Assembly: GCA_030648035.1 (NCBI GenBank)
Contig: JAUSII010000035.1
Span: 15,611-79,610 of the forward strand
DNA: 64,000 nt
Source of the DNA: Deltaproteobacteria bacterium
Lineage (GTDB): Bacteria; UBA10199; SPLOWO2-01-44-7
Direction: 5' to 3'
In this document: positions 1 through 64,000 of the stretch, piece after piece
How positions within the stretch are numbered: position 1 is the stretch's first letter
Layout: the number at the start of each line of letters is the position of its first letter
Notes under the pieces: generated by a model
What the model was told of the DNA's origin: nothing
What the model saw: only the letters and a program-made list of their open reading frames with translations
The model's database searches: none
Position numbers and translations under genes: made by a program

Positions 1-251
1 ATGGGCAAAGGGTGTATCCAAAGCCGGTTCGGTTGAAAGCGCAGATGTTGCATCCGGCGCACCATTTGACCGAGCTGTGCTCCCCTTTCGGAATCAAATC
101 GGGAAGTCGACATATCTGCAGGCGCGATTTCATCCGACGTATTCACTTGTCCTGAATAGACGAAATTTCCTGTAGTTCCCGTGTCCCAAGTGTTTCCCAG
201 AGGCGTGACAGAGATAGAAGCGAGCGCAGACGCGCAAAAAACGGCATACAT
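1..251 (-). CDS. 5' part of a hypothetical, possibly secreted protein that runs off the left edge
   Basis: The frame is open from the ATG at 251 to position 1 (83 codons, no stop). An AAGGAGAA Shine-Dalgarno at 259-266 lies 7 nt upstream. The N-terminus MYAVFCASALASISV is hydrophobic. No family recognised. Confidence 0.35.
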   Translation of the reverse strand, partial: MYAVFCASALASISVTPLGNTWDTGTTGNFVYSGQVNTSDEIAPADMSTSRFDSERGAQLGQMVRRMQHLRFQPNRLWIHPLP

Positions 252-375
252 ATGATGGTTCTCCTTAAATTTTTTAAGACCGGCCGGAACGAATGGCGGA
301 ATTTCAAAACGTTGAAAATGACAGGCGCCATATTGATTATTTTCTTTTTCAAGTCAACAAATATTGTTAGAAGTT

Positions 376-1344
376 ATGCAAATGTCACTGGAAAATTATA
401 TAAAAAAAACCGGCAAAGAATTGGGATTTGAAAAAGTCGCCATCGCAAAAGCAAAACGTTATGCGGAACATGACGCATTGCAAAATTGGCTCTCGCAAGG
501 TTTCCATGGAACCATGCAATATATGGAGCGCGGAGCCGAAAAGAGACAGGATCCTAGAAAAGTAATGCCGGAGGCCCGGTCGGTGATTACCTGTGCTCTC
601 AATTATAATACCGACCATCCTTATTCCACCGAGTGTCACGATTCTGGCAAAGGCTGGATCGCCCGTTATGCGTGGGGAGACGATTATCATCCGATTATGG
701 AGTCCAAGTTATCCAATCTTTCCGCACACATGATGCAAAACGTATCCCCGCCGGAGGGCGGGCAAGTCTCTTCTTCCTGCAAGTTTTATGTCGATACCGG
801 TCCTGTGATGGAGCGTGTTTTTGCCAAAAATTCAGGGATCGGCTGGATGGGAAAAAACACCTGCATCATCGATCCCAAGCTGGGGTCCTGGCTTTTCTTG
901 GGAGTCATTTTAACAGACTTGGAACTTCAACCCGATTCTCTCATTTCCGATCATTGTGGCAAATGCACGGCCTGTATCGACGCCTGTCCCACTCAAGCGA
1001 TCACGGAATCCTACAAAGTCGATGCAAGACGATGCATCTCTTATCTGACCATTGAGCATAAAGGGGAAATTGAGCCGGAGTTGGCCTCAAAAATGGGAAA
1101 TCACATTTTGGGGTGTGACATCTGCCAGGATGTTTGTCCCTGGAATCGCAAGGCACCGAAGACCGGGCTGCCCGCATTTCAACCTCGGCATGGATTTTTT
1201 AATCCCGATCTCGAGTCGTTTGAAAAAAAAGTGCGAGAAAGCTATCCTGGTGATTTTAAAAATTCGCCGCTCAAACGTCCCAAGCCGGCGGGATTGTTGC
1301 GTAATATCCAGATCGCTTTGACCAACCAGAAAAATAAAAAATAA
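376..1344 (+). CDS. queG: Epoxyqueuosine reductase (QueG)
   Basis: Two 4Fe-4S ferredoxin motifs (CGKCTACIDACP, CDICQDVCPWN) plus a conserved QueG-type N-terminal region (GWIARYAWGDDYH). The track ORF starts at TTG 364; ATG 376 is more likely. Confidence 0.85.
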   Translation: MQMSLENYIKKTGKELGFEKVAIAKAKRYAEHDALQNWLSQGFHGTMQYMERGAEKRQDPRKVMPEARSVITCALNYNTDHPYSTECHDSGKGWIARYAWGDDYHPIMESKLSNLSAHMMQNVSPPEGGQVSSSCKFYVDTGPVMERVFAKNSGIGWMGKNTCIIDPKLGSWLFLGVILTDLELQPDSLISDHCGKCTACIDACPTQAITESYKVDARRCISYLTIEHKGEIEPELASKMGNHILGCDICQDVCPWNRKAPKTGLPAFQPRHGFFNPDLESFEKKVRESYPGDFKNSPLKRPKPAGLLRNIQIALTNQKNKK

Positions 1345-1358
1345 AACCGGCAACCCCC

Positions 1359-1387
1359 TTGACGATAGTCCGTTTAACCGTTATTTT
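1359..1387 (+). promoter_or_regulatory. Candidate sigma70-type promoter for the TPR/erpA genes
   Basis: TTGACG (1359-1364), a 17-nt spacer, then TATTTT (1382-1387), in the 78-nt gap after queG. Confidence 0.25.
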
Positions 1388-1422
1388 AGGGGTTCCAAGA
1401 AACAACTTTGAAACAACTTTTT

Positions 1423-1908
1423 ATGGATACCTCCGAGAGAAAAAAAATGTCGGTGCAATACTTTCGTCAGGCCTACGAGGCCCAATCCCATGGGGATATG
1501 GGGGGAGCGATTGAGTTGTATCAAAAATCGGTCGACACCTTTCCCACGCCGGAAGCCCTCACTTTTTTGGGCTGGGCGCTCTCTTCTATGGGCAAATTCA
1601 ATGAATCTATTGAATTTTGCAAGAAAGCCATCGAGTTGGACCCCGAATTTGGCAATCCTTACAATGATATAGGCGCGTATTTGATCGAATTGGGCAAGGT
1701 CGATGAAGCTATTCCCTATTTGGAGAAGGCAACGCAGGTGGGCCGCTATGAAACCCCTTGGTTTTCCCATTACAATCTGGGGCGCATCTGGGAGAAAAAG
1801 GGAATGATTATCAAGGCCAGACAATCCTATCAAAGAGCTTTGGAGGAAAACCCGGAATATGTCACCGCCACAGAATGTTTGGATCGCTTGAAGTTTTCAC
1901 TCAACTAA
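1423..1908 (+). CDS. TPR-repeat protein
   Basis: Helical-repeat composition with TPR-like segments ([53 protein letters not shown]). ATG 1423 is preferred over TTG 1408. Confidence 0.6.
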
Positions 1909-1939
1909 TAATAGTCTTCCATTCAGAGGAGAAAAATTT

Positions 1940-2278
1940 ATGGAAACCACAGAATTGGTCAGTATCAGCGAAAAAGCCGTCGCAAAAATCAGGGAATATG
2001 CCGAGAAAATGCCGGAGGCCAAAGGCAAGAGCTTCAGGGTTTATGTTCAAGGCGGTGGATGTTCCGGTTTTTCTTATGGCTTCATGTTTGATGAATCACG
2101 TGAAGGGGATATCCATATTCAGGCCAGCGGCGTTACATGTCTGCTTGATCCTCAAAGCTTAATGCTCATCAAAGGAGCGACGGTCGATTTTCAGGAAGGG
2201 ATGACCGGCGCCGGCTTTACCGTCGAAAATCCGAATGCCAAAACCAGTTGCGGTTGTGGCAGTTCGTTCAGCGTTTAA
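1940..2278 (+). CDS. erpA: A-type iron-sulfur cluster carrier/insertion protein (HesB/IscA/ErpA family)
   Basis: 112 aa with [11 protein letters not shown] and the C-terminal CGCGSSF cysteine signature. An AGGAGA SD lies upstream. Confidence 0.85.
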
Positions 2279-2322
2279 ACCCGCCATTTTTTGTCTTTCC
2301 TAAAACAGATCAATCCAAAAGA

Positions 2323-2334
2323 TGATCCGTATCA
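2323..2334. promoter_or_regulatory. FNR/Crp-type palindrome TGATccgtATCA
   Basis: Exact TGAT-N4-ATCA with a...t flanks, 80 nt upstream of the Cyc2-like ATG. Same motif as sites at 13205, 14433, 18526, 18538 and 47644. Confidence 0.5.
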
Positions 2335-2414
2335 TTGTTGATATAAAAAAAACATGATACCCCGCCCTGGTATTTATAACTCGGCAAACAGATACTAATC
2401 TAGGGGGAGGAAAC

Positions 2415-3689
2415 ATGAAAAAGTTATTAGCGGTTCTTGGAACCGTCATGATGGTCTGGGCAATATTGGGAATTGGCCGTGAGGCACAAGCTGTTTCCCA
2501 GTGGGCACGGAAGTATAAAGTTAATTGTCAGACATGCCACACCGCTTTTCCGCGTCTGACGTATTTCGGCGAGAAGTTTCAAAGAAACGGTTACCAGATG
2601 CCGGATACGGAAGATGGTGATGAGGTGGGGAAGGAAAAAATCGGCGACAATCTTTTTATAGACGTGGTAAATGACTTTTTTGGTGCCCGCATGTCTGTTT
2701 CTCCGGCGACTATCACGACAAACGGATTGAAAGAGCACAATGCGGAAGGGACACTTCGCACAAAACTCAGCTTTGGAACAACGGATTGGCTTCAGTTTTT
2801 CACAGCCGGTAGTGTTTTCAAGGATGCCTCCATCTTTATTGAAACAGAGATTGGCAATACCTCGATCAAGAACAACTGGTTTTATCTGACCTACAACAAC
2901 ATTCTAAAAGGAGAGGGTTTTGGCAATCTGCTCAATTTGCGGGTTGGCAAACTCTCTGTTTTGAACTGGTTTCCGCAAAGCGGTCGTTTGAGAATGATAC
3001 CCAATATCAATATTGAGGGTTTGAATAATGTAAAATCCTCGGGTGGTGCACCCACGACTGTTACAGTTCAGGATCAGGTCAACTTTTCCAGTCCCGAAGC
3101 CGGTCTGGAACTCTTTGGTTATAAGGGACCTTTCCTTTATTCTGCGGGTGTGACCAATGGTGCTGGTATTACGGATGACAACCAATTCAAGAATGTTTTT
3201 GGAACACTTCGCATGGAAACCACGGGTGGGCCCATTGAAGGGAGCTCTGTTGCTGGTTCGGGCTATTGGGGAACGAACACCGGCTATACGGGTCTTTCCA
3301 CTCGCAAGGATCGATTCTGGCGCTGGGGTGCAGCAGCCAATCTTCGCTATAAAAAATGGGATGTTATCGGAAGTTATTTCTTCCAGCACGACAACAACTG
3401 GACATTGGCTTCCACGGGTCCTCTGGTTAACAAAAGCAAGATTCTTTCAGGACAGGTCGGTTATCTGATCGACCCGCTCTGGTTTGCCGCCTTGCAGTAT
3501 GACTATGTGACCGATTCGTTTAAAAACAGCACGACTGTTAATTCAAACTACTATAACAAAGTTTCTCCATCCATCTGGTATATGCCACGCGAGAATATGC
3601 GCATCGGTTTTGTGAATCGTTGGGAGTTGAGAGGAAGACCCGGTGGACGTCAGCAGGAGTTTCTGTTTAACGTCCGGTTCATGTTATAA
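2415..3689 (+). CDS. Cyc2-like fused monoheme cytochrome c-porin (outer-membrane candidate iron oxidase)
   Basis: Signal peptide (MKKLLAVLGTVMMVWAILGIGREAQA). A single N-terminal CQTCH followed by FPRLTYFGEKFQRNGY. About 380 aa of Gly/Tyr/Asn-rich alternating beta-strand sequence ending in RF-ML. GGGGGAGG SD. Architecture matches fused cytochrome-porins. Confidence 0.55.
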   Translation: MKKLLAVLGTVMMVWAILGIGREAQAVSQWARKYKVNCQTCHTAFPRLTYFGEKFQRNGYQMPDTEDGDEVGKEKIGDNLFIDVVNDFFGARMSVSPATITTNGLKEHNAEGTLRTKLSFGTTDWLQFFTAGSVFKDASIFIETEIGNTSIKNNWFYLTYNNILKGEGFGNLLNLRVGKLSVLNWFPQSGRLRMIPNINIEGLNNVKSSGGAPTTVTVQDQVNFSSPEAGLELFGYKGPFLYSAGVTNGAGITDDNQFKNVFGTLRMETTGGPIEGSSVAGSGYWGTNTGYTGLSTRKDRFWRWGAAANLRYKKWDVIGSYFFQHDNNWTLASTGPLVNKSKILSGQVGYLIDPLWFAALQYDYVTDSFKNSTTVNSNYYNKVSPSIWYMPRENMRIGFVNRWELRGRPGGRQQEFLFNVRFML

Positions 3690-3712
3690 GGGTGTTTGAA
3701 TGAGAAGGTTTG

Positions 3713-3756
3713 AAAATCCCCACAGAGGCGTTCTCTGTGGGGATTTTATTTTTTTA
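3713..3756 (+). terminator. Rho-independent terminator after the Cyc2-like gene
   Basis: Perfect 15-bp stem AAAATCCCCACAGAG / CTCTGTGGGGATTTT (3713-3727 / 3733-3747), 5-nt loop, followed by a T-run to 3756. Confidence 0.85.
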
Positions 3757-3822
3757 GAGATCTCTTTTCTGAAAACGCGTCAATCCGAAAGCGTTAAACC
3801 ATAAAAGAAATTTCAAAAGCAC

Positions 3823-3834
3823 TGACCCGTATCA
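3823..3834. promoter_or_regulatory. One-mismatch FNR/Crp-type box TGACccgtATCA
   Basis: 62 nt upstream of the decaheme cytochrome ATG. Same CCGT spacer as the box at 2323. Confidence 0.3.
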
Positions 3835-3896
3835 GCTTGTCGGATGATTGCCTTTGTGATACTTCCCCCCTCGAAATCAATCGTAAGGAGAAATTT

Positions 3897-4844
3897 ATGG
3901 GGGAGATGAAAAGGTGTTTCGTTCTTGTTTGCTTGTCTGTTTTCGTTTTTTCGACACAGGGTGCCGCCGCTTCCAATAAAACCAAATCCAAAAAAGTAGC
4001 TGTTTCTTCTTCTCCCTCTGGCCCTGTTATGGTGGGGGATTCCGTCTGTCAAGCCTGCCATCAAGATCAGTTTGTGAAATTCGGAAAAACCTTGATGGGC
4101 AAATATCTTTCCCAGAAGACAAAATCGGGAAATGAATCGTTTTCTTGTGAAACCTGTCACGGCCCCGGCAACCTCCATGCAGAAGCGGGGGGTGGTAGGG
4201 GGGTTGGCGGTCTCATTACGTTTGGCAAGGGGTCCACAACACCGGTTGAAAAACAGAATGCGGTTTGCCTTCAGTGCCATGAACAGGGAGATCGCCTGCT
4301 TTGGAAGGGGAGTTCACATCAGGCCAGGGATGTAGCCTGTACCAGCTGTCACACTGTCATGGAAAAAATATCGCCGCACGCACAGCTCGCCAAAACCAGC
4401 GAGATAGAAACCTGTGGCCAATGTCATGAACAGAAACGGGCACAGCAGATGCGGTTTTCGCACATGCCTGTGCGCGAGGGTAAGATGACCTGCACCAGTT
4501 GCCACAACCCTCATGGCACTCTGACTGAAAAATTGCTGAAGAGCACCTCTGCCAATGAAAACTGCTACAGTTGCCATACGGAAAAACGGGGCCCCTTTCT
4601 CTGGGAACATCCGCCTGTGATGGAAAATTGCATCAACTGCCACGATCCGCACGGCAGTAATCATGAAAAAATGCTCAAGTTGCCCAAACCACGATTGTGT
4701 CAACAGTGCCACGATGAGTCAAGGCACCCGACCAACCCACAAAGCTTGGGCGCAACAAGAACTTTGTTCGGTCGTTCGTGCAGTAACTGCCATTTTAATA
4801 TTCATGGCAGTAATCATCCATCGGGTTCTGCTTTCACCCGGTAG
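3897..4844 (+). CDS. Periplasmic decaheme c-type cytochrome, MtrA/DmsE/PioA/MtoA family
   Basis: Ten CxxCH motifs (CQACH, CETCH, CLQCH, CTSCH, CGQCH, CTSCH, CYSCH, CINCH, CQQCH, CSNCH) in about 315 aa. Signal peptide present. AAGGAGA SD before ATG 3897. A large barrel gene follows directly. Confidence 0.85.
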   Translation: MGEMKRCFVLVCLSVFVFSTQGAAASNKTKSKKVAVSSSPSGPVMVGDSVCQACHQDQFVKFGKTLMGKYLSQKTKSGNESFSCETCHGPGNLHAEAGGGRGVGGLITFGKGSTTPVEKQNAVCLQCHEQGDRLLWKGSSHQARDVACTSCHTVMEKISPHAQLAKTSEIETCGQCHEQKRAQQMRFSHMPVREGKMTCTSCHNPHGTLTEKLLKSTSANENCYSCHTEKRGPFLWEHPPVMENCINCHDPHGSNHEKMLKLPKPRLCQQCHDESRHPTNPQSLGATRTLFGRSCSNCHFNIHGSNHPSGSAFTR

Positions 4845-4853
4845 GAGGGGAAT

Positions 4854-7019
4854 ATGCGATTTTATAAAAAATATTTTTCAGTTCTGTTCTGTCTCGTGGG
4901 GATATTATTTTCTATGAGGGCTACAGCCGGACCAGAAGTGTTTAAAATGAAATCAAGCGGCGAGATCAATGCCGGCGGGAGATTTTACCTTCCCGGCCAG
5001 CTTCCCAGAACCCAGAGAGCGGAGTATGAAGAGTATCGCGATCTGCCCCAGCAGTTTTATCTGGAAAATCTCAATTTGAATCTGGAGAGTAAAGATCAAC
5101 AAAAATATCTCGATATCACAGCTACCGAGGCGGGCGCGCAGGATCAGAATTATTCTTTAACTGCTTCGGAATTGGGCCTTTACCGTTTTGAATTCGAATG
5201 GGATCAGACGCCGCACATCTTCTCCACCGATGGTCGGATGCTCGGCACGACAACAAGTCCCGGCGTCTACACTCTTCCGACGCCGCGCCCCACCGGCAAT
5301 GATTATAATAACGCACCCATTATTGACAAAATTGCCGTCCGCTGGGACACCGCCCGCTTTCTCTTCTCCTACGACCTTGGGAAGTATTGGGATGTCAAAG
5401 GGGAATATAAATGGATTGATAAAAGCGGCGATAGACCGATGGGGATGGCTTTTGGGAGTCCCGGGATTAATTTTCGTGAAATTTTGGAACCGGTGGATCA
5501 GAATGTCCACAATGTCCGCTTCACGGCCGGCATGAAAAAGGAAAAATACCAGCTTCAATTCAGCTATGATTTCTCCCTGTTTCAAAACGCCCTGAATCGC
5601 GTCATTTCGGATAACCCTCTTGCGGCTACCAATGGTGCTTTTGTCCCTTCTGCCACCGGAGGCAACAGTATAGAGGCCAGCGGACAGACCTCTCTGCCGC
5701 CTGGCAACATGGCCAACACTTGGAATTTCGCAGGCGGCGTGAATTTGCCGATGAACACCCGTATTAACAGTTCCTTTTCCTACAGTCTGCGCCAGCAGAA
5801 CGATTCTTTTTTGCCGCACACAAACAACCCCAATATTCCTTCAGGCAATCTGGCTCTCCCAAAATCGGGCTTGGATGGACAAGCGATGACACTACTTTAC
5901 AATTTTAGCGTGACCAACCGCCCTGCCGATAGCGTAAAGCTGACAACAAAGTATCGATATTTTCATTTGAGCGATAGCAGCAACATTTTGACTTTTCCAT
6001 CGCATGTTGTGAATGATCGGACATTGGTGAATAGCAGTCTCACCGCAGAACGATTCCCTTTTGATAAACACAACGCAAGTATGGATGCGCACTTTCAGAT
6101 TTTAGATCCACTGGAAGTTACCGTGGGGATGGGATGGGAACGTTGGGACCGTAGCCCCCAACGTGAAGCCCAGACAACCGACGAATATGCACCTCATATT
6201 TCGATGGATATAACACCGTCCGACTGGACCCTGATGCGCGTCACCTATACTCCTTCAATCAAAACTGTTGCCTATTACAATGTGGAGCTGATTCCGGCTC
6301 AAGAAAAACTGATGCGTAAATTTGACGAAGCCAGTCGCGATCGGCAGAAGGTCGATTTTTTTACCCAGTTCACGCCACTGGATATTTTTCAGATAAGTTT
6401 CAACGGAGGCATCATCAACGATTATTATCGAAACTCGGTTTATGGATTGCAGAACAGTCAAACTTGGTCGGTCGGAACCGATTTAAGCTGGAAACCGTTT
6501 GAACCTCTAACTATTTTTGGAGGTTATGTTCGTGAACAATATTCCGCCAGACAGGCTTCTCAGTATCGTGAACCGACTATTTTGGAGAATACGCGCTATG
6601 CTTGGGTAGCCAACACAAACGACATTATTGATACCGTTCGGGTCGGAGTCGATGTGGAGATTATTCCCAACAAACTGACTTGGAGCGGCAATTGGGATCT
6701 TTCACGCGAATGGAACAGAATGTATGCGAATAATCCGCAAACTCCCACAGGAGGAACGGCGGCGCAGAACGCTTCCGCTACGGCGTCTGATTTTCCGGCG
6801 ATCACCAGCACCCTCAACCGTCTGGAATCTGATTTGCGCTACAATATTAACAAATCATGGAATGCCAAAGTGGCCTATGTATTTGACGATTTTCATATCA
6901 ACGATTTTAGAACCAACGGCCTTTTGCCCGCCACGCAAGGCGATATTTTCTTGGGCAACGAGTTGCTCAACTACGCCGCCCATATGGTCGTGATGACTGT
7001 CGGGTATCGGTTTGATTAA
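4854..7019 (+). CDS. MtrB/PioB/MtoB-family decaheme-associated outer-membrane beta-barrel
   Basis: 721 aa with a signal peptide and Tyr/Asn/Ser/Gly-rich beta-strand periodicity throughout. It starts 10 nt after the decaheme gene, with an AGGAGGGG SD. Confidence 0.75.
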   Translation: MRFYKKYFSVLFCLVGILFSMRATAGPEVFKMKSSGEINAGGRFYLPGQLPRTQRAEYEEYRDLPQQFYLENLNLNLESKDQQKYLDITATEAGAQDQNYSLTASELGLYRFEFEWDQTPHIFSTDGRMLGTTTSPGVYTLPTPRPTGNDYNNAPIIDKIAVRWDTARFLFSYDLGKYWDVKGEYKWIDKSGDRPMGMAFGSPGINFREILEPVDQNVHNVRFTAGMKKEKYQLQFSYDFSLFQNALNRVISDNPLAATNGAFVPSATGGNSIEASGQTSLPPGNMANTWNFAGGVNLPMNTRINSSFSYSLRQQNDSFLPHTNNPNIPSGNLALPKSGLDGQAMTLLYNFSVTNRPADSVKLTTKYRYFHLSDSSNILTFPSHVVNDRTLVNSSLTAERFPFDKHNASMDAHFQILDPLEVTVGMGWERWDRSPQREAQTTDEYAPHISMDITPSDWTLMRVTYTPSIKTVAYYNVELIPAQEKLMRKFDEASRDRQKVDFFTQFTPLDIFQISFNGGIINDYYRNSVYGLQNSQTWSVGTDLSWKPFEPLTIFGGYVREQYSARQASQYREPTILENTRYAWVANTNDIIDTVRVGVDVEIIPNKLTWSGNWDLSREWNRMYANNPQTPTGGTAAQNASATASDFPAITSTLNRLESDLRYNINKSWNAKVAYVFDDFHINDFRTNGLLPATQGDIFLGNELLNYAAHMVVMTVGYRFD

Positions 7020-7825
7020 AGATCTCTTTTCTGAAAGCGTTTTAATCCGAAAAAAGTTGGGATAAAAATCCAGAGTCCCAAGGCTGTAAGGCCCAAAGCC
7101 ATTCCGAAAAAATTGCCGAGATATTTTTGGAAGAGGGCCCCCGAATACCCCATCATGGCGGAGAGGTCTATTTTAAGAAGCAGAATCACCCGTGAAAGAT
7201 CGATTGGATTTAAAAAAGTCATCAACAACATGGGGCCTTCCAAGGGGTAGTCGCCGAAAAGCAGAACAACGCCAAAAACAAGGGCATCATAGAGAATAAA
7301 GAAAAAAAACCAGAGCAATAGCATCCAGCCGAAGACCAATTCTTTTTTACGAACGACATTGACCACCCAAAAAGCGATGCTCAAGAAAACAAAGGTCAAA
7401 AGAACACCCAGCAACAATAGCAGTGTGTAGCTTCCAAAGCCGGTTTGTGAAAGGTTCATTTGTAATAAGGATCCGAGCCCCATTCCCAGCAGAAAACTCA
7501 AACTCAATCCGACCCCAAGGCCGATCCATTTTCCCAAAAAGATATCTCTTCTGGAAATGGGGAGTGAGACCAGCATTTCATGGAAGGGCAGTGATTCAGC
7601 AAAAGAAAGACTTCCGAAGACAAGCGAAAAAAGAGGAACCAAAAGCAAAACAAGATTCAGGAGAGAGGCACTGGCTTGCAGGGGATCCGAAGCACCAATG
7701 TAGGTGATGATGCCGCTGAAAAGAAGAAAAGAGAGGGCATAGATCAGAAGCCATTTGTTGCGGATGTTTTCATAAAATTCAAATAATGCGATGGTCGCCA
7801 AGGGGGTATTAAATATTTTTTTCAT
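7016..7825 (-). CDS. nosY: NosY, ABC-2-type permease of the nos maturation system
   Basis: 269-aa polytopic hydrophobic protein. Last gene of the nos string, overlapping nosF by 17 nt. Confidence 0.75.
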   Translation of the reverse strand: MKKIFNTPLATIALFEFYENIRNKWLLIYALSFLLFSGIITYIGASDPLQASASLLNLVLLLVPLFSLVFGSLSFAESLPFHEMLVSLPISRRDIFLGKWIGLGVGLSLSFLLGMGLGSLLQMNLSQTGFGSYTLLLLLGVLLTFVFLSIAFWVVNVVRKKELVFGWMLLLWFFFFILYDALVFGVVLLFGDYPLEGPMLLMTFLNPIDLSRVILLLKIDLSAMMGYSGALFQKYLGNFFGMALGLTALGLWIFIPTFFGLKRFQKRDL

Positions 7826-8537
7826 GATTTTTGGTCGTATTCCAAAATTGGTTGAGTGCTTCTTCCAGTGATGTTGTGTTTTTCTGTTTTTTCAACGCGG
7901 CAGGGGAAATGATAGTATAGACTTTTCCCTCCACCAGCAGGGCCATCTCATCAGCCATGGCGTCGACCTCAGCCATGACATGCGAGGTGAACAAAATAGT
8001 ATTTCCAACCTTCTTTTTTTCACAGATCAGTTGTTTGAGGTAATAAGCCACCTGGGGATCGAGGCCAGAAGTCGGTTCATCGAGAATGAAGAGGGAACTG
8101 TCGAACATGAAACATTGCAGGATGTTGATCTTCTGGGCCATGCCGCCGGAGAGTTCGCCAAAGACCTGATTCCAAAAAAGATTGATTTCCAGATCTTGAA
8201 TGAGCTGGTTTTTGTACAGCCCTTCTTTGTGCCGCAGTTTTTCAAAAAGGGTGATCAACTCTTTAACTTTGATGTGAGGAGGAAATTTCAGAAGTTGAGG
8301 CATATATCCCACCTCGGCTTTGAATCGGTTTGTGCCGACGATCGATTCACCGTTCCAAATGATTTCGGCATTTTTGGATGGCCTGACAATTTCCAATATC
8401 GATTTTAAAATAGTCGTCTTTCCAGAGCCGTTTGGCCCTAAAAGGGCAAAAATATTTCCGCCGGAAATCGTCAGATCGATCTGGTCCAGAATTTTATGGC
8501 CGTTATAACTTTTGCTTAAGTTTTTAATTGTAATCAT
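7809..8537 (-). CDS. nosF: NosF, ABC ATPase
   Basis: Walker A GPNGSGKTT, signature LSGGMAQK, Walker B LFILDEPTSGLD. ATGA overlap with the nosD stop. Confidence 0.85.
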   Translation of the reverse strand: MITIKNLSKSYNGHKILDQIDLTISGGNIFALLGPNGSGKTTILKSILEIVRPSKNAEIIWNGESIVGTNRFKAEVGYMPQLLKFPPHIKVKELITLFEKLRHKEGLYKNQLIQDLEINLFWNQVFGELSGGMAQKINILQCFMFDSSLFILDEPTSGLDPQVAYYLKQLICEKKKVGNTILFTSHVMAEVDAMADEMALLVEGKVYTIISPAALKKQKNTTSLEEALNQFWNTTKNHEKNI

Positions 8538-9784
8538 TTTATCGCCAGAATGGGTTTCATACTTGGAGTTTTGTCTTCCAATGTTTCAGGAGTTAACACA
8601 GGAAATACACGTTCCGCTACATTCAAAAATTCAATAATGGGGGAAGCCAGCAGGGCCACCAGCTCCGGGTAATGATTGATCCAGACGCTGAAAGCTCCCA
8701 TGGGTCGAAAAGGGATGTCGCCTTGCCCGTCGCGATTCAAATCATAGCCCTTGTAGTCGCTCCAATAATTAAATTCAAAGATGTTTAATGGACTTTTAGC
8801 GTTGGTGGAAACATCAAAGTAGTTCGATACGAAATTATTTTTGGTAAAACGATTGGTTTCGGAGTTTCCCAAAATATTGATGGCCCACCCGTTGGCGACA
8901 AAATCATTTCCACTGAAGGTGATGCGGCTGATTTCATCGGCAAAAAGGCCAACGGTGTTTCCGTAGAATGTATTGTCCTTCACGATGCTGTCGCTAATGT
9001 CTTTTAACAAAAGACCATAGGAAGTTCTCCCCCAGCTTTTTTCAAAACGGTTGCCGATCATCTCCACTCCGCGGGAATACATGACGGCAACGCCGGTCTG
9101 ATTTTTGCTGAAGGTGTTGTTTAAATAGCGGTTGCGATGGGAATACATGAAGTGGAGCCCATAGCGGATGTTAAGGCGGCTTATGTTGGATTCAATCAGG
9201 GAATCTCCACTGAATTCTATATAAATGCCATCCCGGTGGTTTTCAAAAAGATTGTTCCTGATGGTGATATTTTTTGAAGACCATAGATGAACGCCGTTAC
9301 CGCCGGAAACCTCACTTAAGGCATTGCCGTGGGCTTTGTTCCCCTCAACCCGGCAGGTATCCACCTTTGCCAGATAGATGGAATAGGTGTTGTTTTCAAA
9401 CCGGTTATTTTGAAGGGTGCAATTTTTGGCTTCTTCCGCACGAATGCCGGCGAATTCAGCAATATAACTTGCGCCACTGTTTTGAATGACAAAGCCTTCT
9501 ATCGTTACAGTGTCAGCGCGTATCCAGAAAACATTTCCTTCCTTGAGGCCATCGACAATGGGGATGCCGATGCCAACCAGATGCAGGGGTTTGCGAATGA
9601 CCACGGTCCCCTCCCGATATTCGCCTGTATGCACCCGAAGAGTATCGCCCTCTTTGGCCTGTTCAACAGCCTGACGGATAGAGCGAATGGGACAGGCAGG
9701 ACAAACCTCCAATATCGCAGCACTGCCGGGTAGGGTTAAAAATAAAAACCCGAAGAGCGTCATGAAAGACAAAAATAGTTTCAT
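8534..9784 (-). CDS. nosD: NosD, periplasmic parallel beta-helix copper-insertion accessory protein
   Basis: Signal peptide and repeated beta-helix turns (NNRFENNTYSIYL, GNKAHGN, IRNNLFENHRDGIY, NNTFSKNQTGVAV, DNTFYGNTVGLF). ATG 9784 overlaps the nosL stop (ATGA). Confidence 0.8.
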   Translation of the reverse strand: MKLFLSFMTLFGFLFLTLPGSAAILEVCPACPIRSIRQAVEQAKEGDTLRVHTGEYREGTVVIRKPLHLVGIGIPIVDGLKEGNVFWIRADTVTIEGFVIQNSGASYIAEFAGIRAEEAKNCTLQNNRFENNTYSIYLAKVDTCRVEGNKAHGNALSEVSGGNGVHLWSSKNITIRNNLFENHRDGIYIEFSGDSLIESNISRLNIRYGLHFMYSHRNRYLNNTFSKNQTGVAVMYSRGVEMIGNRFEKSWGRTSYGLLLKDISDSIVKDNTFYGNTVGLFADEISRITFSGNDFVANGWAINILGNSETNRFTKNNFVSNYFDVSTNAKSPLNIFEFNYWSDYKGYDLNRDGQGDIPFRPMGAFSVWINHYPELVALLASPIIEFLNVAERVFPVLTPETLEDKTPSMKPILAIK

Positions 9785-10206
9785 GGATTGTTTGGATGTA
9801 TCCATTCGCCGCCCGATCCCTTTTGGGCTTGCGTAAAATCTTCCATGCTGGAGTAGGCGGAAAGATATCCACCCATGGGAGAGGGGATGTTTTTACTTTT
9901 GAGAATAAACGCCTTTTCCAACCGGATCCATTTTTCGGGATGCAAAAAATCAGTCACCCAGCGGCTCTGAATCTCTTTCGAATGCTGAACAGCCCATTCA
10001 AACAGACATTCGATGGAATCAAAGAAATGGGGTTTTCCCTTGAGAGAAAGAATCTGTGTTTTGAAACGCATCTCTACAATCCCCATCTTGCAATGTTCAC
10101 AGAGGTGTTCGTTTGCCCGGATGTCGACCGGTTGTGAGCGGCCGCAGGCGGTAAACAGAAAGACCATCAAGAACAAGAGGATCGATTTTTTTAAAATGAG
10201 TTTCAC
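9781..10206 (-). CDS. nosL: NosL copper-chaperone lipoprotein
   Basis: Lipobox LFTAC, CEHCKM metal motif and SPMGG motif. The GTG start overlaps the nosB stop (GTGA). Confidence 0.7.
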   Translation of the reverse strand: MKLILKKSILLFLMVFLFTACGRSQPVDIRANEHLCEHCKMGIVEMRFKTQILSLKGKPHFFDSIECLFEWAVQHSKEIQSRWVTDFLHPEKWIRLEKAFILKSKNIPSPMGGYLSAYSSMEDFTQAQKGSGGEWIHPNNP

Positions 10207-10790
10207 GCCCTCTTTTTAAATCTTTCTGAATAAAGAATGTAGGATAAAATTATCCCGATGAGTAGAAGCGAAATTCCTCCGATATGGGGCCAACTGCAAG
10301 ATTCGATATTGAGGATCTGTTTGCATCCGAGGATGGGCGGCTGGTAGGCCATTCCTGGAATCGAGATGGGGGCTTCCGGGTTGAGATTGTGACCGTAGTT
10401 GTATTCCCATCTCCAAAAATCATAAAAACCGGCGGTGCCGACCAGGGCCAGATTAATCAATCCTGCCCAGACCAGAAAACGGCGCGGCCACAAAAAAGTC
10501 ACGAGAGCCCCTGCAATCATATAACCCAGGAGATAGGGCATGAACTGCAGTTCGGGTATCGATTCCTCCACAATCGGGGCCATGCCGATGTAGTGGTTCA
10601 GAATGTTGATGTTCTTGAGATCGAATTGCGCATGTCCGGTAATTTTGTTGACCCAGATATGCATTCCCATCCCCTCCGGATATTGCGGAGCGACGAGGCG
10701 AATAGACCAGAGCGGAGTAAAACAGGCCGCGATCAGTAATAGACCGACCAAAAGGACAAGAAACCGGTTTGGGGTCGAAAGTTTTTTCAC
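10203..10790 (-). CDS. nosB: NosB-like integral membrane protein (the gene found directly downstream of clade II nosZ)
   Basis: Several hydrophobic helices (FLVLLVGLLLIAACF, YLLGYMIAGALVTFLW, LINLALVGTAGFY, ISLLLIGIILSYILY). A GTG at 10790 overlaps the nosZ stop codon (10790-10792) by 1 nt; the track ATG at 10853 would overlap nosZ by 64 nt. Confidence 0.5.
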   Translation of the reverse strand: MKKLSTPNRFLVLLVGLLLIAACFTPLWSIRLVAPQYPEGMGMHIWVNKITGHAQFDLKNINILNHYIGMAPIVEESIPELQFMPYLLGYMIAGALVTFLWPRRFLVWAGLINLALVGTAGFYDFWRWEYNYGHNLNPEAPISIPGMAYQPPILGCKQILNIESCSWPHIGGISLLLIGIILSYILYSERFKKRA

Positions 10791-12697
10791 TATGGAGTCA
10801 CGCGCAAATATTGTTGCATCTCCTGATGCAAGGCCGAACAAAAATCGGTGCAATAAAAGGGGAAAATGCCCACTTTTTTTGCATCAAACCGGAGTGTCTT
10901 GGTTTGTCCCGGCATGAGAAGAATATTGGGTGTGTTGGCCCCCTGAACGGCAAAACCGTGATCGATATCGTAATCCTGTTCGAGATTGGTGATGTGAAAA
11001 AAGACAGTGTCGCCTACTTTTGCTTCCACCACATCGGGTTTGAAGTGCGAACGGATGGAGGTCATGTAGACATCGACCACATTTCCGTTACGAACCACTT
11101 TGGCATCATCCTCTTTTTTGGTGGCGAAAACATTTTGATTCTCTTCCAGAGAATAAATTTTCTGTGCCTTCTCAGCCAGCAAGCTGGCTGGAACGCCTTG
11201 TGCATAGTGCGGTTCTCCAACCATCGGAAAATCGAGAAGCATCTTCATTTTGGAGCCGCTGATGTCGTACAATTGGGCGCTTTGGCTGACTGCGGGACCG
11301 ACAGGAAGATAGCGATCCTTCGTGATTTTATTCAGAGAGAGCATGTATTTCGGAAAGGGTTTGGCTGAATCACCGCCGGCAATACTCAAATGGCCAATGC
11401 TGTAATAGGCTGGAACGCGATCAACCACTTCCCAGCTTCCCAGTTTCCATTTGATGATTTCTGAGCTGATGAAACACGAGGTGTAGGCATAACCTTTGCC
11501 GTCAAATTCGGTATGCAATGGTCCCAGGCACGGTTTTTGGACTTCACCGGCTAGAGTCGATTCATATTTTAATACCGGTATTCCGTCGATTTCTTTGATG
11601 ACATTGGTTTTATCCTCAATGGCTTTAAGCATTTTTTTAAAAGAGTGGACTGGAATAACAGTGGCCAGCTTGCCGCCGCCCACGATGTATTCGCCAGTCG
11701 GGTCGACATCGGAGCCGTGCGGGCTTTTGGGTGTGGGTAAATAATAGAGAACGCCGGAACAATCTTTGGGATCCAGCATTTTTACACCGCTTCTTTTTTC
11801 GGAGACGGTCGCATTATTTTCCGGATTGAAGTTGTTGTAGTAGGTGCCAGAAAAATCTTTGGCCTTGCCCTGGTCGATGCACTGCTTGGCCCGCACCCAG
11901 TTGAAGGCGGCAATGTAATCTTTGTCGTTCTTGGAGGCTTCAATCTCGAGCATTTTATAAGCCTGTTCGGTATTGTAGGTGCTGAAAAAACACCAGTCGT
12001 GCGACGGCCCTTTGCCGCAATGGGCGATGTCGTAATCAAAGCCAGGAACTATAATCTGTCCGTCAATGGACAAACGACCTGTTTGGGGATCGACTTTAAC
12101 CAATGTGATCGTTCCCTTGAAGGCCCCTTTTTCGGCATCCGCAACGGGAATGTCTCTTTGTGGAATGGGGACAGAAAAACGGGTGGTCGCCATCAGATAT
12201 TCGGTATTTTCAGTCAAAAAGGGAGAGGCATGATTGCCGGCGCTGTTGGGGATCTCGATAATTTCAGCCGTCTCGAATGTTTTGAGATCGAGGCGCGCAA
12301 TGCGCGGCGTGTTATTGCCGTTTATGAAAAGCCATCGACCATCTTGTACCCCTTTGGTGAGAGAGACTTCCGGGTGGTGGGCATCGTCCCACGGGACAAA
12401 ACCGTGGGAGGTCATCAGCATGTTTTTGGATTCTTCATCATACCCATAGCCGCTTTCCGGAAACTGTGAAAACACGGGGATGATTTTAAGCAACCGGGCC
12501 GAGGGGATTCCATAAACAGAAACTTGTCCGCTGTAGCCGCCTGACATAAACCAGTAGAATTCGTCTTTTTCGCCGGGTGCCACATAAACTCTTTGTGCGG
12601 CATCGCCCGCCAGAACATTTACAGCCTTGTTTCCCTTGCCGCAGGCAAGGCCTGTGGCTAAAGGCAAAATCAACAAAAAACCAAAAATGTTTTTCAT
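10790..12697 (-). CDS. nosZ: Nitrous-oxide reductase NosZ, Sec-type (clade II)
   Basis: 635 aa. The N-terminal signal has no twin-arginine (MKNIFGFLLILPLATGLACG). C-terminal CuA motif CTDFCSALHQEM follows DIDHGFAVQG. Followed by nosB-L-D-F-Y. Confidence 0.9.
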   Translation of the reverse strand: MKNIFGFLLILPLATGLACGKGNKAVNVLAGDAAQRVYVAPGEKDEFYWFMSGGYSGQVSVYGIPSARLLKIIPVFSQFPESGYGYDEESKNMLMTSHGFVPWDDAHHPEVSLTKGVQDGRWLFINGNNTPRIARLDLKTFETAEIIEIPNSAGNHASPFLTENTEYLMATTRFSVPIPQRDIPVADAEKGAFKGTITLVKVDPQTGRLSIDGQIIVPGFDYDIAHCGKGPSHDWCFFSTYNTEQAYKMLEIEASKNDKDYIAAFNWVRAKQCIDQGKAKDFSGTYYNNFNPENNATVSEKRSGVKMLDPKDCSGVLYYLPTPKSPHGSDVDPTGEYIVGGGKLATVIPVHSFKKMLKAIEDKTNVIKEIDGIPVLKYESTLAGEVQKPCLGPLHTEFDGKGYAYTSCFISSEIIKWKLGSWEVVDRVPAYYSIGHLSIAGGDSAKPFPKYMLSLNKITKDRYLPVGPAVSQSAQLYDISGSKMKMLLDFPMVGEPHYAQGVPASLLAEKAQKIYSLEENQNVFATKKEDDAKVVRNGNVVDVYMTSIRSHFKPDVVEAKVGDTVFFHITNLEQDYDIDHGFAVQGANTPNILLMPGQTKTLRFDAKKVGIFPFYCTDFCSALHQEMQQYLRVTP

Positions 12698-12712
12698 GGG
12701 CTCTCCTTAAAT

Positions 12713-13150
12713 TTATTTTGCGCCGTCGTTCTGCCGGAAATATTCCAGAATAGAACGGGCCTCTTCTTGCGTTACATTTTGAAAGGTCATTTGCGTAAAA
12801 TGAGTGGCCAACAGCTCTCTGGCGACAGGGTCTTTCTCTGTCATCTCCTGCGGGTTCAGGATCATGTTCATGATCCACTCCGGGGTGCGTCTTTGTGTGA
12901 CTCCTTTGATGGCGGGCCCCACGTATTTTTCACTCAATTTATGGCAGGCACTGCATTTGTTTTGAAATAGTTGCTGGCCTTTGGCCGCCAATGTCACATC
13001 CATTGGTCCGACGGTCATACTTTGAACCGGGCCGACCCCTTTGTTGCTCGCCGCTTCAGGCGCCGCCTCTTTTTTGCCACTGCAAGCGGTAAAGTTTAAA
13101 GCAACAAGAGCTAAAACTAAAATAGAAAAAGAACGAGTGGGTTTAAGCAT
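12713..13150 (-). CDS. Monoheme c-type cytochrome lipoprotein, likely electron donor to NosZ
   Basis: Lipobox NFTAC, a single CSACH, and distal Met candidates (MNMILNPQEM). AAGGAGA SD before ATG 13150. Sits 15 nt upstream of nosZ. Confidence 0.7.
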   Translation of the reverse strand: MLKPTRSFSILVLALVALNFTACSGKKEAAPEAASNKGVGPVQSMTVGPMDVTLAAKGQQLFQNKCSACHKLSEKYVGPAIKGVTQRRTPEWIMNMILNPQEMTEKDPVARELLATHFTQMTFQNVTQEEARSILEYFRQNDGAK

Positions 13151-13204
13151 GGTGTTTCTCCTTTTGTGGTCTGCGAATAAGATGAATTTTAACAAGGAGC
13201 AACA

Positions 13205-13216
13205 TGATCTACATCA
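13205..13216. promoter_or_regulatory. FNR/Dnr/NnrR-type palindrome TGATctacATCA
   Basis: Exact palindromic arms with a...t flanks, centred in the 119-nt divergent gap. It lies about 54 nt from both the cyt c/nosZ operon start (13150) and the nnrS start (13270). Confidence 0.6.
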
Positions 13217-13269
13217 TATTGAAGAGCTTGGAAATGATATTTAAACAGGGAAAGCTTCTGGAGAAATAT

Positions 13270-14430
13270 ATGACTACCGCCAATCGTCAGAGTGATCCAT
13301 ATCAGTGGTTTTTTCCCTTGGGAATTTTTTTTGGTTTGGCAGGGGTCGTGTTGTGGGTGCTATTTGGATTCAAGGTTTTGCCGATGTATCCAACACTTCC
13401 CCATGCCGAAATCATGACAGGCGGTTTTTTGACGGCGATCGTTACCGGTTTTTTAATGACAGCCGTTCCCCGTTTTACCGGAACGCGTTCGGCCGGTCCG
13501 ATCGAAAAATGGACTCTTTTGGTCGTATTTTTGCTGATGTTTGTTACGGCTTTTCGTCCGGATCGTATCTGGTTTCATCTCGGAGGTTTTCTGGCTTTTT
13601 GTCTTTTGATCCGTTTCGGAATTTCCAGACTTCGTGTTTCGGTTTTTAAGCCAGGCCCCCCTTTCGTGCTGGTCGCTTTTGGTATTTTTTCAGGCGTTTG
13701 TTCCTTTGGCCTTTTGTTAGCCAAGGATTTTTATCCCCTGCCTTCGACTTTTGTTTATTTAGCCAGAATGCTTTTGTATTATGGCCTCTTTTTCTTTCCA
13801 GCGTTGGGTGTGGGAACACAGCTCATCCCATCCATTCTAGGGGTGGCGGTTCCCGTTGCAAAACCGATCGGAGCGACGCCGTTTCATCAACCTATCGGTC
13901 GCATGAAGGTCTATTTTTTATTTTTAGTTTATGGCGCGGGGTTATTTTTCTCCTTTGTTCTGGAGGCGCTCGGATTTTTTTTCACCGCACGTTTATTAAG
14001 GGCCGTTCTTGTCAGTGCCATTTTATTCATTCATTGGCATTTGCATCGCAGACCGAAGCCGATTGTGTTGTTAACGGCTGCTCTTTGGCTGAGTGGGTGG
14101 ATGATGTTTGTTGGAGTCTGGGTGGTGGCTTTGTGGCGCGGATTTGCTGTGCATGGAGCGCACATTCTTTTTATTGGCAGTCTCTCTGTTATGATTTTTT
14201 CAGTGATGACCCGCGTTGTTATTTCCCATGGGGGACATAACCCTCAAGTGGAACGAAATTCCAAAGCATTACTGGCGATGCTGATTTTTTTTATGGTTGC
14301 CCTTGTGACCCGTGTGAGTGCGCCGCTGGTTCCAAACTATTATTTTCATTTGGCTTATGCCGCCTTTTTTTGGATTGCGGGAGTGGTTTGCTGGATGATA
14401 ATATTTTTTCCGAAAATAATCCGAAAATAA
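13270..14430 (+). CDS. nnrS: NnrS-family membrane protein (NO-stress-associated heme-copper protein)
   Basis: About 386-aa polytopic protein with HAEIMTGGFLTAIVTGFLMTAVPRFTG, matching the NnrS signature (H-x-H/E-M...GFLLTA-P-W/F-TG). Located beside nos genes. Confidence 0.7.
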   Translation: MTTANRQSDPYQWFFPLGIFFGLAGVVLWVLFGFKVLPMYPTLPHAEIMTGGFLTAIVTGFLMTAVPRFTGTRSAGPIEKWTLLVVFLLMFVTAFRPDRIWFHLGGFLAFCLLIRFGISRLRVSVFKPGPPFVLVAFGIFSGVCSFGLLLAKDFYPLPSTFVYLARMLLYYGLFFFPALGVGTQLIPSILGVAVPVAKPIGATPFHQPIGRMKVYFLFLVYGAGLFFSFVLEALGFFFTARLLRAVLVSAILFIHWHLHRRPKPIVLLTAALWLSGWMMFVGVWVVALWRGFAVHGAHILFIGSLSVMIFSVMTRVVISHGGHNPQVERNSKALLAMLIFFMVALVTRVSAPLVPNYYFHLAYAAFFWIAGVVCWMIIFFPKIIRK

Positions 14431-14432
14431 TA

Positions 14433-14444
14433 TGATTTGCATCA
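14433..14444. promoter_or_regulatory. FNR/Crp-type palindrome TGATttgcATCA
   Basis: Exact motif 26 nt upstream of the fnr/crp-1 ATG. The position suggests autoregulation. Confidence 0.5.
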
Positions 14445-14470
14445 GTCGGTTTGCTCCTTTATAAGGCGGC

Positions 14471-15181
14471 ATGGTTAAAGCACCCCCCGTTCATTGTCAG
14501 ACCTGTCAGAGTCGCGGAGAGGGTATTTTCTGCGATTTAAGCGCGGAACATCTCAAAGAGCTTGATGCGGCAAAGACGACAAACCATTACAAGCCGCATC
14601 AGGTTATTTTTCATGAGGGGAATCAACCTCAGGGGCTGCATTGTGTTTCCTCCGGAAAGATAAAAATCTACAAGATGGATGCACAGGGGCACCAACAGAT
14701 TGTCCGTCTGGCGGGGCCGGGTGACGTGATGGGGTATCGTTGCCTGCTCACGAATGAAGGTTATTCCGCTACGGCGGAAACATTGGAAGAGGCGACAATC
14801 TGCTTTATAAATAAAGAGACTTTTTTGCATATCATCGAAACACATCCTGTAACCGCTTTTCATATCCTTTCCTCTCTGGCCAAAGATCTGGGGCGCGCTG
14901 AAAATCAGACCATGAACATGGTTCATAAAAATATCAGGGAGAGGTTGGCGGAGTTATTTCTCGTTTTCCACAAAAAATATGGAAAAAAGACAAGTCAGGG
15001 GATTGAATTGGACATCCTTCTTTCTCGCGAAGAGATGGCAGAGCTCATCGGCACCACTCAGGAATCGGTTATTCGTCTGATCAGCGAATTTAAACAGGAC
15101 GGCCTGATTGCGGTGGATGGCCGGCATATCACCCTTTTGAATATCAAAAAAATAATGGACCTCGCCAACCTTCCCGATTAA
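14471..15181 (+). CDS. Crp/Fnr-family transcription regulator, paralog 1
   Basis: cNMP-binding-type beta-roll and C-terminal HTH (REEMAELIGTTQESVIRLISEF). N-terminal Cys cluster C9-x2-C12-x8-C21 plus conserved internal Cys (GYRCLL), as in Fe-S-sensing FNR proteins. Confidence 0.8.
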   Translation: MVKAPPVHCQTCQSRGEGIFCDLSAEHLKELDAAKTTNHYKPHQVIFHEGNQPQGLHCVSSGKIKIYKMDAQGHQQIVRLAGPGDVMGYRCLLTNEGYSATAETLEEATICFINKETFLHIIETHPVTAFHILSSLAKDLGRAENQTMNMVHKNIRERLAELFLVFHKKYGKKTSQGIELDILLSREEMAELIGTTQESVIRLISEFKQDGLIAVDGRHITLLNIKKIMDLANLPD

Positions 15182-16467
15182 GGCCGCAATTCGTAAATCA
15201 TCCACTCTGAAAAACTTGTCGGTCCGGCATGCTTGGGCTGGTCTCCATCCCAGAGTTCAAACGAAACGTAGCCCACATCTGTAAGGGGGGCTTTGTTGTC
15301 ATTCGAAGGAGCGCGGGATCGTTTCAAAATAACGTGCCATTCCCCCTGGTCATAAACGCCATTGGCCAAAACACCGTTGTCTTTCCATTGCCAGAGGTCG
15401 ATCTTTTGGGAAGAGCTTCCAATTCCCAAATAGGGGAGATCTGCGGGGTTCGAAATTTTGTCCATCGGAAGTTGAATGGCCACCCCGTCATTTTGATTGG
15501 AATCTCTGTCGGCTTTGTCGTCTGCCCATCGGAGATAAAAAGCGACCTCTTCCTCTGTATGAAGCGCCTGCACTGTTATCCACTCTGTATTGCCCGGCTC
15601 ATGCCAAAGCGGCTTTAAAAAGACGGGAATTTTGGGAGACTTGGCCCAGGCTTCTTCCTTATAGTTCATGGGAATTTTGCCGTTTATCTTGTTGATGATG
15701 AGCAGGTTTCTTTTCGGATTGGAAGGATCGTAGTCCTTGGGAAACGGTTTTTGTATCGACTGGATGTAGTGGACCAGCGACCACAACTCTTTTTTGGTGA
15801 AAGTCTGTTCATAGCTGGGCATCGGCGTTCCGGGAACGCCAATCATCAGTGTGCGATAGATATCTCTGGGAAGATTGCCCCATTTGAGTGGTCCTTCTGT
15901 CAGATCGCGTGGTGCAATGCGGTCGCCCCAGACATCTTTTAAAACAATGGCTCCGGGACCATCCCCTTTTCCTCCCGGACCATGGCAGGCAATACAGCCC
16001 CTCTTCTCATACAATTGTCTTCCTTCTTGTATCGATTCGGGTGTTGTCTTGGTCTCTTCTGGAATATCGATCGGTGCCCCCTGTTTTTCGCTCGAGAGCT
16101 TGGGGGAAAGGGTTTTGAAATAGGTCAAAATGGAATACCAATCGTTTGTTTTGAGCACATCCCAGCCCGGCATGGAGGAGCCGGGGATTCCCATTTTCAT
16201 GGTTTGCAAAAGATCGAGGTCAGTGGGTATCAGTCCGCGATGGGTCCGGTATTTGAAAATGCCGATGGTGAAATCTCTCGGCTTCGGCCAGAGCAAACTG
16301 GCGGCGGGTCCTTTTCCATCCCCCTGATTGCCGTGGCAGGAGGCGCAGTGGACTGTATACAGTGCTTTGCCGCGTTGCATGGAAACTTCGCTGCTGGAAT
16401 CGCGGCACGATTTTTGGCAAGAGGTTGTGAGTAGAAGCAGAGCGACCAGCAAAAGATTTTTTTTCAT
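15178..16467 (-). CDS. Diheme cytochrome c fused to an EB_dh/DOMON-like (ethylbenzene-dehydrogenase gamma-type) heme-binding domain
   Basis: Signal/lipoprotein-like N-terminus and two class-I-type sites (HCASCHGNQGDGKGP, GCIACHGPGGKGDGPG). The C-terminal part reads ITVQALHTEEEVAFYLRWADDKADRD...DGVAIQLP...IDLWQWK, typical of EB_dh-like domains. Confidence 0.55.
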   Translation of the reverse strand: MKKNLLLVALLLLTTSCQKSCRDSSSEVSMQRGKALYTVHCASCHGNQGDGKGPAASLLWPKPRDFTIGIFKYRTHRGLIPTDLDLLQTMKMGIPGSSMPGWDVLKTNDWYSILTYFKTLSPKLSSEKQGAPIDIPEETKTTPESIQEGRQLYEKRGCIACHGPGGKGDGPGAIVLKDVWGDRIAPRDLTEGPLKWGNLPRDIYRTLMIGVPGTPMPSYEQTFTKKELWSLVHYIQSIQKPFPKDYDPSNPKRNLLIINKINGKIPMNYKEEAWAKSPKIPVFLKPLWHEPGNTEWITVQALHTEEEVAFYLRWADDKADRDSNQNDGVAIQLPMDKISNPADLPYLGIGSSSQKIDLWQWKDNGVLANGVYDQGEWHVILKRSRAPSNDNKAPLTDVGYVSFELWDGDQPKHAGPTSFSEWMIYELRP

Positions 16468-16484
16468 CCATCCCCCGTTTATTT

Positions 16485-17162
16485 TTATTTCAGCTCATGA
16501 GGCTTGTGGCAACTGATGCACTCCGTATCTTTTGGAATAGGCGGGTGCAATTTTTCTGTCTGAATTCTGTCGTGGCAGGTTTTACAAGAAGCCGTTGTTG
16601 GTTTCAAGTCTTCTCCCTTCGCCAGAAAGTTGTGGCATTGCAGACAGTGGATAAAAGACATTTTGCTGTTCCCTTCCATTTTATCTGGATGACATCCGGC
16701 GCAACTGTCGACCGGGCGAACGAACTCGTGAAGCCCTTTCATGTGACATTCCAGGCAATCGATGCCAGCTTTTTCAAAATGGACTTTGTGTCCGGCGGTG
16801 TTTCCGACCAGTTTCCACTGTGTGTCCTGGCTCAGGTGGCATTGTGCGCAGACTTTTTGATCGAGATTGGGATGGTGCACGACAGACTTTGGTTGTTCGG
16901 TGATATACATCCAGACTTGGTGAAGACTCTGCCATTTGGTCTGTTTGTGGCATTCATGACAGCTCACCATGTGATGGGGGCTCTCCTGCCATTTTTTGAA
17001 GGGTTCATCCATGGTATGACACGATTGGCAAAAACGGGGATCATGTTCCATGTAATCGTAGCCTTTATAGGCACCCACGGCGAAGAGGGCTACAAGGACA
17101 ATAACCGCGATCAATATTATTTTAAGTTTTTTGGAAATCTTTCTGATTTCAGTTCGCATCAT
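16485..17162 (-). CDS. Membrane-anchored octaheme c-type cytochrome (NapC/NirT/NrfH-like candidate quinol dehydrogenase)
   Basis: One N-terminal TM helix (IILIAVIVLVALFAVGAY) and eight CxxCH motifs (CQSCH, CHECH, CAQCH, CLECH, CAGCH, CLQCH, CKTCH, CISCH). ATG 17162 avoids a 56-nt overlap with hemY. Confidence 0.7.
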   Translation of the reverse strand: MMRTEIRKISKKLKIILIAVIVLVALFAVGAYKGYDYMEHDPRFCQSCHTMDEPFKKWQESPHHMVSCHECHKQTKWQSLHQVWMYITEQPKSVVHHPNLDQKVCAQCHLSQDTQWKLVGNTAGHKVHFEKAGIDCLECHMKGLHEFVRPVDSCAGCHPDKMEGNSKMSFIHCLQCHNFLAKGEDLKPTTASCKTCHDRIQTEKLHPPIPKDTECISCHKPHELK

Positions 17163-18486
17163 AAATATTTTGGACTTCTTGAACAGCGTTTCGCATCGTA
17201 TCATTAATCGAGATGCCAGAAAAGTAATTTCCGGTTAGATAGAGTCCTTTTGATAATTGCAGTTGTTCTTGAATCCCTCTCAACTTATTTTTATGTCCCA
17301 GAGTATATTGAGGAATGGCATTGGAAATTTTGGTGACGACGGAATCGGTCACCTTTAAGGCGCGACCCAGGAGAGGGTGGAGCTCCTCCACCACTTTTTG
17401 TAAAATGGCCTCTTCTGAAAGCATCATGGCTGAAGGATTTTTGGCGCCTCCTACAAAACAGGTTAATAACACAGATTGATCATCGGGACAGCGGCTGTCA
17501 AAGATAGTAGAGGACCAGAGGCAGCCCAACAAAAGATTGCTTTCTTTGGTTCCGGTGAGAAAGCCAAAACCGTTGAGGGGGCGTTTTAGTGTCGAGCGGT
17601 CGACCACGAGATGTACGACACTGACCGAAACGTAAGGAATGCTTTTTAAAACAATCGATAAGTTGGGATCCACTGTTTCCAAAAGGGAGGCTGCGGCATA
17701 GGCGGGTAATGCCAGCAGTATGGAAGAGGCCTCTTCTTCATGGGTTTTATCGGCCTGCTTCCATTTCACCCGCCAAGTCGATTTTTCTTTTATCAGCCGG
17801 ATATCCTGGCAATCGAGAAGGCATTGTTCCCGAACCTCTTCGTAGAGACCGTTGACCAATGTTTGTAAACCGTCATGGAAAGAAGAGAGGGTCTGTCCCT
17901 TGGAAAAAAGACGGGCCTTTGAGAGGGCTTTGAAAAGGCTTCCATATTCTTGTTCCCATTTTGCAATATTCGGCGCAATGGCCGGCATGCTCAAGTTTGC
18001 CGCATTTCCGGCGTAGATGCCGTGGATCATGGGACCCACCAGATGGAGAGCTTCTTTACCGAGGCGTCTTGTTACAAATTGGGCAACGCTCTCTTCTTCG
18101 GAAGAGTTTGCGGGAATAAGGGGCTCCATGAGCAGTCTCATTTTTCCCATGGGGCTAAGCAGGGATGTTTTAAAAAAATCAAAACCACTTTTGGGAACGC
18201 GTCTCAATTTGCGTTTGTGGAGGATGTAGCGGTTTTTGGCCGCCGGCTTTGAAGGGGTTTTTTGTTTTTGAATGTCCAATTCCCGGATGTGGTCCGCCAG
18301 CGTTTCCTGATTTTCCAAAAAACTGTTGGGCCCCATTTCCAACAGAAATCCATGATGTCGAAGGCTTTGAATGCGGCCCCCCCAACGGGAAGATTTTTCG
18401 AGCAAAAGAAAGGGTTTTCCCGCCTTTTTGAGTTGATAAGAAGCGGTCAGACCGGCGATGCCGGCGCCCAACACGATTGTTTTCAT
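17149..18486 (-). CDS. hemY: FAD-dependent protoporphyrinogen/coproporphyrinogen III oxidase (HemY type)
   Basis: N-terminal dinucleotide fold VLGAGIAGLTASYQL...LLEKSSRWGGRI. Size of 445 aa and overall pattern fit the HemY family. Confidence 0.75.
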   Translation of the reverse strand: MKTIVLGAGIAGLTASYQLKKAGKPFLLLEKSSRWGGRIQSLRHHGFLLEMGPNSFLENQETLADHIRELDIQKQKTPSKPAAKNRYILHKRKLRRVPKSGFDFFKTSLLSPMGKMRLLMEPLIPANSSEEESVAQFVTRRLGKEALHLVGPMIHGIYAGNAANLSMPAIAPNIAKWEQEYGSLFKALSKARLFSKGQTLSSFHDGLQTLVNGLYEEVREQCLLDCQDIRLIKEKSTWRVKWKQADKTHEEEASSILLALPAYAAASLLETVDPNLSIVLKSIPYVSVSVVHLVVDRSTLKRPLNGFGFLTGTKESNLLLGCLWSSTIFDSRCPDDQSVLLTCFVGGAKNPSAMMLSEEAILQKVVEELHPLLGRALKVTDSVVTKISNAIPQYTLGHKNKLRGIQEQLQLSKGLYLTGNYFSGISINDTMRNAVQEVQNIYDAN

Positions 18487-18525
18487 AATAAGAATTGGTT
18501 ATACACAGAATGGTTTTTACAAAAA

Positions 18526-18549
18526 TGATGTGTATCATGATTTATATCA
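18526..18549. promoter_or_regulatory. Two abutting FNR/Crp-type boxes, TGATgtgtATCA followed by TGATttatATCA
   Basis: Two exact motifs back to back in the 108-nt divergent gap between hemY (start 18486) and the giant cytochrome (start 18595). A perfect TATAAT lies at 18574-18579, 33 nt from the centre of box 2. Confidence 0.6.
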
Positions 18550-18594
18550 TTGGTAATATGATGAGTCTCTCCTTATAATGAGGGCGGTCAATTT

Positions 18595-21084
18595 ATGCCT
18601 ATATCAGGTCTGTCTAAGCGGTTTTCCTTTTCATTTTTATTGTGCCTCTTTCTTTTTTTTGTTGTGGGTTGCGGTCAGTCCAAGCCCTTGGGGTCCGGCT
18701 CCGTAGCGCAGGGTGATGCCAATCAGAACATATCCCCGGGTGGTAGTATTCCTATTGCTTCCAGCATTTTTCCCCATTCAGACAATTGGGCTGAACCGGC
18801 GCAACATGGAGGTTGGGTCAATCGGGATGGAGCCGAAACCTGTCTTAAGTGCCATGTCGAAATGGGCCCTGCAGATGGAGCCCCTTCTTGCAGTTCCTGC
18901 CACGCCTTGTTCCCGCATAAAGAAAACTGGGTGAAGAAGGAAAATCACGGGGAGTTTGTAACAAAAAATGGCCAAGCCTCTTGTGCCACCCAGTGCCATG
19001 GCACTGATTTGAAAGGGGGGCTGTCAGGAATCTCCTGCAGTTTGTGTCACACGATCTTTCCCCATTCCAGAACCTGGAAAAATGCGGAAGAGCATGGACC
19101 GGTAGCGAAAGAGGGCGGTAAAAATTTGTGCAAAGGGTGTCATGGCAATGATTTCCGTCGTGAAGTGAACGGTAAAAATTGTTTTAGCTGTCATGCTCTC
19201 TATCCGCATGAAGCTGGCTGGTTTGAGTTGGGCAAACACGGTGAATATGTGGTGCAAAATGGCACAGCTGGCTGTGCCACCCAATGTCACGGCCCCAATT
19301 TACAAGGAGGACTGTCGGGGAGGGCCTGTGATAGTTGTCATGTCATGATGCCGCATGCGGCCGGTTGGGGAACGTTTGAAGGACACGCCCGGCATATTGC
19401 GACAACCCTGGATCACAACCTGGTGACCTGCCAACGCTGTCATGGAGAAGATTATAGTCGCGAGATAAATGGCAAAAATTGTTTTAGCTGTCATGCCGGA
19501 TATCCTCATACCTCCAATTGGGGAGAGGGGAGTCAGCATGGGCCCATGGCTTATGGTTTGGGCAAACAGGGTTGTGCCACTTCCAATTGTCATGGAACCC
19601 GTTTTGAAGGCAATGTCCAGACCGGAGCCCCTTCTTGCACTGGATCCTGTCATGGGGTCACACCGCATGCCGATTATCCACATGAGTTGTCGCCAAAATG
19701 GATGACATTAGAAACCAGAAGAGAATCTTTGAGAGACGAAGCGTTTCATGGCGATCGATTTATTCGGGAACTTCAGCGGGGTGATGCGGCTCCGTGCAGT
19801 GCTTGCCATGGTGTCAATTATGACCGACCGGTCGGAGGCGCTCAATGTACCGTTTGCCATTCGCAAGGTGTAAGCCATAGGACTGTCGACGGTGTGGCCT
19901 GGAATTCTGGTACGGGTCATGGAAAGTTTTTTTCGAGTCAATTTAATGCAGTCAATCCCTCTTCCACTTGTCGCGCTTGCCATGGTAGCGCGATCGATTT
20001 TAATGCAACCCAAACGAGAGATGAGTTGCAAAGGCAATCCTTATGTTACACTTGTCATCTGGCGTATCCGCACATTGCCTTCCGCAACGACGGAAATAAT
20101 CATGCATGGGAACCGGTGGTGGCCAATGAATGTGGTCCACGCAATGTTACCAATTGGGGACATATTTTTGCTTTGATGAACGGCCCTCTTTTTTCGGATA
20201 CCCGCGCTACTTGCGGTGGAGGTGCTGGTGGCAGTTGCCATGCAGATGGTTTGAGAGCCTATCGAACCGGTAATGCAGCGGAGCCATGTGCTCTCTGCCA
20301 TAACGTGGCGACTACTTTGCCGCCACCCGATTTGCCGGAGTGCGAAGTCCCTCCTTCGGATCAACAGATTGCCGGGGCACCCATGGTGATCAGAACCTGG
20401 CCTCCAAGTGGAGAGCAAAATGCGGGTGTTTCTGGAACCGTCGTTGTGTATTTCAATGAGGCGATGTTCAGTCCCAGCGTCAAGCAGGCAGGGACAGTGG
20501 TTTTGCGTAAGGTGAGTGATGATTCCATAGTCCCGACAAGTCTGACTTGTCCCGACAATAATTGGTGCAAAACGACAACGCTACGACCCCTCAATCCTCT
20601 TCAAAACAACACAAACTATGAAATTCGTGTGACCACGGTTGCCAAAGATTGGGGTGGAACGCCGATGGCCGCAGAATATCGCGGGACTTTCAAAACGGTT
20701 CCTCTCGACGTCACTCGGCCGACGGTTGTCTCCACGGTTCCGGTCTCCGGTGCTGTTGGCATATCCGCCGACCTGCCGCAAATTGATGTTTTTTTTAGTG
20801 AATCGCTACGCCCTATCGGCCATCTTGGTTTCACCATAAAAGTGGTGAGAGTGTTCGATCCCAATCCGGAGGGGGGCGTTCTTAATGTGAGAGAGGGTTT
20901 TCTGGATTGTGTGACAGCCGACTGTCGGCAAACAAGATTTTCCATACCGGCACCACGCAGAGGATACCCACACCGGTTTGTTATTGGTGAAGCCTATACC
21001 GTGACCATTTTTGCCAGCCAGATTAAAGATCTGATGGGTAATGCGATGGCGGCAGATTATCACTGGACATTTACAACGCGTTAG
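18595..21084 (+). CDS. Giant lipoprotein multiheme c-type cytochrome with two C-terminal Ig-like domains
   Basis: Lipobox FVVGC. Thirteen CxxCH motifs plus CX3CH (three), CX4CH (one) and one CX7CH variant. A repeated CxxCH-xx-(F/Y/M)PH module. The C-terminal 240 aa are beta-rich and SbsA/Big-like (APMVIRTWPPSG..., RPTVVSTVPVSG...). Confidence 0.8.
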   Translation: MPISGLSKRFSFSFLLCLFLFFVVGCGQSKPLGSGSVAQGDANQNISPGGSIPIASSIFPHSDNWAEPAQHGGWVNRDGAETCLKCHVEMGPADGAPSCSSCHALFPHKENWVKKENHGEFVTKNGQASCATQCHGTDLKGGLSGISCSLCHTIFPHSRTWKNAEEHGPVAKEGGKNLCKGCHGNDFRREVNGKNCFSCHALYPHEAGWFELGKHGEYVVQNGTAGCATQCHGPNLQGGLSGRACDSCHVMMPHAAGWGTFEGHARHIATTLDHNLVTCQRCHGEDYSREINGKNCFSCHAGYPHTSNWGEGSQHGPMAYGLGKQGCATSNCHGTRFEGNVQTGAPSCTGSCHGVTPHADYPHELSPKWMTLETRRESLRDEAFHGDRFIRELQRGDAAPCSACHGVNYDRPVGGAQCTVCHSQGVSHRTVDGVAWNSGTGHGKFFSSQFNAVNPSSTCRACHGSAIDFNATQTRDELQRQSLCYTCHLAYPHIAFRNDGNNHAWEPVVANECGPRNVTNWGHIFALMNGPLFSDTRATCGGGAGGSCHADGLRAYRTGNAAEPCALCHNVATTLPPPDLPECEVPPSDQQIAGAPMVIRTWPPSGEQNAGVSGTVVVYFNEAMFSPSVKQAGTVVLRKVSDDSIVPTSLTCPDNNWCKTTTLRPLNPLQNNTNYEIRVTTVAKDWGGTPMAAEYRGTFKTVPLDVTRPTVVSTVPVSGAVGISADLPQIDVFFSESLRPIGHLGFTIKVVRVFDPNPEGGVLNVREGFLDCVTADCRQTRFSIPAPRRGYPHRFVIGEAYTVTIFASQIKDLMGNAMAADYHWTFTTR

Positions 21085-21115
21085 ATGAAAAAGGAATGCA
21101 AGGGGAGGGACGCGG

Positions 21116-22381
21116 TTGAAAAATGGACCTGTTTTTTTGAAGGGATGTTTTTTTCTCCTTTTTTTATTTTTTTCTCCTCTAAGCCTCCATGCGGCGGATT
21201 ATAGCGTTGATCTTTTGTCCATTGGTCAGGTTCGCAAAGCTCCCATCACCAACCAACAACAGATTCCTGAAAATGGTTATGTAGGTGGCACAGCCCATTT
21301 TGAAAAATGGAATTTTTCAAATCAGACCAACATGCGTTTCTTTCGGGATTTCGACAGCAAACTGGATGAATATGATCTCTACCAGACCGTTTTTCATCTG
21401 GAACCTGCAAAGGCATTGACACTTGATTTGGGAAGACAGTTCGTTAATCAGGGATTCATGGTGGAAATTTTGGATGGGATTCAGGCGACTGTCATTCCGG
21501 AGGAGCATGTTGCTGTCACTGGTTTTTCAGGTATTCCCCGGAGCATGGAATTTGGACAATTCAGAAAAAATGATCTTTTATTGACGGGCTTGTCGGTCGG
21601 TTTGAAAAATGTGGCCAGGACAAAGGCCTCCGTTCATGGCGCCTGGCGCTCCAACAATCTACATATCATGGATCTGAACAGCAATGATCAGGTGCAGGTG
21701 GGTGGAAATTTTTCACACCAGTTTGCGGTTAATATGATGCCGATGTTTTATAGTTTGGCGGAGTATGATACCACCGGAAAAGTTTTTAATACTGCCACGG
21801 TCGGGTTTGACCTCTACCCCTCCTCACGTTTTTCAATAAATGGTGAGGGAAATTATTACAACTTAAGCCGGGATCTTGACCTTCAAACCGTTCAAGCCAC
21901 TTATTCCAAGGGGCCCACGTTGAATGGGCGTTTTGCTTTCACTTGGAAAGTCGTTCCGCAGTTTCTCAATCTGGTTCCCAGTTACACTTTCAACCGGATG
22001 GGAGTCACGGCAACGAATGATTTTAAAAATGCCCATCAAGTCGATGCCGCTCTTCAACTGTTGCTGGAAGACGTGGGTCTTCGTGTGGAGCCGGCGTATT
22101 ATTATGCCAAAAGTTTTGGCGGAAGTTTGAAAGGGGCGAGGCTCGGTCTCCATAAAACATTCAATGACCGGTTGTATGCCGATTTGACTTTCGACTTTAC
22201 AGCCTACAAAAAAATTACCAACGACAATGACAACGCCTACTCCACCATTTTTTGGACCGGTTATGAGGTGGCGAAGGGGCTGACTCTTTCCGGAGGAATG
22301 GAATACAACAAGAACAATCTGTTTGATAAAGATATCAGGGGCTCTTTCAGACTCGATTATCATCTGAATCGTGGGAGTTAA
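21116..22381 (+). CDS. Predicted outer-membrane beta-barrel (porin partner of the cytochrome cluster)
   Basis: Signal peptide ending LSLHA-AD. Alternating hydrophobic beta-strand periodicity, rich in Tyr/Gly/Asn/Phe. TTG start with a GGGGAGGGA SD. No family recognised by eye. Confidence 0.45.
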   Translation: MKNGPVFLKGCFFLLFLFFSPLSLHAADYSVDLLSIGQVRKAPITNQQQIPENGYVGGTAHFEKWNFSNQTNMRFFRDFDSKLDEYDLYQTVFHLEPAKALTLDLGRQFVNQGFMVEILDGIQATVIPEEHVAVTGFSGIPRSMEFGQFRKNDLLLTGLSVGLKNVARTKASVHGAWRSNNLHIMDLNSNDQVQVGGNFSHQFAVNMMPMFYSLAEYDTTGKVFNTATVGFDLYPSSRFSINGEGNYYNLSRDLDLQTVQATYSKGPTLNGRFAFTWKVVPQFLNLVPSYTFNRMGVTATNDFKNAHQVDAALQLLLEDVGLRVEPAYYYAKSFGGSLKGARLGLHKTFNDRLYADLTFDFTAYKKITNDNDNAYSTIFWTGYEVAKGLTLSGGMEYNKNNLFDKDIRGSFRLDYHLNRGS

Positions 22382-22382
22382 A

Positions 22383-22955
22383 ATGAGAAAGAATTTATTG
22401 AAATCGGGATTTCTTCTGCTGATGGCGCTTTTTCTTTTGTATGCCGGAAGCGTGCAATCCAAAGCCAAAAAACAGACACATCCCTTTGATCTGTTCGATC
22501 ATGAAATGCACACCGGCATTTTTGAGGGGGTCAGTTTTTCGTGCGAAAACTGCCATGCCGATCCCGAATCGTTTCAGGATCGCAAAAAGATAAACCGGTT
22601 GGGATGTCATATGTGCCATAACAATCCCAATCCACCGGTGCCGGGCACGCAGGATTGCAAAGTTTGTCATGCCAGTGGGTTTCCAAAACCGGAAAGTCAT
22701 AAAACCGCATGGATTGCCAAACATCAGACCTACGCCAAACAGGATCCGCAATATTGCACCCAGTGTCATTCCAATGCGATGTTCTGTGTCGATTGTCATC
22801 AGCGTCGTGACACGATCCAGACCAAGATGCACCAGAGGAATTTTTTATTTTATCACTCGATCGAAGCGAGGGCCAACCCGCGCAAGTGTGACGAATGTCA
22901 TAGTATCAACTATTGTGAGCAGTGCCATTCTGGAAAGGGGAATTCCAAAAAATGA
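22383..22955 (+). CDS. Periplasmic heptaheme c-type cytochrome
   Basis: Signal peptide and seven CxxCH motifs (CENCH, CHMCH, CKVCH, CTQCH, CVDCH, CDECH, CEQCH) in 190 aa. The ATG lies 1 nt after the barrel gene's stop. Confidence 0.8.
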   Translation: MRKNLLKSGFLLLMALFLLYAGSVQSKAKKQTHPFDLFDHEMHTGIFEGVSFSCENCHADPESFQDRKKINRLGCHMCHNNPNPPVPGTQDCKVCHASGFPKPESHKTAWIAKHQTYAKQDPQYCTQCHSNAMFCVDCHQRRDTIQTKMHQRNFLFYHSIEARANPRKCDECHSINYCEQCHSGKGNSKK

Positions 22956-23260
22956 AGGGGCTGTTTTTAATCATATTGTTTTGTTCTTTAGCCGTGGTTA
23001 CTAGTTGCGGCGGGAGCGCCTTCAATGAAGGAGAAAATTTCGGCAATCTTCTCGACACCACTGGCGGTTTGACCTTAAGCCAATCCGAGCATGAAATTGG
23101 CTGGGGGCAGGCGGATTGTTTGCCTTGTCATAATCTGGAGAATATTCATCTGGTCAACCGGACGGGAACCGCCATTGATATCGTCGCCATTCACAATCAG
23201 GCCTTGAGCGGGGGCATTGCCAGCTGTGCCAGCTGTCACGGCAATAATGGGGCTCCGTAA
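22952..23260 (+). CDS. Small diheme c-type cytochrome lipoprotein
   Basis: Lipobox VVTSC, with CLPCH and CASCH. ATGA overlap with the heptaheme gene's stop. Confidence 0.7.
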   Translation: MKGLFLIILFCSLAVVTSCGGSAFNEGENFGNLLDTTGGLTLSQSEHEIGWGQADCLPCHNLENIHLVNRTGTAIDIVAIHNQALSGGIASCASCHGNNGAP

Positions 23261-23280
23261 AAATATGGGATGGGGGGAGT

Positions 23281-23970
23281 ATGAAGAAAATAACGGTCAT
23301 TGGGAGTATTTGTCTGGTTTTTCTGTTTTCTTCCGATCGGGCTTGGGGAAAAAACAGCTGTATTTCTTGCCATCAGGAGCAGACCCAGTCCAAGCGCCTC
23401 GAACATAATTATGCCGACTGGAAAAAATCGATTCATGCCTCCAAGGGGATAGGATGTGATGCCTGTCATGGTGGTCATTCCGACACCTTCAATCCGGTCA
23501 ATGCTCATGAGGGGGTGTTGTCCTCCCGCGATAAAAATTCACCCATCTATTTTCAGAATATTCCCAAAACCTGCGGGCAATGTCATGTGGAGGAGCTGAA
23601 GGAATTTCAAAAAAGCGTTCACTATAAATTGCTCGAGGATTCCGGCAAAGGTCCAAATTGTCTGACTTGTCATGGGTCGATGGCAACCACCATTCTGGCC
23701 CACTCGCAACTCGATCAGACCTGTTCTCTTTGCCACGGCAAACCGATTCAGGCAGCCAAGGCGTTGAGCCTCATACAGTCGATTAAAAACTCACTGGATG
23801 TGCTGCAGAAAAAAAAGGGCCAATATGAAAATAAAGAAAAGATCACCGAATTTTGGGCGCGTTACAGGGAAATTCAAAAAAAATGGCACTCTTTTGATAT
23901 TGCCGCTTTGACAAATAAGTCCAAAGAGTTGTTGAAAGAGATCAAGGAGTTTGAAAAAAAATGCAAATAG
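23281..23970 (+). CDS. Pentaheme c-type cytochrome
   Basis: Signal peptide and five CxxCH motifs (CISCH, CDACH, CGQCH, CLTCH, CSLCH). Helical, Lys/Glu-rich C-terminal tail. Confidence 0.8.
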   Translation: MKKITVIGSICLVFLFSSDRAWGKNSCISCHQEQTQSKRLEHNYADWKKSIHASKGIGCDACHGGHSDTFNPVNAHEGVLSSRDKNSPIYFQNIPKTCGQCHVEELKEFQKSVHYKLLEDSGKGPNCLTCHGSMATTILAHSQLDQTCSLCHGKPIQAAKALSLIQSIKNSLDVLQKKKGQYENKEKITEFWARYREIQKKWHSFDIAALTNKSKELLKEIKEFEKKCK

Positions 23971-24443
23971 ATCGGCGCGATTTTTTGAAATATTCCATTT
24001 GGGGTTTGGGCCTTCTGGCAGGGGCCTCCCTCTTTGTTCCGGGAGCCGGATATTTTTTGTCGCCGGCATGGAAGGAGATGACGGAAGACTGGATTTTGTT
24101 GGGAGATGCCGACAAAATTCCGGTGGGAGAGCCAACCAAGCTGGAGTTCGTGCAACGGCGCAAAGATGGATGGATGACGGTGGAAAAAAAACGTTCAGCG
24201 TGGATTTTAACTCAAGACGGAAAATCTTTTACCGCTTTTGATCCGCATTGCACGCATTTGGGATGCCCTTACCGATGGGATGTCTCCAAACAGGAATTTC
24301 TTTGCCCGTGCCACAATGCCGTGTTCGGTATCAATGGCAATGTCATTTCCGGTCCGCCACCCAGGCCCCTGGATCGCTACGCGACACGCATGGAAGATGG
24401 AAAGTTGTGGCTACTCCCCGTGCTGGAAAAGGAAAAAACTTAA
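23961..24443 (+). CDS. Rieske [2Fe-2S] protein (Tat-exported) of a bc/b6f-type complex
   Basis: Twin-arginine signal MQIDRRDFLK. Rieske boxes CTHLGC and CPCHNAVF. Overlaps the pentaheme gene by 10 nt. Confidence 0.9.
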   Translation: MQIDRRDFLKYSIWGLGLLAGASLFVPGAGYFLSPAWKEMTEDWILLGDADKIPVGEPTKLEFVQRRKDGWMTVEKKRSAWILTQDGKSFTAFDPHCTHLGCPYRWDVSKQEFLCPCHNAVFGINGNVISGPPPRPLDRYATRMEDGKLWLLPVLEKEKT

Positions 24444-24447
24444 AAAA

Positions 24448-26055
24448 ATGCATCGTCTTTCAAAATGGGTTCAGGAACGGTTGGGGTGGAAAGATATTCG
24501 TGAGACTCTGCTCGATCGGAAAATCCCCAGTCCCGGCCGTTGGGGATGGCTCTACACACTCGGTTCGGCCACTCTCGCCGTTTTTATTTTGCAGGTTGTT
24601 ACCGGCACGCTACTCGGGATGAATTATTCCCCCTCGCCGGATCATGCCTACGATTCCATCCGCTACATCATGACGCAGGTGCCCATGGGGAGTCTCATCC
24701 GGGGACTCCACAAATGGGGAGCAACCGCCATGATCGTGCTGTTGCTTCTGCACATGCTTCGCATTTATGTAATGGCCTCTTACAAGCGCCCCCGGGAAAT
24801 AACCTGGATGGTCGGTATCATTCTCCTGTTGGTCGGTTTTGGTTTGGGGTTCACCGGCTATCTTCTCCCGTGGGATCAGAAAGCCTATTGGGCAACCGCT
24901 GTGGGGGCCAACATTGCCGCGCAAGCCCCTTTTTTTGGGCCCATGATTGCCAAGATTTTAAAGGGAGGCGAAGAATTGGGAGCCCTCACACTGACCCGCT
25001 TCTATGGGCTTCATGTTCTGGTTTTGCCGATCACGATGGGGCTCCTGATTGGAGCGCATCTTTTTCTGGTGATATACCACGGTATTTCGGCGCCGCCCTC
25101 TCGCAAGGTGCCTCCGCCCGACTATCAGGATCTTAAGGCAAAAGGAAAACCATTTTATCCGCACAGCATTTTCAAAGATGTGGTGATGGTGCTGATTGTC
25201 TTTGCCATCATTTTTTTTCTGGCCCTTCATTATGGCGCAGGACTTGAAGATCCGGTCAATCCAAATGATACAAGCTACAATCCAAGGCCGGAATGGTATT
25301 TTCTTTTCCTGTTTCAAATGTTGAAACTGTTTCCGGGCAAGTGGGAGCCGATTGCCGCTGTGGTTATCCCGACGCTTATTGTCGCTTTTTTGTTTTTTCT
25401 TCCGCTTCTGGATAGAAGAGAAGACAGGCATCCACTTGCAAGACCCTTTTGGATGGGCATTGGAAGTGCGGCGCTTTTTTTTGTGATTTGGCTTTCATAT
25501 CAGGGGTGGAAGTCGCCTCTGCTCAATCCGCAAATTGAAAAAAATCCGATGGTTTTGCAGGGAAAAAAACTCTATGACGATCTCCGCTGTTCCTATTGCC
25601 ACTCCATGAAGGGAGAAGGGGGAACTATCGGCCCCGATCTCATCCAAACCGTTTCTACCCGGTCAGATGAGTGGATCATGGAACATTTTAAAAAACCACG
25701 GGCGAAAGTGGCACAGTCGATGATGCCGGAGCTCAATCTTTTGGACGAGGAGATACAGGCTCTCATTGCCTATTTGCGGGAAGTCGGAGGCGGTGGCGCT
25801 TCGGTGACATCGGCCATGAAAATTTATGTTGAAAATTGCCAGGACTGTCATCGGTTGGGAAAAAGGGGGGAAGATGTTGGGCCCAACTTAAGTCAGATTG
25901 GAAGTTTTCGCGAGGCCAGCTGGATTCAAAATTATATTTCCAATCCGAAGCTTCTCAATCCCGATTCCGTCATGCCGGAATTTGGAACCAGTCTGTCCAA
26001 AGAAGAAATTGAAAATATGGCCCGGTTTCTAGCCGGTCAAAAAGGGATGCCCTAA
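24448..26055 (+). CDS. Cytochrome b (b6 plus subunit-IV-like) fused to a C-terminal diheme cytochrome c
   Basis: Heme-ligand helices (GLHKWGATAMIVLLLLHMLRIY), GYLLPWDQ and the Qo-site PEWYFLFLFQ motif. C-terminal CSYCH and CQDCH class-I domains. ATG 24448 lies 4 nt after the Rieske stop. Confidence 0.85.
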   Translation: MHRLSKWVQERLGWKDIRETLLDRKIPSPGRWGWLYTLGSATLAVFILQVVTGTLLGMNYSPSPDHAYDSIRYIMTQVPMGSLIRGLHKWGATAMIVLLLLHMLRIYVMASYKRPREITWMVGIILLLVGFGLGFTGYLLPWDQKAYWATAVGANIAAQAPFFGPMIAKILKGGEELGALTLTRFYGLHVLVLPITMGLLIGAHLFLVIYHGISAPPSRKVPPPDYQDLKAKGKPFYPHSIFKDVVMVLIVFAIIFFLALHYGAGLEDPVNPNDTSYNPRPEWYFLFLFQMLKLFPGKWEPIAAVVIPTLIVAFLFFLPLLDRREDRHPLARPFWMGIGSAALFFVIWLSYQGWKSPLLNPQIEKNPMVLQGKKLYDDLRCSYCHSMKGEGGTIGPDLIQTVSTRSDEWIMEHFKKPRAKVAQSMMPELNLLDEEIQALIAYLREVGGGGASVTSAMKIYVENCQDCHRLGKRGEDVGPNLSQIGSFREASWIQNYISNPKLLNPDSVMPEFGTSLSKEEIENMARFLAGQKGMP

Positions 26056-26760
26056 TCAGCCTGGTGTCTGTTTCACGACATAAATTCCATCGGCAATTTC
26101 ACGATCGATCGCCACTTCTGTTTCATCCACCTTTAAAACAAAAGTAGGACGTTTCTGCAAAAGATGGAGGGATGCGCCTGGCAAGACGCCAAGACCTGAA
26201 AGTCTCTCCAATAGGGCGTGATATTTTGGTGCGATAAAAATAATGCGATAATTGTCGCCGGTCTCTTCCTGACTTAAGGGTGTTACCAAGGGGCGAACCG
26301 CATTGACAAACGATTTGCAACAATCTCCCGGCGGGATCGGTCTGCCGTGCGGGCAGGTGGGGGGATGCCCCAAAAAAGAACAGATCCCCTCGACGGCTTC
26401 GGGGGTTAAAACTTTTTCGTGTTCCATGCGGCAGGCTTGAGCGCGGACCGCCTCTTCTGAAAGATTGAAGACCACCGCAAAGAGTCTCTCGGCCAATCGG
26501 TTTCTGCGAATAAGAGAGCTGGCCCGTTCTTCTCCTTTTGTGGAAAGTTTTACAAAAACACCATGGGGAAGTACCAGATTTTCCTGCCCCAATTCGAGGG
26601 TTGCCTTGGATACCTCTTGGGGATTCACTTTGGATAGGCAGTGGTCGAGCTCCTCTTTTCCGTTTTCACGGTTGAGCCATGCGCGGACCAGAATATGGTC
26701 TTTGATTTCGTCAATCCCCAATGCTTCGTCGTTATCGTGGTGATGATCGTGATTGTTCAT
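26056..26760 (-). CDS. DtxR/MntR-family metal-dependent regulator fused to a C-terminal FeoA/SH3-like domain
   Basis: RRNRLAERLF...MEHE...FLGHPPTCPHGRPIP (DtxR metal/dimerisation signature). His-rich N-terminus MNNHDHHHD. C-terminal small beta-domain (VLPGASLHLLQKRPTFVLKVDETEVAIDREIADGIYV). ATGA overlap with the upstream small ORF. Confidence 0.65.
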   Translation of the reverse strand: MNNHDHHHDNDEALGIDEIKDHILVRAWLNRENGKEELDHCLSKVNPQEVSKATLELGQENLVLPHGVFVKLSTKGEERASSLIRRNRLAERLFAVVFNLSEEAVRAQACRMEHEKVLTPEAVEGICSFLGHPPTCPHGRPIPPGDCCKSFVNAVRPLVTPLSQEETGDNYRIIFIAPKYHALLERLSGLGVLPGASLHLLQKRPTFVLKVDETEVAIDREIADGIYVVKQTPG

Positions 26761-26987
26761 GATTGTTTCCTTTTGAATAATTTTTGAAACCATTTCACTA
26801 TTTTGGAATCTCCGACAAATTCATAGCGGCAGTTGGGGCACCGGATCATATTGCATCCGCCGAACATCGCGCATCCGCCACAGGCGGCCGCACCCGAATC
26901 AAAAACAAAACCGCACAAGGGGCAATTTTGTGGATGAGCCTCCTTCGCCGGAGCCCTGGAGGCACTGGGGAGTTGCAGGTCGGCCAT
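26757..26987 (-). CDS. Small Cys-rich (zinc-ribbon-like) protein in the feo operon
   Basis: 76 aa with CPLCG...CGGC...C..IRCPNC and an amphipathic basic tail. Wedged between feoB and the regulator, with coupled junctions. Confidence 0.5.
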   Translation of the reverse strand: MADLQLPSASRAPAKEAHPQNCPLCGFVFDSGAAACGGCAMFGGCNMIRCPNCRYEFVGDSKIVKWFQKLFKRKQS

Positions 26988-26992
26988 TGTGT

Positions 26993-28990
26993 TTAGCGAA
27001 GTATCCAATTTAAAATGCCTCCGACTAAAAATGCGAATGGAAAAATAAAAAACACCATTCTCGCCGCCACTTTTCCACCATGTTCTTTCACCATCATGAA
27101 TACGTTGGCAACACAGGGAACAAACAGTGTGATGACGACCAGTGCGACGAGGGCCTGTACCACGGTGAGCCGGCCGTGGCTATACATGTCAAAAAAACCG
27201 GTAGCGCCGTAATCTCTGCGTAAAAATCCGATCAGAAAAGCGTTGGAGGCCTCCATGGGAAGCCCCAGCACTTTGACAACCAGCGGCGCGGCCAGTTTCT
27301 GAATGGAAGTCAAAAGATGCAGGGCATCGAGCAAAAATAAAATAAAAGTTCCGAGCAAGAAGAGAGGGATGGCTTCTTTGACATACCATTCCAGATGGGA
27401 GAGCGTTTTTTTTGCGACGTTTGAAAATTGTGGCACCCGCAATGGAGGGATTTCCATCACGAAAGCATTTCCTTCCCCTTTGAGAATTTTGTCGCAGGCG
27501 AAGCCGACAAAAAACATGACACCCCCCATGACACAGAGCCAGACCCAGAAAGTCCACATCGGCATCGTGCCGAACATCCCCAGCAAAACGCCAAGTTGCG
27601 CGGAACAGGGGACCGCCAGCGCCAACAACAGCGTGACAATCACGCGCTGTTTTTTTGATTCGAGAATGCGTGTGGTCAGTGTGGCCATGGTGTCGCAACC
27701 CAGCCCCAACACCATCGGAAGGACCGCTTTGCCGTTCAACCCCATCCATTTAAAGAGGCGATTGACCATCACCGCCAGGCGCGGCAGATAGCCCGAATCT
27801 TCCATTAGGCTGAAGGCGATGAAAAAAGTGGTGACGATCGGCAGAACAATCGCAATTCCGTAGGAGAGTCCCATGGTAATGAGTCCATAGGGTCCGACAA
27901 AACAATCGTGAATCGTTTTGACGATGATGTTGGCCTGACCATTCAGGGTATAGGCTCCCAAAAGCAACCCGTTTTTAAGTTCATGCGTGTGTGGAAAAAT
28001 GCAGAGGTGATCAAAAAGCCATATGCTGGGCGGCGAGATGTATCTTCCAAAAATATTATTTTCGATAAAATTAACCGCGGTGCCAGCACCAAATTTTCCG
28101 ACAAAAAGATAGACCGCCTCCAGAATTCCCGCCAGTATCACGATGCCAATAAAAGGATGCATGGTCCAGGCGGAGAGCTTGTTTTTCCAGAAGTGATTCG
28201 ACTGTGTGGTGGTGGTTGTTGTGCCGAGCACCGATTGTGCGAGAGCGCTTCTCTCGCGGTTGAGCAGAAAACTGACCGGCTCTGCAAACTGCGCCGCCAC
28301 CTGCTGGCATTTGGCTTCAATGGCATTCCACTCGGTTGGAGCCACTTTTATTTTGAGGCGCAGATGAATATGTTTGTCTCCTGCCAACAACATTCCGGCC
28401 AGGGAATGTTTGTTTTCCAAATCCTCCGGCAACAGATCGTTGATGTATTGGATGGCCTCTTCAAAAACGGGAGAATATTTCCAGCGGAACCGGCAGACTT
28501 TGGCTTCTTTGAGGCGCTCTTTTAAAAGAGGGATTCCCAGTTTTTGTGTGGCAACGGTGGTGATGATGGGGATGCCGAGTGCCGCTTCCAATTTTTGCGC
28601 ATCGATTTTAATGCCGGTTTTTGCCGCTTCGTCGCACATGTTGATCACCAGAACCATGCGGACCCCCATCTCTTGCAACTGAAAAGTGAGGGGGAGGGCG
28701 CGCATCAGATTTTTGGCGTCGGCCACCTGAATAACGAAACCGTCATTATCGAGCAAAACGTTCCGTGTAACGCTCTCATCCTCCGACATCGGGATCAGCG
28801 AATTGATGCCTGGAGTGTCGATCACCTGATAGGTATGTCCCTCGATGAGCGCCTCTCCTTTGGAGAGGGCAACCGTGGTGCCGGGATAGTTGGAAACGGT
28901 GGCGTAGGAGCCGGTCAAACAACCAAAAATAACGCTTTTGCCCACATTGGGATTGCCGACCAGAAAAATATTTTGCGCGCCAGAATTCAT
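26993..28990 (-). CDS. feoB: Ferrous iron transporter FeoB
   Basis: N-terminal G-domain (GNPNVGKS, DTPG) followed by a large polytopic membrane domain. 665 aa. Confidence 0.9.
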   Translation of the reverse strand: MNSGAQNIFLVGNPNVGKSVIFGCLTGSYATVSNYPGTTVALSKGEALIEGHTYQVIDTPGINSLIPMSEDESVTRNVLLDNDGFVIQVADAKNLMRALPLTFQLQEMGVRMVLVINMCDEAAKTGIKIDAQKLEAALGIPIITTVATQKLGIPLLKERLKEAKVCRFRWKYSPVFEEAIQYINDLLPEDLENKHSLAGMLLAGDKHIHLRLKIKVAPTEWNAIEAKCQQVAAQFAEPVSFLLNRERSALAQSVLGTTTTTTQSNHFWKNKLSAWTMHPFIGIVILAGILEAVYLFVGKFGAGTAVNFIENNIFGRYISPPSIWLFDHLCIFPHTHELKNGLLLGAYTLNGQANIIVKTIHDCFVGPYGLITMGLSYGIAIVLPIVTTFFIAFSLMEDSGYLPRLAVMVNRLFKWMGLNGKAVLPMVLGLGCDTMATLTTRILESKKQRVIVTLLLALAVPCSAQLGVLLGMFGTMPMWTFWVWLCVMGGVMFFVGFACDKILKGEGNAFVMEIPPLRVPQFSNVAKKTLSHLEWYVKEAIPLFLLGTFILFLLDALHLLTSIQKLAAPLVVKVLGLPMEASNAFLIGFLRRDYGATGFFDMYSHGRLTVVQALVALVVITLFVPCVANVFMMVKEHGGKVAARMVFFIFPFAFLVGGILNWILR

Positions 28991-28994
28991 GAGG

Positions 28995-29012
28995 TGTTAG
29001 CCAATACTAACA
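28995..29012. promoter_or_regulatory. Palindrome TGTTAG-N6-CTAACA, a candidate DtxR-family operator
   Basis: 6-bp perfect arms only 4 nt upstream of the feoB ATG. The TTAG/CTAA arms resemble DtxR/IdeR half-sites. Confidence 0.35.
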
Positions 29013-29101
29013 GAGGGCAGTCATGTCAAACTTTATTTATAGGCTTGTATTGACAGCCTCTTTTTAAGATAATGCCCCCTCACTTTTGAAAGGGGGACAT
29101 C

Positions 29102-29407
29102 ATGTCTGGAATGGGATTGCATGGGTTTAGTCAGTTTAGTGTGCACAATGTTGTGTTTCTGGGGCTGATTGCCTTAGGCGTCGGTTATTGGGTTTTAACC
29201 CTTTCCAAGACAGATATTACCTGTCCAAAATGGGGAAAATTTATCGGATATTTTATCTCCATTGCTTCTATTGCGGGTCTTATTTGCGTTACCTATATGA
29301 CCGTACGCGACCATTGTTTCAAAGGCCACGACGATCAGTGGAGCAAAGACCATATGAAGATGATGGAAGGGAAAATGCCATCGATGCCACCGATGCCGCA
29401 AAAATAG
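29102..29407 (+). CDS. Small two-TM membrane protein with a Met/His-rich tail
   Basis: Two hydrophobic helices. The C-terminal tail HDDQWSKDHMKMMEGKMPSMPPMPQK resembles Cu(I)-binding Met motifs. AGGGGGA SD present. Confidence 0.45.
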   Translation: MSGMGLHGFSQFSVHNVVFLGLIALGVGYWVLTLSKTDITCPKWGKFIGYFISIASIAGLICVTYMTVRDHCFKGHDDQWSKDHMKMMEGKMPSMPPMPQK

Positions 29408-29480
29408 CCATTCTAAATCATATATTCGTCTGAGCAACATCATTGTCCCCGCTTGGTTTCAATGAGAAGTTGCCTGGACG

Positions 29481-30002
29481 ATGCAGAACTCGAAACATTA
29501 TTTTAGAGCTGGAGCCCTTGTTATTGGAGGGCTTTTCCTCTTTCTTTTGGTCCGTAGCTTTCTAGTCCCCTCTTCCTTCGGTAAATATGGACCTTATAGG
29601 GGAGATAATGTTCGGGAACAGATGGCCAAGCCGACCAGTTATAGTGCCCCCAATGCCTGCGCCGATTGCCATCCCGATGTTTGGAAAAAGCATTCAGCAG
29701 GAAAACATGCCCCTCTTCCCTGTCAGGATTGTCATGCGCCGTTAAGTCAGCATTTTGATTTGGAAAAAGGAGAATTGATTGGTCCGATGCCAATTCAAAA
29801 AACATCCAAATTATGTTTGCGCTGTCATCTGAAGCTTCCATCGAGACCGGCGTCATTCCCGCAAATCAACCCGGAAGATCATTTGATTCGTGTGCCGGAA
29901 GCGCGTCAGGCCGATGTCTGTTTCCGTTGCCATAATCCCCATAGTCCCGCGCTTCGCAAAAAAAATGTTGAAGCGGTTCCGGTTGGAGAAATCCCCCAAT
30001 GA
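29481..30002 (+). CDS. Membrane-anchored tetraheme c-type cytochrome
   Basis: N-terminal TM helix and four CxxCH motifs (CADCH, CQDCH, CLRCH, CFRCH). ATGA overlap with the next gene. Confidence 0.75.
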   Translation: MQNSKHYFRAGALVIGGLFLFLLVRSFLVPSSFGKYGPYRGDNVREQMAKPTSYSAPNACADCHPDVWKKHSAGKHAPLPCQDCHAPLSQHFDLEKGELIGPMPIQKTSKLCLRCHLKLPSRPASFPQINPEDHLIRVPEARQADVCFRCHNPHSPALRKKNVEAVPVGEIPQ

Positions 30003-30808
30003 AAAAACAAAATGAAACAGCAAAGCCAATTTGTGAGGAAATGGGAAGACGCGATTTTATCAAGAAAGGTTGTGAGTTGGCGGCCGCCGCTCTTTTTGTC
30101 GGCATTTTGCCAATCAAAAAGGTTTTTGCATTGGGAGAGCAACCTGCTCCTGTGCCGGGGGCGCCAGAAGGCTACGATTGGTTGGAACATCTCTATGCCT
30201 ATGTCATCGACACCACCAAATGCATCGGTTGCGGCATGTGTGTTGAGGCCTGTCGCAAAGAAAACAATGTGCCGGAGGGATTTTCCAGAACATGGGTGGA
30301 GCGCTATGAGATTTCTGAAAGGGGGGAAGTCGAGGTCGACTCACCCAAAGGGGGGGAGGAAGGATTCGGCCTGATCAGCCCAGGCTTCAATGTTTCCAAA
30401 GGCTATTTTGTTCCAAAGATGTGCAACCATTGCTCCAACTCTCCCTGTATTCAGGTCTGTCCGGTTGGAGCCTCTTATCGGACAAAAGATGGTGTGGTTT
30501 TGGTGGATGATAAGCGTTGCGTCGGTTGTGGGTATTGCGTGCAGGCCTGCCCCTACGCCAGCCGCTTTATTAATCCGGAAACGAAAACAGCGGAAAAATG
30601 CACCTGGTGTTATCACCGCATTACCAAGGGTTTGAAACCGGCTTGTGTTCAGGCGTGTCCAACCGGCGCCAGAATGTTTGGCGATCTGAAAAATGAGGAC
30701 GATCCGGTTCGTAAAATTATTGCAACCGAAAGACTCGCAGTGTTGCAACCGGAAAAACTGACGAAGCCCAGCTGTTTTTATCTGGGACTTGATAAGGAGG
30801 TCCGGTGA
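29999..30808 (+). CDS. Tat-exported 4Fe-4S ferredoxin-type subunit (NrfC/DmsB/PsrB-like)
   Basis: RRDFIKK twin-arginine signal. Four Cys clusters (CIGCGMCVEACR, CNHCSNSPCIQVCP, CVGCGYCVQACP, CTWC...CVQACP). Confidence 0.85.
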   Translation: MKKQNETAKPICEEMGRRDFIKKGCELAAAALFVGILPIKKVFALGEQPAPVPGAPEGYDWLEHLYAYVIDTTKCIGCGMCVEACRKENNVPEGFSRTWVERYEISERGEVEVDSPKGGEEGFGLISPGFNVSKGYFVPKMCNHCSNSPCIQVCPVGASYRTKDGVVLVDDKRCVGCGYCVQACPYASRFINPETKTAEKCTWCYHRITKGLKPACVQACPTGARMFGDLKNEDDPVRKIIATERLAVLQPEKLTKPSCFYLGLDKEVR

Positions 30809-32028
30809 TTTCCGAAGCACTACAATTTCTTTTTCCAAACGACATGCACATTCATTGGAGTCTGATGATTGTGATGTATCCCTACCTTACCGGTTTTGTG
30901 GCGGGCGCTTTTGTCGTTTCAGCGTTGTATCATCTTTTTAATATGGAGCCGCTCAAACCGGTGGGCCGTTTTGCTCTGCTCACCTCCTTTGCTTTTCTGT
31001 GTGTGGCCACGCTGCCCTTGCTGAACCATCTGGGACATCCAGAGCGGGCGCTCAATATCATGATTACGCCGAATTTTTCCTCCGCCATGGCGGGGTTCGG
31101 CATCATCTTCAATTTCTATCTGATTCTGGTGTTGCTGGAAATCTGGCTTGTTTATCGTGCCGATATTGTTCGTTTGGCAATGACCTCGCACGGCTTGCTC
31201 CGCCTGTTTTATAGGGGACTGACGTTGGGGGTCTATGATGCCAGTCCAGAATCGATTGAAAAAGATCATCGCATGGTAAAAGTGCTGGCGGCTATCGGCA
31301 TTCCGGGGGCCTGTATTTTGCACGGGTATGTCGGCTTCCTCTTCGGCGCCTTAAAAGCCAACCCGTGGTGGTCCACGCCGCTTATGCCGATTATTTTTCT
31401 TTTTTCAGCCATGGTGTCGGGCATTGCTCTGCTCATCGTTTTGTATCAGACGGTGATGAAAATACGCGGCCAGGAGATTGATCAGCCCTGCATCTCCAAA
31501 CTCTCTCAACTGCTTTGGCTCTTCATGACGATCACCGTCTCTTTGGAATTGTTGGAGATTACCACATTGGCTTATGAGCAGAACGATGCGTGGGAGGTAA
31601 TTAGCCGCCTGCTCACCGATCAGCTTTCGTTTTCTTTTATTTCGGTGCAGATGATTTTGGGGTCGCTCATTCCTTTTATTATTCTGCTGATTTTAAATCT
31701 GATGGACCGCTATCTGCATCCAAAAGTGCGCAACACTCTTTCGTTTGTTGCCTCTTTTCTTCTGCTGATTCAGGTTTTTGCGATGCGCTGGAATGTGGTG
31801 ATCGGTGGACAGATTTTTTCAAAAAGCTTTCGTGGTTTCAGAGACTATCACCCTCAATTTCTGGAGAAAGAGGGAATCCTGGCCGCCATTGGCATTTTCT
31901 GTCTCCCCTTTATTATTCTGTTCGTGCTCACCCGTCTTTTTCCTCCTTTCGAAGAAGAGTTGCCGCACACTTGTGCGTGCGGGCCTGGCGAAAAGAAGAT
32001 CGGGTGCCGAAGAGATCTCCCGGCATAA
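30805..32028 (+). CDS. NrfD/PsrC-family polytopic quinone-interacting membrane subunit
   Basis: 407-aa protein with about 8-10 helices. GTG start overlaps the FeS gene's stop (GTGA) and follows an AAGGAGG SD. Confidence 0.75.
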   Translation: MISEALQFLFPNDMHIHWSLMIVMYPYLTGFVAGAFVVSALYHLFNMEPLKPVGRFALLTSFAFLCVATLPLLNHLGHPERALNIMITPNFSSAMAGFGIIFNFYLILVLLEIWLVYRADIVRLAMTSHGLLRLFYRGLTLGVYDASPESIEKDHRMVKVLAAIGIPGACILHGYVGFLFGALKANPWWSTPLMPIIFLFSAMVSGIALLIVLYQTVMKIRGQEIDQPCISKLSQLLWLFMTITVSLELLEITTLAYEQNDAWEVISRLLTDQLSFSFISVQMILGSLIPFIILLILNLMDRYLHPKVRNTLSFVASFLLLIQVFAMRWNVVIGGQIFSKSFRGFRDYHPQFLEKEGILAAIGIFCLPFIILFVLTRLFPPFEEELPHTCACGPGEKKIGCRRDLPA

Positions 32029-32033
32029 ATGAA

Positions 32034-33680
32034 TCAGGAAATTTTTTTAAACGGCAGGTAGACAGGCTCCCACATCTTGTCTTTTATTATATTGAGTGGA
32101 GTCTGCTTTGGTGTGGGGGCAAGACCTTCGTGAAGCACCTCTTCAAATACGGCAGTGGCCACTTGAACAGAGACCGAACGGATCTTCTGGATAGGGGGAA
32201 AAATATGTCCCTGTTCCAATTCTGCGCCGGAGACCTGCTTTGAAAGAGCATCCGCCGCCGCCGCAAACATCGTGTCGGTCACTTTTTTAGCCTTCGCCGC
32301 CAAAACACCAAGACCCACCCCCGGAAAAATGAAGGCGTTGTTTCCCTGTCCGATGGTGTAGGTTTTTCCCTCGTATGAAACCGGCGCAAATGGAGAACCG
32401 GTGGCCACAATGGCCTGCCCCCGGCTCCATGCGATCAGGTCTTTGGGAGAGGCCTCCGCTTTGGAGGTCGGATTGGAGAGTGGAAAAATAATAGGTTTCG
32501 GCGTGTTTTGTAGCAGGGCTTCCACCATCGGTTTTGTAAAAGAGCTGGTGGCGCCGGAGAGCCCCAGCAAAACGGTTACTCTCATTTTTTGAATAACCTC
32601 CAACAGCGTGTATCTTTCAGAAAAATTCGCCGCGAAGGGCCGCTTGTAATCTTCCAGATTTTTTTGGGTGGTGGTGATGAGTCCCTTGCTGTCCAGAACA
32701 AATATTCTTTGATGCGCCTCTTCGGGGTTGAGGCCCTCTCTCAACAGTGTGTTATAAATCTGCCCTGCCACGCCGATGCCGCCAGCCCCCGCGCCGTAAA
32801 TGCAAAAAATCTGATCGGTAATTTTTTCGTTTTTAATTTTCACCGCATTCAGCAGGCCGGCTACCGCCACCGCCCCCGTTCCCTGAATGTCGTCATTAAA
32901 AGAGAGAAGATTGTCTCGGTAACGGTTCAAAATATAAAAAGCATTTTGTTTGCTTAAATCTTCCCATTGCACCAGCACTTGAGGGTAGAGTTTTTTGATT
33001 TTCACAACAAAGGTTTCAATAAAATCGGCGTATTCTTTGCCGGTCAGGCGTTTATGCTTCATCCCCAGATAGAGAGGATCTTCCAAAAGTGTCTGGTTGT
33101 CGGTGCCGACATCAAGACTGATCGGCAGACAGGCGGCGGGATCGATGCCGGCGGCCAGTGTGTAGAGTGAGAGTTTGCCGATGGGGATTTCCATTCCGCC
33201 AATACCCTGATCGCCGATCCCCAAAATGCCCTGATTGTCGGTGGCCACAATGAGTTCGATGTTGCGGCTGGGAAGATTTTCAGCCATCTCTTCCATGTAT
33301 CCGATATTTTCGGGTGAAATATAGAGACCGCGCGGTGAGCGATAGATATGACTGTGCAGTTGCACCGCTTCGCCCACCGTCGGTGTGTAAATAATGGGGA
33401 TCACCTCTTCCAGATGTCTGCTCAAAAAAGCGAAAAATAAAACCTCGTTTCTCTCCTGCAGTGCCCTGAGTTGGACATATTTTTCGAGGCTCGTTTTTTT
33501 CTGACTGAAATGTTCGTGAATTCTTGTGATCTGTTCTTCCAGCGTGGCCACGCGCGGCGGCAGAAGCCCTTGCAGCCCAAAAGAAATTCTCTCCTCCAGC
33601 GTGAAGGATGTCCCTTTGTTGAGATAAGAATTTTCCAACAATTGATGGCCATGCAGGGATGTTTCGATCGGTTTTTTCAT
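32034..33680 (-). CDS. maeA: NAD(P)-dependent malic enzyme
   Basis: N-terminal LNKGTSFTLEERISFGLQGLLPP, IYTPTVG, and dinucleotide motif GAGAGGIGVA. ATG 33680 overlaps the korB stop (ATGA). Confidence 0.85.
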   Translation of the reverse strand: MKKPIETSLHGHQLLENSYLNKGTSFTLEERISFGLQGLLPPRVATLEEQITRIHEHFSQKKTSLEKYVQLRALQERNEVLFFAFLSRHLEEVIPIIYTPTVGEAVQLHSHIYRSPRGLYISPENIGYMEEMAENLPSRNIELIVATDNQGILGIGDQGIGGMEIPIGKLSLYTLAAGIDPAACLPISLDVGTDNQTLLEDPLYLGMKHKRLTGKEYADFIETFVVKIKKLYPQVLVQWEDLSKQNAFYILNRYRDNLLSFNDDIQGTGAVAVAGLLNAVKIKNEKITDQIFCIYGAGAGGIGVAGQIYNTLLREGLNPEEAHQRIFVLDSKGLITTTQKNLEDYKRPFAANFSERYTLLEVIQKMRVTVLLGLSGATSSFTKPMVEALLQNTPKPIIFPLSNPTSKAEASPKDLIAWSRGQAIVATGSPFAPVSYEGKTYTIGQGNNAFIFPGVGLGVLAAKAKKVTDTMFAAAADALSKQVSGAELEQGHIFPPIQKIRSVSVQVATAVFEEVLHEGLAPTPKQTPLNIIKDKMWEPVYLPFKKIS

Positions 33681-34453
33681 AAATTTGAATCGTTCTGACG
33701 CCGATAAATAACTCCCAGAGCCCACGGATCTTTGCGCGCGATTTGGAATGCGGCATCTTCATCAGAGACGTCATAATTTTCGGGAAGAAGATGAATTCTT
33801 TTTTCCAAATCTTCCTGAAATTCTTTTCCCTGATAAGTAACACAGACCGAAAGGCAATGCACAAAAGAAAAGCCCGGATAGCGGATCGCTTGCAAGAGCA
33901 TTTCGGTCATGTGTTGCATGTCTCCCGCTTGTGTTCGGGCCACAAAACCGGCACCCGCCGCCAAAACAAAAAGAAGCGGGTTGATCGGTATTTCATCGGC
34001 GCCGATCAACTCTTTTTTCTCCTTAAAAGCCGTCGAAGTGGTCGGCGAAGCTTGCCCCTTGGTCAAACCATAGATGGAATTATCCATGACAAAATAGGTG
34101 ATGTTGATATTGCGTCGCACGGCGTGCGGAATGTGTCCTCCGCCGATGGCGAAGGCATCGCCATCTCCGCCGCAGGCGACCACTGTCAAGTCCGGACGGG
34201 CGGTTTTCAATCCGGTCGCGATTGGCAGGGCCCGGCCATGCACGGTGTTGAATCCGTAGGTGTTGCAGTAACCGGGCAGGCGGCTCGAACAGCCGATGCC
34301 GGAGATGATAGCGATCTCTTCGTTTTTCAGGTTGAGTTTTGCAAAAGCACGGGTGAAACTTTTTAAAACGCCGTAGTCTCCGCAGCCGGCGCACCAGACT
34401 GGGGACATTTCATTGCGGTATTCCATCGGTTTGCGTGCTTGTGTTTGTGTCAT
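33677..34453 (-). CDS. korB: 2-oxoglutarate/2-oxoacid:ferredoxin oxidoreductase beta (TPP) subunit
   Basis: WCAGCGDYG, GIGCSSRLPGY and the TPP motif GGDGDAFAIGGGH...MDN. ATGA overlap with korA. Confidence 0.8.
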   Translation of the reverse strand: MTQTQARKPMEYRNEMSPVWCAGCGDYGVLKSFTRAFAKLNLKNEEIAIISGIGCSSRLPGYCNTYGFNTVHGRALPIATGLKTARPDLTVVACGGDGDAFAIGGGHIPHAVRRNINITYFVMDNSIYGLTKGQASPTTSTAFKEKKELIGADEIPINPLLFVLAAGAGFVARTQAGDMQHMTEMLLQAIRYPGFSFVHCLSVCVTYQGKEFQEDLEKRIHLLPENYDVSDEDAAFQIARKDPWALGVIYRRQNDSNL

Positions 34454-36189
34454 AGGGCTTCTCCTTGGTTAAATGATCGCGATAAATTTTCGGTTTGAAA
34501 AGGGAGGCCGCCCGAACGGCTGATCTGGATAGCCTTTTCATCCAAGACCCCAATTGCTTTAAGATGATGACAAAGTTGCCCCTGAAAGTTCATTTCCCAA
34601 ACAACCACAGATTTTTTTTCGGCCAGAAAATTTTTCAATCCCTTTTGCGGAAAAGGATGCAAAATCTCCGGAATAAAAACGGCATAATCAGGATTTTCTA
34701 AAACCCATTCTCTGGCCACACCGGCGGAGCTTCCCCAGGCAATCAGGGCATGCGTGGCCTTGAGGTTGCCATAAATATGAAACCAGTCTGCGGTGGTCTC
34801 TTTCAATAATTCCATTTTTTTGAAACGCTTGAGGTTCATCTCTTCATGCAGATCGCCATCGGCAGAAGGGCTTCCCTTTTCCGTGTGCTCAATGCCGGCA
34901 ATGCAGTGCATTCCGCCGGACATTCCGGGAAGGGCCGTCGCATTGATCCCGTTTTGGTCGGAGAGAGCTTCCAGATTAAAGCGTTTATAATTTTCATCGA
35001 TGCGCTCAGGGAGCAGTCTTTTGGCGACCGGAAAATGGGATGTGTCGACCGGATCAATCACCTCGGAACGTTGGGCAATGTTGGCATCGGACAAAACAAT
35101 CACCGGCAACTGAAAATTTTCAGCGCAATGGAAAGCGCGAAACAGGGTGCGATAACAATCGCGCACATCGGTCGGAGCCAATACGACGCGCGGAAAATCA
35201 CCATGCCCACCGTAAATAGCGTGCCATAAATCAGACTGCTCGGTGCGCGAGGGGAGGCCGGTGGCCGGTCCCGCTCTTTGACAGTCGACCACCACCACTG
35301 GAATCTCCACCATGCTCGAGAGCCCCAGCAACTCGGTCATCAAAGAGAGTCCCGGTCCGCTGGTGGCGGTCATGGCGGGGATGCCTCCAAAACTGGCACC
35401 AATCACCATCCCCAATGCCGCGATTTCGTCTTCAGCCTGAATCAATCTCCCCCCGACTTTAGGGAGCAGTTCGTACATCGTCTCTAAAATTTCAGAGGAG
35501 GGGGTAATCGGATAGCCGGCGTAGAAACGGCAACCAGCGGCCACAGCGGCATGAGCAGAGGCCTCATTGCCGGTGAAAACCGGTCTCACCATCTCTTGTT
35601 CAATCAAAAGTTTTTCAATCCCCAAATCGTCCTTTTGAAGATAATGATAGCCGATTTCCAACGCGCGCAGATTGGAAGAAACCGTCGCCACCGTTTTATG
35701 GGCGAAAATATCTTGCACGCATTTTTTCCCATGTTCCAAATCCATTTCCAACGCTTTCAAAATAATGCCAAAGACCAAAATATTTTTTGCGATTTCAGGA
35801 AGCTCATTTTTTTCTAAAATTTCGTTAAAGGCGATGGGGATTTGTTGCTGGCTGTTATCCCTGAATATTTTTGGAATATCCTTTTCCTCTGCGCCGTAAA
35901 GAATAATGCATCCTTTTTTGGGTTGGATCTCTTTTTCAAAACGAACCGCATCTGAAAATCGGAAGCAGACGATAAGATCTTTTATTTTGTCGACGGTCCT
36001 CACCGGCTCTGTTCCCAATGTTATGTGTGCTGCCGCTTCTCCGCCGCGTATTTGCGGACCGTAACTCTGCATCATCATGCCGTAGAGACCCATTTGGGCC
36101 GCGGTTTTGAGCAACATGGAGGCAGAACTCATTACGCCATCTCCACCGCTGCCGATCAGGGAAATGTTGAGGGACTGGTTGTTTTTCAT
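34450..36189 (-). CDS. korA: 2-oxoglutarate/2-oxoacid:ferredoxin oxidoreductase alpha subunit (fused gamma-alpha type)
   Basis: IGSGGDGVMS gamma-type N-terminus and YAGYPITPSSEILE alpha motif. ATG 36189 overlaps the rnfB stop (ATGA). The 71 upstream codons of the track ORF lie inside rnfB. Confidence 0.8.
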   Translation of the reverse strand: MKNNQSLNISLIGSGGDGVMSSASMLLKTAAQMGLYGMMMQSYGPQIRGGEAAAHITLGTEPVRTVDKIKDLIVCFRFSDAVRFEKEIQPKKGCIILYGAEEKDIPKIFRDNSQQQIPIAFNEILEKNELPEIAKNILVFGIILKALEMDLEHGKKCVQDIFAHKTVATVSSNLRALEIGYHYLQKDDLGIEKLLIEQEMVRPVFTGNEASAHAAVAAGCRFYAGYPITPSSEILETMYELLPKVGGRLIQAEDEIAALGMVIGASFGGIPAMTATSGPGLSLMTELLGLSSMVEIPVVVVDCQRAGPATGLPSRTEQSDLWHAIYGGHGDFPRVVLAPTDVRDCYRTLFRAFHCAENFQLPVIVLSDANIAQRSEVIDPVDTSHFPVAKRLLPERIDENYKRFNLEALSDQNGINATALPGMSGGMHCIAGIEHTEKGSPSADGDLHEEMNLKRFKKMELLKETTADWFHIYGNLKATHALIAWGSSAGVAREWVLENPDYAVFIPEILHPFPQKGLKNFLAEKKSVVVWEMNFQGQLCHHLKAIGVLDEKAIQISRSGGLPFQTENLSRSFNQGEAL

Positions 36190-37046
36190 ACCGATTCCTT
36201 TCTGGATATTTCCGGCAACGGATTTTGCCCCGGCCGGTGAAGTATAAAAGTGGGACAGACATCGACGCAAATTTCTTTGCATTCCGGACCGAAGGCGACA
36301 CACGCTTTGTGATTGATCAAAATTGTCGTGCCGTTCCAGCCGATCGCTTTGGTTGGACAGGCGTTCACACATTTTTGGCAGGTGGTGCAACCGATGAGGC
36401 ACTTGGCCCGAACAGCCGAGACTTTTTCTTTAGCCACACACGAGAGTTCAATGCGGCGCTGTCGCGGATACATTTCGAGAATATTTTTTGGGCAGACCGC
36501 AATGCAGAGCGCGCATCCCGTACATTTTTGAGAATCGATTTCAACGATTCCCTTGTTGTCGATCTGCATCGCATCAAAAGGACAGGCTCGCACGCAGTCG
36601 GCCAATCCCAAACAGCCGTTTTTGCAGGCCCTCGGTCCGCCAAAAATGAGAGCCGCGCCGGCACAACTGTGAATGCCAAGATACTCTGCCTGATCTTTCA
36701 CATAGGCGGTGGTGCCGTGACAGCGGAGAACGGCAATTCTTTCTTCGACCACCTCCGGCATTTTGCCGGTCAGCTCTGCAACAATTTTTGCCGTGTCTGC
36801 ACCCCCCGGAACACAAAGGCTGGCCGATGTTTCCTTGTTTTCGACTGTGGCTTCAGCATAGGCTTCACAGCCGGCAAAACCGCAGGCGCCGCAATTGGCC
36901 GATGGAAGTTGCGAGCGGACTTTATCAACCGTCGGATTCGATGGAACATAAAAGCGCCTTGCGGTTGCGGCGAGCGCAAATCCGAAAAAAATACCGAGCA
37001 ATGTAAAGACGGCCACTCCCCAAAGCGCCATCGATGTCAGTTCCAT
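36186..37046 (-). CDS. rnfB: Rnf complex subunit B
   Basis: N-terminal TM helix, CGACGFAGCEAYAEA motif and several 4Fe-4S motifs (CLGLADCVRACP, CTGCALCIAVCP, CTTCQKCVNACP, CKEICVDVCP). ATG 37046 is preferred; a GTG at 37094 is also possible. Confidence 0.85.
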   Translation of the reverse strand: MELTSMALWGVAVFTLLGIFFGFALAATARRFYVPSNPTVDKVRSQLPSANCGACGFAGCEAYAEATVENKETSASLCVPGGADTAKIVAELTGKMPEVVEERIAVLRCHGTTAYVKDQAEYLGIHSCAGAALIFGGPRACKNGCLGLADCVRACPFDAMQIDNKGIVEIDSQKCTGCALCIAVCPKNILEMYPRQRRIELSCVAKEKVSAVRAKCLIGCTTCQKCVNACPTKAIGWNGTTILINHKACVAFGPECKEICVDVCPTFILHRPGQNPLPEISRKESV

Positions 37047-37063
37047 AGATTTCCAGTCAAAGT

Positions 37064-37209
37064 GGTTGTGTGAATTATTGATTTGGAAAGGCACACGGCT
37101 CCTGGCGGGTCGGCCCGCCAGGCCCGCTTGGTGTCGGCGATTTTATTTTATATCCCGTTTGATAAAATCGCCTTCCGCAAGCCTTTCCAAATCAATAATT
37201 CACACAACC
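37064..37209. repeat. 146-nt structured element bounded by a perfect 29-bp inverted repeat, in the rnfA-rnfB gap
   Basis: GGTTGTGTGAATTATTGATTTGGAAAGGC (37064-37092) is the exact reverse complement of 37181-37209. The 88-nt interior holds two more perfect hairpins: 9-bp CCTGGCGGG/CCCGCCAGG at 37101-37122, and 11-bp GGCGATTTTAT/ATAAAATCGCC at 37136-37172. Confidence 0.9.
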
Positions 37210-37217
37210 TCCTCGTG

Positions 37218-38051
37218 TTAAATTTTCAAACCCGAAAAGCCCAAAAACGCCAAGGCAAAAAGACCGGCCAAAATAAAAGCAATTGGCAAACCTTTGAAAA
37301 ACGCCGGCACAGGTGCGAGGTCGGCCTTCTCTCTCGCGCAACTCATCAAAAATAGGGCCAGCGCAAATCCAAGACCGGAGCCTATTGCCAGTGCCAATGA
37401 TTCCCAAAAGCCGGTGTTGTTCATGGCGTTGAGCAGGGGGACCGCCAAAATAATGCAATTAGTTGTGATCAAAACAACATAGATGCCGAATTTTTTATGG
37501 AGTGGGCGGTTTATTTTTTTCAACACGGTGTCTGTCATTTGCACCAGAAAAGAGATGATGCCGATGAAGACGATGATCTGGAGAAAATCGAGTTTGAGCG
37601 GCCCCAGCACAAAACGGTTGATAATCCACGCCAACAGTCCCGAAAGAATGCCGACAAAAGTAAAAGTGACCCCCATGCCGATGGCAGTTTCGCGTTTGCG
37701 GCTCACACCAAAAAAAACGCACAGACCCAGATAGCGGGTGAAAACAAAATTCTGCACCAGACAGGCCGTGAGCAAAACGCTGAGAACTGTGCCTACCAAA
37801 GAGGGGGCCATATGCCATTGCATTCCCGTTGGGCGAAGTGTCAGTTGATAAGAGCCGTTTGGATCGAGTGTGGTCTGTGTTGTCAGAAGAATATGTTGTG
37901 GTCTTCCCTGCACACTTTCCGTTTTTGTAATGGCCAGCGGAATATCGGGGTCCTGTTTTGTTTGAAGCCGAAAATCATTTGGGGCGACCGTTAACGGCTG
38001 TGGAAGAATAATTTCTATTTGATGATCGTTTAAAAATTGGGCATCAGACAT
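37218..38051 (-). CDS. rnfA: Rnf complex subunit A with an in-frame N-terminal extension of about 80 aa
   Basis: The C-terminal 197 aa, from M at 37811, form a canonical six-helix RnfA (FTRYLGLCVFFGVSRKRETAIGMG). The frame stays open upstream to ATG 38051, which overlaps the rnfE stop (ATGTCTGA). Confidence 0.8.
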   Translation of the reverse strand: MSDAQFLNDHQIEIILPQPLTVAPNDFRLQTKQDPDIPLAITKTESVQGRPQHILLTTQTTLDPNGSYQLTLRPTGMQWHMAPSLVGTVLSVLLTACLVQNFVFTRYLGLCVFFGVSRKRETAIGMGVTFTFVGILSGLLAWIINRFVLGPLKLDFLQIIVFIGIISFLVQMTDTVLKKINRPLHKKFGIYVVLITTNCIILAVPLLNAMNNTGFWESLALAIGSGLGFALALFLMSCAREKADLAPVPAFFKGLPIAFILAGLFALAFLGFSGLKI

Positions 38052-38664
38052 GGCCGCCTCCCGACTGCGGCAATTTTCCGCCGCGCCAGACATCGATGGC
38101 GTTCATCGCCGCCATCAGAAGACCGATCGTGAAAAATCCGCCGGCTGGAAGAATAAAAAGCAGAATCGGCTTTTCAGTCGTCAGCGGAAATCCCCAAAAA
38201 GTTCCGTTGCCCAGCACCTCTCTAAATGCGCCGATCAACACCATCGCAAACAAAAATCCCAAACCCATTCCCAATCCGTCGATGAGAGAGGGAATCAGCG
38301 GATATTTGGAAGCAAACACCTCGAGGCGTGAAATGATAATGGCAAACGCAACGATCAATTTGATGTAGAGACCCACCTGCGCATAAATAGTCGGAGCCAC
38401 CGCCGCCAGAGTCATGTCAATCACGCTCACCCAGAGGGCAATGATAATCGTGTAAACCGGAATGCGAACCTTGTCATGAATCCATGGTTTGAATAGGGAC
38501 GCGGTGGCACTCGACAAGACCTGCACCGCCAACACGGCGACCCCCATCATCAATCCGTTTTTGACCGAGGTTGTCACGGCCACCGCCGGGCATAAGCTGA
38601 GAGCCAGGCGAAAGACCGGGTTTTCGGCAAAAAATCCGCGCCAGAGAAGTTGTCCGTAGTTCAT
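38044..38664 (-). CDS. rnfE: Rnf complex subunit E
   Basis: 206-aa RnfE/NqrD-type polytopic protein (NPVFRLALSLCPAVAVTTS). ATGA overlap with rnfG. Confidence 0.85.
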   Translation of the reverse strand: MNYGQLLWRGFFAENPVFRLALSLCPAVAVTTSVKNGLMMGVAVLAVQVLSSATASLFKPWIHDKVRIPVYTIIIALWVSVIDMTLAAVAPTIYAQVGLYIKLIVAFAIIISRLEVFASKYPLIPSLIDGLGMGLGFLFAMVLIGAFREVLGNGTFWGFPLTTEKPILLFILPAGGFFTIGLLMAAMNAIDVWRGGKLPQSGGGHV

Positions 38665-39425
38665 GGTTGCACCTGTTTCAATCTCTGCTGTAAATGCAGA
38701 ACGGCTCGCTTCACGCCGTCAGTCAGGGCGCGTGAGCTGATGGTGGCCCCCGTTACGGCGTAAATCGGCCCGTCGTTTTTCACCTCTTTGGGAATCGGTC
38801 CCTTGACCACTTCGAGCGAAGCCAATGTTTCCATTTTTCTGCCGACGAACTGATTTTTGAAAAGGGGCGTTGTAATTTCAGCCCCCAATCCCGGGTCTTC
38901 TTCGTGCGATACCACCTCGACATCATGAATCGTAAAATCGGGGGAGAGGGCCACAAAAAAACGGATGGGACTTTTGAAACCGAACTGCACCGCTTCAGTC
39001 ACATAACCCTGCACCCTGTTTTCTGCATCCTTCGCGACGAAAAAACGTCCCGCGAAATGTCCTCCCGCAAAATTTTTAAGAACCCAATCCTCTTTTTGTT
39101 CGGCAGCTTTGAAATTTTCATCTGCCACTGGGATTGATTTTAAAAGTTTTCCATCCATATTGTAGAAGACAAACTGTCCGGGGAGCCAATAACCGATACT
39201 GCTTTCAGTCTGGTAGCGGCGGATTTCCATAACAGTAGAACCGGTCGAAAGATTCAAAAGCTTCTCAACCAATTCTTGTTCATGTTTCACCGCGTATTTT
39301 CTTTTTACCGGTTCGGTAAAATTGTAGGTCAGCCCCAAAATGATGCTGGCAATCAAACAGGTGGCGGCCAGGCAGAAAACCATGCGTCGTATTTCTACAG
39401 AATCGACAGAGCCCTTGTCGTTCAT
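38661..39425 (-). CDS. rnfG: Rnf complex subunit G (FMN-binding)
   Basis: N-terminal anchor helix and the flavinylation motif VTGATISSRA. ATGA overlaps at both ends. Confidence 0.85.
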   Translation of the reverse strand: MNDKGSVDSVEIRRMVFCLAATCLIASIILGLTYNFTEPVKRKYAVKHEQELVEKLLNLSTGSTVMEIRRYQTESSIGYWLPGQFVFYNMDGKLLKSIPVADENFKAAEQKEDWVLKNFAGGHFAGRFFVAKDAENRVQGYVTEAVQFGFKSPIRFFVALSPDFTIHDVEVVSHEEDPGLGAEITTPLFKNQFVGRKMETLASLEVVKGPIPKEVKNDGPIYAVTGATISSRALTDGVKRAVLHLQQRLKQVQP

Positions 39426-40354
39426 GACGGGCTCCCCTCTGTGGAGGTGCGTTGCGGTTTAAACCAGTGGTTCAAGGCCGGCGTCACTGCGTTCAAAATT
39501 AAAATCGCGTAGCAAATACCTTCGGGATAGCCGCCCCAAAGCCGAATCACGCCTGTTAAAACTCCGATGCAAAATCCAAAAATAATTTGTGCGGTGGGCA
39601 TCAGTGGTGCGGTGACGGTGTCGGTGGCCATGTAGAAGGCGCCAAAAAATAATCCTCCCGACAAAAGATGAAAGAGAGGCACCTTTGAAAAAAGAGAGAT
39701 TGCAAAGAGACCTGCAAGTACAGAAAGGGGGATGGTCAGTTTGATAATTTTTTTCCATACAAGCAGGCTGGCACCCAGCAAAATCAAAACAACAGAGACT
39801 TCGCCGATGGAACCGGAGCGCAGTCCCAAAAAAAGGTGGAGGGGATCGACCGAAACAATTTTATCCATCTTCCAGATATTCAAAGGTGTGGCTTGCGTGA
39901 TGGCATCAAATGGTTTGAGCCATGTGGTGGTCATGGCGAGTGGAAAGGTGGCCATTAAAAAAGCCCTCCCGATAAGCGCCGGGTTGAAAACGTTGAAACC
40001 CAGCCCGCCAAAGAGCATCTTCGCAAAAACAATTCCGAAAAACCCACCCGCAGAGGGCATCCAGATTGGCATTCCGGGTGAGAGGGTCCCAACCAGAAGC
40101 AGTCCGGTCAAGACAGCACTACCATCTTGGAGTGTCTGTTTCTGTTTTCTCAAACGGCAGACGAGCCACTCTCCCAGCGCGGCCCCCACTACACCGCTCA
40201 TCGTCAACAAAAGAACGCGCCATCCGTAGAGATAAATTGCCCAGATAAAAATCGGGACCAAAGAGATATTGACCCACCACATGATTTGCCCTGTGGTGAT
40301 GCCGCTTTGAAGGTGAGGGCCGGGAGAAAGAATGAGAGAGGGATTTTTGTTCAT
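39422..40354 (-). CDS. rnfD: Rnf complex subunit D
   Basis: RnfD/NqrB-type polytopic protein with a C-terminal TGVIRLWGGYPEG-type region. ATG 40354 overlaps the rnfC stop (ATGA). Confidence 0.85.
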   Translation of the reverse strand: MNKNPSLILSPGPHLQSGITTGQIMWWVNISLVPIFIWAIYLYGWRVLLLTMSGVVGAALGEWLVCRLRKQKQTLQDGSAVLTGLLLVGTLSPGMPIWMPSAGGFFGIVFAKMLFGGLGFNVFNPALIGRAFLMATFPLAMTTTWLKPFDAITQATPLNIWKMDKIVSVDPLHLFLGLRSGSIGEVSVVLILLGASLLVWKKIIKLTIPLSVLAGLFAISLFSKVPLFHLLSGGLFFGAFYMATDTVTAPLMPTAQIIFGFCIGVLTGVIRLWGGYPEGICYAILILNAVTPALNHWFKPQRTSTEGSPS

Positions 40355-41703
40355 GCCACCCTCCGAAAAGAGTTTTTGGCCATCTGGATGAATTGAACAA
40401 GCGGCCTCTGTGCGGGGCAGACAAAGGCGCAGCAGCCGCACTCAAAACAATCTTTTGTGCCAAAGGTTTCTGTCTCCAAAGGGCGTCCCGCTTCGGTGTA
40501 GATGGAGATCTGATTTGGTTCCAGTCCGAGGGGACAGACTTCCAGACAGCGACCACAAGAGATGCATGGGCCGAAGCCCTCTTTTGAAACCTCTTCTTCG
40601 CGCAGAAAAATGAGACCGCTCGTCCCCTTGATCACCGGCACATCGAGTCTTCCGAGCGCTCTTCCCATCATTGGGCCTCCGGCAATTGCTTTGACCGTTT
40701 TGTAATGAAGGCCGCCGCAATAATCGGCAATATCTTGCACGAGAGTACCAATAGGCACCGAGAGATTTTTTGGATTTTGAATGCCGCTGCCGGTGACTGT
40801 TAAAACACGGTCGATCAGTGGCTTATGGAAAGCAATCGCATCAAGGCAGGCCAGCACCGTGGCGACATTTTGAACCATCACGCCGACATGCATTGGCAGT
40901 TTTCGGGCCGGAACGACTTTGCCGGTCAGTGCCTCCACCAGTTGTCTTTCAGAACCTTGAGGGTATCTTGTTTTGCAAAGCCGGATTTCAACCGGAACGG
41001 TGGAGGGATGTTTTTCGAGAGCCGCCTTTAAAACTTTTGCAGCATCGATTTTGTTGTCTTCAATGCCCAAAATAATTTTTTTCGCTCCGAGAATTTTGGC
41101 TACAAGAGCGGCTCCATTCAAAATTTCAACCGGATGCTCCAATATAAGACGGTGATCTGCAGTAAGATAAGGCTCGCATTCGGCACCATTGATGAGCAGA
41201 GTGTCGATAGTTATCCCCGGGGGACATTTCAACTTGCGATGGGTCGGAAAGGCAGCACCGCCAAGGCCTACAATGCCGGCAGCGCGGATGCTTTCCAAAA
41301 GAATTTCATTTGAAAAATTATTCCAATCTGGAGCCTCTTCCCAGACTGGTGGTGTCGCTTCAAAATCGGTTTCAATCACGATGGCCGTGGCTTCTGTTAA
41401 AAGAGGGTGTGGTGCCAGAGCTACTCGTTTGACCGTGCCACTTACAGAGGCATGAACCGGAACGCCGCCCGGCCCCGCTTCGGCAATGACATCGCCCCGG
41501 ACCACTTTTGTTTTTCTTTCGACGATGGCACGGGCCGGTTCACCGATATGCTGCGACAGCGGGATGGTCACCTCTTTGGGAACAAAGCGTTCAATCGGGT
41601 GATAGCGGGTTTTCTTTTTCCACGCATCTTCTGGATGAACGCCGCCCCGCAGAAACGTCAATGTTTTAAGAAAATCCATGGAAGTAAATATCCTTCGCCA
41701 CAT
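40351..41703 (-). CDS. rnfC: Rnf complex subunit C
   Basis: FLRGGVHP N-terminus, nucleotide-binding region GLGGAAFPTHRK, and two 4Fe-4S motifs CISCGRCLEVCP and CFECGCCAFVCP. The start may be ATG 41679. Confidence 0.85.
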   Translation of the reverse strand: MWRRIFTSMDFLKTLTFLRGGVHPEDAWKKKTRYHPIERFVPKEVTIPLSQHIGEPARAIVERKTKVVRGDVIAEAGPGGVPVHASVSGTVKRVALAPHPLLTEATAIVIETDFEATPPVWEEAPDWNNFSNEILLESIRAAGIVGLGGAAFPTHRKLKCPPGITIDTLLINGAECEPYLTADHRLILEHPVEILNGAALVAKILGAKKIILGIEDNKIDAAKVLKAALEKHPSTVPVEIRLCKTRYPQGSERQLVEALTGKVVPARKLPMHVGVMVQNVATVLACLDAIAFHKPLIDRVLTVTGSGIQNPKNLSVPIGTLVQDIADYCGGLHYKTVKAIAGGPMMGRALGRLDVPVIKGTSGLIFLREEEVSKEGFGPCISCGRCLEVCPLGLEPNQISIYTEAGRPLETETFGTKDCFECGCCAFVCPAQRPLVQFIQMAKNSFRRVA

Positions 41704-42688
41704 CGGAGAAATGTTTTTTGCCTTTGGGCCCCATGAGAAAAATACTGGTGCTCAGAGCATCGGAAAGGGTTCCGTTTTTGGCGACCACTGTGGCGCTCGT
41801 GCCGCCATTGGAATATTGACCACTGCGCATGTCAAAGAGATGGCCCAACTTGCGTCCATCGAGCCAATGCATCTGTTCGTAGTTGCCGCTTGTGGCAACC
41901 GACTCATTTTTCAGCAGAAGCGTTTCAAAATAGGGTTCCTCCGTGCCGACAACAGGATTGCGGATGGCAACCTTCCACCCTTGCCGAGACCCCTCTTCGG
42001 TTTGCGGAAAACCGATCGCCACCATATTGCCGCCGATGTCGATCAATGCGTTTTCAATTCCCACTTTATGGAGTGCATCGATGGCTCGATCGGCGGCATA
42101 ACCTTTTCCGATGGAGCCGAGATCAATGGCGCTCCCTTCATGTGTGAGCCCCGCTTCGTTTTTTATCGGATCAATGAAAATAAATTTGGAACCGACAACA
42201 TCGAGTGTCTGCTGAATAATTTTATCGCTGGGGTAATGCTGTTTTTCAGATTCGTTTGCGTAGAGTCCATACAATTTCAGCATTGGCAGGCAGGTGACAT
42301 CGTAGGCTCCTTCAGTTCGGCCGTAAAATTCTTTGGCGGTCTGCAAAATGTCGCAGAGGGAAGAGTCAACGCGAACAATTTCCCGACCCGCCATCTGATT
42401 TATGCGGGAGAGATCACTGTCTCTTCGGTGAAGGCTCATGATTCGGTCGACTTTTTCAATCGCCGCAAAAGCATCGATCATTGCCTTTTGTCCCTCTTCA
42501 AAGTCGGGGTGATGGAGGGTGATAGTCGCCATGGTCCCCAAAAGTGGTTTTGCATGCTGAACGACAAGGGGATTTTTAATGGAGCGCCATCGGTTGAGTC
42601 CTGTTTTCATCAGGAGGCCGGCCCCGATGCCGCCTCCCAGAATCTGTAAAAATTGTCGGCGTGTTATTTTGGAGATGGATTCTTTCAT
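41666..42688 (-). CDS. apbE: ApbE-family FAD:protein FMN transferase (Tat signal)
   Basis: Twin-arginine signal KITRRQFLQILGGG and an ApbE signature around DLGSIGKGYAADRA. It lies directly upstream of rnf, whose G and D subunits need flavinylation. Confidence 0.8.
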   Translation of the reverse strand: MKESISKITRRQFLQILGGGIGAGLLMKTGLNRWRSIKNPLVVQHAKPLLGTMATITLHHPDFEEGQKAMIDAFAAIEKVDRIMSLHRRDSDLSRINQMAGREIVRVDSSLCDILQTAKEFYGRTEGAYDVTCLPMLKLYGLYANESEKQHYPSDKIIQQTLDVVGSKFIFIDPIKNEAGLTHEGSAIDLGSIGKGYAADRAIDALHKVGIENALIDIGGNMVAIGFPQTEEGSRQGWKVAIRNPVVGTEEPYFETLLLKNESVATSGNYEQMHWLDGRKLGHLFDMRSGQYSNGGTSATVVAKNGTLSDALSTSIFLMGPKGKKHFSDVAKDIYFHGFS

Positions 42689-42814
42689 GGTGTAGGAGAC
42701 CCTAGCACCAAGCCTTTGGTCGCCATATGACACGGATCAGCCAAAGAACTGACGTGCGTCATTAGAAAAAAATAGAAAAATGGGTAGATCCAAATTTGAA
42801 AATGGAGGAACGAT

Positions 42815-43012
42815 ATGTCGGATGAAACCCGAGAATTTTTTGTCGATCAGGATTTGTGTACCGGATGCGGCGATTGCATCAAGGCGATGCCGGAGCATTT
42901 TGAAGATACCGGTGAAGACACAGCAGATGTGACAGCCTCCGAAGGTGCTGATGCATCAAAGTTGGAGAAGGTGATGAAAGAGTGCCCCGGCAAGGCAATC
43001 AAATGGAAATGA
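42815..43012 (+). CDS. Small single-cluster ferredoxin
   Basis: 65 aa with CTGCGDC...CP. Acidic. A GGAGGAA SD is present. Confidence 0.75.
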   Translation: MSDETREFFVDQDLCTGCGDCIKAMPEHFEDTGEDTADVTASEGADASKLEKVMKECPGKAIKWK

Positions 43013-43950
43013 TCCACAAAAAATTGGGACAGATTTTGAATGAATCGGTGCTTGAAATCCGGGGCGACGGTCGTGCCGGCAGCGGTCTGTTGTTGACCCT
43101 GCAAAGTCTGGCCGGCGTGGCGGTGGAAGACCCCCGTCTTTATGTTCAGGAATGGCCCTTTTTCAGCTCCGCCAGAAAAGGGGCGCCGACTCGCGGTTTT
43201 TTGCGCCTGAGCCGCAAATCGATTGAAAAAGCCTCCGGCATTACGACTCCCCACATCGCCATCATGATGGATGAGGGGGTAACAAAAATGGTCGACTTTG
43301 CCGAAGGGGTTCAGCGGGGAGGATTATTTATTCTCAATACTCCGCGTACACCCGAAGAGGCGGCCAAAAAATTTCGTCTCTCTGGACGGGTCTACACAAT
43401 TGATGGAGATGCTTTGGCTGAAAAATTTTTGAAGAAACCTTTGGGCAATGTCTCCGTCTTCGCCCTATTGAGTAGCATTCTCCCCGGGTTCGATTTCAAA
43501 ACAGCGCGTGAACATCTTCTGCATCATCTGCAAAAAAGGCGTTTGCCGGAGGCTCTCGTAGAGGCCAATGCAGAACTTTTCGATGCGAGTCTGGGTCAGT
43601 CGAAAATGGCCGATTGTGATTTTGCCTTTCCTTCCGATCATCTGCTCCCTGCGTTTCAAGGGTATGGCGAGCTCATGCCTGGAGGACAGTCTCGCTTAAG
43701 ACTTTCCAAAACTCATTTTACTTCGGCGTTTGCGCGGACCGGTTTTGAACTCCGCTTTTCCGATCCCGAAAACAGTTGCAACGGTTGTGGCCACTGCATC
43801 ATCAATTGCCCTGAAAATATCATCCAATTTTGTGCGGATGAGGAGCGGGGTGTAAAGGTGACTGGGGCCGACGTGGCCCGCTATTGCAAGCTCTGCCGTG
43901 AGTGCATTGAAATCTGCCCCAAAAAACTTTTTCAGGAGGTGGCGGTATGA
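43009..43950 (+). CDS. 2-oxoacid:ferredoxin oxidoreductase gamma-delta fusion subunit
   Basis: Gamma-type N-terminus (IRGDGRAGSGLLL) and two C-terminal 4Fe-4S motifs CNGCGHCIINCP and CKLCRECIEICP. ATG 43009 overlaps the ferredoxin stop (ATGA); ATG 43003 is also possible. Confidence 0.7.
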   Translation: MIHKKLGQILNESVLEIRGDGRAGSGLLLTLQSLAGVAVEDPRLYVQEWPFFSSARKGAPTRGFLRLSRKSIEKASGITTPHIAIMMDEGVTKMVDFAEGVQRGGLFILNTPRTPEEAAKKFRLSGRVYTIDGDALAEKFLKKPLGNVSVFALLSSILPGFDFKTAREHLLHHLQKRRLPEALVEANAELFDASLGQSKMADCDFAFPSDHLLPAFQGYGELMPGGQSRLRLSKTHFTSAFARTGFELRFSDPENSCNGCGHCIINCPENIIQFCADEERGVKVTGADVARYCKLCRECIEICPKKLFQEVAV

Positions 43951-45275
43951 ACCTCGAACCGTTGATTACAGAGACGGCTGCGGGAGCCCTTTTTAACGAC
44001 GCAATCCATCTCGAAAAAGTTCGTTCGGCGCACAGACCTTTGGTGCTGGAGCAGAAAGTGGCCGATGCCGATGGCAACACTGCGGCGGCATATGCCTGCC
44101 TGCAGATGTGGCGCTCGGTTTTGTTTGCCGGTTTTCCGATCACCCCTTCCACCAAATGGCTGGAGACGGTGACCTCGGTGGTACGTAGCGGCAAGGTGGG
44201 AATCAAACAGGTCAAAATCATGGAGGCTGAACATGCCGTGGCCGATTATATGGCCGGTGTTGCCGCCGCGTGCCGCGATCTGATTGTAAGTTCCGCCACC
44301 AGTTCGGTCGGATTGGATCACATGACCGAGTCGATTCGTTCTCTGGGGGCGAGCGGTTTGGGAAATCTGATTTTGGTCAATGTCTATCGCGCGACGGCAA
44401 ATTACCCCCTCTGTATTGAAGGAGATCCTTCCGACACACTGGCGCATCGTGATGACGGCTGGATTCAAATTTGCTGTCGTGGCGTCCAACAAATATACGA
44501 CACCATTTTGCAGGCGCCTTGTCTGGGGATGCATCCGGAAATTTTAACGCCGGTGATGCCCGGTTTTTATGGCATTAAAGACAGTCACCGCAGTTCGCGC
44601 CTGATGATGGAGGCCGATTCAGAGATCCATGCGTTTCAGGATCGCTGGATTTCCCCCTCCCGTCTTCCGGGTCTTATTAATGGTGATACCGCCATGGGCA
44701 ACTGCGTGACCTCGAACTATTTTCAGGGTTTTAAAATCGACCAGAAAAAAAGACTGGAGAGGGTGATAGAAATTCTGCCGGAGATTGGAAAAGATTTCGA
44801 AAAAATTTTTGGACGATCCGGTCTTGATTTTGTCGAAAAAATTTATTGGCCGGCCAATGACAAAGTCGATCTGGCGATTATCGGCATGGGGCCCGATATT
44901 GGCACCGCTGCCGCCCTTGCCAAAGAAGAAGAGAAAAAACGCGGCATCAAAATTGGTGTGCTGGCCGCACGCTTGCTGACACCGTTTCCCAAATCGGTTT
45001 ACGCAAAACTGTTGCGTTACTCCAAAACAGTTCTCATTTTGAATCAGGCCTTCCATTATGGGTCGGGGCATTTGGCTCTCGACTTGGCGGAGGCCTGCTA
45101 TCCACTTCGTTCGAGGCCGACACTCGTGAATTGTTTTGCAGGATTGGGTGGCGCGGTTGTTTCCGATGAGACTTGGAGAACCATGATACGCCATGCTCTG
45201 GAGGTAACCGGCAACAAACCCGCCGTGGCCCCCCCGATTGTGGTGCACGATGGGAGGGTTGTATGGCCACAGTAA
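43947..45275 (+). CDS. 2-oxoacid:ferredoxin oxidoreductase alpha subunit (POR/VOR-like)
   Basis: GNTAAAYACLQ...FAGFPITPSTKWLE N-terminal motif, 442 aa. ATGA overlap with the preceding gene. Confidence 0.75.
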   Translation: MNLEPLITETAAGALFNDAIHLEKVRSAHRPLVLEQKVADADGNTAAAYACLQMWRSVLFAGFPITPSTKWLETVTSVVRSGKVGIKQVKIMEAEHAVADYMAGVAAACRDLIVSSATSSVGLDHMTESIRSLGASGLGNLILVNVYRATANYPLCIEGDPSDTLAHRDDGWIQICCRGVQQIYDTILQAPCLGMHPEILTPVMPGFYGIKDSHRSSRLMMEADSEIHAFQDRWISPSRLPGLINGDTAMGNCVTSNYFQGFKIDQKKRLERVIEILPEIGKDFEKIFGRSGLDFVEKIYWPANDKVDLAIIGMGPDIGTAAALAKEEEKKRGIKIGVLAARLLTPFPKSVYAKLLRYSKTVLILNQAFHYGSGHLALDLAEACYPLRSRPTLVNCFAGLGGAVVSDETWRTMIRHALEVTGNKPAVAPPIVVHDGRVVWPQ

Positions 45276-46261
45276 ACGACATTTTGCAGAGGGAGAGCTG
45301 TTTTCAACCCGGTTCGACTCTTTGCAAAGGGTGCATGGAGGGAATCTCTTTTCAGAATATCGGCAAGTTGACTGACAACGGCAAAAAAACAATTTTCTCT
45401 CTGGGAACTTTCTGTGGGGAGGTTTCCACCCTGCAATTTCCAAATCCTGTTGCCTGGGGAAGAGGAGAGAACACGCCTGAAGATTGGAGCAAAAGTTTCG
45501 GTGTCATGCATCACGTTTTTGAGTCGGCCCCGTCTGTGGCGGAAGGAATTCGCGATACGGCCGATATTTTGTTGCAGATGGGGGCTCTGTCTCGACCGAT
45601 TCAAGTCGTCGCCATTTCTGGCGATGGGGGCGCGTTGTCGATAGGTCTTCGCACCCTTTTGCATACTATTCAGCGCCGCTCTCGCATCGTCATTTTTGTT
45701 TTGGTCAATGAAATTTTTGCGAATACCGGTTTTCAGCAGAGTCCAACCACGTCGATCGGTGCCGATACCAGCACCTCTCCCTCTTCGGAATATTTTCCGG
45801 GAAATTTGGTGGCACCCATGGATTATCTGTCGCTGGTTATGGCCGCCGGTGCTGGCTTGGTGGCGCAAGTGAGCCCGGCTTACCCCAAATTTTTTTACAA
45901 AACAGTTGAGAAGGCATTGGAATGTCAGGAGACTGCTGTTATTTTTATTCCCAGCCCCTGCATTACCGGATGGAAATATGAGGATGGAGAGACGATACGT
46001 CTGGCCCAGTTGGCCTGTGAAACCGGATTTTTCCCGTGCTATATAAAAGAAAAAGGGGATAATGGGGGGACTCTCAAATTCGTTGAAACGGATCCGGTTA
46101 AAAGACCACCCATTGAAGAATTCATGGGGCCACAACGACGGTTTCAACATCTTGTTTTTAAAAATCGGGAGACGGGGCGTTATGAGGTTCGCCCTGGAAA
46201 GGAGCCTGTTCTTGAAAAAATTCGGGAATGGATTCAAAATCAGCTCGAAAATTTGTCGTGA
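45263..46261 (+). CDS. 2-oxoacid:ferredoxin oxidoreductase beta (TPP) subunit
   Basis: CKGCMEG Cys motif and TPP motif ISGDGGALSIG...LVNE. ATG 45263 overlaps the alpha subunit gene by 13 nt. Confidence 0.75.
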   Translation: MATVNDILQRESCFQPGSTLCKGCMEGISFQNIGKLTDNGKKTIFSLGTFCGEVSTLQFPNPVAWGRGENTPEDWSKSFGVMHHVFESAPSVAEGIRDTADILLQMGALSRPIQVVAISGDGGALSIGLRTLLHTIQRRSRIVIFVLVNEIFANTGFQQSPTTSIGADTSTSPSSEYFPGNLVAPMDYLSLVMAAGAGLVAQVSPAYPKFFYKTVEKALECQETAVIFIPSPCITGWKYEDGETIRLAQLACETGFFPCYIKEKGDNGGTLKFVETDPVKRPPIEEFMGPQRRFQHLVFKNRETGRYEVRPGKEPVLEKIREWIQNQLENLS

Positions 46262-46362
46262 GGGGAAATAGTGTAATATATGAGCAATATCATTGTTTGT
46301 TTGCCAAAATAATATATGAGTGTCGCAGTAGAGGGTGTTCCAAAAACTCAAAGGAGGAAGTC

Positions 46363-46635
46363 ATGAAATATGTTCTAACAGCAGTGCTGGTGTTGGGGTT
46401 GGCGGTTGCAGGTGGTTCTTCCGCTTATGCTGTAGGTGCCAGTTTTTGCAAGGCTTGCCACGGGCCGGGCAAAAAAGGTGGGGATCTTAAAGATTGCAAT
46501 ACGAGTAAGGCGGATATGATCAAATATTCCAAAGATCCCAAAGCATCCAATCCGAAAGCCACGATGCCCCCTATCAAGGCTACAGATGCGGAACTGGGTG
46601 CCATTATCGAAGAGTTGGTGCCGGGCAAGAAATAA
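46363..46635 (+). CDS. Small soluble monoheme cytochrome c
   Basis: Signal peptide MKYVLTAVLVLGLAVAGGSSAYA, CKACH, and distal Met candidate (ATMPP). AAGGAGGA SD lies 4 nt before ATG 46363. Confidence 0.75.
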   Translation: MKYVLTAVLVLGLAVAGGSSAYAVGASFCKACHGPGKKGGDLKDCNTSKADMIKYSKDPKASNPKATMPPIKATDAELGAIIEELVPGKK

Positions 46636-46642
46636 AAACCTT

Positions 46643-47677
46643 ATGAGGTTAATGGTATTAGGCTTGAATCACAAGACAGCCTCCATCGCCGATCGAGAGC
46701 GGTGGGGGCTCTCTTCTTTTGGGGTTCCACTATTTTTAAAAGAAATTCTCAAAATACCTTCTGTGTGCGGGGCCGTCTATGTGGCCACATGCAATCGGGT
46801 GGAGTTTTATCTTTCCGTGGAAAAAGAGTTTTCCATTTCCAGTGTGATAGAACTTTGGAAAGCGGAACCCTCTTACGTTTATGGAGGCGAACAGGCATTC
46901 AGCCATCTGTTGCGGGTGGCAGCCGGGCTTGATTCTCTGGTGTTGGGTGAAAATCAGGTCATGGGGCAGATCAAACAGGCCTACCTGCAATCGGTTGAAA
47001 TCAAAACGGCCGATGCTCTCATACACTTTGCTTTTCAGCGCGCACTGAACGTGGCCAAAAAAATTCGAACGGAAACCGGTATTGCCAAATCGCCAACCTC
47101 GGTCAGTTCTGTCGCCGTCATGTTGATAGAACAGATTTTTGGTGATTTTTCAAAGCTGAAAACGCTCGTGGTGGGGACGGGTGAAACCGGTTCGCAGACG
47201 GCCGAGCTTTTGGTAAAACGGGGTGTGAAAAATTTGATCGTTGCGAACCGCACACTGTGTGCCGCAGAAACTTTGGCCGCGTCTCTGAAAGCCTCGGTTT
47301 GTCCCTTTGAAGAATTGGAAAAGGCCTTGGCCCTCTCCGACATGGTCATTACGGCGACTGCGTCTTCAACGCCGATTATTTTCAAAGAGATGTTTTTGAG
47401 AAAAAACTCACCGACTGTTCTGGTCGATCTGGGTGTTCCGCGCGATGTGGACCCGGAGGTGGGGAATGCAGAGGGCATTTATCTCTACAACGTCGATGAT
47501 TTAAAAACCATTGCCGACAAGAATCGTGTTTTTAGAACGCAGGAGGCAATGCTTGCCGAAAAAATTGTCAGTTATGCCGCAGAATCGTTTCAGATGGAGT
47601 GGAAAAAAAGAAGTCGACGCATGATGGATATCAGTATCCTGCCTGATTCAGATCATTTGGGATGGCAAAAAAGTTGA
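46643..47677 (+). CDS. hemA: Glutamyl-tRNA reductase
   Basis: MRLMVLGLNHKTASIADRE N-terminus, catalytic-Cys region ATCNRVEFY, and NADPH fold VVGTGETGSQTA. Confidence 0.85.
   Translation: MRLMVLGLNHKTASIADRERWGLSSFGVPLFLKEILKIPSVCGAVYVATCNRVEFYLSVEKEFSISSVIELWKAEPSYVYGGEQAFSHLLRVAAGLDSLVLGENQVMGQIKQAYLQSVEIKTADALIHFAFQRALNVAKKIRTETGIAKSPTSVSSVAVMLIEQIFGDFSKLKTLVVGTGETGSQTAELLVKRGVKNLIVANRTLCAAETLAASLKASVCPFEELEKALALSDMVITATASSTPIIFKEMFLRKNSPTVLVDLGVPRDVDPEVGNAEGIYLYNVDDLKTIADKNRVFRTQEAMLAEKIVSYAAESFQMEWKKRSRRMMDISILPDSDHLGWQKS
47644..47655. promoter_or_regulatory. FNR/Crp-type palindrome TGATtcagATCA
   Basis: Exact motif inside the last codons of hemA, 35 nt upstream of the fnr/crp-2 ATG. 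This parallels the box upstream of paralog 1. Confidence 0.45.
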
Positions 47678-47690
47678 TTATGAATACTGC

Positions 47691-48413
47691 ATGTCGAAAC
47701 CCTCCTTTTTTCATTGCAAGGAATGCACTTCGAAAGAGGGAAGCGTCTTTTGCGATCTCAAAGAGGCCCAGCTCGATATTATGGATGAGGCCAAGATATG
47801 TAATGTTTACAGGCCCCATCAGATGATTTTTTATGAAGGGAATCTGCCGTACGGTCTCTACTGCATTGTCTCTGGAAAAGTAAAAATCTATAAAATGGAC
47901 AAAGAGGGTCACCAGCACATTGTGCGTTTGCTGGGGCCGGGTGAGATGGTTGGCTATCGCTGTCTCTTGGCGAATGAACCCTACTCTGCCACGGCGGAGA
48001 CTTTGGAAGAGACGCAAGTCTGTTTTATCGACAAAAAAAGTCTGTTTCATATTTTGGAGAGCCATCCTGCCACCGCTTTCCATGTGATGTGTTCCTTGGC
48101 CAAAGATCTGGGCAAGGCCGAATATCAAATGGTCAACATCGTACACAAAAATATTCGTGAAAGATTGGCGGAGCTGTTGCTTGTTTTTCTCAAAAAATAT
48201 GGAAAAAAAGAAGAAAAGGGTATTCGATTGAATATCTCTCTCACGCGCGAAGAGATGGCGGAGCTTATCGGCAGCACGCAGGAGTCGGTCATTCGTCTCA
48301 TGAGTGAATTTAAACAGGATGGTATCATTGCCGTGGATGGACGCAGTATCACGATTTTGAATGCCGAAAAACTCGTCAAAACGGCTAATGTTTCCGACGG
48401 CTCCACTGCATAA
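47691..48413 (+). CDS. Crp/Fnr-family transcription regulator, paralog 2
   Basis: 153 of 236 positions (about 65%) are identical to the 14471-15181 protein in an ungapped hand alignment. Same N-terminal C-x2-C-x8-C cluster (CKECTSKEGSVFC) and HTH (REEMAELIGSTQESVIRLMSEF). Confidence 0.8.
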   Translation: MSKPSFFHCKECTSKEGSVFCDLKEAQLDIMDEAKICNVYRPHQMIFYEGNLPYGLYCIVSGKVKIYKMDKEGHQHIVRLLGPGEMVGYRCLLANEPYSATAETLEETQVCFIDKKSLFHILESHPATAFHVMCSLAKDLGKAEYQMVNIVHKNIRERLAELLLVFLKKYGKKEEKGIRLNISLTREEMAELIGSTQESVIRLMSEFKQDGIIAVDGRSITILNAEKLVKTANVSDGSTA

Positions 48414-48774
48414 TGGTGTAGATTAAAAAAAGACCACCGCCGAGCAGGATAAGCAGAGGCAAAACCCAGATGGTCAGATTCATTCCCTTCGGCTTGGGTT
48501 CCAGCAAAATCCATTCGCCATAACGGTCAACAAAGTAGTTGAGAATTTGTTCTTCGCTTTCTCCCTGTTCCAGTTTTTCACGGACTGTTTTTGTCATGTT
48601 CTGGGCCAGTTCAGATGGGGAATCGGAGACCGGAATGCCGCGGCAGACGGGACAACGCAGTTGATCGGCGATTTGACGAGCACGCTGGTCGATGGAATCA
48701 ACGCCCAGCGCCAAACGTCCGACGCCTAAAAAAATTCCAAAACAGAAAACAAAAAATAACAGGGTTTTATTCAT
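48385..48774 (-). CDS. ccmH: Cytochrome c maturation protein CcmH
   Basis: Signal sequence, LRCPVCRG motif and C-terminal TM helix. The ATG overlaps the ccmG stop (ATGAATAA). The 3' end overlaps the convergent fnr/crp-2 by 29 nt. Confidence 0.8.
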   Translation of the reverse strand: MNKTLLFFVFCFGIFLGVGRLALGVDSIDQRARQIADQLRCPVCRGIPVSDSPSELAQNMTKTVREKLEQGESEEQILNYFVDRYGEWILLEPKPKGMNLTIWVLPLLILLGGGLFLIYTIMQWSRRKH

Positions 48775-49282
48775 GGAGCCCTTGCCCAATCTTTCTTTCC
48801 AGGTAATCGGCGGTCATGATGCCGGAAAATTTGTCATAAATTGTTCCGTGGGAATCAATAAAAAAAGTTTCCGGAACGCCGCCAACGCCGTAATCGATTG
48901 CCGTTTTACTCTCTTTATCCGTAAGGACCGTAAACGGTTCTCCATATTCTTTCAGGAATCTCTGTACAGATTCTTTTTTGTCCTGATAGACAACCCCCAA
49001 AAACACAACACCCTCTTTTTCATAAATTTTACGGCCTTCGTTGAAAATTTTGTGTTCCATAAGACAGGGGCCGCACCAGGTGGCCCAAAAATTCAGGACC
49101 ACAGGATGTCCCTCAAACGATTTCAGGGAGATTTCTTTACCCTCCAGCGTTTTAAGGGAAAAATCGGGGGCTTTTTTGCCGGTCATGGTGGAGGGAAGCT
49201 CTCTGGCATCGCGGGTCAAACCAAAAGCAAGGAGTGCCAGAATCGGAACAACAATGACAAAAAATAAAATCCAGCGTTTCAT
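48767..49282 (-). CDS. ccmG: Thiol:disulfide oxidoreductase CcmG/DsbE (TlpA family)
   Basis: N-terminal anchor helix and thioredoxin motif NFWATWCGPC. ATG 49282; the 115 upstream codons of the track ORF are not credible. Confidence 0.8.
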   Translation of the reverse strand: MKRWILFFVIVVPILALLAFGLTRDARELPSTMTGKKAPDFSLKTLEGKEISLKSFEGHPVVLNFWATWCGPCLMEHKIFNEGRKIYEKEGVVFLGVVYQDKKESVQRFLKEYGEPFTVLTDKESKTAIDYGVGGVPETFFIDSHGTIYDKFSGIMTADYLERKIGQGLHE

Positions 49283-49369
49283 GGGGCGTTTTATATGCCT
49301 GATCGGCATCTTGGTAAAGTTGTTTTTATGGACTTCTGCGAGGGGGATTGTTATGAATGCGCCCATCCC

Positions 49370-50749
49370 ATGATTCACGCTACTATCGAAGGTCAGCGGG
49401 TGGAGCTCTCCCCGGAGTTGGTCGAAAAATACAATCGGCCGGGGCCCCGCTATACCAGCTATCCCACCGCCCCGACCTGGTCGGAAAATTTTTCTTCCGC
49501 CGATTATCAAAAGCAGTTGGAGACCAGCAATACCAAACATCTTCCACTGTCCCTTTATTTTCATATTCCGTTTTGTGAAGAGCGGTGCACCTTTTGTGCC
49601 TGTTCGGTGGTGGCAACCAAAAAACATGCGGTGGCAGAACCCTATCTGAATATTTTGCTGGGTGAAGTGGATCGTGTTGCGTCATACATCGATCGGTCCA
49701 GGCTGGTGGAACAGATCCATCTGGGCGGCGGAACACCGACTTATCTTGATTGTGGTCAGTTGGAAAGTTTGGTTGGGGCCATTCATAAAAATTTTTCAAT
49801 TTCAAAAAATGCCGAAATTTCGATTGAAATTGACCCGCGCGTTACTACCGATGCCCAGCTCACAACGTTGAGAAAATTGGGCTTCAACCGGACGAGTCTG
49901 GGGCTACAGGATTTTGACGCCGAAGTGCAGGATGCCTCCGGTCGTATTCAGACCGAAAACGAAACGAGACATGCCATTGAAACCTGCCGCGCTTTGGGAT
50001 TTTCCAGTGTCAACGTTGATCTGGTTTATGGCCTTCCCAGACAGACGCCAGAGAAGTTTCAGTCCACGCTTAAAAAGGTTCTCTCTTTGAATCCTGATCG
50101 CATCGCCCTTTTCAACTTCGCCTATGTGCCGTGGTTACACGCGCATCAGAGAAAAATTTCCGAGGGCGATTTGCCCGGTGGTTGGACCAAACTGGAAATG
50201 TTTTGCACGGCGATCGATATTTTTCAGAATGCCGGGTACGATTTTATCGGCCTTGATCATTTTGCCAAACAGGGAGACGAACTTTTAAAAGCCCGTCGCG
50301 AGGGGACGATGTATCGCAATTTTCAGGGCTACACCACCAAGGCCCAATGCGACATGCTGGCCTTTGGTGTCACCGCGATCGGTTATGTTGACGGGGCTTT
50401 TGTGCAGAACGCCAAAAAATTGAAGGACTATGAAGACGCCATTTCTCAAAAAGGATGGGCAACCTGCCATGGGATGAAATTAAGTGGGGATGACCTGAAA
50501 AGGCAGTGGGTCATTCGTGAAATTTTTTGCCATCAAAAAATAGACAAGAAAAAATTCGATGGTGATTTTGACCTCTATTTTGAAAAGGAAATAAAAAGTC
50601 TGGAGGTTTTGGAGCAGGACGGCATCGTCGCTTTGGGCCGGGATCAAATTACAATCACACCATTGGGGCGGTTCTTTCTAAGAAACGTCGGCATGGTTTT
50701 CGACGCCTACTTCAAAGAGGGTCAAAAGAAGTTTTCAAAAATCATTTAA
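49370..50749 (+). CDS. hemN: Oxygen-independent coproporphyrinogen III oxidase (radical SAM)
   Basis: YNRPGPRYTSYPTAP N-terminal motif and radical-SAM CEERCTFCAC. The start is ambiguous (49295, 49328 or 49370). 49370 gives an E. coli-like N-terminal length and leaves room for a promoter. Confidence 0.8.
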   Translation: MIHATIEGQRVELSPELVEKYNRPGPRYTSYPTAPTWSENFSSADYQKQLETSNTKHLPLSLYFHIPFCEERCTFCACSVVATKKHAVAEPYLNILLGEVDRVASYIDRSRLVEQIHLGGGTPTYLDCGQLESLVGAIHKNFSISKNAEISIEIDPRVTTDAQLTTLRKLGFNRTSLGLQDFDAEVQDASGRIQTENETRHAIETCRALGFSSVNVDLVYGLPRQTPEKFQSTLKKVLSLNPDRIALFNFAYVPWLHAHQRKISEGDLPGGWTKLEMFCTAIDIFQNAGYDFIGLDHFAKQGDELLKARREGTMYRNFQGYTTKAQCDMLAFGVTAIGYVDGAFVQNAKKLKDYEDAISQKGWATCHGMKLSGDDLKRQWVIREIFCHQKIDKKKFDGDFDLYFEKEIKSLEVLEQDGIVALGRDQITITPLGRFFLRNVGMVFDAYFKEGQKKFSKII

Positions 50750-50752
50750 AAA

Positions 50753-52648
50753 TCAGACTCTTTTTTTCCAGGCAGAAATAAGAACGCCGGCGATAATAAA
50801 AAGACCGCCACTCCATATCCAGGAGACAGCGGGTGTCAGCAAAATGCGGAAGGTGGCTTGCTCTGTGGCGGGGTCAAAGGCCATGAGTGTCAGGTAAAGA
50901 TCATCTACTATGGTCGAGCGGATAGCAGGGGAACCGATCGGTTCGCGGCTGTTGGTGTAATAATTGAGCGTTGGTTTTAAAAACCCGATCGGATTTCCAT
51001 TTTTTGAAATAAGGGCCTGGGCCACGATTTCAAAACGCTGCGGTTTTTCCCTCGCAAAAAGATTGTCGAGTTGAATGCCATAATTTCCAATTTGCAGGGT
51101 CTCCCCCTTTTTCAGGGTAACCTGTAGTTCTTCCTGATAACTGCCAGAAAGAGAGATGCCGATGGCGATGACAATGATACCGATATGAGTGACAAAGCCG
51201 CCATAACGTCTCGGGTTGATCGAAAAAATTTTCAGAACAGATCTGTTTTGACGGGCTATTTGACCCATTTCTATCAGCATGATGCTCAAAGAGAGAGTTG
51301 AGAAACCGATGGTGGTCAGCACAAACCCTTTTTGAATGCCCAGAGCAAAAGCGCAGACAACGGTGACAATAGCCAATAAAAAAGGAGGTAATAAAATTTT
51401 GGAAAAGAGCGTTTTCGCGTCGGCTTTTTTCCACGGTACTGCAGCGCCCACCCCCATCAGCAGAATAATGGCCAAGGCCAGCGGGACGGTCATCTGATTG
51501 AAGAAAGGCCCGCCCACCGTCACCTTGATTCCTTTGAGGGCCTCCACAATGAGAGGATAGAGTGTTCCCAATAAAACGACGAAACAGAAAGTAACGAACA
51601 AAAGATTGTTGAAGAGAAAGAAAGATTCCCGGCTTAAAGGATGATCGAGTTTTCCGATGCTTTTAAATTGGGGTCCTTTCCAAAGTAACAGCGCTGTGGA
51701 AACGATGAGTGTTACTGCAATGGCCATCAGAAAATAGTGGCCGATGCCCGACTCACTGAAGGCATGCACACTCTCAAGGACGCCACTGCGAGTCAGAAAA
51801 GTTCCGAGGAGGGTGAGCAGAAAGGTGACAATGATAAGAAATAGATTCCAGATTTTGAGCATGTCGCGGCGTTGTTGCACCATGATAGAATGAAGAAAAG
51901 CGGTGGCGGTGAGCCACGGCATGAAGCTGGCGTTTTCAACCGGGTCCCACGCCCAATAGCCGCCCCATCCCAGCACGGCATAGGACCACCATCCGCCCAG
52001 AATAATGGCAACCGAGAGAAACATCCAGGCGAGCAGTGTCCATCGACGGGTGACTTCGACCCAACTGCGGGTCAGGTCGCCTGTAACCAGTGTGGCCACA
52101 GCAAAAGAAAATGGAATACTCATGCCGACATAACCCAAATACAGCATGGGGGGGTGTATCGCCATGAGCCAATGATTTTGCAGTAAAGGATTGGGACCGG
52201 GGCCATTGTCGGGAACAGGAAATACCGTTTGAAACGGGTTCGCCGGAATGGCCAGCACCATATAGAAAAAAAGACCGATGGCAAAAAGAGTGATGGCCAC
52301 CCACGGCATCCATTTTTCAAAATCGTTTCGATAATGATAGAGGCAGGCGGCAGTGTAGGCCGACAAGATCCATCCCCATAAAAGAATCGAACCCTCCAGA
52401 GAACTCCAAAGAGAGATGGCGGCAAAAAAGCGCGGCGTTTCCACTGCGCCAACATGCGCCACATAGCTGACGCTGAAGTCGTTGGTGAGCAGGGCATAGA
52501 CCATGCTTAAACTGGCCAGCGTCATGGCAAAAAAATTGAAATAGGCAAAACGGCGAAAACCTTTTCCAAAATAGGCAGAAATAATGCCAATCAGGCAGGA
52601 GGCCAAACTCGAATAAATTAAAATGTTTCCAAAAAGATTGATATTCAT
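50753..52648 (-). CDS. ccmF: Cytochrome c heme lyase subunit CcmF
   Basis: 631-aa polytopic protein with the WWSYAVLGWGGYWAWDPVEN tryptophan-rich motif. Confidence 0.9.
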   Translation of the reverse strand: MNINLFGNILIYSSLASCLIGIISAYFGKGFRRFAYFNFFAMTLASLSMVYALLTNDFSVSYVAHVGAVETPRFFAAISLWSSLEGSILLWGWILSAYTAACLYHYRNDFEKWMPWVAITLFAIGLFFYMVLAIPANPFQTVFPVPDNGPGPNPLLQNHWLMAIHPPMLYLGYVGMSIPFSFAVATLVTGDLTRSWVEVTRRWTLLAWMFLSVAIILGGWWSYAVLGWGGYWAWDPVENASFMPWLTATAFLHSIMVQQRRDMLKIWNLFLIIVTFLLTLLGTFLTRSGVLESVHAFSESGIGHYFLMAIAVTLIVSTALLLWKGPQFKSIGKLDHPLSRESFFLFNNLLFVTFCFVVLLGTLYPLIVEALKGIKVTVGGPFFNQMTVPLALAIILLMGVGAAVPWKKADAKTLFSKILLPPFLLAIVTVVCAFALGIQKGFVLTTIGFSTLSLSIMLIEMGQIARQNRSVLKIFSINPRRYGGFVTHIGIIVIAIGISLSGSYQEELQVTLKKGETLQIGNYGIQLDNLFAREKPQRFEIVAQALISKNGNPIGFLKPTLNYYTNSREPIGSPAIRSTIVDDLYLTLMAFDPATEQATFRILLTPAVSWIWSGGLFIIAGVLISAWKKRV

Positions 52649-52655
52649 CGCGGCA

Positions 52656-53087
52656 CTATTGCACTAAATCTTTATAAAGAATAGCAGGCTTTTCTCCTTC
52701 TTGCGGAGGGCGGTATTCATTGGAGTGTTTGACCATCAATCTTTCAGCTTGAAAGGTCCCCTGTGCCAGCAATTTTCCTTCAAGCACAACCCCCATTTCA
52801 TCTTGAAACATCTGTGGAGGCGTCTCTTCGCTCACGATAGGAATTTCATGGGTGCCATCGGTAACAATAAAATGAAGCACGGGTGGAGATGGTTTCCAGT
52901 CGATCGTCCCCTTTTTCACCGTTCCCCCCAAACGGACCGAACGGCCAAAAGCATGGTCTCCCTTGGCCAACAATTCTGTGGGGGTGACAAAATAGACGAT
53001 GTTTTTCTCGAGCTTGCCGAAAAGAAGAAAGCCGATCGACCCCAAAATAACGACCAGACCCAAAATTATGCCGATTCTTTTTTGCAT
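52656..53087 (-). CDS. ccmE: Heme chaperone CcmE
   Basis: N-terminal anchor, OB-fold body and C-terminal heme-binding KHSNEY motif. ATG 53087. Confidence 0.85.
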   Translation of the reverse strand: MQKRIGIILGLVVILGSIGFLLFGKLEKNIVYFVTPTELLAKGDHAFGRSVRLGGTVKKGTIDWKPSPPVLHFIVTDGTHEIPIVSEETPPQMFQDEMGVVLEGKLLAQGTFQAERLMVKHSNEYRPPQEGEKPAILYKDLVQ

Positions 53088-53194
53088 TGTTTGATCCTTA
53101 TAAAAAGTGAAATGGCGTAACCTGCCAAAACAATCCATGTCAACGCATAACCGGCTACCACAAATTCCTGTCCCCCTTGTATGACGCCTGTCAT
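53066..53194 (-). CDS. ccmD: Heme exporter protein CcmD (42 aa, absent from the ORF track)
   Basis: Hand translation gives MTGVIQGGQEFVVAGYALTWIVLAGYAISLFIRIKQCKKESA. The ATG overlaps the ccmC stop (ATGA), and the 3' end overlaps the ccmE start by 22 nt. Single TM helix in the canonical ccmC-D-E position. Confidence 0.75.
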   Translation of the reverse strand: MTGVIQGGQEFVVAGYALTWIVLAGYAISLFIRIKQCKKESA

Positions 53195-53847
53195 ATTTTT
53201 TCCTCCATTCTCTTGTCTTCGAGTTTTTCGCGGCTCCTGCTTAATTGAAAACGATAATAGATGAAGGAAATGAGCACCAGAAGAAAGGCAATCGCACCCA
53301 GCCGCAAGCTCATCACCATCTGCGGATCAACTGTTGAGGGAGAAGATTGCACCTGATGGAGCGTGCGCCACCAGCGAACCGACATATAGACAATGGGGAC
53401 GTTTAAGAAAATAATCACACCCAGCGGAGCACTCAAACGGGCTCGCCGGGTTCTATCTTCAATAAACCCGCGAAAGGTCAGATAGCCGACATACAAAAAA
53501 AGCAGAATCGCCGTGGTGGTGAGCCGGGCATCCCATGTCCACCAGACCCCCCAGGTCGGTTTTCCCCAGATGGAGCCCAGGCAGAGTGTCAGTGCGGTCA
53601 GAGTGCAACCCACTTCTGCCGCAGAGCTGGCAAGATGATCCCAGAAAATATTTTTGCGGAACAGATACATCAGGCTCGCGATGAAGACGACAAAGAAGGC
53701 GATGAAAGAATTCCATGCGGCGGGAACATGCACATACATCAGCTTTTGCACCTCACCCATGAGTGAATCGGTTGGCGAATGAAACAGTCCCCAGTATTGG
53801 GCGAACAGAAAGAAAGCCACCACAAAGAGTATCCAAATTTTTTTCAT
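53191..53847 (-). CDS. ccmC: Heme exporter protein CcmC
   Basis: Trp-rich WGKPTWGVWWTWDARLT motif and a six-helix profile. Confidence 0.9.
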   Translation of the reverse strand: MKKIWILFVVAFFLFAQYWGLFHSPTDSLMGEVQKLMYVHVPAAWNSFIAFFVVFIASLMYLFRKNIFWDHLASSAAEVGCTLTALTLCLGSIWGKPTWGVWWTWDARLTTTAILLFLYVGYLTFRGFIEDRTRRARLSAPLGVIIFLNVPIVYMSVRWWRTLHQVQSSPSTVDPQMVMSLRLGAIAFLLVLISFIYYRFQLSRSREKLEDKRMEEKI

Positions 53848-54525
53848 TTATGCCTCCATTAACGGTCCAATCACCAAAAGAGTAGCCGATAAAAAGACGG
53901 CATCAAATACAACCAGCATTTGAAGCCACGACTGCAACTGATTGATCAGCGATTCTTCAAGCGAGAGTTGTGTCGCATAGACCGCCGCCAAAAGCAAGGG
54001 AGTGAGCATCGGAAAAAGGAGTAGCGGAAGCAGGGTGGCCTTCGCTTTTGTTTTGGCGATAAGGGCCGCGTAGAAAGTTCCCAGCGTGGCCACACCCAGA
54101 ATACCCAGAAAAAAGGTCAGGAAGAGAGAACCGATATTTTGCGGCGCGGGCAGGTTAAACAAAATAGTCATCAATATCATCACCAAAAAACCCACCAGTG
54201 CGATGAAAATAAAATTGGTCAGCAGTTTTCCCAAAAACGTGGCGTGATGGCTTCGGGAATACAAAAGAAGATGGTCGAAACAACCCTCTTCCATTTCGGA
54301 TTGATAGGATTTTTCCAATGCCAGAATGGCGCTGAAGAAAACCACGAGCCATAAAAGTCCCGGAGCCATTTTTTTAAGAAGTGTTGGGTCGGTGCCGATG
54401 GCAAAACTGAAAAGAAAAATAATGATGGCGCTGAAAAAGAAAAGGGTGTTGAGGATCTCTCTTTTTCTCAATTCAGAGAGAAGATCTTTGTGGCAGATGG
54501 CATAGAGAGCCCGCAGGAATTTCAT
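53848..54525 (-). CDS. ccmB: Heme exporter permease CcmB
   Basis: 225-aa polytopic protein between ccmA and ccmC. ATGA overlap with ccmA. Confidence 0.85.
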   Translation of the reverse strand: MKFLRALYAICHKDLLSELRKREILNTLFFFSAIIIFLFSFAIGTDPTLLKKMAPGLLWLVVFFSAILALEKSYQSEMEEGCFDHLLLYSRSHHATFLGKLLTNFIFIALVGFLVMILMTILFNLPAPQNIGSLFLTFFLGILGVATLGTFYAALIAKTKAKATLLPLLLFPMLTPLLLAAVYATQLSLEESLINQLQSWLQMLVVFDAVFLSATLLVIGPLMEA

Positions 54526-55196
54526 AGAACAATCTCCCCCGGCATCTCTTTGACGTTGCCAAACCAGGCCAAATGCCCTGCATTCAAAACAAGCGCTTTG
54601 TCACACAGGGGCAAGACCTCCGGATGGTCGTGAGAGGCCAGCACAACGGTAATCCCTTCCCGTTTCCATTCCGCAATCAGCTTGTTCATCAGGATTTTGC
54701 CGATCCGGTCGAGGTTGGTGTGGGGTTCGTCGAGCAGAATCAGCTCGCAAGGCATCGATAATATTTTGGCCAGCGCCAGGCGCTTCCGCATGCCGGTGGA
54801 AAAAGAGCCGACCGGTTTGTCTTTCAATCCCGCCAGCCCGACTTGGGCCAACACCTCCTCCATACAATGAAGCGAAATTTTTTCGCCACGCATATTGGCG
54901 GCAAATTTCAAATTCTCCCCGGCGGTGAGTGTTTTATAAAGCCCCAATTCATGGCCCAGCCATTGCATTTTTTTGCGGATGGCACCAACCCCTTTTTGAA
55001 GATTGTGCCCCAAAATTTCGCCCTCACCTGCGGAAGGCGAAAGAAGGGTGGCCATAATTTTAAGCAGTGTCGATTTGCCGCAACCATTGGGACCCAGAAG
55101 GGCGATACATTCACCGGACTTTGCCGAAAAATGGATATCCTTCAGCGCCCATTTGGAAACATAGCGATGACGAATTTTTTGGAGTTCAATAGTCAT
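54522..55196 (-). CDS. ccmA: Heme exporter ATPase CcmA
   Basis: Walker A GPNGCGKST, signature FSTGMRKR, Walker B LILLDEPHTNLD. Confidence 0.85.
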   Translation of the reverse strand: MTIELQKIRHRYVSKWALKDIHFSAKSGECIALLGPNGCGKSTLLKIMATLLSPSAGEGEILGHNLQKGVGAIRKKMQWLGHELGLYKTLTAGENLKFAANMRGEKISLHCMEEVLAQVGLAGLKDKPVGSFSTGMRKRLALAKILSMPCELILLDEPHTNLDRIGKILMNKLIAEWKREGITVVLASHDHPEVLPLCDKALVLNAGHLAWFGNVKEMPGEIVL

Positions 55197-55243
55197 TGTT
55201 ACAATGGATTTGTGTTGAGCGGAGAGGGATTGTCAAGCAGAGG

Positions 55244-57328
55244 TTAAGCAGGTATTTTTATTCTCCACCCATCGGCCACCGCTTGCACCGCTTTTTTGAG
55301 GTTCGGAAAAGATGTTTCATTGAGTTCTGTGAGAATAGCAACCCTTTCTTCCACCGGTCTGACTTTCAAAAGCTGGTGAAGATAATAGGGTAATTGTTCA
55401 CCAAAACCGTCGGTGCAATCCAGATATTCCAGCATCAAATAGGTCGCCTCCATATAGCGACGCCCCAGATATCTTTCCGGTTCCGCCAACGCTCCTGTGT
55501 TGCGCCCCTTCCAAACAACACGCTCAATATTTTTTCTGACAGTGGAAGAATTTAATAATCGCCTTAAATCTTTGGCGCGCGAAAGCCGAGCCAAAAAGAG
55601 ATCTCTGGCATCATCACTTTGCCCCTCAAAAAAGTTTTTTTGAATCGCTTCAAAAACGGTGGCGATGACCATTTCATGAACAGAGTCCTTAGAAGCGGTT
55701 TTGCTCATCAGTATTTCAAGGCGATGATGGAGGCGTATTAGCCTCACTTCCAAAAGACTCAAATCCTTCTCTTTAAACAGGCCTTGCACCGTCTTTTTTG
55801 CCTCGTCCTGAAGCATTAGAAGCGGTTTTGTGGAGGGTTTTTGTAAAATCATCTGAAAGTGGGCCCAAAGTGCCGCCCATGTTTCAGATAGTTTTTCCAA
55901 TTGCGGGTGTAAAAGAATTCTTCGAATAGCCTGGGGGATCCTCTCCTCAAACGCATTCTGAAAGGTCTCGAAATAGACCGCCATGTCGGAATCGACTGCG
56001 CACAAAGTTTTGTCCGTGGCGAGAACGGCCGCAAGAATCTTGTTCATCATGGGAGTGTCCAACATCCACCCTAAAAGGTTGTCTGTGAGCCATTTTTCAA
56101 AAGAGAGTCGAATGAGAGATTGATACTGTTCCCCTTTCATTTCTTTCTCCAAAAGGGCTAAAAAAGTGGCCCACAGATTCAGGCTTGTGGGATCTACATA
56201 AAGCTCTTTGGTAAAAATGGCTCTGAATTGTTCCTCGTATTTTTGAAGAGGGGGATGTTTTGAAAACAGGACAATCGCATTGCAAATCCACAAGGCTTTT
56301 GAATTGCCGCGGTTTGTCTCCTGAACCATGCTGGAGAAAAGTTCCTCGCGCCTTGTCTGATATTTAAATGCAAAATCAGGTATTTCATCCCACTTTCTGT
56401 CATGGGCCAGTTGTTCCAGTTTTTGAATGGCCGCGGCATTGTGTGTTTGCCATGCGGTCAATAAGGTATCGAGAATTATCCGTTGAAAATCGTCGGTGTC
56501 GAAACCGTTTCTTTGGAGGAAAACTTCCAGAACCCCCACCTTTTTAAAATCGTAGGCGGGATCGAGCATGGCCTGAATAATGGCGTGGCCAAACCAAGGT
56601 TCCTCTTCCTCTTTTGCTCCGATGAGAACCTGTATGCGATCAAAAAGAGTTTCCATTCTGGCATCGCTTTTCAAAATCACCCCCTTTAAAATTCGCGCCG
56701 GAATTTCAGCCTTTATTTCCGGAACCAGATCCTGAAAACGGGGGAGAAAACGGGTTTGAATGACTGCCGCGACATGACTAAAATGGGGCATGTCCAGATA
56801 GCCTGAAATAAATTCCTGAAACAGGGACTCCCAGAAAGCGTGAATATCCCCCCTGCCTCTAAGAATGGAGTGAATTTCAAAAAGATCGCCCAGAAGAATA
56901 TCCGATTTTTCCCCGTCGAGCGCTTTTGGAAAATGGACATCGACAGGTTTGTGCCTTAAAAAAAGAGCGTTCATTTCACGCGTGGCATAATCGGTATTTC
57001 CATCGTCCGGTTTTGGAAGCCCCACTTTTTGGGAGCGAACCCCCGGATCTTTTTCAAAGGTCGGGAGAATTGGGGTGATCGAGAAGCCGGGAGGAACACT
57101 TTTTCTGCCAACCTGCGGACCCGGTGCCGCCGCAAAAAGACGGGGTTGCATGGGAATGGGGTGAAGTGTGTCGATAAACAGTTTTGTCCAGAGTGGAAGT
57201 GGAGAAGAGACGACAAACAATGATTGCGACAAATCCGTTTCTGTCTGTGCGAGCGCTGTTTCCCCAAGATTCGCCATTTGAACGGCCGAGACAAAACTGG
57301 GGATGTTTGTAAAATCGATTGTGGCCAT
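55244..57328 (-). CDS. Hypothetical 694-aa helical-repeat protein with a Pro-rich N-terminal region
   Basis: Long clean ORF with no TM helix or signal peptide. The Pro-rich first ~130 aa are followed by an all-helical composition. Starts 2 nt after the preceding ORF and ends 47 nt upstream of ccmA. No family recognised. Confidence 0.6.
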   Translation of the reverse strand: MATIDFTNIPSFVSAVQMANLGETALAQTETDLSQSLFVVSSPLPLWTKLFIDTLHPIPMQPRLFAAAPGPQVGRKSVPPGFSITPILPTFEKDPGVRSQKVGLPKPDDGNTDYATREMNALFLRHKPVDVHFPKALDGEKSDILLGDLFEIHSILRGRGDIHAFWESLFQEFISGYLDMPHFSHVAAVIQTRFLPRFQDLVPEIKAEIPARILKGVILKSDARMETLFDRIQVLIGAKEEEEPWFGHAIIQAMLDPAYDFKKVGVLEVFLQRNGFDTDDFQRIILDTLLTAWQTHNAAAIQKLEQLAHDRKWDEIPDFAFKYQTRREELFSSMVQETNRGNSKALWICNAIVLFSKHPPLQKYEEQFRAIFTKELYVDPTSLNLWATFLALLEKEMKGEQYQSLIRLSFEKWLTDNLLGWMLDTPMMNKILAAVLATDKTLCAVDSDMAVYFETFQNAFEERIPQAIRRILLHPQLEKLSETWAALWAHFQMILQKPSTKPLLMLQDEAKKTVQGLFKEKDLSLLEVRLIRLHHRLEILMSKTASKDSVHEMVIATVFEAIQKNFFEGQSDDARDLFLARLSRAKDLRRLLNSSTVRKNIERVVWKGRNTGALAEPERYLGRRYMEATYLMLEYLDCTDGFGEQLPYYLHQLLKVRPVEERVAILTELNETSFPNLKKAVQAVADGWRIKIPA

Positions 57329-57330
57329 GG

Positions 57331-57639
57331 TCAGATTTCCACTTTATCGTCGGAGAGGGGCACTCGTTCCGGCAAAACAGCATTGGGAAGATAGAGATGT
57401 GGGGGAGCCACTTCATATGTTACCCATTCAGGAGAGATAGAGGTCATGCTTCTATCTTCTTTTCGATGATAAACGCTTTGTGCCAGTATCTCCCCACTTG
57501 TCCCCTGCAGAGCAAATTCCAAAACGCCCTCAAAATCGAGATATTTTATAAACCCACCAGCCAGCCAGCTGTCCAGCAGAGATTGAAAATTGTCCGCCGA
57601 TATTTTACCCCCGGGGAGTTGAGGTATGACCATCGTCAT
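57331..57639 (-). CDS. Hypothetical 102-aa protein
   Basis: Tightly packed between two hypothetical genes (3-nt and 2-nt gaps). GKISADNFQSLLDSWL...GVLEFALQGTSGEILAQSV faintly resembles DUF4388/PATAN-type small domains; this is speculative. Confidence 0.5.
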   Translation of the reverse strand: MTMVIPQLPGGKISADNFQSLLDSWLAGGFIKYLDFEGVLEFALQGTSGEILAQSVYHRKEDRSMTSISPEWVTYEVAPPHLYLPNAVLPERVPLSDDKVEI

Positions 57640-57642
57640 TTT

Positions 57643-58713
57643 TTAAAGCCCATCTCTCCTGGCAACAATCAAAATGGCCTGCTGTAAAAATTGTTGCCAC
57701 AATTGCAAATTCACCAACACCGCCAGTTGTGGATCCATATAGACAAAGGCCCCAGTCTTATTTGTTTTTTTACGCATGGCCAGCAGATGAAAATGCCTGT
57801 CATCGATGTTAATTTCCAGAATATCCCAACGACGGCCTTCTTTGTCCCACATGAAAATGCGGACCGCATGTTCTTTTCGCACGACACCATAGTTGATGAT
57901 CCCGGAGCTATCGGCATTTTTCAAAATAACCCAGAAAACCTGACGCAGAGGAAAACTCTCGGGATGATTGGTGGTCAGAGCAAGAACAAGCGGCCAGGTG
58001 ATCGCCAGAGGATTTTGCACGAGAGGTTTATTTTGCGCCGGTTTATCCAGCGTAATGACGAGTCCCTCCGCCATTCTTCCCGAGGCCATATTTCTTTGAA
58101 GACGCCTGGCCAGCAGATTCATATTATCTGGATTCAAAACTTCCTGTTCGGAAAGTGAAAGTCGATAGAGTGGCCTGCCAAGACCCATTGCAAAATTTTG
58201 CACCGCCGAATGAGCCGGATCAAAACGAATTTCCCAATGGACGATTTGTGTCTCGGTAAATTTTGTCTCGATGGCGGCTTTGAGTGCCGCAAACCATTTT
58301 GAGTCCACTTGTGAAGCGATGGCCGAAATATCGAGAGAGATAATTGCTTTGCGGGGCTGTCTGGCGGTGACATACCAGGTGAAAAGATCCATTGCCACCG
58401 CCTCTGGATTCAAATCTTTTACTTTCAACGTCAGACCCTTGGTGGAGGGGGTGCGTGTTGCTTCCGGGGGAGTGGTAGGCGCTTGTGGGAAAAGGGCGTC
58501 AGGCTTTGAAAGTCCGGGCCCGATAGTGGTGTCGGCGGCACGCCAAAGGGCGCTGGTGTTTGACGGTAATCTGCCTGCAACAGCTTCAATCATCCAAGCC
58601 GGTAATGTCGCGTCCACAATGGTATTTTGGAAGCCCTCTCCCTGTGCAAAAGGAAGCGTCAGGGGATTTGGAATGAGGGTCCCCAAAAAATTGAGAGGCA
58701 GTATCAATCCCAT
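57643..58713 (-). CDS. Hypothetical protein of about 356 aa
   Basis: The ORF is open to 58869, but that start would overlap the divergent gene. ATG 58713 (MGLILPLNF...) is preferred. Pro/Thr-rich linker (QAPTTPPEATRTPSTKG). No family recognised. Confidence 0.5.
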   Translation of the reverse strand: MGLILPLNFLGTLIPNPLTLPFAQGEGFQNTIVDATLPAWMIEAVAGRLPSNTSALWRAADTTIGPGLSKPDALFPQAPTTPPEATRTPSTKGLTLKVKDLNPEAVAMDLFTWYVTARQPRKAIISLDISAIASQVDSKWFAALKAAIETKFTETQIVHWEIRFDPAHSAVQNFAMGLGRPLYRLSLSEQEVLNPDNMNLLARRLQRNMASGRMAEGLVITLDKPAQNKPLVQNPLAITWPLVLALTTNHPESFPLRQVFWVILKNADSSGIINYGVVRKEHAVRIFMWDKEGRRWDILEINIDDRHFHLLAMRKKTNKTGAFVYMDPQLAVLVNLQLWQQFLQQAILIVARRDGL

Positions 58714-58742
58714 AGGTTCAATAGCTGTATCGGTCCCTTCAT

Positions 58743-58773
58743 AAAAAAGTTGCGTGCAATAAGCAACTTTTTT
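58743..58773. promoter_or_regulatory. 11-bp perfect palindrome AAAAAAGTTGC-N9-GCAACTTTTTT in a divergent gap
   Basis: Arms at 58743-58753 and 58763-58773 lie between the minus-strand hypothetical operon and the plus-strand PP2C-like gene. The shape is that of a bidirectional terminator, but the position is that of an operator. Confidence 0.5.
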
Positions 58774-58799
58774 TGAGATTGGACGATAAGATTTATAGT

Positions 58800-60095
58800 A
58801 TGAGCATAGCCACATTAACCCAATCTGCCGCAGGTGTTTTAATGAACCAGAGCGCTGTGGCCGCCGCACTGACTTATGTTCCTGTCGGTCAGATGGGTTC
58901 CGGTGCGGAATTGCTGGGCCAGTGTATGGCCCAGATCAATGTCTCTCATGGCGATGCTTTTATCAGCCAGCTTCATCTTTCGCGCCGTCTGGTCCGGGCT
59001 GGCGAGTCTTGGGATGCCACTCTGGCGCAGTATAGTCTGGGTCAGATTGGACAAAAAGTTCCCAAAAACCATTGGGCCTCTCTGGTAAACCAGTTTGTGG
59101 ACCTGCATATCCAGGAACGATTTGTGTCTCCCGATGATTTTTTAACCCGTCAGAGTGAAAGCCTTTCCCGTCTCGTCTCCCCAACAATAAATCGCGGCTC
59201 CCATTGGAGACTTATGAATGGAGGAGATTCGAACCGGCAGGAAATTGAAACGGCCCTGGCTCCTTTGCAGCGCCGACTTCAATTTAAAAAAGAAAAATTC
59301 GATCCGATGAATGATGATGTCGTCGCCGAGCTTTTGAAAGGTCATTTGACGCGCTATCGCGAATTGCTTCAGCCAGTGGCACGATCAAATATGGGGATCG
59401 CTGAAAATATCGGCAACGATCCGAGAAGGCCTTTGCAGCAGGATTTTGTCTGGGGGCATGAAGGGATGCTGGCGGATGGGACGCCGGTTGTTGTCTCTAT
59501 TGTGGCCGACGGCTTTGGTCCCGACGGTCATAAAGTCAGCCAATCTGCGGCAGAATCTTTTTCCAAGCGTTTTTATCATCTGATGCTTCTGGAGCCGACC
59601 CTCCCTGTTTTAACAATGATTGCCCATGCCCTTCAGTTCGCCGACGAAAATGTTTCCAGATTTTATCCGAATGGCGGCACCACCTTTTGTGCGTTTGTGC
59701 AGGTCGGCACCGAACAATACTTTATCAATATTGGCAACTCGCGTGGCGCCTTTCTCTCCGATGATCTCGATTGGACTGAGGTTGCCATAGCTCAGTCGGT
59801 CGATGATGGAAAACCGCTCCGTTTTTTGGGCTACCCATCGGCCAAGCAGGAAACAAATTCCTTTTTTCTTCCCTATCCCGATATTTTTGTGAAAGATCCG
59901 CGTGTGGGTGGTTTGGTTTATCTCGCCTCCGATGGATTATCTTGGGCAGATGATTTTGATGCCCTTTCGGTTCTGACAAAATCATCCAGTTTTGAAGCCG
60001 CCGCCCGTGCCCTGATCGCGCAGGCTTTGCAACCGGGCAGAAGAACTGAAAATATGGCCGTCTCCCTGATCCGCGTCCGTGCAATTTCCAGTTGA
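58800..60095 (+). CDS. PP2C-like (SpoIIE/PPM-fold) protein with partly degenerate catalytic motifs and a ~200-aa N-terminal domain of unknown function
   Basis: PPM-like motif series: VSIVADGFGPDGHKVSQSAA, GGTTFCAFV, INIGNSRGAFL (N where GDSR has the metal-binding D), LASDGL, TENMAVSLIRV (E for D). ATG 58800 is preferred over TTG 58773. Confidence 0.5.
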   Translation: MSIATLTQSAAGVLMNQSAVAAALTYVPVGQMGSGAELLGQCMAQINVSHGDAFISQLHLSRRLVRAGESWDATLAQYSLGQIGQKVPKNHWASLVNQFVDLHIQERFVSPDDFLTRQSESLSRLVSPTINRGSHWRLMNGGDSNRQEIETALAPLQRRLQFKKEKFDPMNDDVVAELLKGHLTRYRELLQPVARSNMGIAENIGNDPRRPLQQDFVWGHEGMLADGTPVVVSIVADGFGPDGHKVSQSAAESFSKRFYHLMLLEPTLPVLTMIAHALQFADENVSRFYPNGGTTFCAFVQVGTEQYFINIGNSRGAFLSDDLDWTEVAIAQSVDDGKPLRFLGYPSAKQETNSFFLPYPDIFVKDPRVGGLVYLASDGLSWADDFDALSVLTKSSSFEAAARALIAQALQPGRRTENMAVSLIRVRAISS

Positions 60096-60144
60096 AATAC
60101 TCTCTCCTTGGGACTAGAAGGGCCCCATTCCAAAGGAGACTTTC

Positions 60145-62421
60145 ATGCAATCTGTCGAAACTACAAAAGAAATGGTGGCCCTCTCGTATGCTCGCATGCG
60201 ACAGAATCTGGAAGTCGTTCGCCAGAGATTAAACCACCCCTTAACGCTCGCTGAAAAAATTGTTTATGGTCATCTGGAAGATCCCCAAAATCAGGAATTG
60301 AACCGCGGCAAAAGTTTTCTGTTTTTGCGTCCCGATCGCGTGGCGATGCAGGATGCCACCGCGCAGATGGCGCTGTTGCAGTTTATGACGGCCGGTCGCA
60401 AACAGGCGGCGGTGCCGACAACGGTTCATTGCGATCATTTGATTCGCGCGCAGGTGGGGGCCCAGAATGATTTGATGGTGGCTTTGCAGGAAAATTTTGA
60501 AGTCTACGAATTTTTGCAAACCTGTTCACAAAACTACGGCATCGGTTTTTGGAAGCCCGGCTCCGGCATCATCCATCAGGTGTTGTTCGAAAATTATGCT
60601 TTTCCGGGCGGGCTGATGATTGGCACCGATTCACATACCCCCAATGCGGGCGGTTTAACGATGGTGGCGGTCGGTGTGGGTGGGGCCGATGCGGTCGATG
60701 TGATGGCCGGCATGCCGTGGGAAGTTTTGGCGCCAAAATTTGTAGGCATCAAACTGACCGGCAAGTTGAACGGCTGGACCGCACCGAAAGATGTGATTTT
60801 AAAAGTCTGCGAAATTTTGACTGTGAAGGGTGGCACCAATAAAATCATCGAATATTTTGGGGACGGTTGCGAATCGATTTCAGCCACCGGCAAGGGGACC
60901 ATCACCAACATGGGGGCCGAGCTGGGGGCTACCACTTCGATATTTCCCTACGACTCACGCGCTCGCGATTATCTGAACGCCACGGCACGCGGTGACTTGG
61001 CGGCACTGGCGGATCAGAATATGGACCTTTTGACAGCCGATGCCGAAGCGCTGGCCTCGCCGGAAAAACATTTCGACGAAGTTTTTGAAATTGATCTCTC
61101 CACGCTGGAGCCGCATGTGGTGGGGCCGCACTCTCCCGACGTCTCCCGTTCCATCTCCAAAATGAAGGAAGACGCTGAAAAAAACAAATATCCGAAAGAA
61201 ATTCGCTATGCGTTGATCGGCTCCTGCACCAATTCTTCTTACGAAGATATCGAACGCGCGGCCGATGTGGCACGACAAGCGGCAGAGCATGGCGCCAAAA
61301 CAAAAATTCCGTTGATGGTGACACCCGGTTCTGAACAGGTTTTTGAAACGATCCGCCGCGATGGCCAACTGGCCGCGCTGGAAAAAATAGGGGCCAATGT
61401 TTTGGCCAACGCTTGCGGGCCGTGCATAGGCCAATGGAAGCGCGAAGATCTAAAACAAAACGAGATGAACACGATCATCACTTCTTATAATCGCAACTTT
61501 CCGCGCCGCAACGACGGCAATCCGCAGACGCTGGCTTTTATTGCTTCACCCGAGCTGGTGGTGGCGATGAGTCTGGGGGGCACACTCGATTTTAATCCCC
61601 TGACAGATGAAATTGAAACAGACGGAAAACGATGGAAGTTGAAACCGCTGGCCAAGGCAGACGACATTCCCAAAAAAGGTTTTGTCCGTGCGGCCAAGGG
61701 TTATGTGGCACCGGCCCAAGATGCGGGTGAGGTGGCGGTGCAGGTCAACCCCAAGAGCGATCGCTTGCAGTTGTTGGCGCCGTTCACACCATGGGATGGA
61801 AAAGATTTCACCGATTGCCCTATTCTTCTTAAAGCCAAAGGGAAATGCACGACCGATCATATTTCACCCGCAGGGCCGTGGTTGAAATATCGCGGGCATC
61901 TTGATCATATCAGCGACAACATGTTTCTGGGAGCGACGAATGCCTTCACCGGAGAATCGGGAAAGGGGAAAAACATTCTGACCCACGAGACAGAAAAAAC
62001 ATTTTCCGAAATCGCGCGCGACTACAAAACCAAAGGTTTAAATTGGGTGGTGGTGGGTGATGAAAATTATGGCGAAGGTTCTTCACGCGAACACGCGGCC
62101 ATGGAACCCCGCTTTTTAAATGGCGTGGTGATTATTGTGAAAAGTTTCGCCCGTATCCACGAAACGAACCTCAAAAAACAGGGGATGTTGCCGCTGACTT
62201 TTGCGAACCCGGCCGATTATGACAAAGTGCAGGAGGAAGATCGCATCTCTATTCTCGGCCTGACCCACTTTGCCCCGGGCCATTCTTTGGAAGTGGTATT
62301 GCACCATAAAGATGGCCACGAAGATCGCTTTTTAGCCAACCACTCTTTCTCGGCCGAACAGATCGTCTGGTTTAGGGCCGGAGGCGCACTGAATTTAATC
62401 AAACAACAGGTGGGGACTTAA
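60145..62421 (+). CDS. Aconitate hydratase (monomeric ~750-aa, mitochondrial-like type)
   Basis: LRPDRVAMQDATAQMA, GTDSHTPNAGG, IGSCTNSSYED and ANACGPCIGQW cluster-ligand motifs. 758 aa. Confidence 0.9.
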   Translation: MQSVETTKEMVALSYARMRQNLEVVRQRLNHPLTLAEKIVYGHLEDPQNQELNRGKSFLFLRPDRVAMQDATAQMALLQFMTAGRKQAAVPTTVHCDHLIRAQVGAQNDLMVALQENFEVYEFLQTCSQNYGIGFWKPGSGIIHQVLFENYAFPGGLMIGTDSHTPNAGGLTMVAVGVGGADAVDVMAGMPWEVLAPKFVGIKLTGKLNGWTAPKDVILKVCEILTVKGGTNKIIEYFGDGCESISATGKGTITNMGAELGATTSIFPYDSRARDYLNATARGDLAALADQNMDLLTADAEALASPEKHFDEVFEIDLSTLEPHVVGPHSPDVSRSISKMKEDAEKNKYPKEIRYALIGSCTNSSYEDIERAADVARQAAEHGAKTKIPLMVTPGSEQVFETIRRDGQLAALEKIGANVLANACGPCIGQWKREDLKQNEMNTIITSYNRNFPRRNDGNPQTLAFIASPELVVAMSLGGTLDFNPLTDEIETDGKRWKLKPLAKADDIPKKGFVRAAKGYVAPAQDAGEVAVQVNPKSDRLQLLAPFTPWDGKDFTDCPILLKAKGKCTTDHISPAGPWLKYRGHLDHISDNMFLGATNAFTGESGKGKNILTHETEKTFSEIARDYKTKGLNWVVVGDENYGEGSSREHAAMEPRFLNGVVIIVKSFARIHETNLKKQGMLPLTFANPADYDKVQEEDRISILGLTHFAPGHSLEVVLHHKDGHEDRFLANHSFSAEQIVWFRAGGALNLIKQQVGT

Positions 62422-62468
62422 GTAGTTATACGTTGACTTAAATGTTTTTGGAATGTTAACGTATAGTC

Positions 62469-63503
62469 ATGGAAATCGATATTGCCGTTCGAACCCTCTT
62501 TGCAGAATTCCAGGAAGCTGTTTTCAGGCGTTTTGAGCTGGAACATCCACCAGATGAAAGCGGAACGTTTGTCAGCAAAACCCTTAAAGGCAAAAAATAC
62601 TGGTATGGTCAGCGCTATGTCGATGGCAAAATGGTCCAAAAATACCACGCTCCCTCTACGCCCCAAAATGACCACGATATTTTTAATATCCGCAAGGATC
62701 GGCAGGGGAAAAAAATATTATTAAGAAAATTGTTGGCGGATGAACAAAACAGGGCGGCTATGCTCAAGCGTGGCGGACTTCCGATTTTGGATCCGCTTAC
62801 CTCTTCTGTTTTGAAAGCACTTTCAGATGCCCTGCTTATTTATAAGGGGGGTGTTTTGGTTGGGTCTTATGCTTTTTGGGCTTATGCCGGTATGTTGGGA
62901 CAGCGCTTTGAAGGGGGACTTTTAAAAACACTGGATATCGACATGGCCTTCGATCCGTTAGTTGCCATGCCACTGGAGGTTCCCGTCTCTCTGCTTAAAT
63001 TGCTGAAATCGGTGGATGAACACTTTCGAGAGGTTCCCGGTTTTTTGCCCAAATATTCTCCCCATTCTTATATTGGACTTCATGGCTTGCGCGTGGATGT
63101 TTTGGCCCCTCTAAGGGGTAAACATCGTGGCAGTGTTCGGCTCGAAAAAATTATTGGAGCCGCGGCAGAGCCGGTTCGGTTTCTCGATTTCTTGATGAAA
63201 AAATCTGTTTCAGCGGTTTTGATCGGCCCGGGTGGCGGCATTCCGGTAACGGTTCCGCATCCGGCACGATATGCCGTGCACAAGCTGATTGTGGCCGCCA
63301 GAAGGCCGGTTACTGAATCGTCCAAAAGAGCCAAGGATATTGCACAAGCTGGAACTTTGATTGATATTTGTCTTAAAGAAGAACCTGCGGAATTAAAAAA
63401 CGCATTTCGGGAGGCGCAAAAAGAGGGAAAAAAGTGGCGAGCCTATTTATTGCAAAGTCTCAAACGGCTTCCAACCGAAACACAAGCCGCATTGTCGGTT
63501 TGA
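62469..63503 (+). CDS. Nucleotidyltransferase-fold protein (AbiEii/GSU2403-like minimal NTase)
   Basis: LVGSYAFWAYAG...LKTLDIDMAF fits the hG[GS]...D-x-D pol-beta-type NTase pattern in its AbiEii-like long-spacer form. The family name is from memory, not from a search. Confidence 0.35.
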   Translation: MEIDIAVRTLFAEFQEAVFRRFELEHPPDESGTFVSKTLKGKKYWYGQRYVDGKMVQKYHAPSTPQNDHDIFNIRKDRQGKKILLRKLLADEQNRAAMLKRGGLPILDPLTSSVLKALSDALLIYKGGVLVGSYAFWAYAGMLGQRFEGGLLKTLDIDMAFDPLVAMPLEVPVSLLKLLKSVDEHFREVPGFLPKYSPHSYIGLHGLRVDVLAPLRGKHRGSVRLEKIIGAAAEPVRFLDFLMKKSVSAVLIGPGGGIPVTVPHPARYAVHKLIVAARRPVTESSKRAKDIAQAGTLIDICLKEEPAELKNAFREAQKEGKKWRAYLLQSLKRLPTETQAALSV

Positions 63504-63644
63504 TTACCACCCCACCAGCGGCGGCAGAGGGCAAAAAATATTGCAACAATTTCAAGATGTTAAAATCTTTTCAAAATTTGAAGCAACTTTTCCATCTGCC
63601 ATGCCGATAACTAAACCAGAGGCAATTTAAGAAAGGATGTATTT

Positions 63645-63956
63645 ATGGGATTCGGAACAACGAAAATTGGAAAGTCTGCATCAGTAGAGGTTGCCGCTCC
63701 AGTCGACGAGACGGGGAAAACTTCTGGGGGAAAAGGGGCAACGGCACCGGATTCGTTTCGATTTCCGACGCCAGCAGAGAAGCAAGTAGCGCAGCATGAT
63801 GAAACGGTGAGACTTGCACAGATTTCTAAGTGCACTTCTATGGCAATAAGACTTTCAACAATAGATCCAGAGGCGGCATTAAATATGCTACAAAATTGCA
63901 AGTCGCAACCAGACCCGATTTTAAGACTTTTTGGTTCTGGAGAGTTAAAAAAGTAA
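63645..63956 (+). CDS. Hypothetical small hydrophilic protein (103 aa)
   Basis: AAAGGA SD lies 8 nt upstream. The composition is natural-looking and hydrophilic, unlike the overlapping minus-strand ORF. AT-richer neighbourhood. No family recognised. Confidence 0.35.
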   Translation: MGFGTTKIGKSASVEVAAPVDETGKTSGGKGATAPDSFRFPTPAEKQVAQHDETVRLAQISKCTSMAIRLSTIDPEAALNMLQNCKSQPDPILRLFGSGELKK

Positions 63957-64000
63957 CAGAATTTTAAAAAAAAGGAGAATACGATGTCAAACATATACCC

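Follow-up and report, generated by a model that had tools for sequence, protein, structure and literature searches.

A recurrent TGAT-N4-ATCA box and two Crp/Fnr-family regulators suggest an FNR-type regulon in a Deltaproteobacteria bacterium

The window analysed here, a 64-kb stretch of DNA (64,000 nucleotides), holds a Cyc2-like gene, nos genes, nnrS, haem genes, multihaem cytochrome operons and two Crp/Fnr-family regulators, raising the question of whether a palindromic box recurring before these genes is the operator of a common regulon, and of which type. The original prediction had proposed a Fnr/Dnr-type regulon from six exact TGAT-N4-ATCA 12-mers and two one-mismatch copies. All eight were found where it had placed them, and its box-to-ATG distances of 80, 26 and 35 nt for the Cyc2-like gene, fnr1 and fnr2 are correct. 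The count, however, was incomplete, as exact boxes at 13293, 18714 and 47622 had been missed.

Abundance and placement of the box

A full scan of the window yields nine exact boxes versus 1.41 expected (sd 1.3), a number reached in 0 of 100 dinucleotide shuffles of the whole window. Intergenic DNA, amounting to 2.7 kb or about 4% of the window after correction of gene starts, contains five of them (2323, 13205, 14433, 18526 and 18538) versus 0.055 expected, and 0 of 2000 intergenic shuffles reached five. The other four (13293, 18714, 47622 and 47644) lie within ORFs yet are promoter-adjacent, and all nine are less than 130 nt from a start codon. Of the six copies originally listed, five are intergenic and one, 47644, lies in the 3' end of hemA, before fnr2. 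The comparison of coding with intergenic background that the prediction had called for reveals enrichment at promoters, and the full window scan detected no exact box deep within coding DNA, so the objection that coding DNA holds the motif just as often fails.

One-mismatch boxes number 51 in the window, with three intergenic versus 1.2 expected (p ~0.13); refining the gene starts raises the intergenic count to five (p ~0.009), the intervals having been chosen post hoc. They are weaker evidence than the exact boxes, and the predicted mtoA and hemN copies, although correctly located, are not individually significant. Related loci, which are metagenomic and were selected by the regulator protein only, contain 96 boxes across 851 kb, 61 of them in the 9.7% outside ORFs, with 19 deep in ORFs against a chance estimate of about 15.

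These counts bear on whether the recurrence is chance or a composition artefact of AT-rich intergenic DNA. Intergenic DNA is slightly richer in AT than the window overall (GC 45% vs ~48%), and one or two exact boxes per 64 kb are expected, but no shuffle reached the observed counts, box positions are kept in orthologous promoters, and the constant 22-nt pairing described below is not producible by composition. Shuffles, orthologue conservation, pairing and related-loci counts have effectively refuted this reading.

Table 1. Boxes and associated features of the window (exact boxes match TGAT-N4-ATCA)
Feature	Position	Strand	Remarks
Degenerate box TAAAACAGATCA, 2 mismatches	2301..2312	.	22 nt upstream of cyc2 box; weak alone
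Exact box TGATCCGTATCA	2323..2334	.	centre 86.5 nt 5' of Cyc2-like ATG
Cyc2-like fused monohaem cytochrome-porin	2415..3689	+	signal peptide, one CQTCH, 424 aa
One-mismatch box TGACCCGTATCA	3823..3834	.	68.5 nt before mtoA ATG (3897), past cyc2 terminator
mtoA-like decahaem cytochrome (10 CXXCH) + MtrB/PioB-type porin	3897..7019	+	domain and motif scan
nos cluster	7016..13150	-	cytochrome c, nosZ, 216-aa protein, nosL, nosD, nosF, nosY
Exact box TGATCTACATCA	13205..13216	.	within 119-nt divergent nos/nnrS gap
nnrS	13270..14430	+	start moved to ATG 13270, GGAG ribosome-binding site
Exact box	13293..13304	.	nnrS codons 8-12, 28 nt into gene; 88 nt from gap box
Exact box TGATTTGCATCA	14433..14444	.	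centre 32.5 nt before fnr1 ATG
fnr1	14471..15181	+	Crp/Fnr-family regulator, 236 aa; Cys9, 12, 21, 111; helix TQESVIR
Exact box TGATGTGTATCA	18526..18537	.	45.5 nt from minus-strand operon ATG (18486)
Exact box TGATTTATATCA	18538..18549	.	abuts box 18526; 51.5 nt before multihaem lipoprotein ATG
Predicted sigma-70-type promoter TTGGTA-18 nt-TATAAT	18550..18579	+	10/12 matches, consensus scan only
Cytochrome operon	18595..26055	+	829-aa lipoprotein (13 CXXCH), further multihaem cytochromes, cytochrome b/c fusion
Exact box	18714..18725	.	lipoprotein cytochrome gene codons 40-44, 124 nt inside
One-mismatch box TGAGCAACATCA	29431..29442	.	between 101-aa gene and ACIII-like multihaem/Fe-S/NrfD operon
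Variant boxes TGACACGGATCA + TGACGTGCGTCA, 22 nt apart	42728..42761	.	divergent ApbE-rnf / 2-oxoacid:ferredoxin oxidoreductase (OFOR) promoter region
One-mismatch box TGAGCAATATCA	46281..46292	.	upstream of monohaem cytochrome c-hemA-(fnr2) row
Exact boxes 47622-47633 + 47644-47655, 22 nt apart	47622..47655	.	last 56 nt of hemA
fnr2	47691..48413	+	paralogue, 240 aa, 65% identity to fnr1; cysteines and recognition helix as in fnr1
One-mismatch box TGATCGGCATCT	49300..49311	.	between thioredoxin-like (CcmG/ResA-type) gene and hemN
hemN, oxygen-independent coproporphyrinogen III oxidase	49370..50749	+	TIGR00538, 560 bits

The two regulators and the shape of the box

Both regulators combine the N-terminal cNMP-type beta-roll and C-terminal Crp-type HTH of the Crp/Fnr superfamily, with cNMP_binding (PF00027) at 3.6e-23 and 1.7e-23 and HTH_Crp_2 (PF13545) at 2.3e-16 and 2.7e-18, all over the Pfam cut-offs. 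The top NCBIfam model is Fnr for both, with FnrL also among the best, at 97.8 and 93.9 bits, below the Fnr cut-off (PRK11161, 228 bits). Each has the FNR pattern of three N-terminal cysteines and one central cysteine; C9, C12 and C111 of fnr1 align with C20, C23 and C122 of E. coli FNR, and the third, C21, lies three residues past the C29 position in the alignment. The four cysteines are invariant in 19 homologues, in which the helix Glu and Arg are also invariant or nearly so. This cysteine set favours an Fe-S FNR type over a haem-based Dnr/NnrR type, and structure-sequence matches are ~1e-18 for FNR chains vs 5e-11 for DNR (3dkw). The third cysteine is absent in several distant family members, so Fe-S sensing is not certain. 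The original Fnr/Dnr-type assignment accordingly divides: the FNR family is supported by promoter enrichment, regulator features and conservation, while the cysteines disfavour the Dnr/NnrR type.

The main FNR-box contacts are Glu209, Ser212 and Arg213 (PMC4505428). In fnr1, E198 and R202 align with E209 and R213, and I201 with S212, giving a helix E-S-V-I-R in place of the E. coli-type E-x-x-S-R; E-x-x-I-R occurs in 78 of the 78 related loci analysed. The outer base of the box, A in 63%, C in 26% and T in 7% of 27 sites, matches the Ile in place of Ser212, a substitution that would account for the lack of selection for T at the outer position, where the classical half-site TTGAT has it. The predicted TTGAT-N4-ATCAA geometry therefore holds for the TGAT-N4-ATCA core and spacing, but not for the outer base, which is A or C in 89% of sites.

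Box pairs are found at exactly 22 nt in 13 cases, and no other spacing between 12 and 70 nt is seen more than twice. Many promoters of this family have such a partner box at exactly 22 bp, roughly two turns of the helix, and this spacing suggests two dimers on the same DNA face.

Target promoters and their conservation

The (A/C)TGAT-N4-ATCA(T/G) box is likely the operator through which fnr1 and fnr2 control an FNR-type regulon, and the best reading of the regulon is an Fe-S, FNR-type low-oxygen one rather than Dnr/NnrR. At low oxygen, a [4Fe-4S] cluster on the four conserved cysteines would promote dimerisation of Fnr1 and Fnr2, Glu and Arg, both conserved in the recognition helix, would contact the box, and boxes near -41.5 would activate, the clearest case being the multihaem cytochrome operon. 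The analysis shows the enrichment, the positions and conservation of the box and the sequence features of both regulators; that the proteins bind it, that they sense oxygen, whether they activate or repress, and where transcription starts are what we infer from the sequence, and the true binder could be another Crp/Fnr paralogue encoded outside the window.

Putative targets that are well supported include the Cyc2-like gene, fnr1, fnr2 and the divergent nos operon/nnrS. A Pfam search with the Cyc2-like protein returned no match. Its exact box, whose distal-partner arrangement recurs in loci L004 and L092, is found 70-87 nt upstream of five of seven Cyc2-like orthologues amid diverged surrounding DNA (loci with the exact box: L004, L092, L095 and L096). 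The box at 13205 lies 60.5 nt from the ATG of the nos-operon cytochrome c (13150) and 59.5 nt from that of nnrS (13270); the box at 13293 is possibly an auxiliary site or chance. The Sec/lipoprotein-type signal of nosZ marks it as clade II-like. The box before fnr1 is too near the ATG for class II activation and is probably autoregulatory, and at fnr2 the distance from box centre to ATG is 63.5 nt for 47622 and 41.5 nt for 47644. At least 14 related loci carry a box upstream of fnr orthologues (L002, L005, L007, L008, L017, L018, L020, L022, L026, L029, L056, L060, L079 and L088).

Also well supported are the divergent units on either side of boxes 18526 and 18538, namely the multihaem cytochrome operon and a minus-strand operon encoding amine-oxidase/HemY-like, NrfH-like octahaem and dihaem cytochrome c (with EB_dh domain) proteins. 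The box at 18538 adjoins the predicted -35 element, and the predicted promoter places it at about -41.5 to -42.5, a geometry derived from consensus scans that are uninformative at most promoters. With boxes 18526 and 18538 set 12 bp apart, two dimers are probably unable to bind both at once. A DtxR-like gene is located at 26056-26793.

Candidate targets comprise mtoAB and hemN/ccmG, together with three that go beyond the original prediction: the ACIII-like operon, ApbE-rnf/OFOR and cytochrome c-hemA. The mtoA box shares the 8-mer CCGTATCA with the cyc2 box, and the mtoA and hemN one-mismatch boxes are plausible regulon members. The thioredoxin-like gene facing hemN is on the minus strand (ATG 49282), and start codon candidates for hemN are 49295, 49328 and 49370. 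An exact box occupies the equivalent position at the ACIII-like operon in L093 and L094, and the homologous ApbE/OFOR site in L088 has an exact box with a 22-nt partner. Three loci, L004, L007 and L060, have a box at haem units (hemN or hemA), and in the latter two hemN belongs to divergent units under box control; moaA-moaC directly following fnr is preceded by a box in L002, L004 and L005.

The box is thus conserved at fnr, cyc2-like, ACIII-like, ApbE/OFOR and haem genes. Conservation upstream of orthologues stands for fnr, cyc2-like and haem genes but not for nnrS in most relatives: the box was not found at nnrS orthologues in L084-L087, L090 and L091, and among the relatives checked a single one retains the link to nnrS, L088, where an fnr-nnrS operon lies behind a box.

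Alternative readings and known systems

The operators could be real while the regulators are NO sensors of the Dnr/NnrR/Nss type, responding to NO or N2O rather than oxygen. The box is centred between nnrS and nos, classical NO-regulon genes, and NO is a further reactant of Fe-S clusters of the FNR type. Nss-type Crp/Fnr boxes have been proposed at Campylobacterota clade II nos genes (PMC11539149). We consider this account unlikely, as the FNR set C-x2-C...C plus central Cys is invariant across homologues of both proteins, the FNR chains fit better than DNR, Fnr and FnrL lead the NCBIfam matches, and the conserved targets moaA, hemN and fnr are typical low-oxygen genes. Dnr and NnrR are not known to carry the FNR cysteines, which are present and invariant here.

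Alternatively, the box might be bound by a factor encoded elsewhere or be a promoter element peculiar to this lineage, in which case it would lie near the two Crp/Fnr genes by coincidence. The pairing of box and regulator is drawn from sequence and binding is putative, the canonical outer T/A is absent, and the view of the genome is limited to 64 kb. Yet dozens of independent metagenomic loci have the box directly before the regulator gene or closely following it, the 4-4-4 geometry and TGA/TCA core of the box correspond to the contacts of the conserved FNR-family Glu and Arg, and no other regulator is consistently linked to it; the DtxR-like regulator is expected to use a different, longer palindrome. 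This makes the alternative very unlikely, and an FNR-type regulon remains the preferred reading.

A bolder and rather doubtful extension is that a single FNR switch, of the low-oxygen (or NO-reactive) kind, induces an Fe(II)-oxidation/electron-uptake apparatus together with the clade II nitrous-oxide reductase, acting through a distinct Ile-helix FNR subfamily and 22-bp dimer pairs. The apparatus would comprise Cyc2, MtoAB, large multihaem cytochromes and cytochrome b/c and ACIII-like complexes for outer-membrane electron uptake. If true, an uncultured groundwater lineage would be wired for extracellular iron oxidation coupled to anoxic N2O respiration.

Among known systems, the regulators resemble E. 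coli FNR and Pseudomonas ANR in the Crp/Fnr fold, the cysteine arrangement and the helix Glu/Arg, with a box sharing the 5-4-5 palindrome geometry and TGAT/ATCA core of the FNR box, and with hemN, moaA, respiratory cytochromes and their own gene as putative targets of the typical kind. Several paralogues per genome also occur in P. putida (PMC4505428). They differ from E. coli FNR in being 25% identical and under the NCBIfam Fnr cut-off, in the third cysteine spacing (C-x8-C vs C-x5-C), in Ile for Ser212 with an A/C rather than T outer base, and in the frequent second box exactly 22 bp away. The best solved-structure match, the Porphyromonas gingivalis Crp/Fnr regulator PDB 2GAU (4e-27, in an alignment beginning at residue 39 with the N-terminal cysteine region outside it), shares the x-x-I-R helix end but lacks the helix Glu (SNAIR vs ESVIR).

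FixK is not known to carry Fe-S cysteines and is placed under FixLJ. In Rhodopseudomonas palustris TIE-1 it regulates pioABC (PMC3050613), similarly joining low-oxygen signalling through a Crp/Fnr regulator to a module for Fe(II) oxidation at the outer membrane, and PioAB and the mtoAB-like genes of the window share the decahaem plus MtrB/PioB-porin type. Among iron-oxidation targets in the window, by contrast, the Cyc2-like gene has the best support, and mtoAB-like genes have only a one-mismatch box. Dnr, NnrR and Nss regulators respond to NO or N2O and are not known to have the FNR cysteine cluster, and FNR-like palindromes also precede nnrS in these systems. They resemble the present case as Crp/Fnr-family regulators with FNR-like palindromes before nos genes, the consensus searched at clade II nos genes being TTGA-N6-TCAA with mismatches allowed (PMC11539149), and differ in that the FNR cysteines are invariant here. 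The kind of regulon is already known, and the result is solid and unsurprising.

Distribution of the box in the window

The palindrome TGAT-N4-ATCA, referred to here as the box, occurs nine times in the 64-kb window against 1.41 expected (sd 1.3) in a full scan with dinucleotide-preserving shuffles, and none of 100 whole-window shuffles reached nine. The original prediction listed six exact and two one-mismatch copies, with coordinates and distances that were all correct; its exact list was incomplete, the boxes at 13293, 18714 and 47622 (named by first nucleotide) having been overlooked. With start codons corrected, mainly nnrS to 13270, preceded by a GGAG ribosome-binding site, and the nos cytochrome c gene to 13150, intergenic DNA makes up 2.7 kb (4.3%) of the window and contains five exact boxes against 0.055 expected, a count reached in 0 of 2000 shuffles. 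The remaining four lie within ORFs, every one adjoining a promoter. No copy in the window lies deep in coding DNA, and the proposed regulon thus survives the objection that its motif might be equally frequent there. An extra 3 kb of contig to the right of the window held no box; the contig is present in sample SRR13727527.

One-mismatch copies number 51 in the window, so any single copy proves little. Three were intergenic against 1.2 expected (p about 0.13); refined starts gave five (3823, 29431, 42728, 46281 and 49300) against 1.2 (p about 0.009, with intervals set post hoc). Positional conservation supports 29431 and 42728 as putative sites, and 3823 (mtoA) and 49300 (hemN/ccmG) are candidates by analogy only. 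The copies at 29431-29442 (TGAGCAACATCA) and 46281-46292 (TGAGCAATATCA) are nearly identical, each intergenic and ahead of a cytochrome gene.

Gene context was assigned from Pfam, NCBIfam and sequence reading. The terminator between the Cyc2-like gene and mtoA is strong, with a 16-bp stem and a T-run, indicating that the two iron-oxidation modules are separate transcription units. NosZ looks clade II-like because its leader is of the Sec/lipoprotein type (MKNIFGFLLILPLATGLAC), not twin-arginine; no nosR was seen. This clade II-like nos organisation occurs in a genome also carrying Cyc2 and MtoAB. A DtxR-type repressor fused to a FeoA domain adjoins feoAB, and the same trio lies directly 3' of the Cyc2-like gene in a related metagenomic locus (L096 5290-8110), making iron uptake genes neighbours of a putative iron-oxidation gene. 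The minus-strand ORF 45098-46351 was rejected as spurious, the real gene being the OFOR (2-oxoacid:ferredoxin oxidoreductase) beta subunit at 45173-46261 on the plus strand. HemA, the glutamyl-tRNA reductase (46586-47677), has only 363 aa and no match to the C-terminal dimerisation domain. Possible hemN starts are 49295, 49328 and 49370; translation from 49295 would give the longest form, with a Cys-rich N-terminal extension (MDFCEGDCYECAHP), and the one-mismatch box would then fall within the gene. An Rfam search of the whole window matched no RNA family, so its intergenic regions contain no known riboswitches or sRNAs.

Features of the window and of related metagenomic loci (L handles; coordinates within each locus)
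Feature	Locus	Position	Remark
Cyc2-like fused monohaem cytochrome-porin	window		ahead of terminator
Intrinsic terminator	window	3713-3747
MtoA-like decahaem cytochrome, MtrB/PioB porin	window		after terminator
nosZ (nos cluster)	window	10790-12697	minus strand
Monohaem cytochrome c gene (nos cluster)	window	12713-13150	minus strand, precedes nosZ
nnrS, fnr1	window
Box 13293	window		inside nnrS, 28 nt in
Amine-oxidase/HemY-like protein, NrfH-like octahaem cytochrome, dihaem cytochrome c with EB_dh domain	window		minus-strand operon
829-aa lipoprotein with 13 CXXCH (first gene) to cytochrome b/c fusion (last)	window		plus-strand operon
Box 18714	window		inside multihaem lipoprotein gene, 124 nt in
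DtxR-FeoA regulator, feoAB	window	26056-28990
ACIII-like multihaem/Fe-S/NrfD operon	window
Malic enzyme, two OFORs, rnf, ApbE	window
Cytochrome c-hemA-fnr2; CcmG-like thioredoxin; hemN; ccmABCDEF; aconitase	window
Thioredoxin-like gene	window	start 49282
Boxes 47622, 47644	window		last 56 nt of hemA; 63.5, 41.5 nt ahead of fnr2 ATG
22-nt pair	window	47622-47655	fnr2
22-nt pair	L004	3924-3957
22-nt pair	L092	3903-3936
22-nt pair	L032	11168-11201
22-nt pair	L074	4589-4622
22-nt pairs	L088	272-305; 6605-6638
22-nt pair	L002	245-278
22-nt pair	L007	8083-8116
Small cNMP-like protein	L004	6439-6825
Small cNMP-like protein	L007	7756-8046
Small cNMP-like protein	L008	3335-3757
Small cNMP-like protein	L014	10737-11063
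Small cNMP-like protein	L015	10757-11146
Small cNMP-like protein	L032	10772-11158

Regulators and the identity of the box

Fnr1 and Fnr2, the paralogous Crp/Fnr-family regulators of the window, share 65% identity; Fnr and FnrL are the curated models that match them best, with scores far under the cut-offs. Alignment to E. coli FNR matches C9, C12 and C111 to C20, C23 and C122, places C21 three residues beyond C29 of E. coli FNR, and matches E198 and R202 to E209 and R213, and I201 to S212. The residues that contact the FNR box are E209, S212 and R213 (PMC4505428). All 19 homologues keep the four cysteines, the Glu and the Arg, and the Ile is almost invariant; the E-x-x-I-R helix was present in 78 of 78 related regulator loci analysed, a biased sample in that the retrieval pattern contained this helix. 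The named homologues belong to uncultured groundwater 'Deltaproteobacteria' MAGs. A scan of genome contigs with Fnr1 gave two loci only, one of which, from a distant Bacteroidales, was left out.

An Fnr/Dnr-type regulon had been proposed, and its FNR-family part is upheld; the Dnr/NnrR side is less favoured, given that the cysteine set is that of an Fe-S FNR type, and Fe-S oxygen sensing by Fnr1 and Fnr2 is predicted with moderate confidence. In 27 sites pooled from the window and closer relatives, the core is immediately flanked by A (63%), C (26%) or T (7%), with an A-rich tract further out, so the site reads (A/C)TGAT-N4-ATCA(T/G) and not TTGAT-N4-ATCAA. The geometry first suggested is retained in its TGAT-N4-ATCA core, with A or C in place of the outer T. 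Ser212 of FNR reportedly reads the outer T, according to mutant work by Spiro and Guest, and the A/C outer base would fit the loss of Ser212 in the window regulators. Fur and DtxR boxes were rejected as alternative identities, their known consensus geometry being unlike TGAT-N4-ATCA. A literature text search found no paper on a short core written TGAT-N4-ATCA or TGATNNNNATCA. Judged from sequence, TGAT-N4-ATCA is predicted with high confidence to be an FNR-family operator of a regulon.

Conservation and promoter layout

Regulator loci of relatives were retrieved with the regulator protein as sole criterion. In 12 distinct loci (L002, L005, L007, L008, L017, L018, L020, L022, L026, L029, L056 and L079) the fnr orthologue has an exact box 57-121 nt ahead of it; the distance is 18 nt in L060 and 27.5 nt in L088, in which fnr and nnrS form an overlapping operon. 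In the syntenic relative L004 (53-76% protein identity), boxes 108 and 86 nt ahead of the Cyc2-like orthologue form a 22-nt pair. Among six further Cyc2-like orthologue loci, an exact box lies 70.5-71.5 nt upstream in L092, L095 and L096, and a degenerate TGTT..ATCA takes its place in L093 and L094. In the alignment of Cyc2-like upstream regions (mean column identity 43%), conservation falls mainly on the box and the ribosome-binding site. The cyc2 box of L096 sits in the 3' end of hemA, as the fnr2 boxes do in the window hemA.

Further boxes lie in the gaps that separate the orthologue of the 101-aa gene from the ACIII-like operon (L093, L094), OFOR from ApbE (L088) and hemN from fnr (L060), and ahead of a small cNMP-domain gene followed by hemA (L004) or hemN (L007). 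Directly 3' of the fnr stop codon, a box precedes moaA-moaC, identified from N-terminal sequences only, in L002 (10818-12036), L004 (10719-12034) and L005 (1194-2383); the window fnr genes have no moa genes behind them. Small proteins of about 95-140 aa with a cNMP-binding-like domain only adjoin boxes and regulator genes in relatives, sometimes heading hemA/hemN operons; none was seen in the window. Non-redundant related loci totalling 851 kb contain 96 exact boxes: 61 in the 9.7% outside ORFs, 16 no more than 130 nt from an ORF end and 19 deep in ORFs, the last being about our own chance estimate. Orthologues of nnrS speak against conservation: no box was found in L084-L087, L090 and L091, and only L088 among the fetched nnrS loci keeps the link; the nnrS of L084 and L085 comes from a MAG, RIFCSPLOWO2_01_44_7, that encodes the regulator as well. 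Membership of nnrS is therefore not general, being either window-specific or plastic.

Pairing was searched for each exact box with a partner of at most one mismatch 12-70 nt away. Thirteen pairs have exactly 22 nt centre to centre, against at most two at any other spacing and our own chance estimate of about 0.2 pairs per spacing. At -22 nt from the cyc2 box and from the nos/nnrS box lies a partner with two mismatches, and variant boxes form a pair at 42728/42750. As 22 bp is about two helical turns, such an arrangement would place two dimers on one DNA face. TGAG half-sites recur as 22-nt partners in L007 and L041. The boxes 13205/13293 are 88 nt apart (4 x 22), as is a pair at 11082/11170 in L056, and 18538/18714 are 176 nt apart (8 x 22), which may be coincidence or phased auxiliary sites.

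The abutting boxes 18526 and 18538, 12 bp apart, more likely serve two divergent promoters separately. A predicted promoter, TTGGTA-18-TATAAT at 18550-18579, puts box 18538 at about -41.5 to -42.5. No obvious ribosome-binding site precedes the HemY-like gene on the minus strand (ATG 18486), which has a box 45.5 nt away. Consensus promoter scans at cyc2, mtoA, nos/nnrS, fnr1, fnr2 and hemN gave nothing usable. The fnr1 box, only 32.5 nt from the ATG, is too near for class II activation (box near -41.5), which suggests autoregulation; E. coli fnr is autoregulated. A perfect 11-nt direct repeat (TCCGAAAATAA, 2.1 copies, 14409-14431) abuts the fnr1 box (14433) and may serve as a further operator or as an UP-like element. 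No Shine-Dalgarno sequence is present between the proximal fnr2 box, centred 41.5 nt from the ATG, and the fnr2 ATG (47644-47693); fnr2 may have a class II promoter and be transcribed as a leaderless mRNA.

Significance and comparison with known systems

One oxygen-sensitive switch appears to be common to the Cyc2-type iron oxidase, large extracellular-type cytochromes and the clade II N2O reductase, and would predict when iron oxidation and N2O reduction run in aquifers. For an uncultured groundwater lineage of 'Deltaproteobacteria', the analysis yields a regulatory map that can be tested, and it describes a widespread FNR subfamily in which the helix has Ile for Ser, the outer base is shifted to match and double boxes keep a fixed 22-bp spacing, features that could serve regulon prediction in many metagenome-assembled genomes.

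FNR boxes ahead of anaerobic respiration and haem genes are a textbook principle; less expected are the conserved predicted control of a Cyc2-type iron oxidase, the putative co-regulation of N2O reductase and the 22-bp double boxes. To our knowledge, a fixed 22-nt double operator is not typical of E. coli FNR promoters, and no Cyc2-type gene has previously been reported to be under the control of an FNR-family regulator; among the papers listed by a literature search on cyc2, FNR and iron oxidation, none dealt with control of cyc2 by FNR. The nearest precedent for such control is FixK, which controls pioABC (PMC3050613). Crp/Fnr boxes have been proposed at clade II nos genes (PMC11539149), and several FNR paralogues can occur in one cell (PMC4505428). 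By analogy, the window system would work like E. coli FNR or Pseudomonas ANR, but it lacks strict FNR features, namely Ser212 (Ile here), the outer T of the box and a score above the curated model cut-off, and is best described, on these predicted features, as a distinct FNR subfamily.

Follow-up and report, generated by a model that had tools for sequence, protein, structure and literature searches.

A divergent Cyc2-like cytochrome-porin and an MtoAB-type decahaem-barrel pair adjoin a clade II nitrous oxide reductase operon

In the 64-kb stretch of DNA that we analysed (the window; Table 1), the N2O reductase operon has two outer-membrane modules for electron transfer beside it: a Cyc2-type cytochrome-porin of divergent sequence and an MtrAB/MtoAB-type pair. 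They form two separate transcription units (2415-3689 and 3897-7019), and the stop codons of mtoB and nosY overlap in the bases TTAA (7016-7019). The open reading frames, the coordinates and this overlap had been described in an earlier note on the same DNA and were all confirmed. The clade II nos operon that it had recognized was likewise verified by a NosZ match to TIGR04246 (913 bits) together with NosD, NosL, an ABC ATPase and an ABC-2 permease. The nosB-like protein gave no family match, and its gene was retained beside nosZ in 78 of 80 nosZ loci. The nos cytochrome c likely starts at ATG 13150, which has an AAGGAG upstream; the true start of nnrS probably lies downstream of 13204. No nir or nor genes were seen within the window, where nos is the only such system.

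Table 1. Coordinates of the features in the window; a point in the strand column marks features given without strand.
Position	Strand	Feature	Basis or detail
2323..2334	.	CRP/FNR-type palindromic box TGATCCGTATCA	~86 nt upstream of cyc2-like start codon
2415..3689	+	Cyc2-like fused monohaem cytochrome and 16-strand porin	SQW sub-clade, 424 aa
3713..3747	+	Intrinsic terminator of cyc2-like gene	16-bp stem and T-run
3758..3790	.	DR1, relic copy of nosY 3' end	left flank of mtoAB insertion
3823..3834	.	One-mismatch box TGACCCGTATCA	~68 nt upstream of decahaem gene
3897..4844	+	MtrA/MtoA/PioA/DmsE-family periplasmic decahaem cytochrome (mtoA)	315 aa from ATG
4854..7019	+	MtrB/PioB-family outer-membrane barrel (mtoB)	721 aa
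7016..7825	-	nosY, ABC-2 permease	stop overlaps mtoB stop
7020..7052	.	DR2, functional nosY 3' end	right flank of mtoAB insertion
7809..8537	-	nosF, ABC ATPase	operon position and family search
8534..9805	-	nosD	TIGR04247, 437 bits
9781..10206	-	nosL	PF05573
10203..10853	-	nosB-like membrane protein of clade II nos clusters	position and conservation only
10790..12697	-	nosZ, Sec-dependent (clade II) nitrous-oxide reductase	TIGR04246, 913 bits
12713..13150	-	nos-associated monohaem cytochrome c (nosC)	
13204..14430	+	NnrS-family haem/copper membrane protein	
13205..13304	.	Two TGAT-N4-ATCA boxes (13205-13216, 13293-13304)	divergent nos/nnrS control region
14433..15181	+	Box (14433-14444) and FNR-like regulator (14471-15181)	
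15178..16467	-	Dihaem cytochrome c fused to EB_dh-type domain	
16485..17204	-	Octahaem cytochrome, candidate quinone-pool link	NrfH/NapC-like N-terminus
18526..18549	.	Two tandem TGAT-N4-ATCA boxes	upstream of 13-haem gene
18595..21084	+	13-haem lipoprotein, candidate surface cytochrome	lipobox FVVGC, C-terminal Big_5 Ig-like domains
21116..22381	+	Outer-membrane beta-barrel, about 22-24 strands	AF2 pLDDT 87.9
22371..22955	+	7-haem periplasmic cytochrome	third component of Pcc-like module
22919..26055	+	bc-type complex	2-haem and 5-haem cytochromes, Rieske, cytochrome b fused to dihaem c
23961..24443	+	Rieske protein	bc-type complex
24238..26055	+	Cytochrome b fused to dihaem c	bc-type complex

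The cyc2-like product carries a Sec-type signal peptide ending in AQA and a single CXXCH (CQTCH, residues 38-42, followed by TAFPRLTYFGEKFQRNGY). Its AF2 model (pLDDT 90.3, pTM 0.85) comprises a small helical haem domain and a 16-strand barrel, with the 16-strand porins PorB, OmpF and OprO as top Foldseek matches; the proposed fused architecture and the gene's own terminator were both borne out. Comparison of its family with 60 canonical-motif Cyc2 proteins by hhalign gave a probability of 100 (E = 3e-72, 397 columns), and a canonical-motif profile run against the 197 ORFs of the window matched this ORF alone (272 bits). With Mariprofundus Cyc2PV-1, Acidithiobacillus ferrooxidans Cyc2 and Leptospirillum Cyt572 it shares the signal peptide, the one N-terminal CXXCH, a PxL four residues beyond it, a length above 365 aa and the 16-strand porin body. 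The motif register is also common to both groups (AVSQWARKY-KVN-CQTCH-TAF-PRL here, AIPAFARKY-xxS-CxTCH-xxx-PxL in canonical proteins), but the published PxFAR[Q/K][T/Y] is replaced by [S/A]Q[W/F]xRKY. A canonical Cyc2 by the published definition was ruled out on this ground, and the sub-clade would fail the published motif filter because of its signature. The sub-clade was monophyletic and sister to Nitrospira-type, cluster-3-like sequences, which are functionally the least certain portion of the Cyc2 family; clusters 1 (Sideroxydans, Zetaproteobacteria) and 2 (Acidithiobacillus) both lay far from it. The Cyc2 identity first proposed therefore holds for full-length homology and architecture, though not for the canonical motif: the protein is a member of the Cyc2 superfamily in a divergent clade of its own. 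Members of this clade come from uncultured MAGs carrying the labels Deltaproteobacteria, Elusimicrobia, Zixibacteria and Nitrospinota, among others. The source organism is an uncultured groundwater bacterium.

Across the related loci, cyc2-like genes most commonly neighboured ccm genes and bc-type or multihaem complexes. In L003 and L004 the gene lay directly 3' of feoB-feoA, in L002, L008 and L010 feoB and dtxR were close by, and DtxR-like and FeoB genes also occur in the cytochrome island of the window. Such surroundings would suit a porin that serves mainly iron acquisition or homeostasis, bringing Fe2+ to the periplasm for FeoAB, rather than a respiratory enzyme. We consider this highly improbable, as it is not obvious what the invariant CXXCH and the haem-stabilising PxL would do in a simple channel, the commonest neighbours are ccm genes and bc-type or multihaem complexes, and control appears to be FNR-type rather than DtxR/Fur-type.

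The second unit encodes a true MtrA/MtoA-family decahaem cytochrome and, 9 nt further on, an MtrB/PioB-family barrel. The decahaem gene, which likely starts at ATG 3897 (AAGGAG ribosome-binding site upstream) and not at TTG 3837, specifies ten CXXCH motifs; its product scored 266.6 bits on TIGR03508 (cutoff 192.2) and aligned with MtrA of PDB 6R2Q over all ten haem motifs (E = 9e-71), as anticipated for a ten-haem cytochrome of this type. The barrel assignment was upheld by PF11854 (MtrB_PioB, 284.5 bits) and a match to MtrB of 6R2Q (E = 1.3e-9), but the NCBIfam score (217.9) fell below the cutoff of 240.05. The ten aligned haem motifs and the order of decahaem gene, then barrel gene, are those of MtoAB (Sideroxydans lithotrophicus ES-1), PioAB (Rhodopseudomonas palustris TIE-1) and MtrAB (Shewanella), and the operon resembles Mto and Pio in having no MtrC. 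Unlike Mto and Pio it contains no MtoD/CymA or PioC gene; the pair further differs from all three systems in its flanking insertion scar and in adjoining a Cyc2-like gene and nos. In two other phyla cyc2-like and mtoAB also adjoin, in the order mtoA-mtoB-cyc2-like in Elusimicrobia and cyc2-like-mtoA-mtoB in Zixibacteria, which would count in favour of a functional link between them.

The earlier note had taken the missing MtrC for a Fe(II)-oxidising layout. MtrC was indeed lacking from the operon here and in the nearest relatives, and Pfam gave zero PF22113 (MtrC/OmcA-family) matches above threshold. This does not fix the direction: the decahaem protein is 47% identical to Shewanella MtrA and equally to the Ca. 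Ferrigenium straubiae homologue, so that direction is not readable from sequence for MtoA/MtrA. The statement that no surface multihaem cytochrome is adjacent holds for the operon itself; a 13-haem lipoprotein with its own barrel is encoded 11.5 kb away, and the candidate conduits are therefore three, not the two independent routes first counted, both of which are present. Geobacter Pcc complexes (OmaB/OmbB/OmcB) are built on a wide barrel with a multihaem cytochrome on either side, one a surface lipoprotein and the other periplasmic. The module at 18595-22955 follows the same three-part logic, but has no detectable sequence-family match, shows the gene order omc-omb-oma and bears Big_5 domains on its lipoprotein. 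Foldseek matched its barrel to FimD/PapC usher barrels and to AlgE and Occ porins, and the barrel family (43 homologues) was found in the source lineage only. The 13-haem lipoprotein was kept in the relative L182 and the dihaem/EB_dh-type gene in L180.

The 13-haem lipoprotein and its wide barrel are of a type that iron reducers employ, which counts against an inward reading. MtoAB, the Pcc-like module and perhaps the Cyc2-like protein might instead pass electrons outwards to Fe(III), Mn(IV) or humics. The NrfH-like octahaem cytochrome and the bc-type complex of the same island would then supply them from the quinol pool, N2O would be just another anaerobic acceptor, and FNR-type control would switch all units together, as expected for alternative acceptors. 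Alignment of all ten haems with Shewanella MtrA and the 11-haem gene 3' of mtoB in three Terriglobia relatives fit this as well. FeGenie describes cluster 3 Cyc2, which is present in Geobacter iron reducers, as 'probable oxidation, possible reduction' (PMC7005843). However, every member of the Cyc2 family tested biochemically oxidises Fe(II) (PMC8406198), one haem enclosed within a 16-strand porin is ill suited to reaching solids, Pfam gave no MtrC/OmcA-family match above threshold, and the pairing of cyc2-like with an aa3-type oxidase (L003) and FeoAB in relatives suggests Fe(II)-rich, microoxic niches. We thus regard outward flow as rather unlikely; by analogy with the tested oxidases, and with no MtrC in the operon or its relatives, an inward direction is favoured for the Cyc2-like protein.

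The proximity to nos proved to be derived. In a sister MAG nosY abuts ErpA-TPR-QueG (~21 nt between) and the cyc2-like gene adjoins ccm; here, therefore, both cyc2-like and mtoAB arrived by insertion between nosY and ErpA. Direct repeats of 33 nt from the nosY 3' end bracket mtoAB, and the relic copy DR1, read on the minus strand, is in frame with nosY and still encodes ...FQKRDL*. As judged by the sister junction and these repeats, both units entered an older ErpA/nosY convergent junction, mtoAB last and with duplication of the 33 nt. In L180, mtoAB lies between QueG and TPR. Neither cyc2-like nor mtoAB occurred in any of the 80 nosZ loci surveyed, nosZ was absent from all 80 decahaem loci, and nos linkage was found in only 1 of 52 cyc2-like loci. 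The adjacency is, on this comparison of gene order, a derived state of the source genome and not a conserved neighbourhood; being unique to that genome, it may mean no more than that the site tolerates insertions. Possibly, convergent gene ends served as safe landing sites for cassettes that came with their own promoters; the Cyc2-like protein and MtoAB would then work in microaerobic Fe(II) oxidation, their electrons going to terminal oxidases encoded elsewhere and none to NosZ. The sister junction without cassettes, the aa3-type oxidase beside cyc2-like in L003 and the presence of the cyc2-like and mtoA boxes at their old positions in relatives, which makes them older than the move, are in line with this. 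Against it, electron-transfer cassettes were inserted twice in succession at the same nos flank, nos, cyc2-like, mtoAB and the Pcc-like unit all draw on one family of boxes, and the periplasmic cytochrome pool is shared in practice, so that some electrons may well reach NosZ.

The TGAT-N4-ATCA palindrome occurred 9 times in the window (1.41 expected; 0 of 100 shuffles reached 9), with boxes 30-90 nt 5' of cyc2-like, nosC/nnrS, both fnr-like genes and the 13-haem gene. The FNR-type boxes proposed earlier were recovered as this core at cyc2-like and nos and with one mismatch at the decahaem gene, whereas the canonical consensus TTGAT-N4-ATCAA (up to one mismatch) was absent from these promoters and not enriched (4 versus 5 expected). 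Cyc2-like and mtoAB each have their own TGAY-N4-ATCA box, that of the decahaem gene (TGACCCGTATCA) falling inside the inserted segment. The box was kept upstream of cyc2-like in 10 related loci (background 0.049 per kb) and of mtoA in two (perfect at -51 in L180); nosC is preceded by it in L265 and by a one-mismatch version in L263. Both FNR-like regulators scored best on Fnr/FnrL models and show an N-terminal C-x2-C-x8-C; the one listed in Table 1 has Cys at 9, 12, 21 and about 111. The suggested co-regulation of cyc2-like, mtoAB and nos is plausible from sequence, since all units have this box in front of them and relatives retain it ahead of cyc2-like and mtoA.

The best explanation, to which we give an even chance, is that of FNR-switched iron conduits exchanging electrons with the cytochrome c pool, with NosZ as one possible sink. 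When oxygen is scarce, cyc2-like, mtoAB, nos and the Pcc-like conduit would be activated together by one of the FNR-like regulators, with their four-Cys pattern, or by both; the conduits would pass electrons between extracellular iron and periplasmic c-type cytochromes, the Cyc2-like protein acting on dissolved Fe2+, MtoAB and the 13-haem module on chelated or solid phases, and NosZ might draw on the pool through its own cytochrome c. NosZ is periplasmic, and electrons that join the chain at cytochrome c miss the proton-coupling steps of quinol oxidation. From established bioenergetics, a purely periplasmic Fe(II)-cytochrome c-NosZ route would therefore build no proton gradient, and NosZ would be a non-pumping sink or a detoxifying route beside other acceptors rather than a self-sufficient energy metabolism.

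Some nitrate-reducing Fe(II) oxidisers, namely Gallionellaceae such as Ca. Ferrigenium straubiae, and Ca. Siderophilus nitratireducens, have cyc2, mtoAB and denitrification genes together in a single genome and so show the same combination of candidate iron oxidases with N-oxide reductases. The field's working model leads Fe(II) electrons through cytochrome c to periplasmic N-oxide reductases. Unlike in those organisms, the genes here are physically contiguous and share one box family, nos is the only such system in the 64-kb window, NosZ is of clade II, and the host belongs to an unrelated uncultured lineage. The box common to cyc2-like, mtoAB and nos makes testable an iron-linked reduction of N2O, the coupling itself being what we infer.

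The cyc2-like gene encodes a 424-aa protein in which a Sec-type leader, delimited by sequence reading (running from MKKLL to AQA, with VSQW next), is followed by the sole CXXCH motif of the protein (CQTCH, residues 38-42) and then by TAFPRLTYFGEKFQRNGY. The AF2 model, built on 58 homologues (pLDDT 90.3, pTM 0.85), predicts a short N-terminal domain, helical and with the haem motif in it, and, after residue 89, approximately 16 long antiparallel strands. Its best Foldseek matches among solved structures were the 16-strand porins PorB, OmpF, Omp32 and OprO; OprO/OprP is also the reported template for Cyc2 (PMC8406198). The fused cytochrome-porin architecture proposed in the earlier note was thus recovered, with a predicted fold exactly of the kind that it had suggested looking for (a 16-strand barrel with an N-terminal haem domain), and the gene does have a strong terminator of its own. 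The features discussed here are compiled in the table.

Features of the nos-flanking cytochrome island and of the TGAT-N4-ATCA boxes (window positions)
Feature	Position	Strand	Remarks
cyc2-like ORF	2415-3689	+	424 aa
Terminator of cyc2-like	3713-3747		3' of gene; 16-bp stem and T-run
Decahaem ORF (mtoA)	3837/3897-4844	+	ten CXXCH
Barrel ORF (mtoB)	4854-7019	+	721 aa
nosY ORF	7016-7825	-	convergent with mtoB; TTAA stop overlap
NnrS, FNR-like gene, dihaem c/EB_dh protein, NrfH-like octahaem cytochrome	downstream of nos		
13-haem lipoprotein	part of 18595-22955		lipobox FVVGC; C-terminal Big_5 domains
421-aa barrel of Pcc-like module			~22-24 strands predicted; pLDDT 87.9
7-haem cytochrome	third gene of 18595-22955		
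2- and 5-haem cytochromes, Rieske protein, cytochrome b/c fusion, DtxR, FeoB	after 7-haem gene		
Box	2323		upstream of cyc2-like
Boxes	13205, 13293		nosC/nnrS
Box	14433		FNR-like gene at 14471
Boxes	18526, 18538		13-haem gene
Boxes	47622, 47644		second FNR-like gene at 47691

Under the published definition (Keffer et al. 2021, PMC8406198), a Cyc2 has a signal peptide, one CXXCH with AxPxFAR[Q/K][T/Y] ahead of it and PxL four residues after it, and a porin of 365 aa or more; the motif ahead of CXXCH served as inclusion filter for the Cyc2 reference tree of the same study. The 424-aa protein has the signal peptide, the single N-terminal CXXCH, the PxL, the length and the fusion to a 16-strand porin, but in the register of the canonical motif it reads AVSQWARKY, with P replaced by S and F by W (full string AVSQWARKY-KVN-CQTCH-TAF-PRL). 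AVSQWARKY is equally the consensus of its family, here called SQW (signature [S/A]Q[W/F]xRKY), in which Q29, R32 and P46 do not vary and L48 is conserved to 90% or more.

Searches of Pfam and NCBIfam with the 424-aa protein returned no match, and a PDB sequence profile search nothing meaningful. With a word-indexed search, 114 homologues were collected, none of them named; they come from MAGs labelled Deltaproteobacteria (from Rifle and other groundwater sites), Elusimicrobia, Zixibacteria, Nitrospinae, Chlamydiae and others. An exhaustive search of 1.84 billion representatives with the SQW-family profile gave 3375 matches at E ≤1e-3; the top ~60 carried the [S/A]Q[W/F]xRKY signature, and from about E 1e-73 down the canonical PxFAR[K/Q][Y/T] was dominant, in full-length alignments. 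Hardly any of the canonical-motif matches could be tied to a name, one Gallionellales MAG being the exception. Profile-profile comparison of the SQW family with 60 canonical-motif proteins gave a probability of 100 (E 3e-72, 397 columns). With a profile made from canonical-motif proteins alone, the 424-aa ORF scored 272 bits, with a cluster-1-like profile 32 bits and with a cluster-2-like profile 49 bits, the ORF being each time the sole match among the 197 ORFs of the window. As judged from these alignments, homology to canonical Cyc2 is secure.

Named Cyc2 anchors, obtained by scanning species genomes with a degenerate DNA motif, scored against the SQW-family profile at about 205 bits for Nitrospira defluvii/Nitrospirales, 97 for Ignavibacterium, 71 for the FARKY-type copy of Mariprofundus, 41 for Sideroxydans, 38 for Acidithiobacillus and 34 for cluster-1 Zetaproteobacteria. 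Neighbour-joining recovered the SQW clade as monophyletic and as sister to the Nitrospira group, within the FARKY-type part of the family. Homology and tree placement together therefore identify the protein, at the sequence level, as a member of the Cyc2 superfamily belonging to a distinct sub-clade, and not as a canonical Cyc2 by the strict published motif. The Cyc2-like identity first proposed for it accordingly holds for architecture and full-length homology, but the published motif is absent and the clade is a separate one near the Nitrospira group, in a tree region that the Cyc2 authors consider functionally least certain (PMC8406198). Our literature search found no paper describing the SQW variant or tying this lineage (searched as UBA10199) to Cyc2, and the sub-clade is new in this sense.

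For mtoA, the likely start is the ATG at 3897, which has AAGGAG in front. The decahaem protein scored 266.6 bits against TIGR03508 (DmsE/MtrA family; cutoff 192.2) and aligned in all ten haem motifs with MtrA, chain A of the solved Shewanella baltica MtrCAB complex 6R2Q (E 9e-71). The barrel protein matched PF11854 (MtrB_PioB) over its whole length at 284.5 bits (cutoff 23) and MtrB, chain B of 6R2Q, over residues 165-718 (E 1.3e-9); against NCBIfam TIGR03509 it reached 217.9 bits, just under the cutoff of 240.05. Both genes lie on one strand with a gap of 9 nt, and the decahaem-barrel pairing was also present in 56 of 80 related loci. The ten-haem MtrA/MtoA-type cytochrome of the earlier note is therefore confirmed, and its MtrB/PioB-type barrel is supported by the Pfam and 6R2Q matches. 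The PDB name table used here misleadingly labels the MtrA chain of 6R2Q 'Cystathionine beta-synthase' and the MtrB chain 'Uncharacterized protein'; the sequences are those of S. baltica MtrA and MtrB.

The decahaem protein is 47% identical to S. baltica MtrA and likewise 47% to its homologue in Ca. Ferrigenium straubiae; these identities are therefore uninformative on electron direction, and reading the direction from resemblance to MtrA or MtoA was rejected. An MtrC/OmcA-type surface decahaem gene was found neither in the mtoAB operon of the window nor in four related loci (L005, L014, L180 and L181), with the exception among relatives of an 11-haem gene 3' of mtoB in three Terriglobia loci. 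In this respect the operon has the layout of the Fe(II)-oxidising Mto/Pio type as opposed to that of MtrCAB.

Further along the island, at 18595-22955, the genes for a predicted surface lipoprotein with 13 haems, a barrel of the outer membrane and a 7-haem periplasmic cytochrome lie together, which makes this module a candidate porin-cytochrome complex. Its three-part layout is like that of the Geobacter Pcc, whereas no sequence homology to the Geobacter proteins was detected. The 421-aa barrel had no match in Pfam or NCBIfam, where the 13- and 7-haem cytochromes matched generic multihaem and Big_5 domains only, and the best structural matches of the barrel model were 24-strand usher barrels. 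The barrel family comprises 43 homologues found in this lineage only, and the whole triplet is kept in one relative (L182). This lineage-specific Pcc-like module is a new finding, and it brings the candidate conduits in the island to three. Since the island contains the 13-haem lipoprotein and its barrel, 11.5 kb away, the absence of an adjacent surface multihaem cytochrome that had been claimed for the locus is true of the mtoAB operon and not of the island. The 13-haem gene contains an 81-nt direct repeat (19129-19209 / 19429-19509; 75% identity, 300 nt apart) encoding duplicated CxxCH...CxxCH...YPH modules, so this cytochrome appears to have grown by tandem duplication.

Genes for a DtxR-like repressor and FeoB (26056-28990) travel with the cytochrome island, also in three related loci (L002, L003 and L010), and in L003 cyc2-like is the next gene after feoB-feoA, all three being co-directional. 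The regions 32034-45275 and 60145-62421 encode an Rnf complex, two sets of 2-oxoacid/pyruvate:ferredoxin oxidoreductase, malic enzyme and aconitase, a gene set that would fit a carbon metabolism of the reductive TCA type or one dependent on ferredoxin; ATP-citrate lyase was not found within the 64-kb window.

NosZ scored 913 bits on the Sec-dependent model TIGR04246 versus 349 bits on the TAT-type model, and the cluster also encodes NosD (437 bits), NosL, an ABC ATPase, an ABC-2 permease and a cytochrome c. By these scores the nos cluster is of the Sec-dependent clade II type, as initially proposed, and the overlap of the mtoB and nosY stop codons in TTAA (7016-7019) was confirmed in the ORF coordinates. 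In the nearest relative found, the sister MAG C24_metabat.bin.128 (identity 77% for NosZ, 83% for ErpA, 75% for TPR and 67% for QueG), the order nosC-nosZ-nosB-nosL-nosD-nosF-nosY converges directly on ErpA-TPR-QueG, with ~21 nt between the stops. The window has QueG-TPR-ErpA, cyc2-like, mtoA, mtoB and nosY. In the sister MAG, as in three other relatives, cyc2-like adjoins ccmFEDCBA, and in the related locus L180 mtoAB lies between QueG and TPR.

A unique direct repeat flanks mtoAB exactly (3735-3790 / 6997-7052, with a 33-nt core at 3758-3790 / 7020-7052 and a spacing of 3262 nt); in its left copy the 3' end of nosY survives in frame as a relic, stop codon included. The repeat is an insertion scar. 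The simplest account of cyc2-like and mtoAB beside nos has three steps: ErpA and nosY would have been convergent neighbours, cyc2-like would then have arrived, bringing its promoter and terminator, and mtoAB with its own box would have entered the last 33 nt of nosY, duplicating them. This stepwise insertion of conduits at the nos flank is a new finding. The cyc2-like/mtoA junction is covered by an independent Logan contig, which makes mis-assembly there unlikely; the mtoB/nosY junction is known from this assembly alone. The contig of the window also occurs in SRR13727527. The GC content of mtoAB is 49% versus 45-46% in the flanks, which lies inside the range of the window, and base composition was not used to argue for a foreign origin. 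A 694-aa ORF without Pfam match (55244-57328) lies beside ccmA, roughly at the position of cyc2-like in related genomes.

Across genomes, none of the 80 closest nosZ loci had a cyc2-like gene, mtoAB or any other cytochrome of the window island within 10 kb, the 80 closest decahaem loci contained neither nosZ nor a cyc2-like gene, and nosZ was nearby in only one of 52 cyc2-like loci (a partial match). Conserved synteny with nos was accordingly rejected as evidence of coupling. A main rival explanation is that the juxtaposition is incidental and reflects a permissive insertion site, a reading with which both these counts and the cassette-free ErpA/nosY junction of the sister MAG agree, and against which the regulatory box described below can be set. 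The two conduits do recur together: mtoA, mtoB and cyc2-like are direct neighbours in an Elusimicrobia MAG, followed by genes for a cytochrome c, a multihaem cytochrome and Rieske/cytochrome b, and cyc2-like, mtoA and mtoB are direct neighbours in a Zixibacteria MAG. Because the pairing recurs in different gene orders, it is better evidence for a functional link between the conduits than any available for a link of either to nos. This recurrent pairing is likewise new. In the Elusimicrobia assembly GCA_001800165.1 (L005/L006, 4737-17940) a co-directional string runs from ResB/CcsA maturation genes through mtoA, mtoB, cyc2-like and a monohaem c to multihaem/cytochrome b and NapC-type cytochromes and then Rieske/cytochrome b/dihaem c, a candidate for a complete chain from outer membrane to quinone.

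The earlier note had placed FNR-type boxes before cyc2-like, the decahaem gene and nos. The canonical TTGAT-N4-ATCAA, allowing up to one mismatch, was absent from these promoters and not enriched in the window (4 versus 5 expected), and this strict consensus was dropped in favour of the core palindrome TGAT-N4-ATCA, for which the claim holds, with one mismatch at the decahaem gene. The core occurs 9 times in the window versus 1.41 expected, a number reached in none of 100 shuffles, and 8 of the 9 boxes are promoter-proximal. The box of the decahaem gene, TGACCCGTATCA at 3823, is nearly the same as that of cyc2-like. Among related loci, the box precedes cyc2-like in 10 and mtoA in 2 (background 0.049 per kb), and it precedes nosC in one close relative and, with one mismatch, in a second; the boxes of cyc2-like and mtoA are older than the move to the nos flank. 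The longest NnrS ORF begins at 13204 and covers the box at 13205-13216; its real start is probably further downstream.

Both regulators scored best on Fnr/FnrL models (94-98 bits, under the cutoff of 228) and contain C9, C12 and C21 (C-x2-C-x8-C) together with a central Cys. The second (47622-48413, boxes included) has 240 aa, shares this N-terminal arrangement and lies just after hemA, with its two boxes in front. Boxes ahead of both genes suggest that each FNR-like regulator controls its own expression. The enrichment, promoter-proximal position and conservation of the box, together with the FNR-like regulators, thus make co-regulation by an oxygen-responsive FNR-type factor a well-supported inference, and the box shared by conduits and nos is a further new finding.

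The sequence data establish the identities of the genes, the architecture of the proteins, the history of insertion and the sharing of the box; it is inferred from them that low oxygen would trigger FNR-type induction and that electrons may pass between iron outside the cell and the pool of periplasmic cytochromes. For the Cyc2-like protein the Fe(II)-oxidising direction is favoured, by analogy, because every tested member of the Cyc2 family is an oxidase (PMC8406198) and dissolved Fe2+ is a fitting substrate for one haem set in a 16-strand porin. A minor rival, a role of the Cyc2-like protein in iron uptake, draws on its FeoAB/DtxR neighbours. The other main rival is that the conduits carry electrons outward to Fe(III) or Mn(IV) in a parallel anaerobic respiration; for MtoAB the identities point neither way. 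If electrons are taken up from Fe(II), NosZ, being supplied from the same periplasmic pool via its own cytochrome c, would be a plausible sink. A periplasmic route to NosZ bypasses quinol oxidation and uses up periplasmic protons; from established bioenergetics, the Fe(II)-to-NosZ route by itself would therefore not conserve energy. Fe(II) and nitrite also form N2O abiotically, and an N2O reducer at an Fe(II)/nitrite interface would possibly benefit through an ecological link that involves no direct electron coupling. The fullest reading is that of an otherwise non-denitrifying N2O reducer from groundwater, in which clade II NosZ is fed from Fe(II), Fe(II) minerals or electrodes outside the cell via up to three conduits (the new Cyc2 sub-family, MtoAB and the new Pcc-like module) within one FNR-type regulon with nos, a pathway caught mid-assembly by stepwise insertion; we consider it unlikely in this complete form.

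Organisms with clade II NosZ are the main biological sink of N2O, a potent greenhouse gas. To our knowledge, little has been learnt of what supplies NosZ with electrons in aquifers that are anoxic, rich in iron and poor in carbon, and whether Fe(II) oxidation is enzymatically coupled to N-oxide reduction is a matter of continuing debate. The presence of cyc2, mtoAB and denitrification genes in one genome is already known among nitrate-reducing Fe(II) oxidisers. The present locus supplies concrete genes, promoters and a regulator for testing Fe(II)-N2O coupling, and Fe(II)- or electrode-driven N2O reduction would, if true, be of high interest. That cyc2-like and mtoAB are found together repeatedly, in three phyla, is relevant to how dual iron-oxidation pathways cooperate. 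The widespread SQW sub-clade with its altered signature would be overlooked by motif-filtered surveys, and the spread of candidate iron oxidases may therefore be underestimated.

Follow-up and report, generated by a model that had tools for sequence, protein, structure and literature searches.

The combination of an outer-membrane conduit with a Rieske/cytochrome b complex has already been described in Geobacter, whose extHIJKLMNOPQS genes (porin, multihaem cytochromes, Rieske protein ExtO, cytochrome b proteins ExtP/Q and cytochrome c ExtS) form one conserved cluster (PMC5877670). In Pcc-type conduits, the porin has 18-22 strands, the periplasmic cytochrome has 5-14 haems, and the outer lipoprotein cytochrome carries both typical and atypical (CX3-15CH) motifs; cytoplasmic-membrane cytochromes are often part of these clusters, and the conduits characterised so far serve metal reduction (PMC4245776). 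The PCC3 and PCC4 clusters carry their own cytochrome-b-like inner-membrane protein, with subgroup II of PCC4 having in addition a pfam13247 Fe-S protein (PMC5566968), and the Sideroxydans mto cluster includes its own inner-membrane NapC/NirT partner (10.1101/2022.01.10.475773).

The operon analysed here is located in a window (the whole stretch of DNA under investigation) of 64,000 nucleotides from an uncultured groundwater bacterium. Its layout is real, but it is a rearranged version of the combination already described in Geobacter; the original prediction, according to which it was not a described module, fails in the face of the ext, PCC3, PCC4, Mto and Pcc precedents. We lean towards the idea that it joins two separable respiratory modules, a Pcc-type conduit and a Rieske/cytochrome b complex, under one FNR/CRP-type promoter.

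Structure and organization of the operon

The sequence check placed seven ORFs (g1 to g7), all on the + strand, between positions 18595 and 26055, exactly where they had been predicted. The operon and its promoter region comprise:

18525-18538 and 18537-18550, +: two abutting ATGAT-N4-ATCAT palindromes (FNR/CRP-type), with 2 nt in common
18550..18579, +: sigma-70-like promoter (TTGGTA, 18-nt spacer, TATAAT; consensus scan, 10/12 matches)
18595..21084, +: g1, 829-aa lipoprotein multihaem cytochrome (13 CXXCH, 3 CX3CH, 1 CX4CH)
21116..22381, +: g2, 421-aa signal-peptide barrel with TTG start, Pcc-type porin (AlphaFold2, Foldseek, homologues)
22383..22955, +: g3, 190-aa Sec-exported heptahaem cytochrome, putative periplasmic barrel partner (7 CXXCH, domain search)
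22952..23260, +: g4, 102-aa dihaem lipoprotein (2 CXXCH, lipobox)
23281..23970, +: g5, pentahaem cytochrome of 229 aa, exported via Sec and helical in its C-terminal tail; opens the Rieske/cytochrome b module
23961..24443, +: g6, 160-aa Tat-signal Rieske [2Fe-2S] protein (E = 3.8e-10, Pfam/NCBIfam)
24448..26055, +: g7, 535-aa fusion protein in which a b6-like cytochrome b is joined to subunit IV (with PEWY) and to two c domains of one haem each (Pfam/NCBIfam)

The ORF coordinates bear out the tight packing of these co-directional genes: 31 nt separate g1 from g2 and 1 nt g2 from g3, g3 and g4 overlap by 4 nt (ATGA), 20 nt lie between g4 and g5, g5 and g6 overlap by 10 nt, and g7 follows g6 after 4 nt, no gap being longer than 31 nt. 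Sequence scans of the 20-nt gap between g4 and g5 found neither a TGAT-type box nor a terminator-like site, in agreement with the prediction that conduit and Rieske/cytochrome b complex belong to one transcription unit. The CXXCH motifs number 13, 0, 7, 2, 5, 0 and 2 from g1 to g7, and their sum (29) confirms that at least 29 canonical haems are encoded; the four atypical motifs of g1 would bring this protein up to 17 haems and the whole system to ~29-33.

As for the first four genes, the CXXCH-x2-PH repeats of g1 recur with a period of roughly 48 aa and are followed at the C-terminus by two Big_5 Ig-like domains (E = 6.5e-23, Pfam/NCBIfam), and lipoboxes can be read directly in the sequences of g1 (VVGC) and g4 (VTSC). 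The product of g2, which matches no Pfam or NCBIfam family, was modelled by AlphaFold2 as an all-beta 22-strand barrel preceded by a signal helix (mean pLDDT 87.7, pTM 0.77), and its Foldseek matches are outer-membrane barrels only, so that its prediction as a barrel holds. Since g2 is annotated publicly with a length of 414 aa, its start might be placed a few codons downstream. The g2 family comprises 43 close members and 303 profile hits. The barrels of Desulfurobacteriaceae share 24-27% identity with g2, and the counterpart of g3 in the same family shares 35-44%; tblastn recovered the clusters of Desulfurobacterium/Thermovibrio MAGs with both g2 (~1e-14) and g3 (~1e-27). Moreover, g3 is located directly 3' of the barrel gene in every locus reaching past the barrel, Desulfurobacteriaceae included, and g4 comes after g3 in all close relatives whose contig is long enough. 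Because a 22-strand barrel is found together with a barrel/heptahaem pair homologous to that of the Desulfurobacterium/Thermovibrio Pcc clusters, g1-g4 can be assigned to the Pcc-type outer-membrane conduits, and the porin-cytochrome anatomy suggested for g1-g3 (barrel, Sec-exported heptahaem cytochrome and surface-type lipoprotein multihaem cytochrome) stands. In this trans-outer-membrane conduit, the heptahaem g3 would plug the porin from the periplasmic side; g1, with its 13-17 haems and two Ig-like domains, is proposed to be the lipoprotein exposed at the cell surface, and the small dihaem lipoprotein g4 completes the module.

The Qo-site Rieske/cytochrome b complex predicted in g5-g7 is genuine. 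The g6 product displays the motifs RRDFLK, CTHLGC and CPCH (box II CPCHNAVF), and g7 contains the domains Cytochrome_B (E = 2e-46), Cytochrom_B_C and two cytochrome c (Pfam/NCBIfam), with PEWY at residue 281 and the haem-b ligands H88-x13-H102 and H189-x14-H204; both the Tat-exported Rieske protein and the cytochrome b/subunit-IV fusion with its own dihaem c domain are thus confirmed. The complex probably uses menaquinol. The g5 product shows weak sequence similarity to ActA, the pentahaem protein of alternative complex III (8k9e, 6lod, 6f0k; E 1e-3 to 0.08), and, as a soluble protein, might represent an additional electron carrier. A Rieske gene lies upstream of the g7-type gene in 79 out of 80 homologous loci. 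No porin is encoded nearby in 71 of the 80 closest g7 loci, which marks the complex as a quinol:cytochrome c oxidoreductase of general use and counts against the favoured explanation. Together, the two modules would connect the cell surface electrically with the quinone pool.

Promoter boxes and neighbouring genes

Exact ATGAT-N4-ATCAT palindromes occur four times in the window, versus 0.13 expected, and the core TGAT-N4-ATCA nine times, versus 1.41 expected. The two FNR-type boxes predicted upstream of g1 are real and abutting, but their sequence is ATGAT-N4-ATCAT rather than the canonical TTGAT-N4-ATCAA. Judging from the coordinates, the centre of the second box would fall ~40-45 nt 5' of the transcription start, i.e., in a class II position. 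The core is also found in relatives upstream of g1 (L001), g5 (L009, L043) and mtrA (L043). Three further features of the window are relevant:

14471..15181, +: Crp/FNR-family regulator with an N-terminal Cys cluster (Pfam cNMP_binding, HTH_Crp_2)
16485..17204, -: membrane-anchored octahaem NapC/NirT-type cytochrome, a possible alternative quinol-side partner
29481..32028, +: tetrahaem cytochrome, NrfC-like 4Fe-4S protein and NrfD-like membrane protein (cyt-NrfC-NrfD), a second quinone-interacting module

One box, at 14433, precedes the gene of the regulator itself, which is a candidate for binding all these boxes; the operon's promoter probably responds to low oxygen. The NapC/NirT-type gene is just 1.4 kb upstream of the operon, and in L009 its homologue is divergently adjacent to g5; the cyt-NrfC-NrfD module is located directly 5' of g1 in L005, L009 and L007, and divergently from g1 in L001 and L004. 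The idea that the quinol dehydrogenases of such conduits are encoded elsewhere is therefore not borne out, and these alternative partners of the conduit count against the favoured explanation. An N2O reductase cluster (nos/nnrS region) with the same box lies 6 kb upstream. The same box regulon includes, at 2415-7019, a gene for a Cyc2-like fused cytochrome-porin and MtoA/MtoB-like genes, the latter encoding separately (3837-7019) a decahaem MtrA-like protein together with a true MtrB_PioB protein (E = 2.5e-84). OFOR/PFOR and Rnf genes are also found near the operon.

Organization of the genes in related genomes

The conservation of the seven-gene unit is not confirmed, its order being found in the window and in none of the relatives inspected; nevertheless, a looser linkage of g1-g4 with g5-g7, within ~12 kb, recurs in three other genomes. 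The order is g5-g6-g7-cyt-NrfC-NrfD-g1-g2-g3-g4, in a single direction, in L009/L010 and g7-like-cyt-NrfC-NrfD-g1 in L007, and in RIFCSPHIGHO2_01_FULL_43_49 g5-g7 are 11 kb from g1 on one contig. The g5-g6-g7 triplet is retained in L009 and L043. The majority of close relatives (L001-L006, L009, L028-L030) have g1 next to the barrel gene; in L007, L008 and L031 it has been moved or turned round. The g5-g7 genes form a module separable from g1-g4, and a relocation specific to this lineage has placed them, in the window, in the gap that separates g4 from the convergent DtxR gene. What recurs, in variable arrangement, is the linkage inside one "respiratory island" and the common TGAT-N4-ATCA box. 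The occurrence of g1-g4 with no Rieske/cytochrome b gene within the available flanks (L003, L006, L008, L031) counts against the favoured explanation.

A new point is that in other phyla the nearest relatives of the cytochrome b repeatedly adjoin MtrAB-like or Cyc2-like outer-membrane proteins. Independent cases of a g7-type complex beside an outer-membrane conduit, which speak for the favoured explanation, are L106 (order Rieske-cytb-MtrA-MtrB), L082, L109 and L116 (Rieske-cytb-Cyc2-like), and L043, L044, L047, L048 and L058; of the six nearest g7 loci, four (L043, L044, L047, L048) have an MtrAB-like or Cyc2-like gene within 10 kb.

Direction of electron flow and alternative explanations

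We slightly favour an outward flow, in which quinol would be oxidised via a Q cycle, with conservation of energy, and the c haems would pass electrons to a high-potential extracellular acceptor, e.g., Mn(IV) or Fe(III), or to a periplasmic NosZ; the N2O reductase encoded upstream, with which the operon has its box in common, could be the true acceptor instead of an extracellular one.

It is possible, if rather doubtful, that the conduit takes electrons from extracellular Fe(II), or from some other donor of a solid or cathodic kind, and delivers them to the periplasmic c haems. Some would then flow downhill to NosZ or an oxidase, and the rest uphill through a reversed Rieske/cytochrome b complex, spending proton-motive force and reducing menaquinone, which would serve to supply NAD(P)H or ferredoxin and CO2 fixation; in this sense, electrons from an extracellular donor may flow uphill or bifurcate, as originally envisaged. 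Ser and Tyr residues in Rieske box II raise the potential of the cluster, and both are missing from CPCHNAVF; from Rieske biochemistry, a low-potential cluster would leave a small uphill step from neutral-pH Fe(II). The vicinity of OFOR/PFOR and Rnf genes, the petI operon of Acidithiobacillus ferrooxidans and the ACIII/bc1 models for iron oxidisers point in the same direction, as do the Rieske-cytb-Cyc2-like operons of Gemmatimonadota, best understood if the bc complex links Cyc2 to the quinone pool, and the Cyc2-like and MtoA/MtoB-like genes of the window, characterised Cyc2 proteins being Fe(II) oxidases (Table 1 in PMC10654088). However, Fe(II) feeding periplasmic N2O reduction directly would conserve zero energy, the Pcc-type conduits characterised to date work in metal reduction, and no sequence feature fixes the direction.

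It appears unlikely that the Rieske/cytochrome b complex mainly feeds periplasmic reductases, chiefly the nearby N2O reductase, leaving the conduit to the NapC-type cytochrome or to cyt-NrfCD, with the two modules sharing an operon only via one anaerobic regulon in a rearranging island. The different module order in each genome examined, the greater constancy of the NrfCD module as a neighbour of g1-g4, the absence of a nearby porin from most g7-type loci and the box of the nos/nnrS region would fit such a scenario, and clade II N2O respiration in Wolinella reportedly depends on a Rieske/cytochrome bc complex. On the other hand, the 10 kb around g5-g7 contained no NosZ in either L043 or L009, four of the six nearest g7 loci have the above-mentioned MtrAB-like or Cyc2-like neighbour, and in other phyla there are several independent operons in which Rieske/cytb is coupled directly with an outer-membrane cytochrome-porin.

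Lastly, it is highly improbable that the conduit reduces extracellular Fe(III) in order to provide the adjacent FeoB system with Fe(II), and not for respiration: DtxR-FeoA and FeoB do lie directly 3' of the cluster in the window and in RIFCSP genomes, and a DtxR homologue adjoins the barrel gene in L008, but the ~29-33 haems and a Q-cycle complex far exceed the needs of assimilation, the promoter has boxes of the FNR type, with neither a DtxR nor a Fur box recognised by eye in 18487-18594, and the Feo linkage is absent in L003, L005, L006 and L009/L010.

Comparison with known systems

The preferred two-module organization shares with MtrCAB/MtoAB/PioAB the principle of a periplasmic multihaem cytochrome inserted in a porin; unlike those porins, g2 has no PF11854 match and has 22 strands versus about 26-28. 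All three published Pcc ranges accommodate g1-g3, in the order omc-omb-oma and with an additional dihaem lipoprotein. The likeness to Geobacter OmbB-OmaB-OmcB is one of three-part anatomy, whereas sequence homology comes from the Desulfurobacteriaceae pair; the Thermovibrio/Desulfurobacterium MAG clusters fit Shi's Group III description (6+1-haem cytochrome, FdnI-like cytochrome b), and the inner-membrane partner of the Aquificota Pcc is an FdnI-like cytochrome b, that of the window being a Rieske/cytochrome b complex.

By description, PCC3 and PCC4 also gather a porin, a periplasmic multihaem cytochrome and a dedicated cytochrome-b-like inner-membrane protein in one cluster, but the latter is a 5-helix FRD-like dihaem protein, unlike the Rieske/cytochrome b of the window, and the haem counts of PCC3 are much larger. 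In A. ferrooxidans, the bc1 complex of petI (cycA-sdrA-petABC) is dedicated to an extracellular-iron path and is proposed to run in reverse; there, outer-membrane Cyc2 (rus operon) and bc1 are encoded in separate operons, in a ubiquinone-type, acidophilic system devoid of a Pcc-type porin.

With respect to the ext cluster of Geobacter sulfurreducens (GSU2940-GSU2930), the NCBIfam scores are 215.6 bits for the g7 N-terminus against ExtP, 41.6 for the g7 c domain against ExtS and 26 for g5 against ExtM, all below the curated cut-offs (290, 100 and 800, respectively). The operon of the window contains neither the rhodanese ExtH nor the selenocysteine cytochrome ExtKL, and its barrel lacks an NCBIfam match; its outer cytochrome, in turn, has Ig-like domains, and a single polypeptide combines cytochrome b with subunit IV and cytochrome c.

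Organization of the Seven-Gene Operon and of Its Promoter

The analysis of the window bore out the seven-ORF layout originally proposed, and the assignment of the gene products and their tight packing were confirmed as well. The genes, all on the + strand between 18595 and 26055, are listed below with the position of their start codon and the number of CXXCH motifs.

18595, +: g1, multihaem lipoprotein cytochrome, 13 CXXCH
21116 (TTG), +: g2, barrel protein, 0 CXXCH
22383, +: g3, heptahaem cytochrome, 7 CXXCH
22952, +: g4, dihaem lipoprotein, 2 CXXCH
23281, +: g5, pentahaem cytochrome, 5 CXXCH
23961, +: g6, Tat-type Rieske protein, 0 CXXCH
24448, +: g7, cytochrome b/subunit IV/dihaem c fusion, 2 CXXCH

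The CXXCH motifs amount to 29, and g1 harbors four additional atypical haem motifs (three CX3CH and one CX4CH). From g1 to g7, the genes are separated by 31 nt, 1 nt, a 4-nt ATGA overlap, 20 nt, a 10-nt overlap, and 4 nt.

Two abutting FNR-type boxes had been predicted upstream of g1. The two boxes do exist (18525-18538 and 18537-18550), but their form is ATGAT-N4-ATCAT, and the generic FNR consensus is not enriched: when two mismatches were allowed, the scan of the window with the canonical consensus retrieved 52 sites vs. 51.5 expected, i.e., the chance level. The exact ATGAT-N4-ATCAT palindrome occurs instead four times in the window (0.13 expected) and its core, TGAT-N4-ATCA, nine times (1.41 expected); only this specific palindrome is enriched. 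Directly after the boxes, a consensus scan located a sigma-70-like promoter (TTGGTA-18-TATAAT), in respect of which the coordinates would place the second box at approximately a class II position. The candidate regulator is a Crp/FNR protein, whose gene (14471-15181) is itself preceded by a box. The 20-nt spacer between g4 and g5 is devoid of boxes. The terminator scan of the window was at chance level overall (14 found vs. 13.9 expected) and says little about internal termination either way.

The Rieske/Cytochrome b Module

The g6 sequence exhibits the cluster-binding boxes CTHLGC at residue 97 and CPCH at residue 115, and an N-terminal RRDFLK Tat motif (Pfam Rieske, E = 3.8e-10). In g7, the four haem-b histidine ligands of helices B and D (H88-x13-H102 and H189-x14-H204) are present, together with the Qo-site motif PEWY at 281 in the subunit IV part; its domains are Cytochrome_B, Cytochrom_B_C, and a pair of class-I cytochrome c domains. 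The predicted products of g6 and g7 are a canonical Rieske/cytochrome b core. In the PDB search, the best solved relatives of g7 were cytochromes b6 (E ~1e-49); the direct reading of its sequence revealed a Thr, and no Cys, at the haem-ci position. The box II of g6 reads CPCHNAVF, without the Ser and the Tyr that raise the Rieske potential in ubiquinol- and plastoquinol-type complexes; on the basis of this established Rieske biochemistry, the g6 cluster is presumably of the low-potential, menaquinol type.

The g7 fusion has widespread homologues (at least 591 matches), which were found in Acidobacteriota, Chloroflexota, Gemmatimonadota, Nitrospiria, FCPU426, Elusimicrobia, and Myxococcota; a Rieske gene is located immediately upstream in 79 of the best 80 loci of these at least 591. 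The pentahaem g5 is specific to the module of the window's lineage, the g5-g6-g7 triplet being maintained in the related loci L009 and L043, and it shares only marginal sequence matches with ActA of alternative complex III.

The Putative Porin-Cytochrome Conduit

No Pfam or NCBIfam model matched g2, and at E <= 10 NCBIfam gave no match either for g2 or for its Aquificota counterpart. The AlphaFold2 model, built on 42 family members, consists of a signal helix followed by 22 beta-strands (pLDDT 87.7, pTM 0.77), and its Foldseek matches are only outer-membrane barrels, namely FimD/PapC ushers, OccK/OprD, and AlgE (TM up to ~0.55). MtrB is absent from the top 50 of these matches, and a structural kinship to it is not claimed. 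Membership in the MtrB/PioB porin family was also discarded, PF11854 being matched not by g2 but by a different protein, encoded at 4854-7019. Barrels of 22 strands belong to the size class of TonB-dependent receptors, whose plug is ~150 residues long; by analogy, the 165-residue heptahaem g3 could enter the g2 lumen, at least partly.

Sec signals were read directly in the sequences of g2, g3, and g5, and lipoboxes in those of g1 (VVGC) and g4 (VTSC). The domain search disclosed two Big_5 Ig-like domains in g1, and both g3 and g5 match cytochrome c7/c3-type models; the PDB sequence search returned nothing meaningful for g1 and only marginal matches for g3 and g5.

The barrel family is small and unannotated, the 43 close proteins being all from groundwater 'Deltaproteobacteria bacterium' MAGs. 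When the barrel alignment served as the profile in an exhaustive search, the family grew to 303 representatives, and the ten clusters looked up among them carry 'Deltaproteobacteria bacterium' MAG names only, or none. Scanning genome contigs with the single g2 sequence did not retrieve anything, whereas the alignment-based scan with the g2 family succeeded. The word-indexed homologue search with g3 gave matches confined to the lineage and did not reach Geobacter.

In the Pcc systems, the porin has 18-22 strands, the periplasmic cytochrome binds 5-14 haems, and the outer cytochrome often possesses atypical CX3-15CH motifs (Shi et al. 2014, PMC4245776). The 22 transmembrane strands modeled for g2, the seven CXXCH and the Sec signal of the adjacent g3, and the VVGC lipobox of g1 with its 13 CXXCH, three CX3CH, and one CX4CH all fall within these ranges. 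The similarity threshold of the same authors is a BLAST E < 0.01 to OmbB/OmaB family members; in a comparison covering Thermovibrio and Desulfurobacterium MAG clusters, g2 and g3 gave E values of ~1e-14 (barrel) and 1e-27 (cytochrome). Given the above ranges, we file g1-g4 as a putative porin-cytochrome conduit of the Pcc type, belonging to a remote and as yet uncharacterised subfamily; g1 is proposed to be surface-exposed.

Only the g2-g3 pair is conserved as far away as Desulfurobacteriaceae (Aquificota), with 24-27% identity for the barrel and 35-44% for the heptahaem cytochrome. Beyond this pair, the Desulfurobacteriaceae clusters contain 7-haem and 6+1-haem cytochromes, an FdnI-like cytochrome b, a trihaem cytochrome, and a 24-haem protein. 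Their predicted gene content agrees with what has been described for the Group III pcc clusters, which in Desulfurobacterium thermolithotrophum and Thermovibrio ammonificans include a 'six typical plus atypical' cytoplasmic-membrane cytochrome (PMC4245776). The Pcc clusters of Desulfurobacteriaceae (L013, L016, and L022, ~16030-18740) and that of a related MAG (L011, 16223-18634) end in 22-24-haem cytochromes of 803-892 aa.

Conservation and Rearrangement of the Two Modules

According to the tblastn search of the window proteins against 42 related loci, g1-g4 travel together in close relatives, with g1 sometimes displaced or duplicated; the g2-g3 pairing (g3 lies 1 nt downstream of g2 in the window) is kept in every locus extending past the barrel. 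In the RIFCSP relatives (RIFCSPLOWO2_12_FULL_44_12 and RIFCSPHIGHO2_01_FULL_43_49; L001/L004, 8393-9994), an additional g1 paralogue, shorter than g1 itself (531 aa, 39% identity), is embedded between g1 and the barrel; since it aligns to g1 residues 20-583 only, the Ig-like C-terminus is apparently missing.

The conservation of the seven genes as a unit, on which the original prediction was to be judged, did not hold: g4 is followed by g5 in none of the related loci examined. Different orders still link the two modules in L009/L010, in L007, and on the RIFCSP contig. In the MAG nzgw604 the order is g5-g6-g7-cytochrome-NrfC-NrfD-g1-g2-g3-g4, all genes being co-directional and tightly packed, and in L007 it is g7-like-cytochrome-NrfC-NrfD-g1; this cytochrome-NrfC-NrfD module, located at 29481-32028 in the window, is the most constant neighbour of g1. 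In both RIFCSP genomes, g4 is directly followed by the convergent DtxR-FeoA and FeoB genes, and g5-g6-g7 lie on the same contig, ~11 kb off and on the other strand; the cytochrome c-EB_dh gene comes next to them, on their downstream side, and MtrAB-like genes flank them. No Rieske/cytochrome b gene was seen in the available flanks of L003, L006, L008, and L031.

In the window, DtxR-FeoA and FeoB follow g7 instead of g4, and the stop codons of g7 and of the convergent DtxR-FeoA gene are directly contiguous, 0 nt apart (26055-26056); the same DtxR gene abuts g4 in the RIFCSP relatives (L001 ~12136-12148). This suggests that the module has been inserted or lost precisely at the junction, and the window arrangement is best read as a relocation of g5-g7 into the g4/DtxR junction. 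Among the genomes examined, the conduit would be transcriptionally fused to g5-g7 in the window genome alone. A TGAT-N4-ATCA box is located ~60-70 nt upstream of g5 in L009 and L043, and others precede g1 in L001 and mtrA in L043; TGAT-N4-GTCA variants precede g1 in L003 and L005. The picture suggested by gene order and boxes is that of a rearranging 'respiratory island' with no fixed operon, several genes of which, sharing the TGAT-N4-ATCA box, would form one FNR/CRP-type regulon.

Other Genes of the Window

An ATGAT-N4-ATCAT box at 2322 precedes a single operon (2322-7019) of second and third outer-membrane conduits, and an N2O reductase cluster lies next to it:

2415-3689: Cyc2-like fused monohaem cytochrome-porin (CXXCH at residue 38; AF2 pLDDT 85, small helical haem domain and ~16-18-strand barrel)
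3837-4844: decahaem MtrA/MtoA-like cytochrome
4854-7019: MtrB_PioB porin (PF11854, E = 2.5e-84)
7016-8537, - strand: ABC genes of the N2O reductase cluster
8534-9805, - strand: NosD
10790-12697, - strand: NosZ
12713-13195, - strand: monohaem cytochrome c

The N2O reductase cluster is divergent from NnrS (13204-14430), with TGAT-N4-ATCA boxes at 13205 and 13293, which suggests that it and the conduit operon probably share a regulon. Two more TGAT-N4-ATCA boxes, spaced by 22 nt (47622-47655), are located at the 3' end of a glutamyl-tRNA reductase (hemA-like) gene (46586-47677) and just upstream of an ORF (47691-48413); through them, haem synthesis may be under the control of the same regulator.

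The gene at 15178-16467 encodes a lipoprotein with two cytochrome c domains and an EB_dh (haem-b/DOMON-like) domain. In L043 the homologous gene is the one directly after g7, and in L007 it adjoins the barrel gene; the product may serve the Rieske/cytochrome b module as an accessory carrier. The downstream region 32034-45275 contains genes for malic enzyme, two 2-oxoacid:ferredoxin oxidoreductase gene sets, and Rnf-type genes, which indicate a ferredoxin-based anaerobic metabolism; among the latter are:

37218-38093: Rnf-Nqr membrane subunit
40351-41703: RnfC-like protein

The Cytochrome b Clade beside Outer-Membrane Conduits

An outer-membrane cytochrome-porin gene is located within 10 kb of g7 homologues in four of the six closest loci, and in nine of the closest 80 (the best 80 of at least 591). 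In the Gemmatimonadota locus L106 (9368-15201), genes for Rieske, cytochrome b/c, decahaem MtrA-like, and MtrB-like proteins are consecutive and co-directional. In three other Gemmatimonadota loci, L082 (~9499-12736), L109 (~9493-13092), and L116 (~5616-8861), the Rieske and cytochrome b/cc genes are followed by one for a 395-413-aa Cyc2-like protein, whose N-terminal part contains a single CXXCH and whose last residue is aromatic; this protein is homologous to the window ORF 2415-3689. The literature search yielded no description of these Gemmatimonadota arrangements, either Rieske-cytochrome b-MtrAB-like or Rieske-cytochrome b-Cyc2-like.

It appears unlikely that the linkage of this clade to three different conduit types is a pure accident. 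A broader and much more tentative idea is that the b6-like Rieske/cytochrome b-dihaem c clade might represent a recurrent, dedicated inner-membrane partner of Pcc-, MtrAB-, and Cyc2-type conduits across several mostly uncultured phyla (the groundwater 'Deltaproteobacteria' lineage, Gemmatimonadota, Elusimicrobia, and FCPU426). The clade would then amount to a general 'complex III for extracellular electron exchange', which might be run backwards to support lithotrophic Fe(II) oxidation.

Coupling of the Modules and Direction of Electron Flow

The readings considered here overlap, and their probabilities do not add up to one. What the analysis shows are the components, their operon layout, the box of the regulon, and a linkage that recurs in relatives; on balance, we lean towards some coupling of the conduit to the Rieske/cytochrome b module. 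In such a coupled system, g3 would insert into g2, and the c haems of g7, together with g5, would exchange electrons with g3. Outward flow is slightly favoured within the coupled reading. It fits the anaerobic-type regulation shared with the N2O reductase cluster (7016-13195); a Q cycle would then conserve energy while high-potential extracellular acceptors are reduced.

Inward flow, with the complex reversed, would fit the co-regulated Cyc2-like/MtoAB-like operon (2415-7019), the Rieske-cytochrome b-Cyc2-like operons of other phyla, and the low-potential Rieske signature of g6; it appears possible, if rather doubtful. That the two modules are merely co-regulated, the bc complex feeding NosZ, is unlikely, and a role in iron assimilation, suggested by the adjacent Feo genes, is very improbable.

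If the modules are coupled, a Q-cycle partner would conserve energy when run forward, and would be reversible if driven by proton-motive force. To our knowledge, Shewanella and, in part, Geobacter are the only cases in which the route between the quinone pool and an outer-membrane conduit is understood in detail, and for the Rieske-containing ext cluster of Geobacter the role is still unclear. The window operon, together with the independent Rieske/cytochrome b operons containing MtrAB-like or Cyc2-like genes in other phyla, points to Q-cycle complexes as a possibly widespread inner-membrane partner in uncultured subsurface bacteria. This bears on the energy yield from Mn or Fe respiration and on the generation of reducing power in neutrophilic iron oxidisers, and the seven-gene operon offers a compact target for heterologous testing.

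Comparison with Known Systems

An inner-membrane partner encoded close to a conduit is found in several systems. PCC3 and PCC4 clusters include a dedicated inner-membrane protein that is cytochrome-b-like (PMC5566968), cytochromes of the cytoplasmic membrane are often associated with Pcc clusters (PMC4245776), and the Sideroxydans mto cluster encodes its own NapC/NirT partner (10.1101/2022.01.10.475773). In the window, an octahaem NapC/NirT-type cytochrome gene is located 1.4 kb upstream of g1.

The original interpretation is supported in part, but it is incorrect in regarding the union of a conduit with a Rieske/cytochrome b complex as an undescribed module. The extHIJKLMNOPQS cluster, conserved across Geobacter, already joins the porin ExtI, several multihaem cytochromes, the Rieske protein ExtO, the cytochrome b ExtP, ExtQ, and the cytochrome c lipoprotein ExtS (PMC5877670). 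Against the curated NCBIfam equivalog cut-offs, g7 scored 215.6 vs. 290 for ExtP and 41.6 vs. 100 for ExtS, and g5 scored 26 vs. 800 for ExtM; being all below the cut-offs, these values speak for homology and rule out membership in the Geobacter Ext families. The window operon is analogous to the ext cluster in bringing a conduit and a Rieske/cytochrome b complex together in one cluster. The locus would represent a remote Pcc-type conduit joined to a b6-like Rieske/cytochrome b-dihaem c complex, in an arrangement that is new of a combination that is already known.
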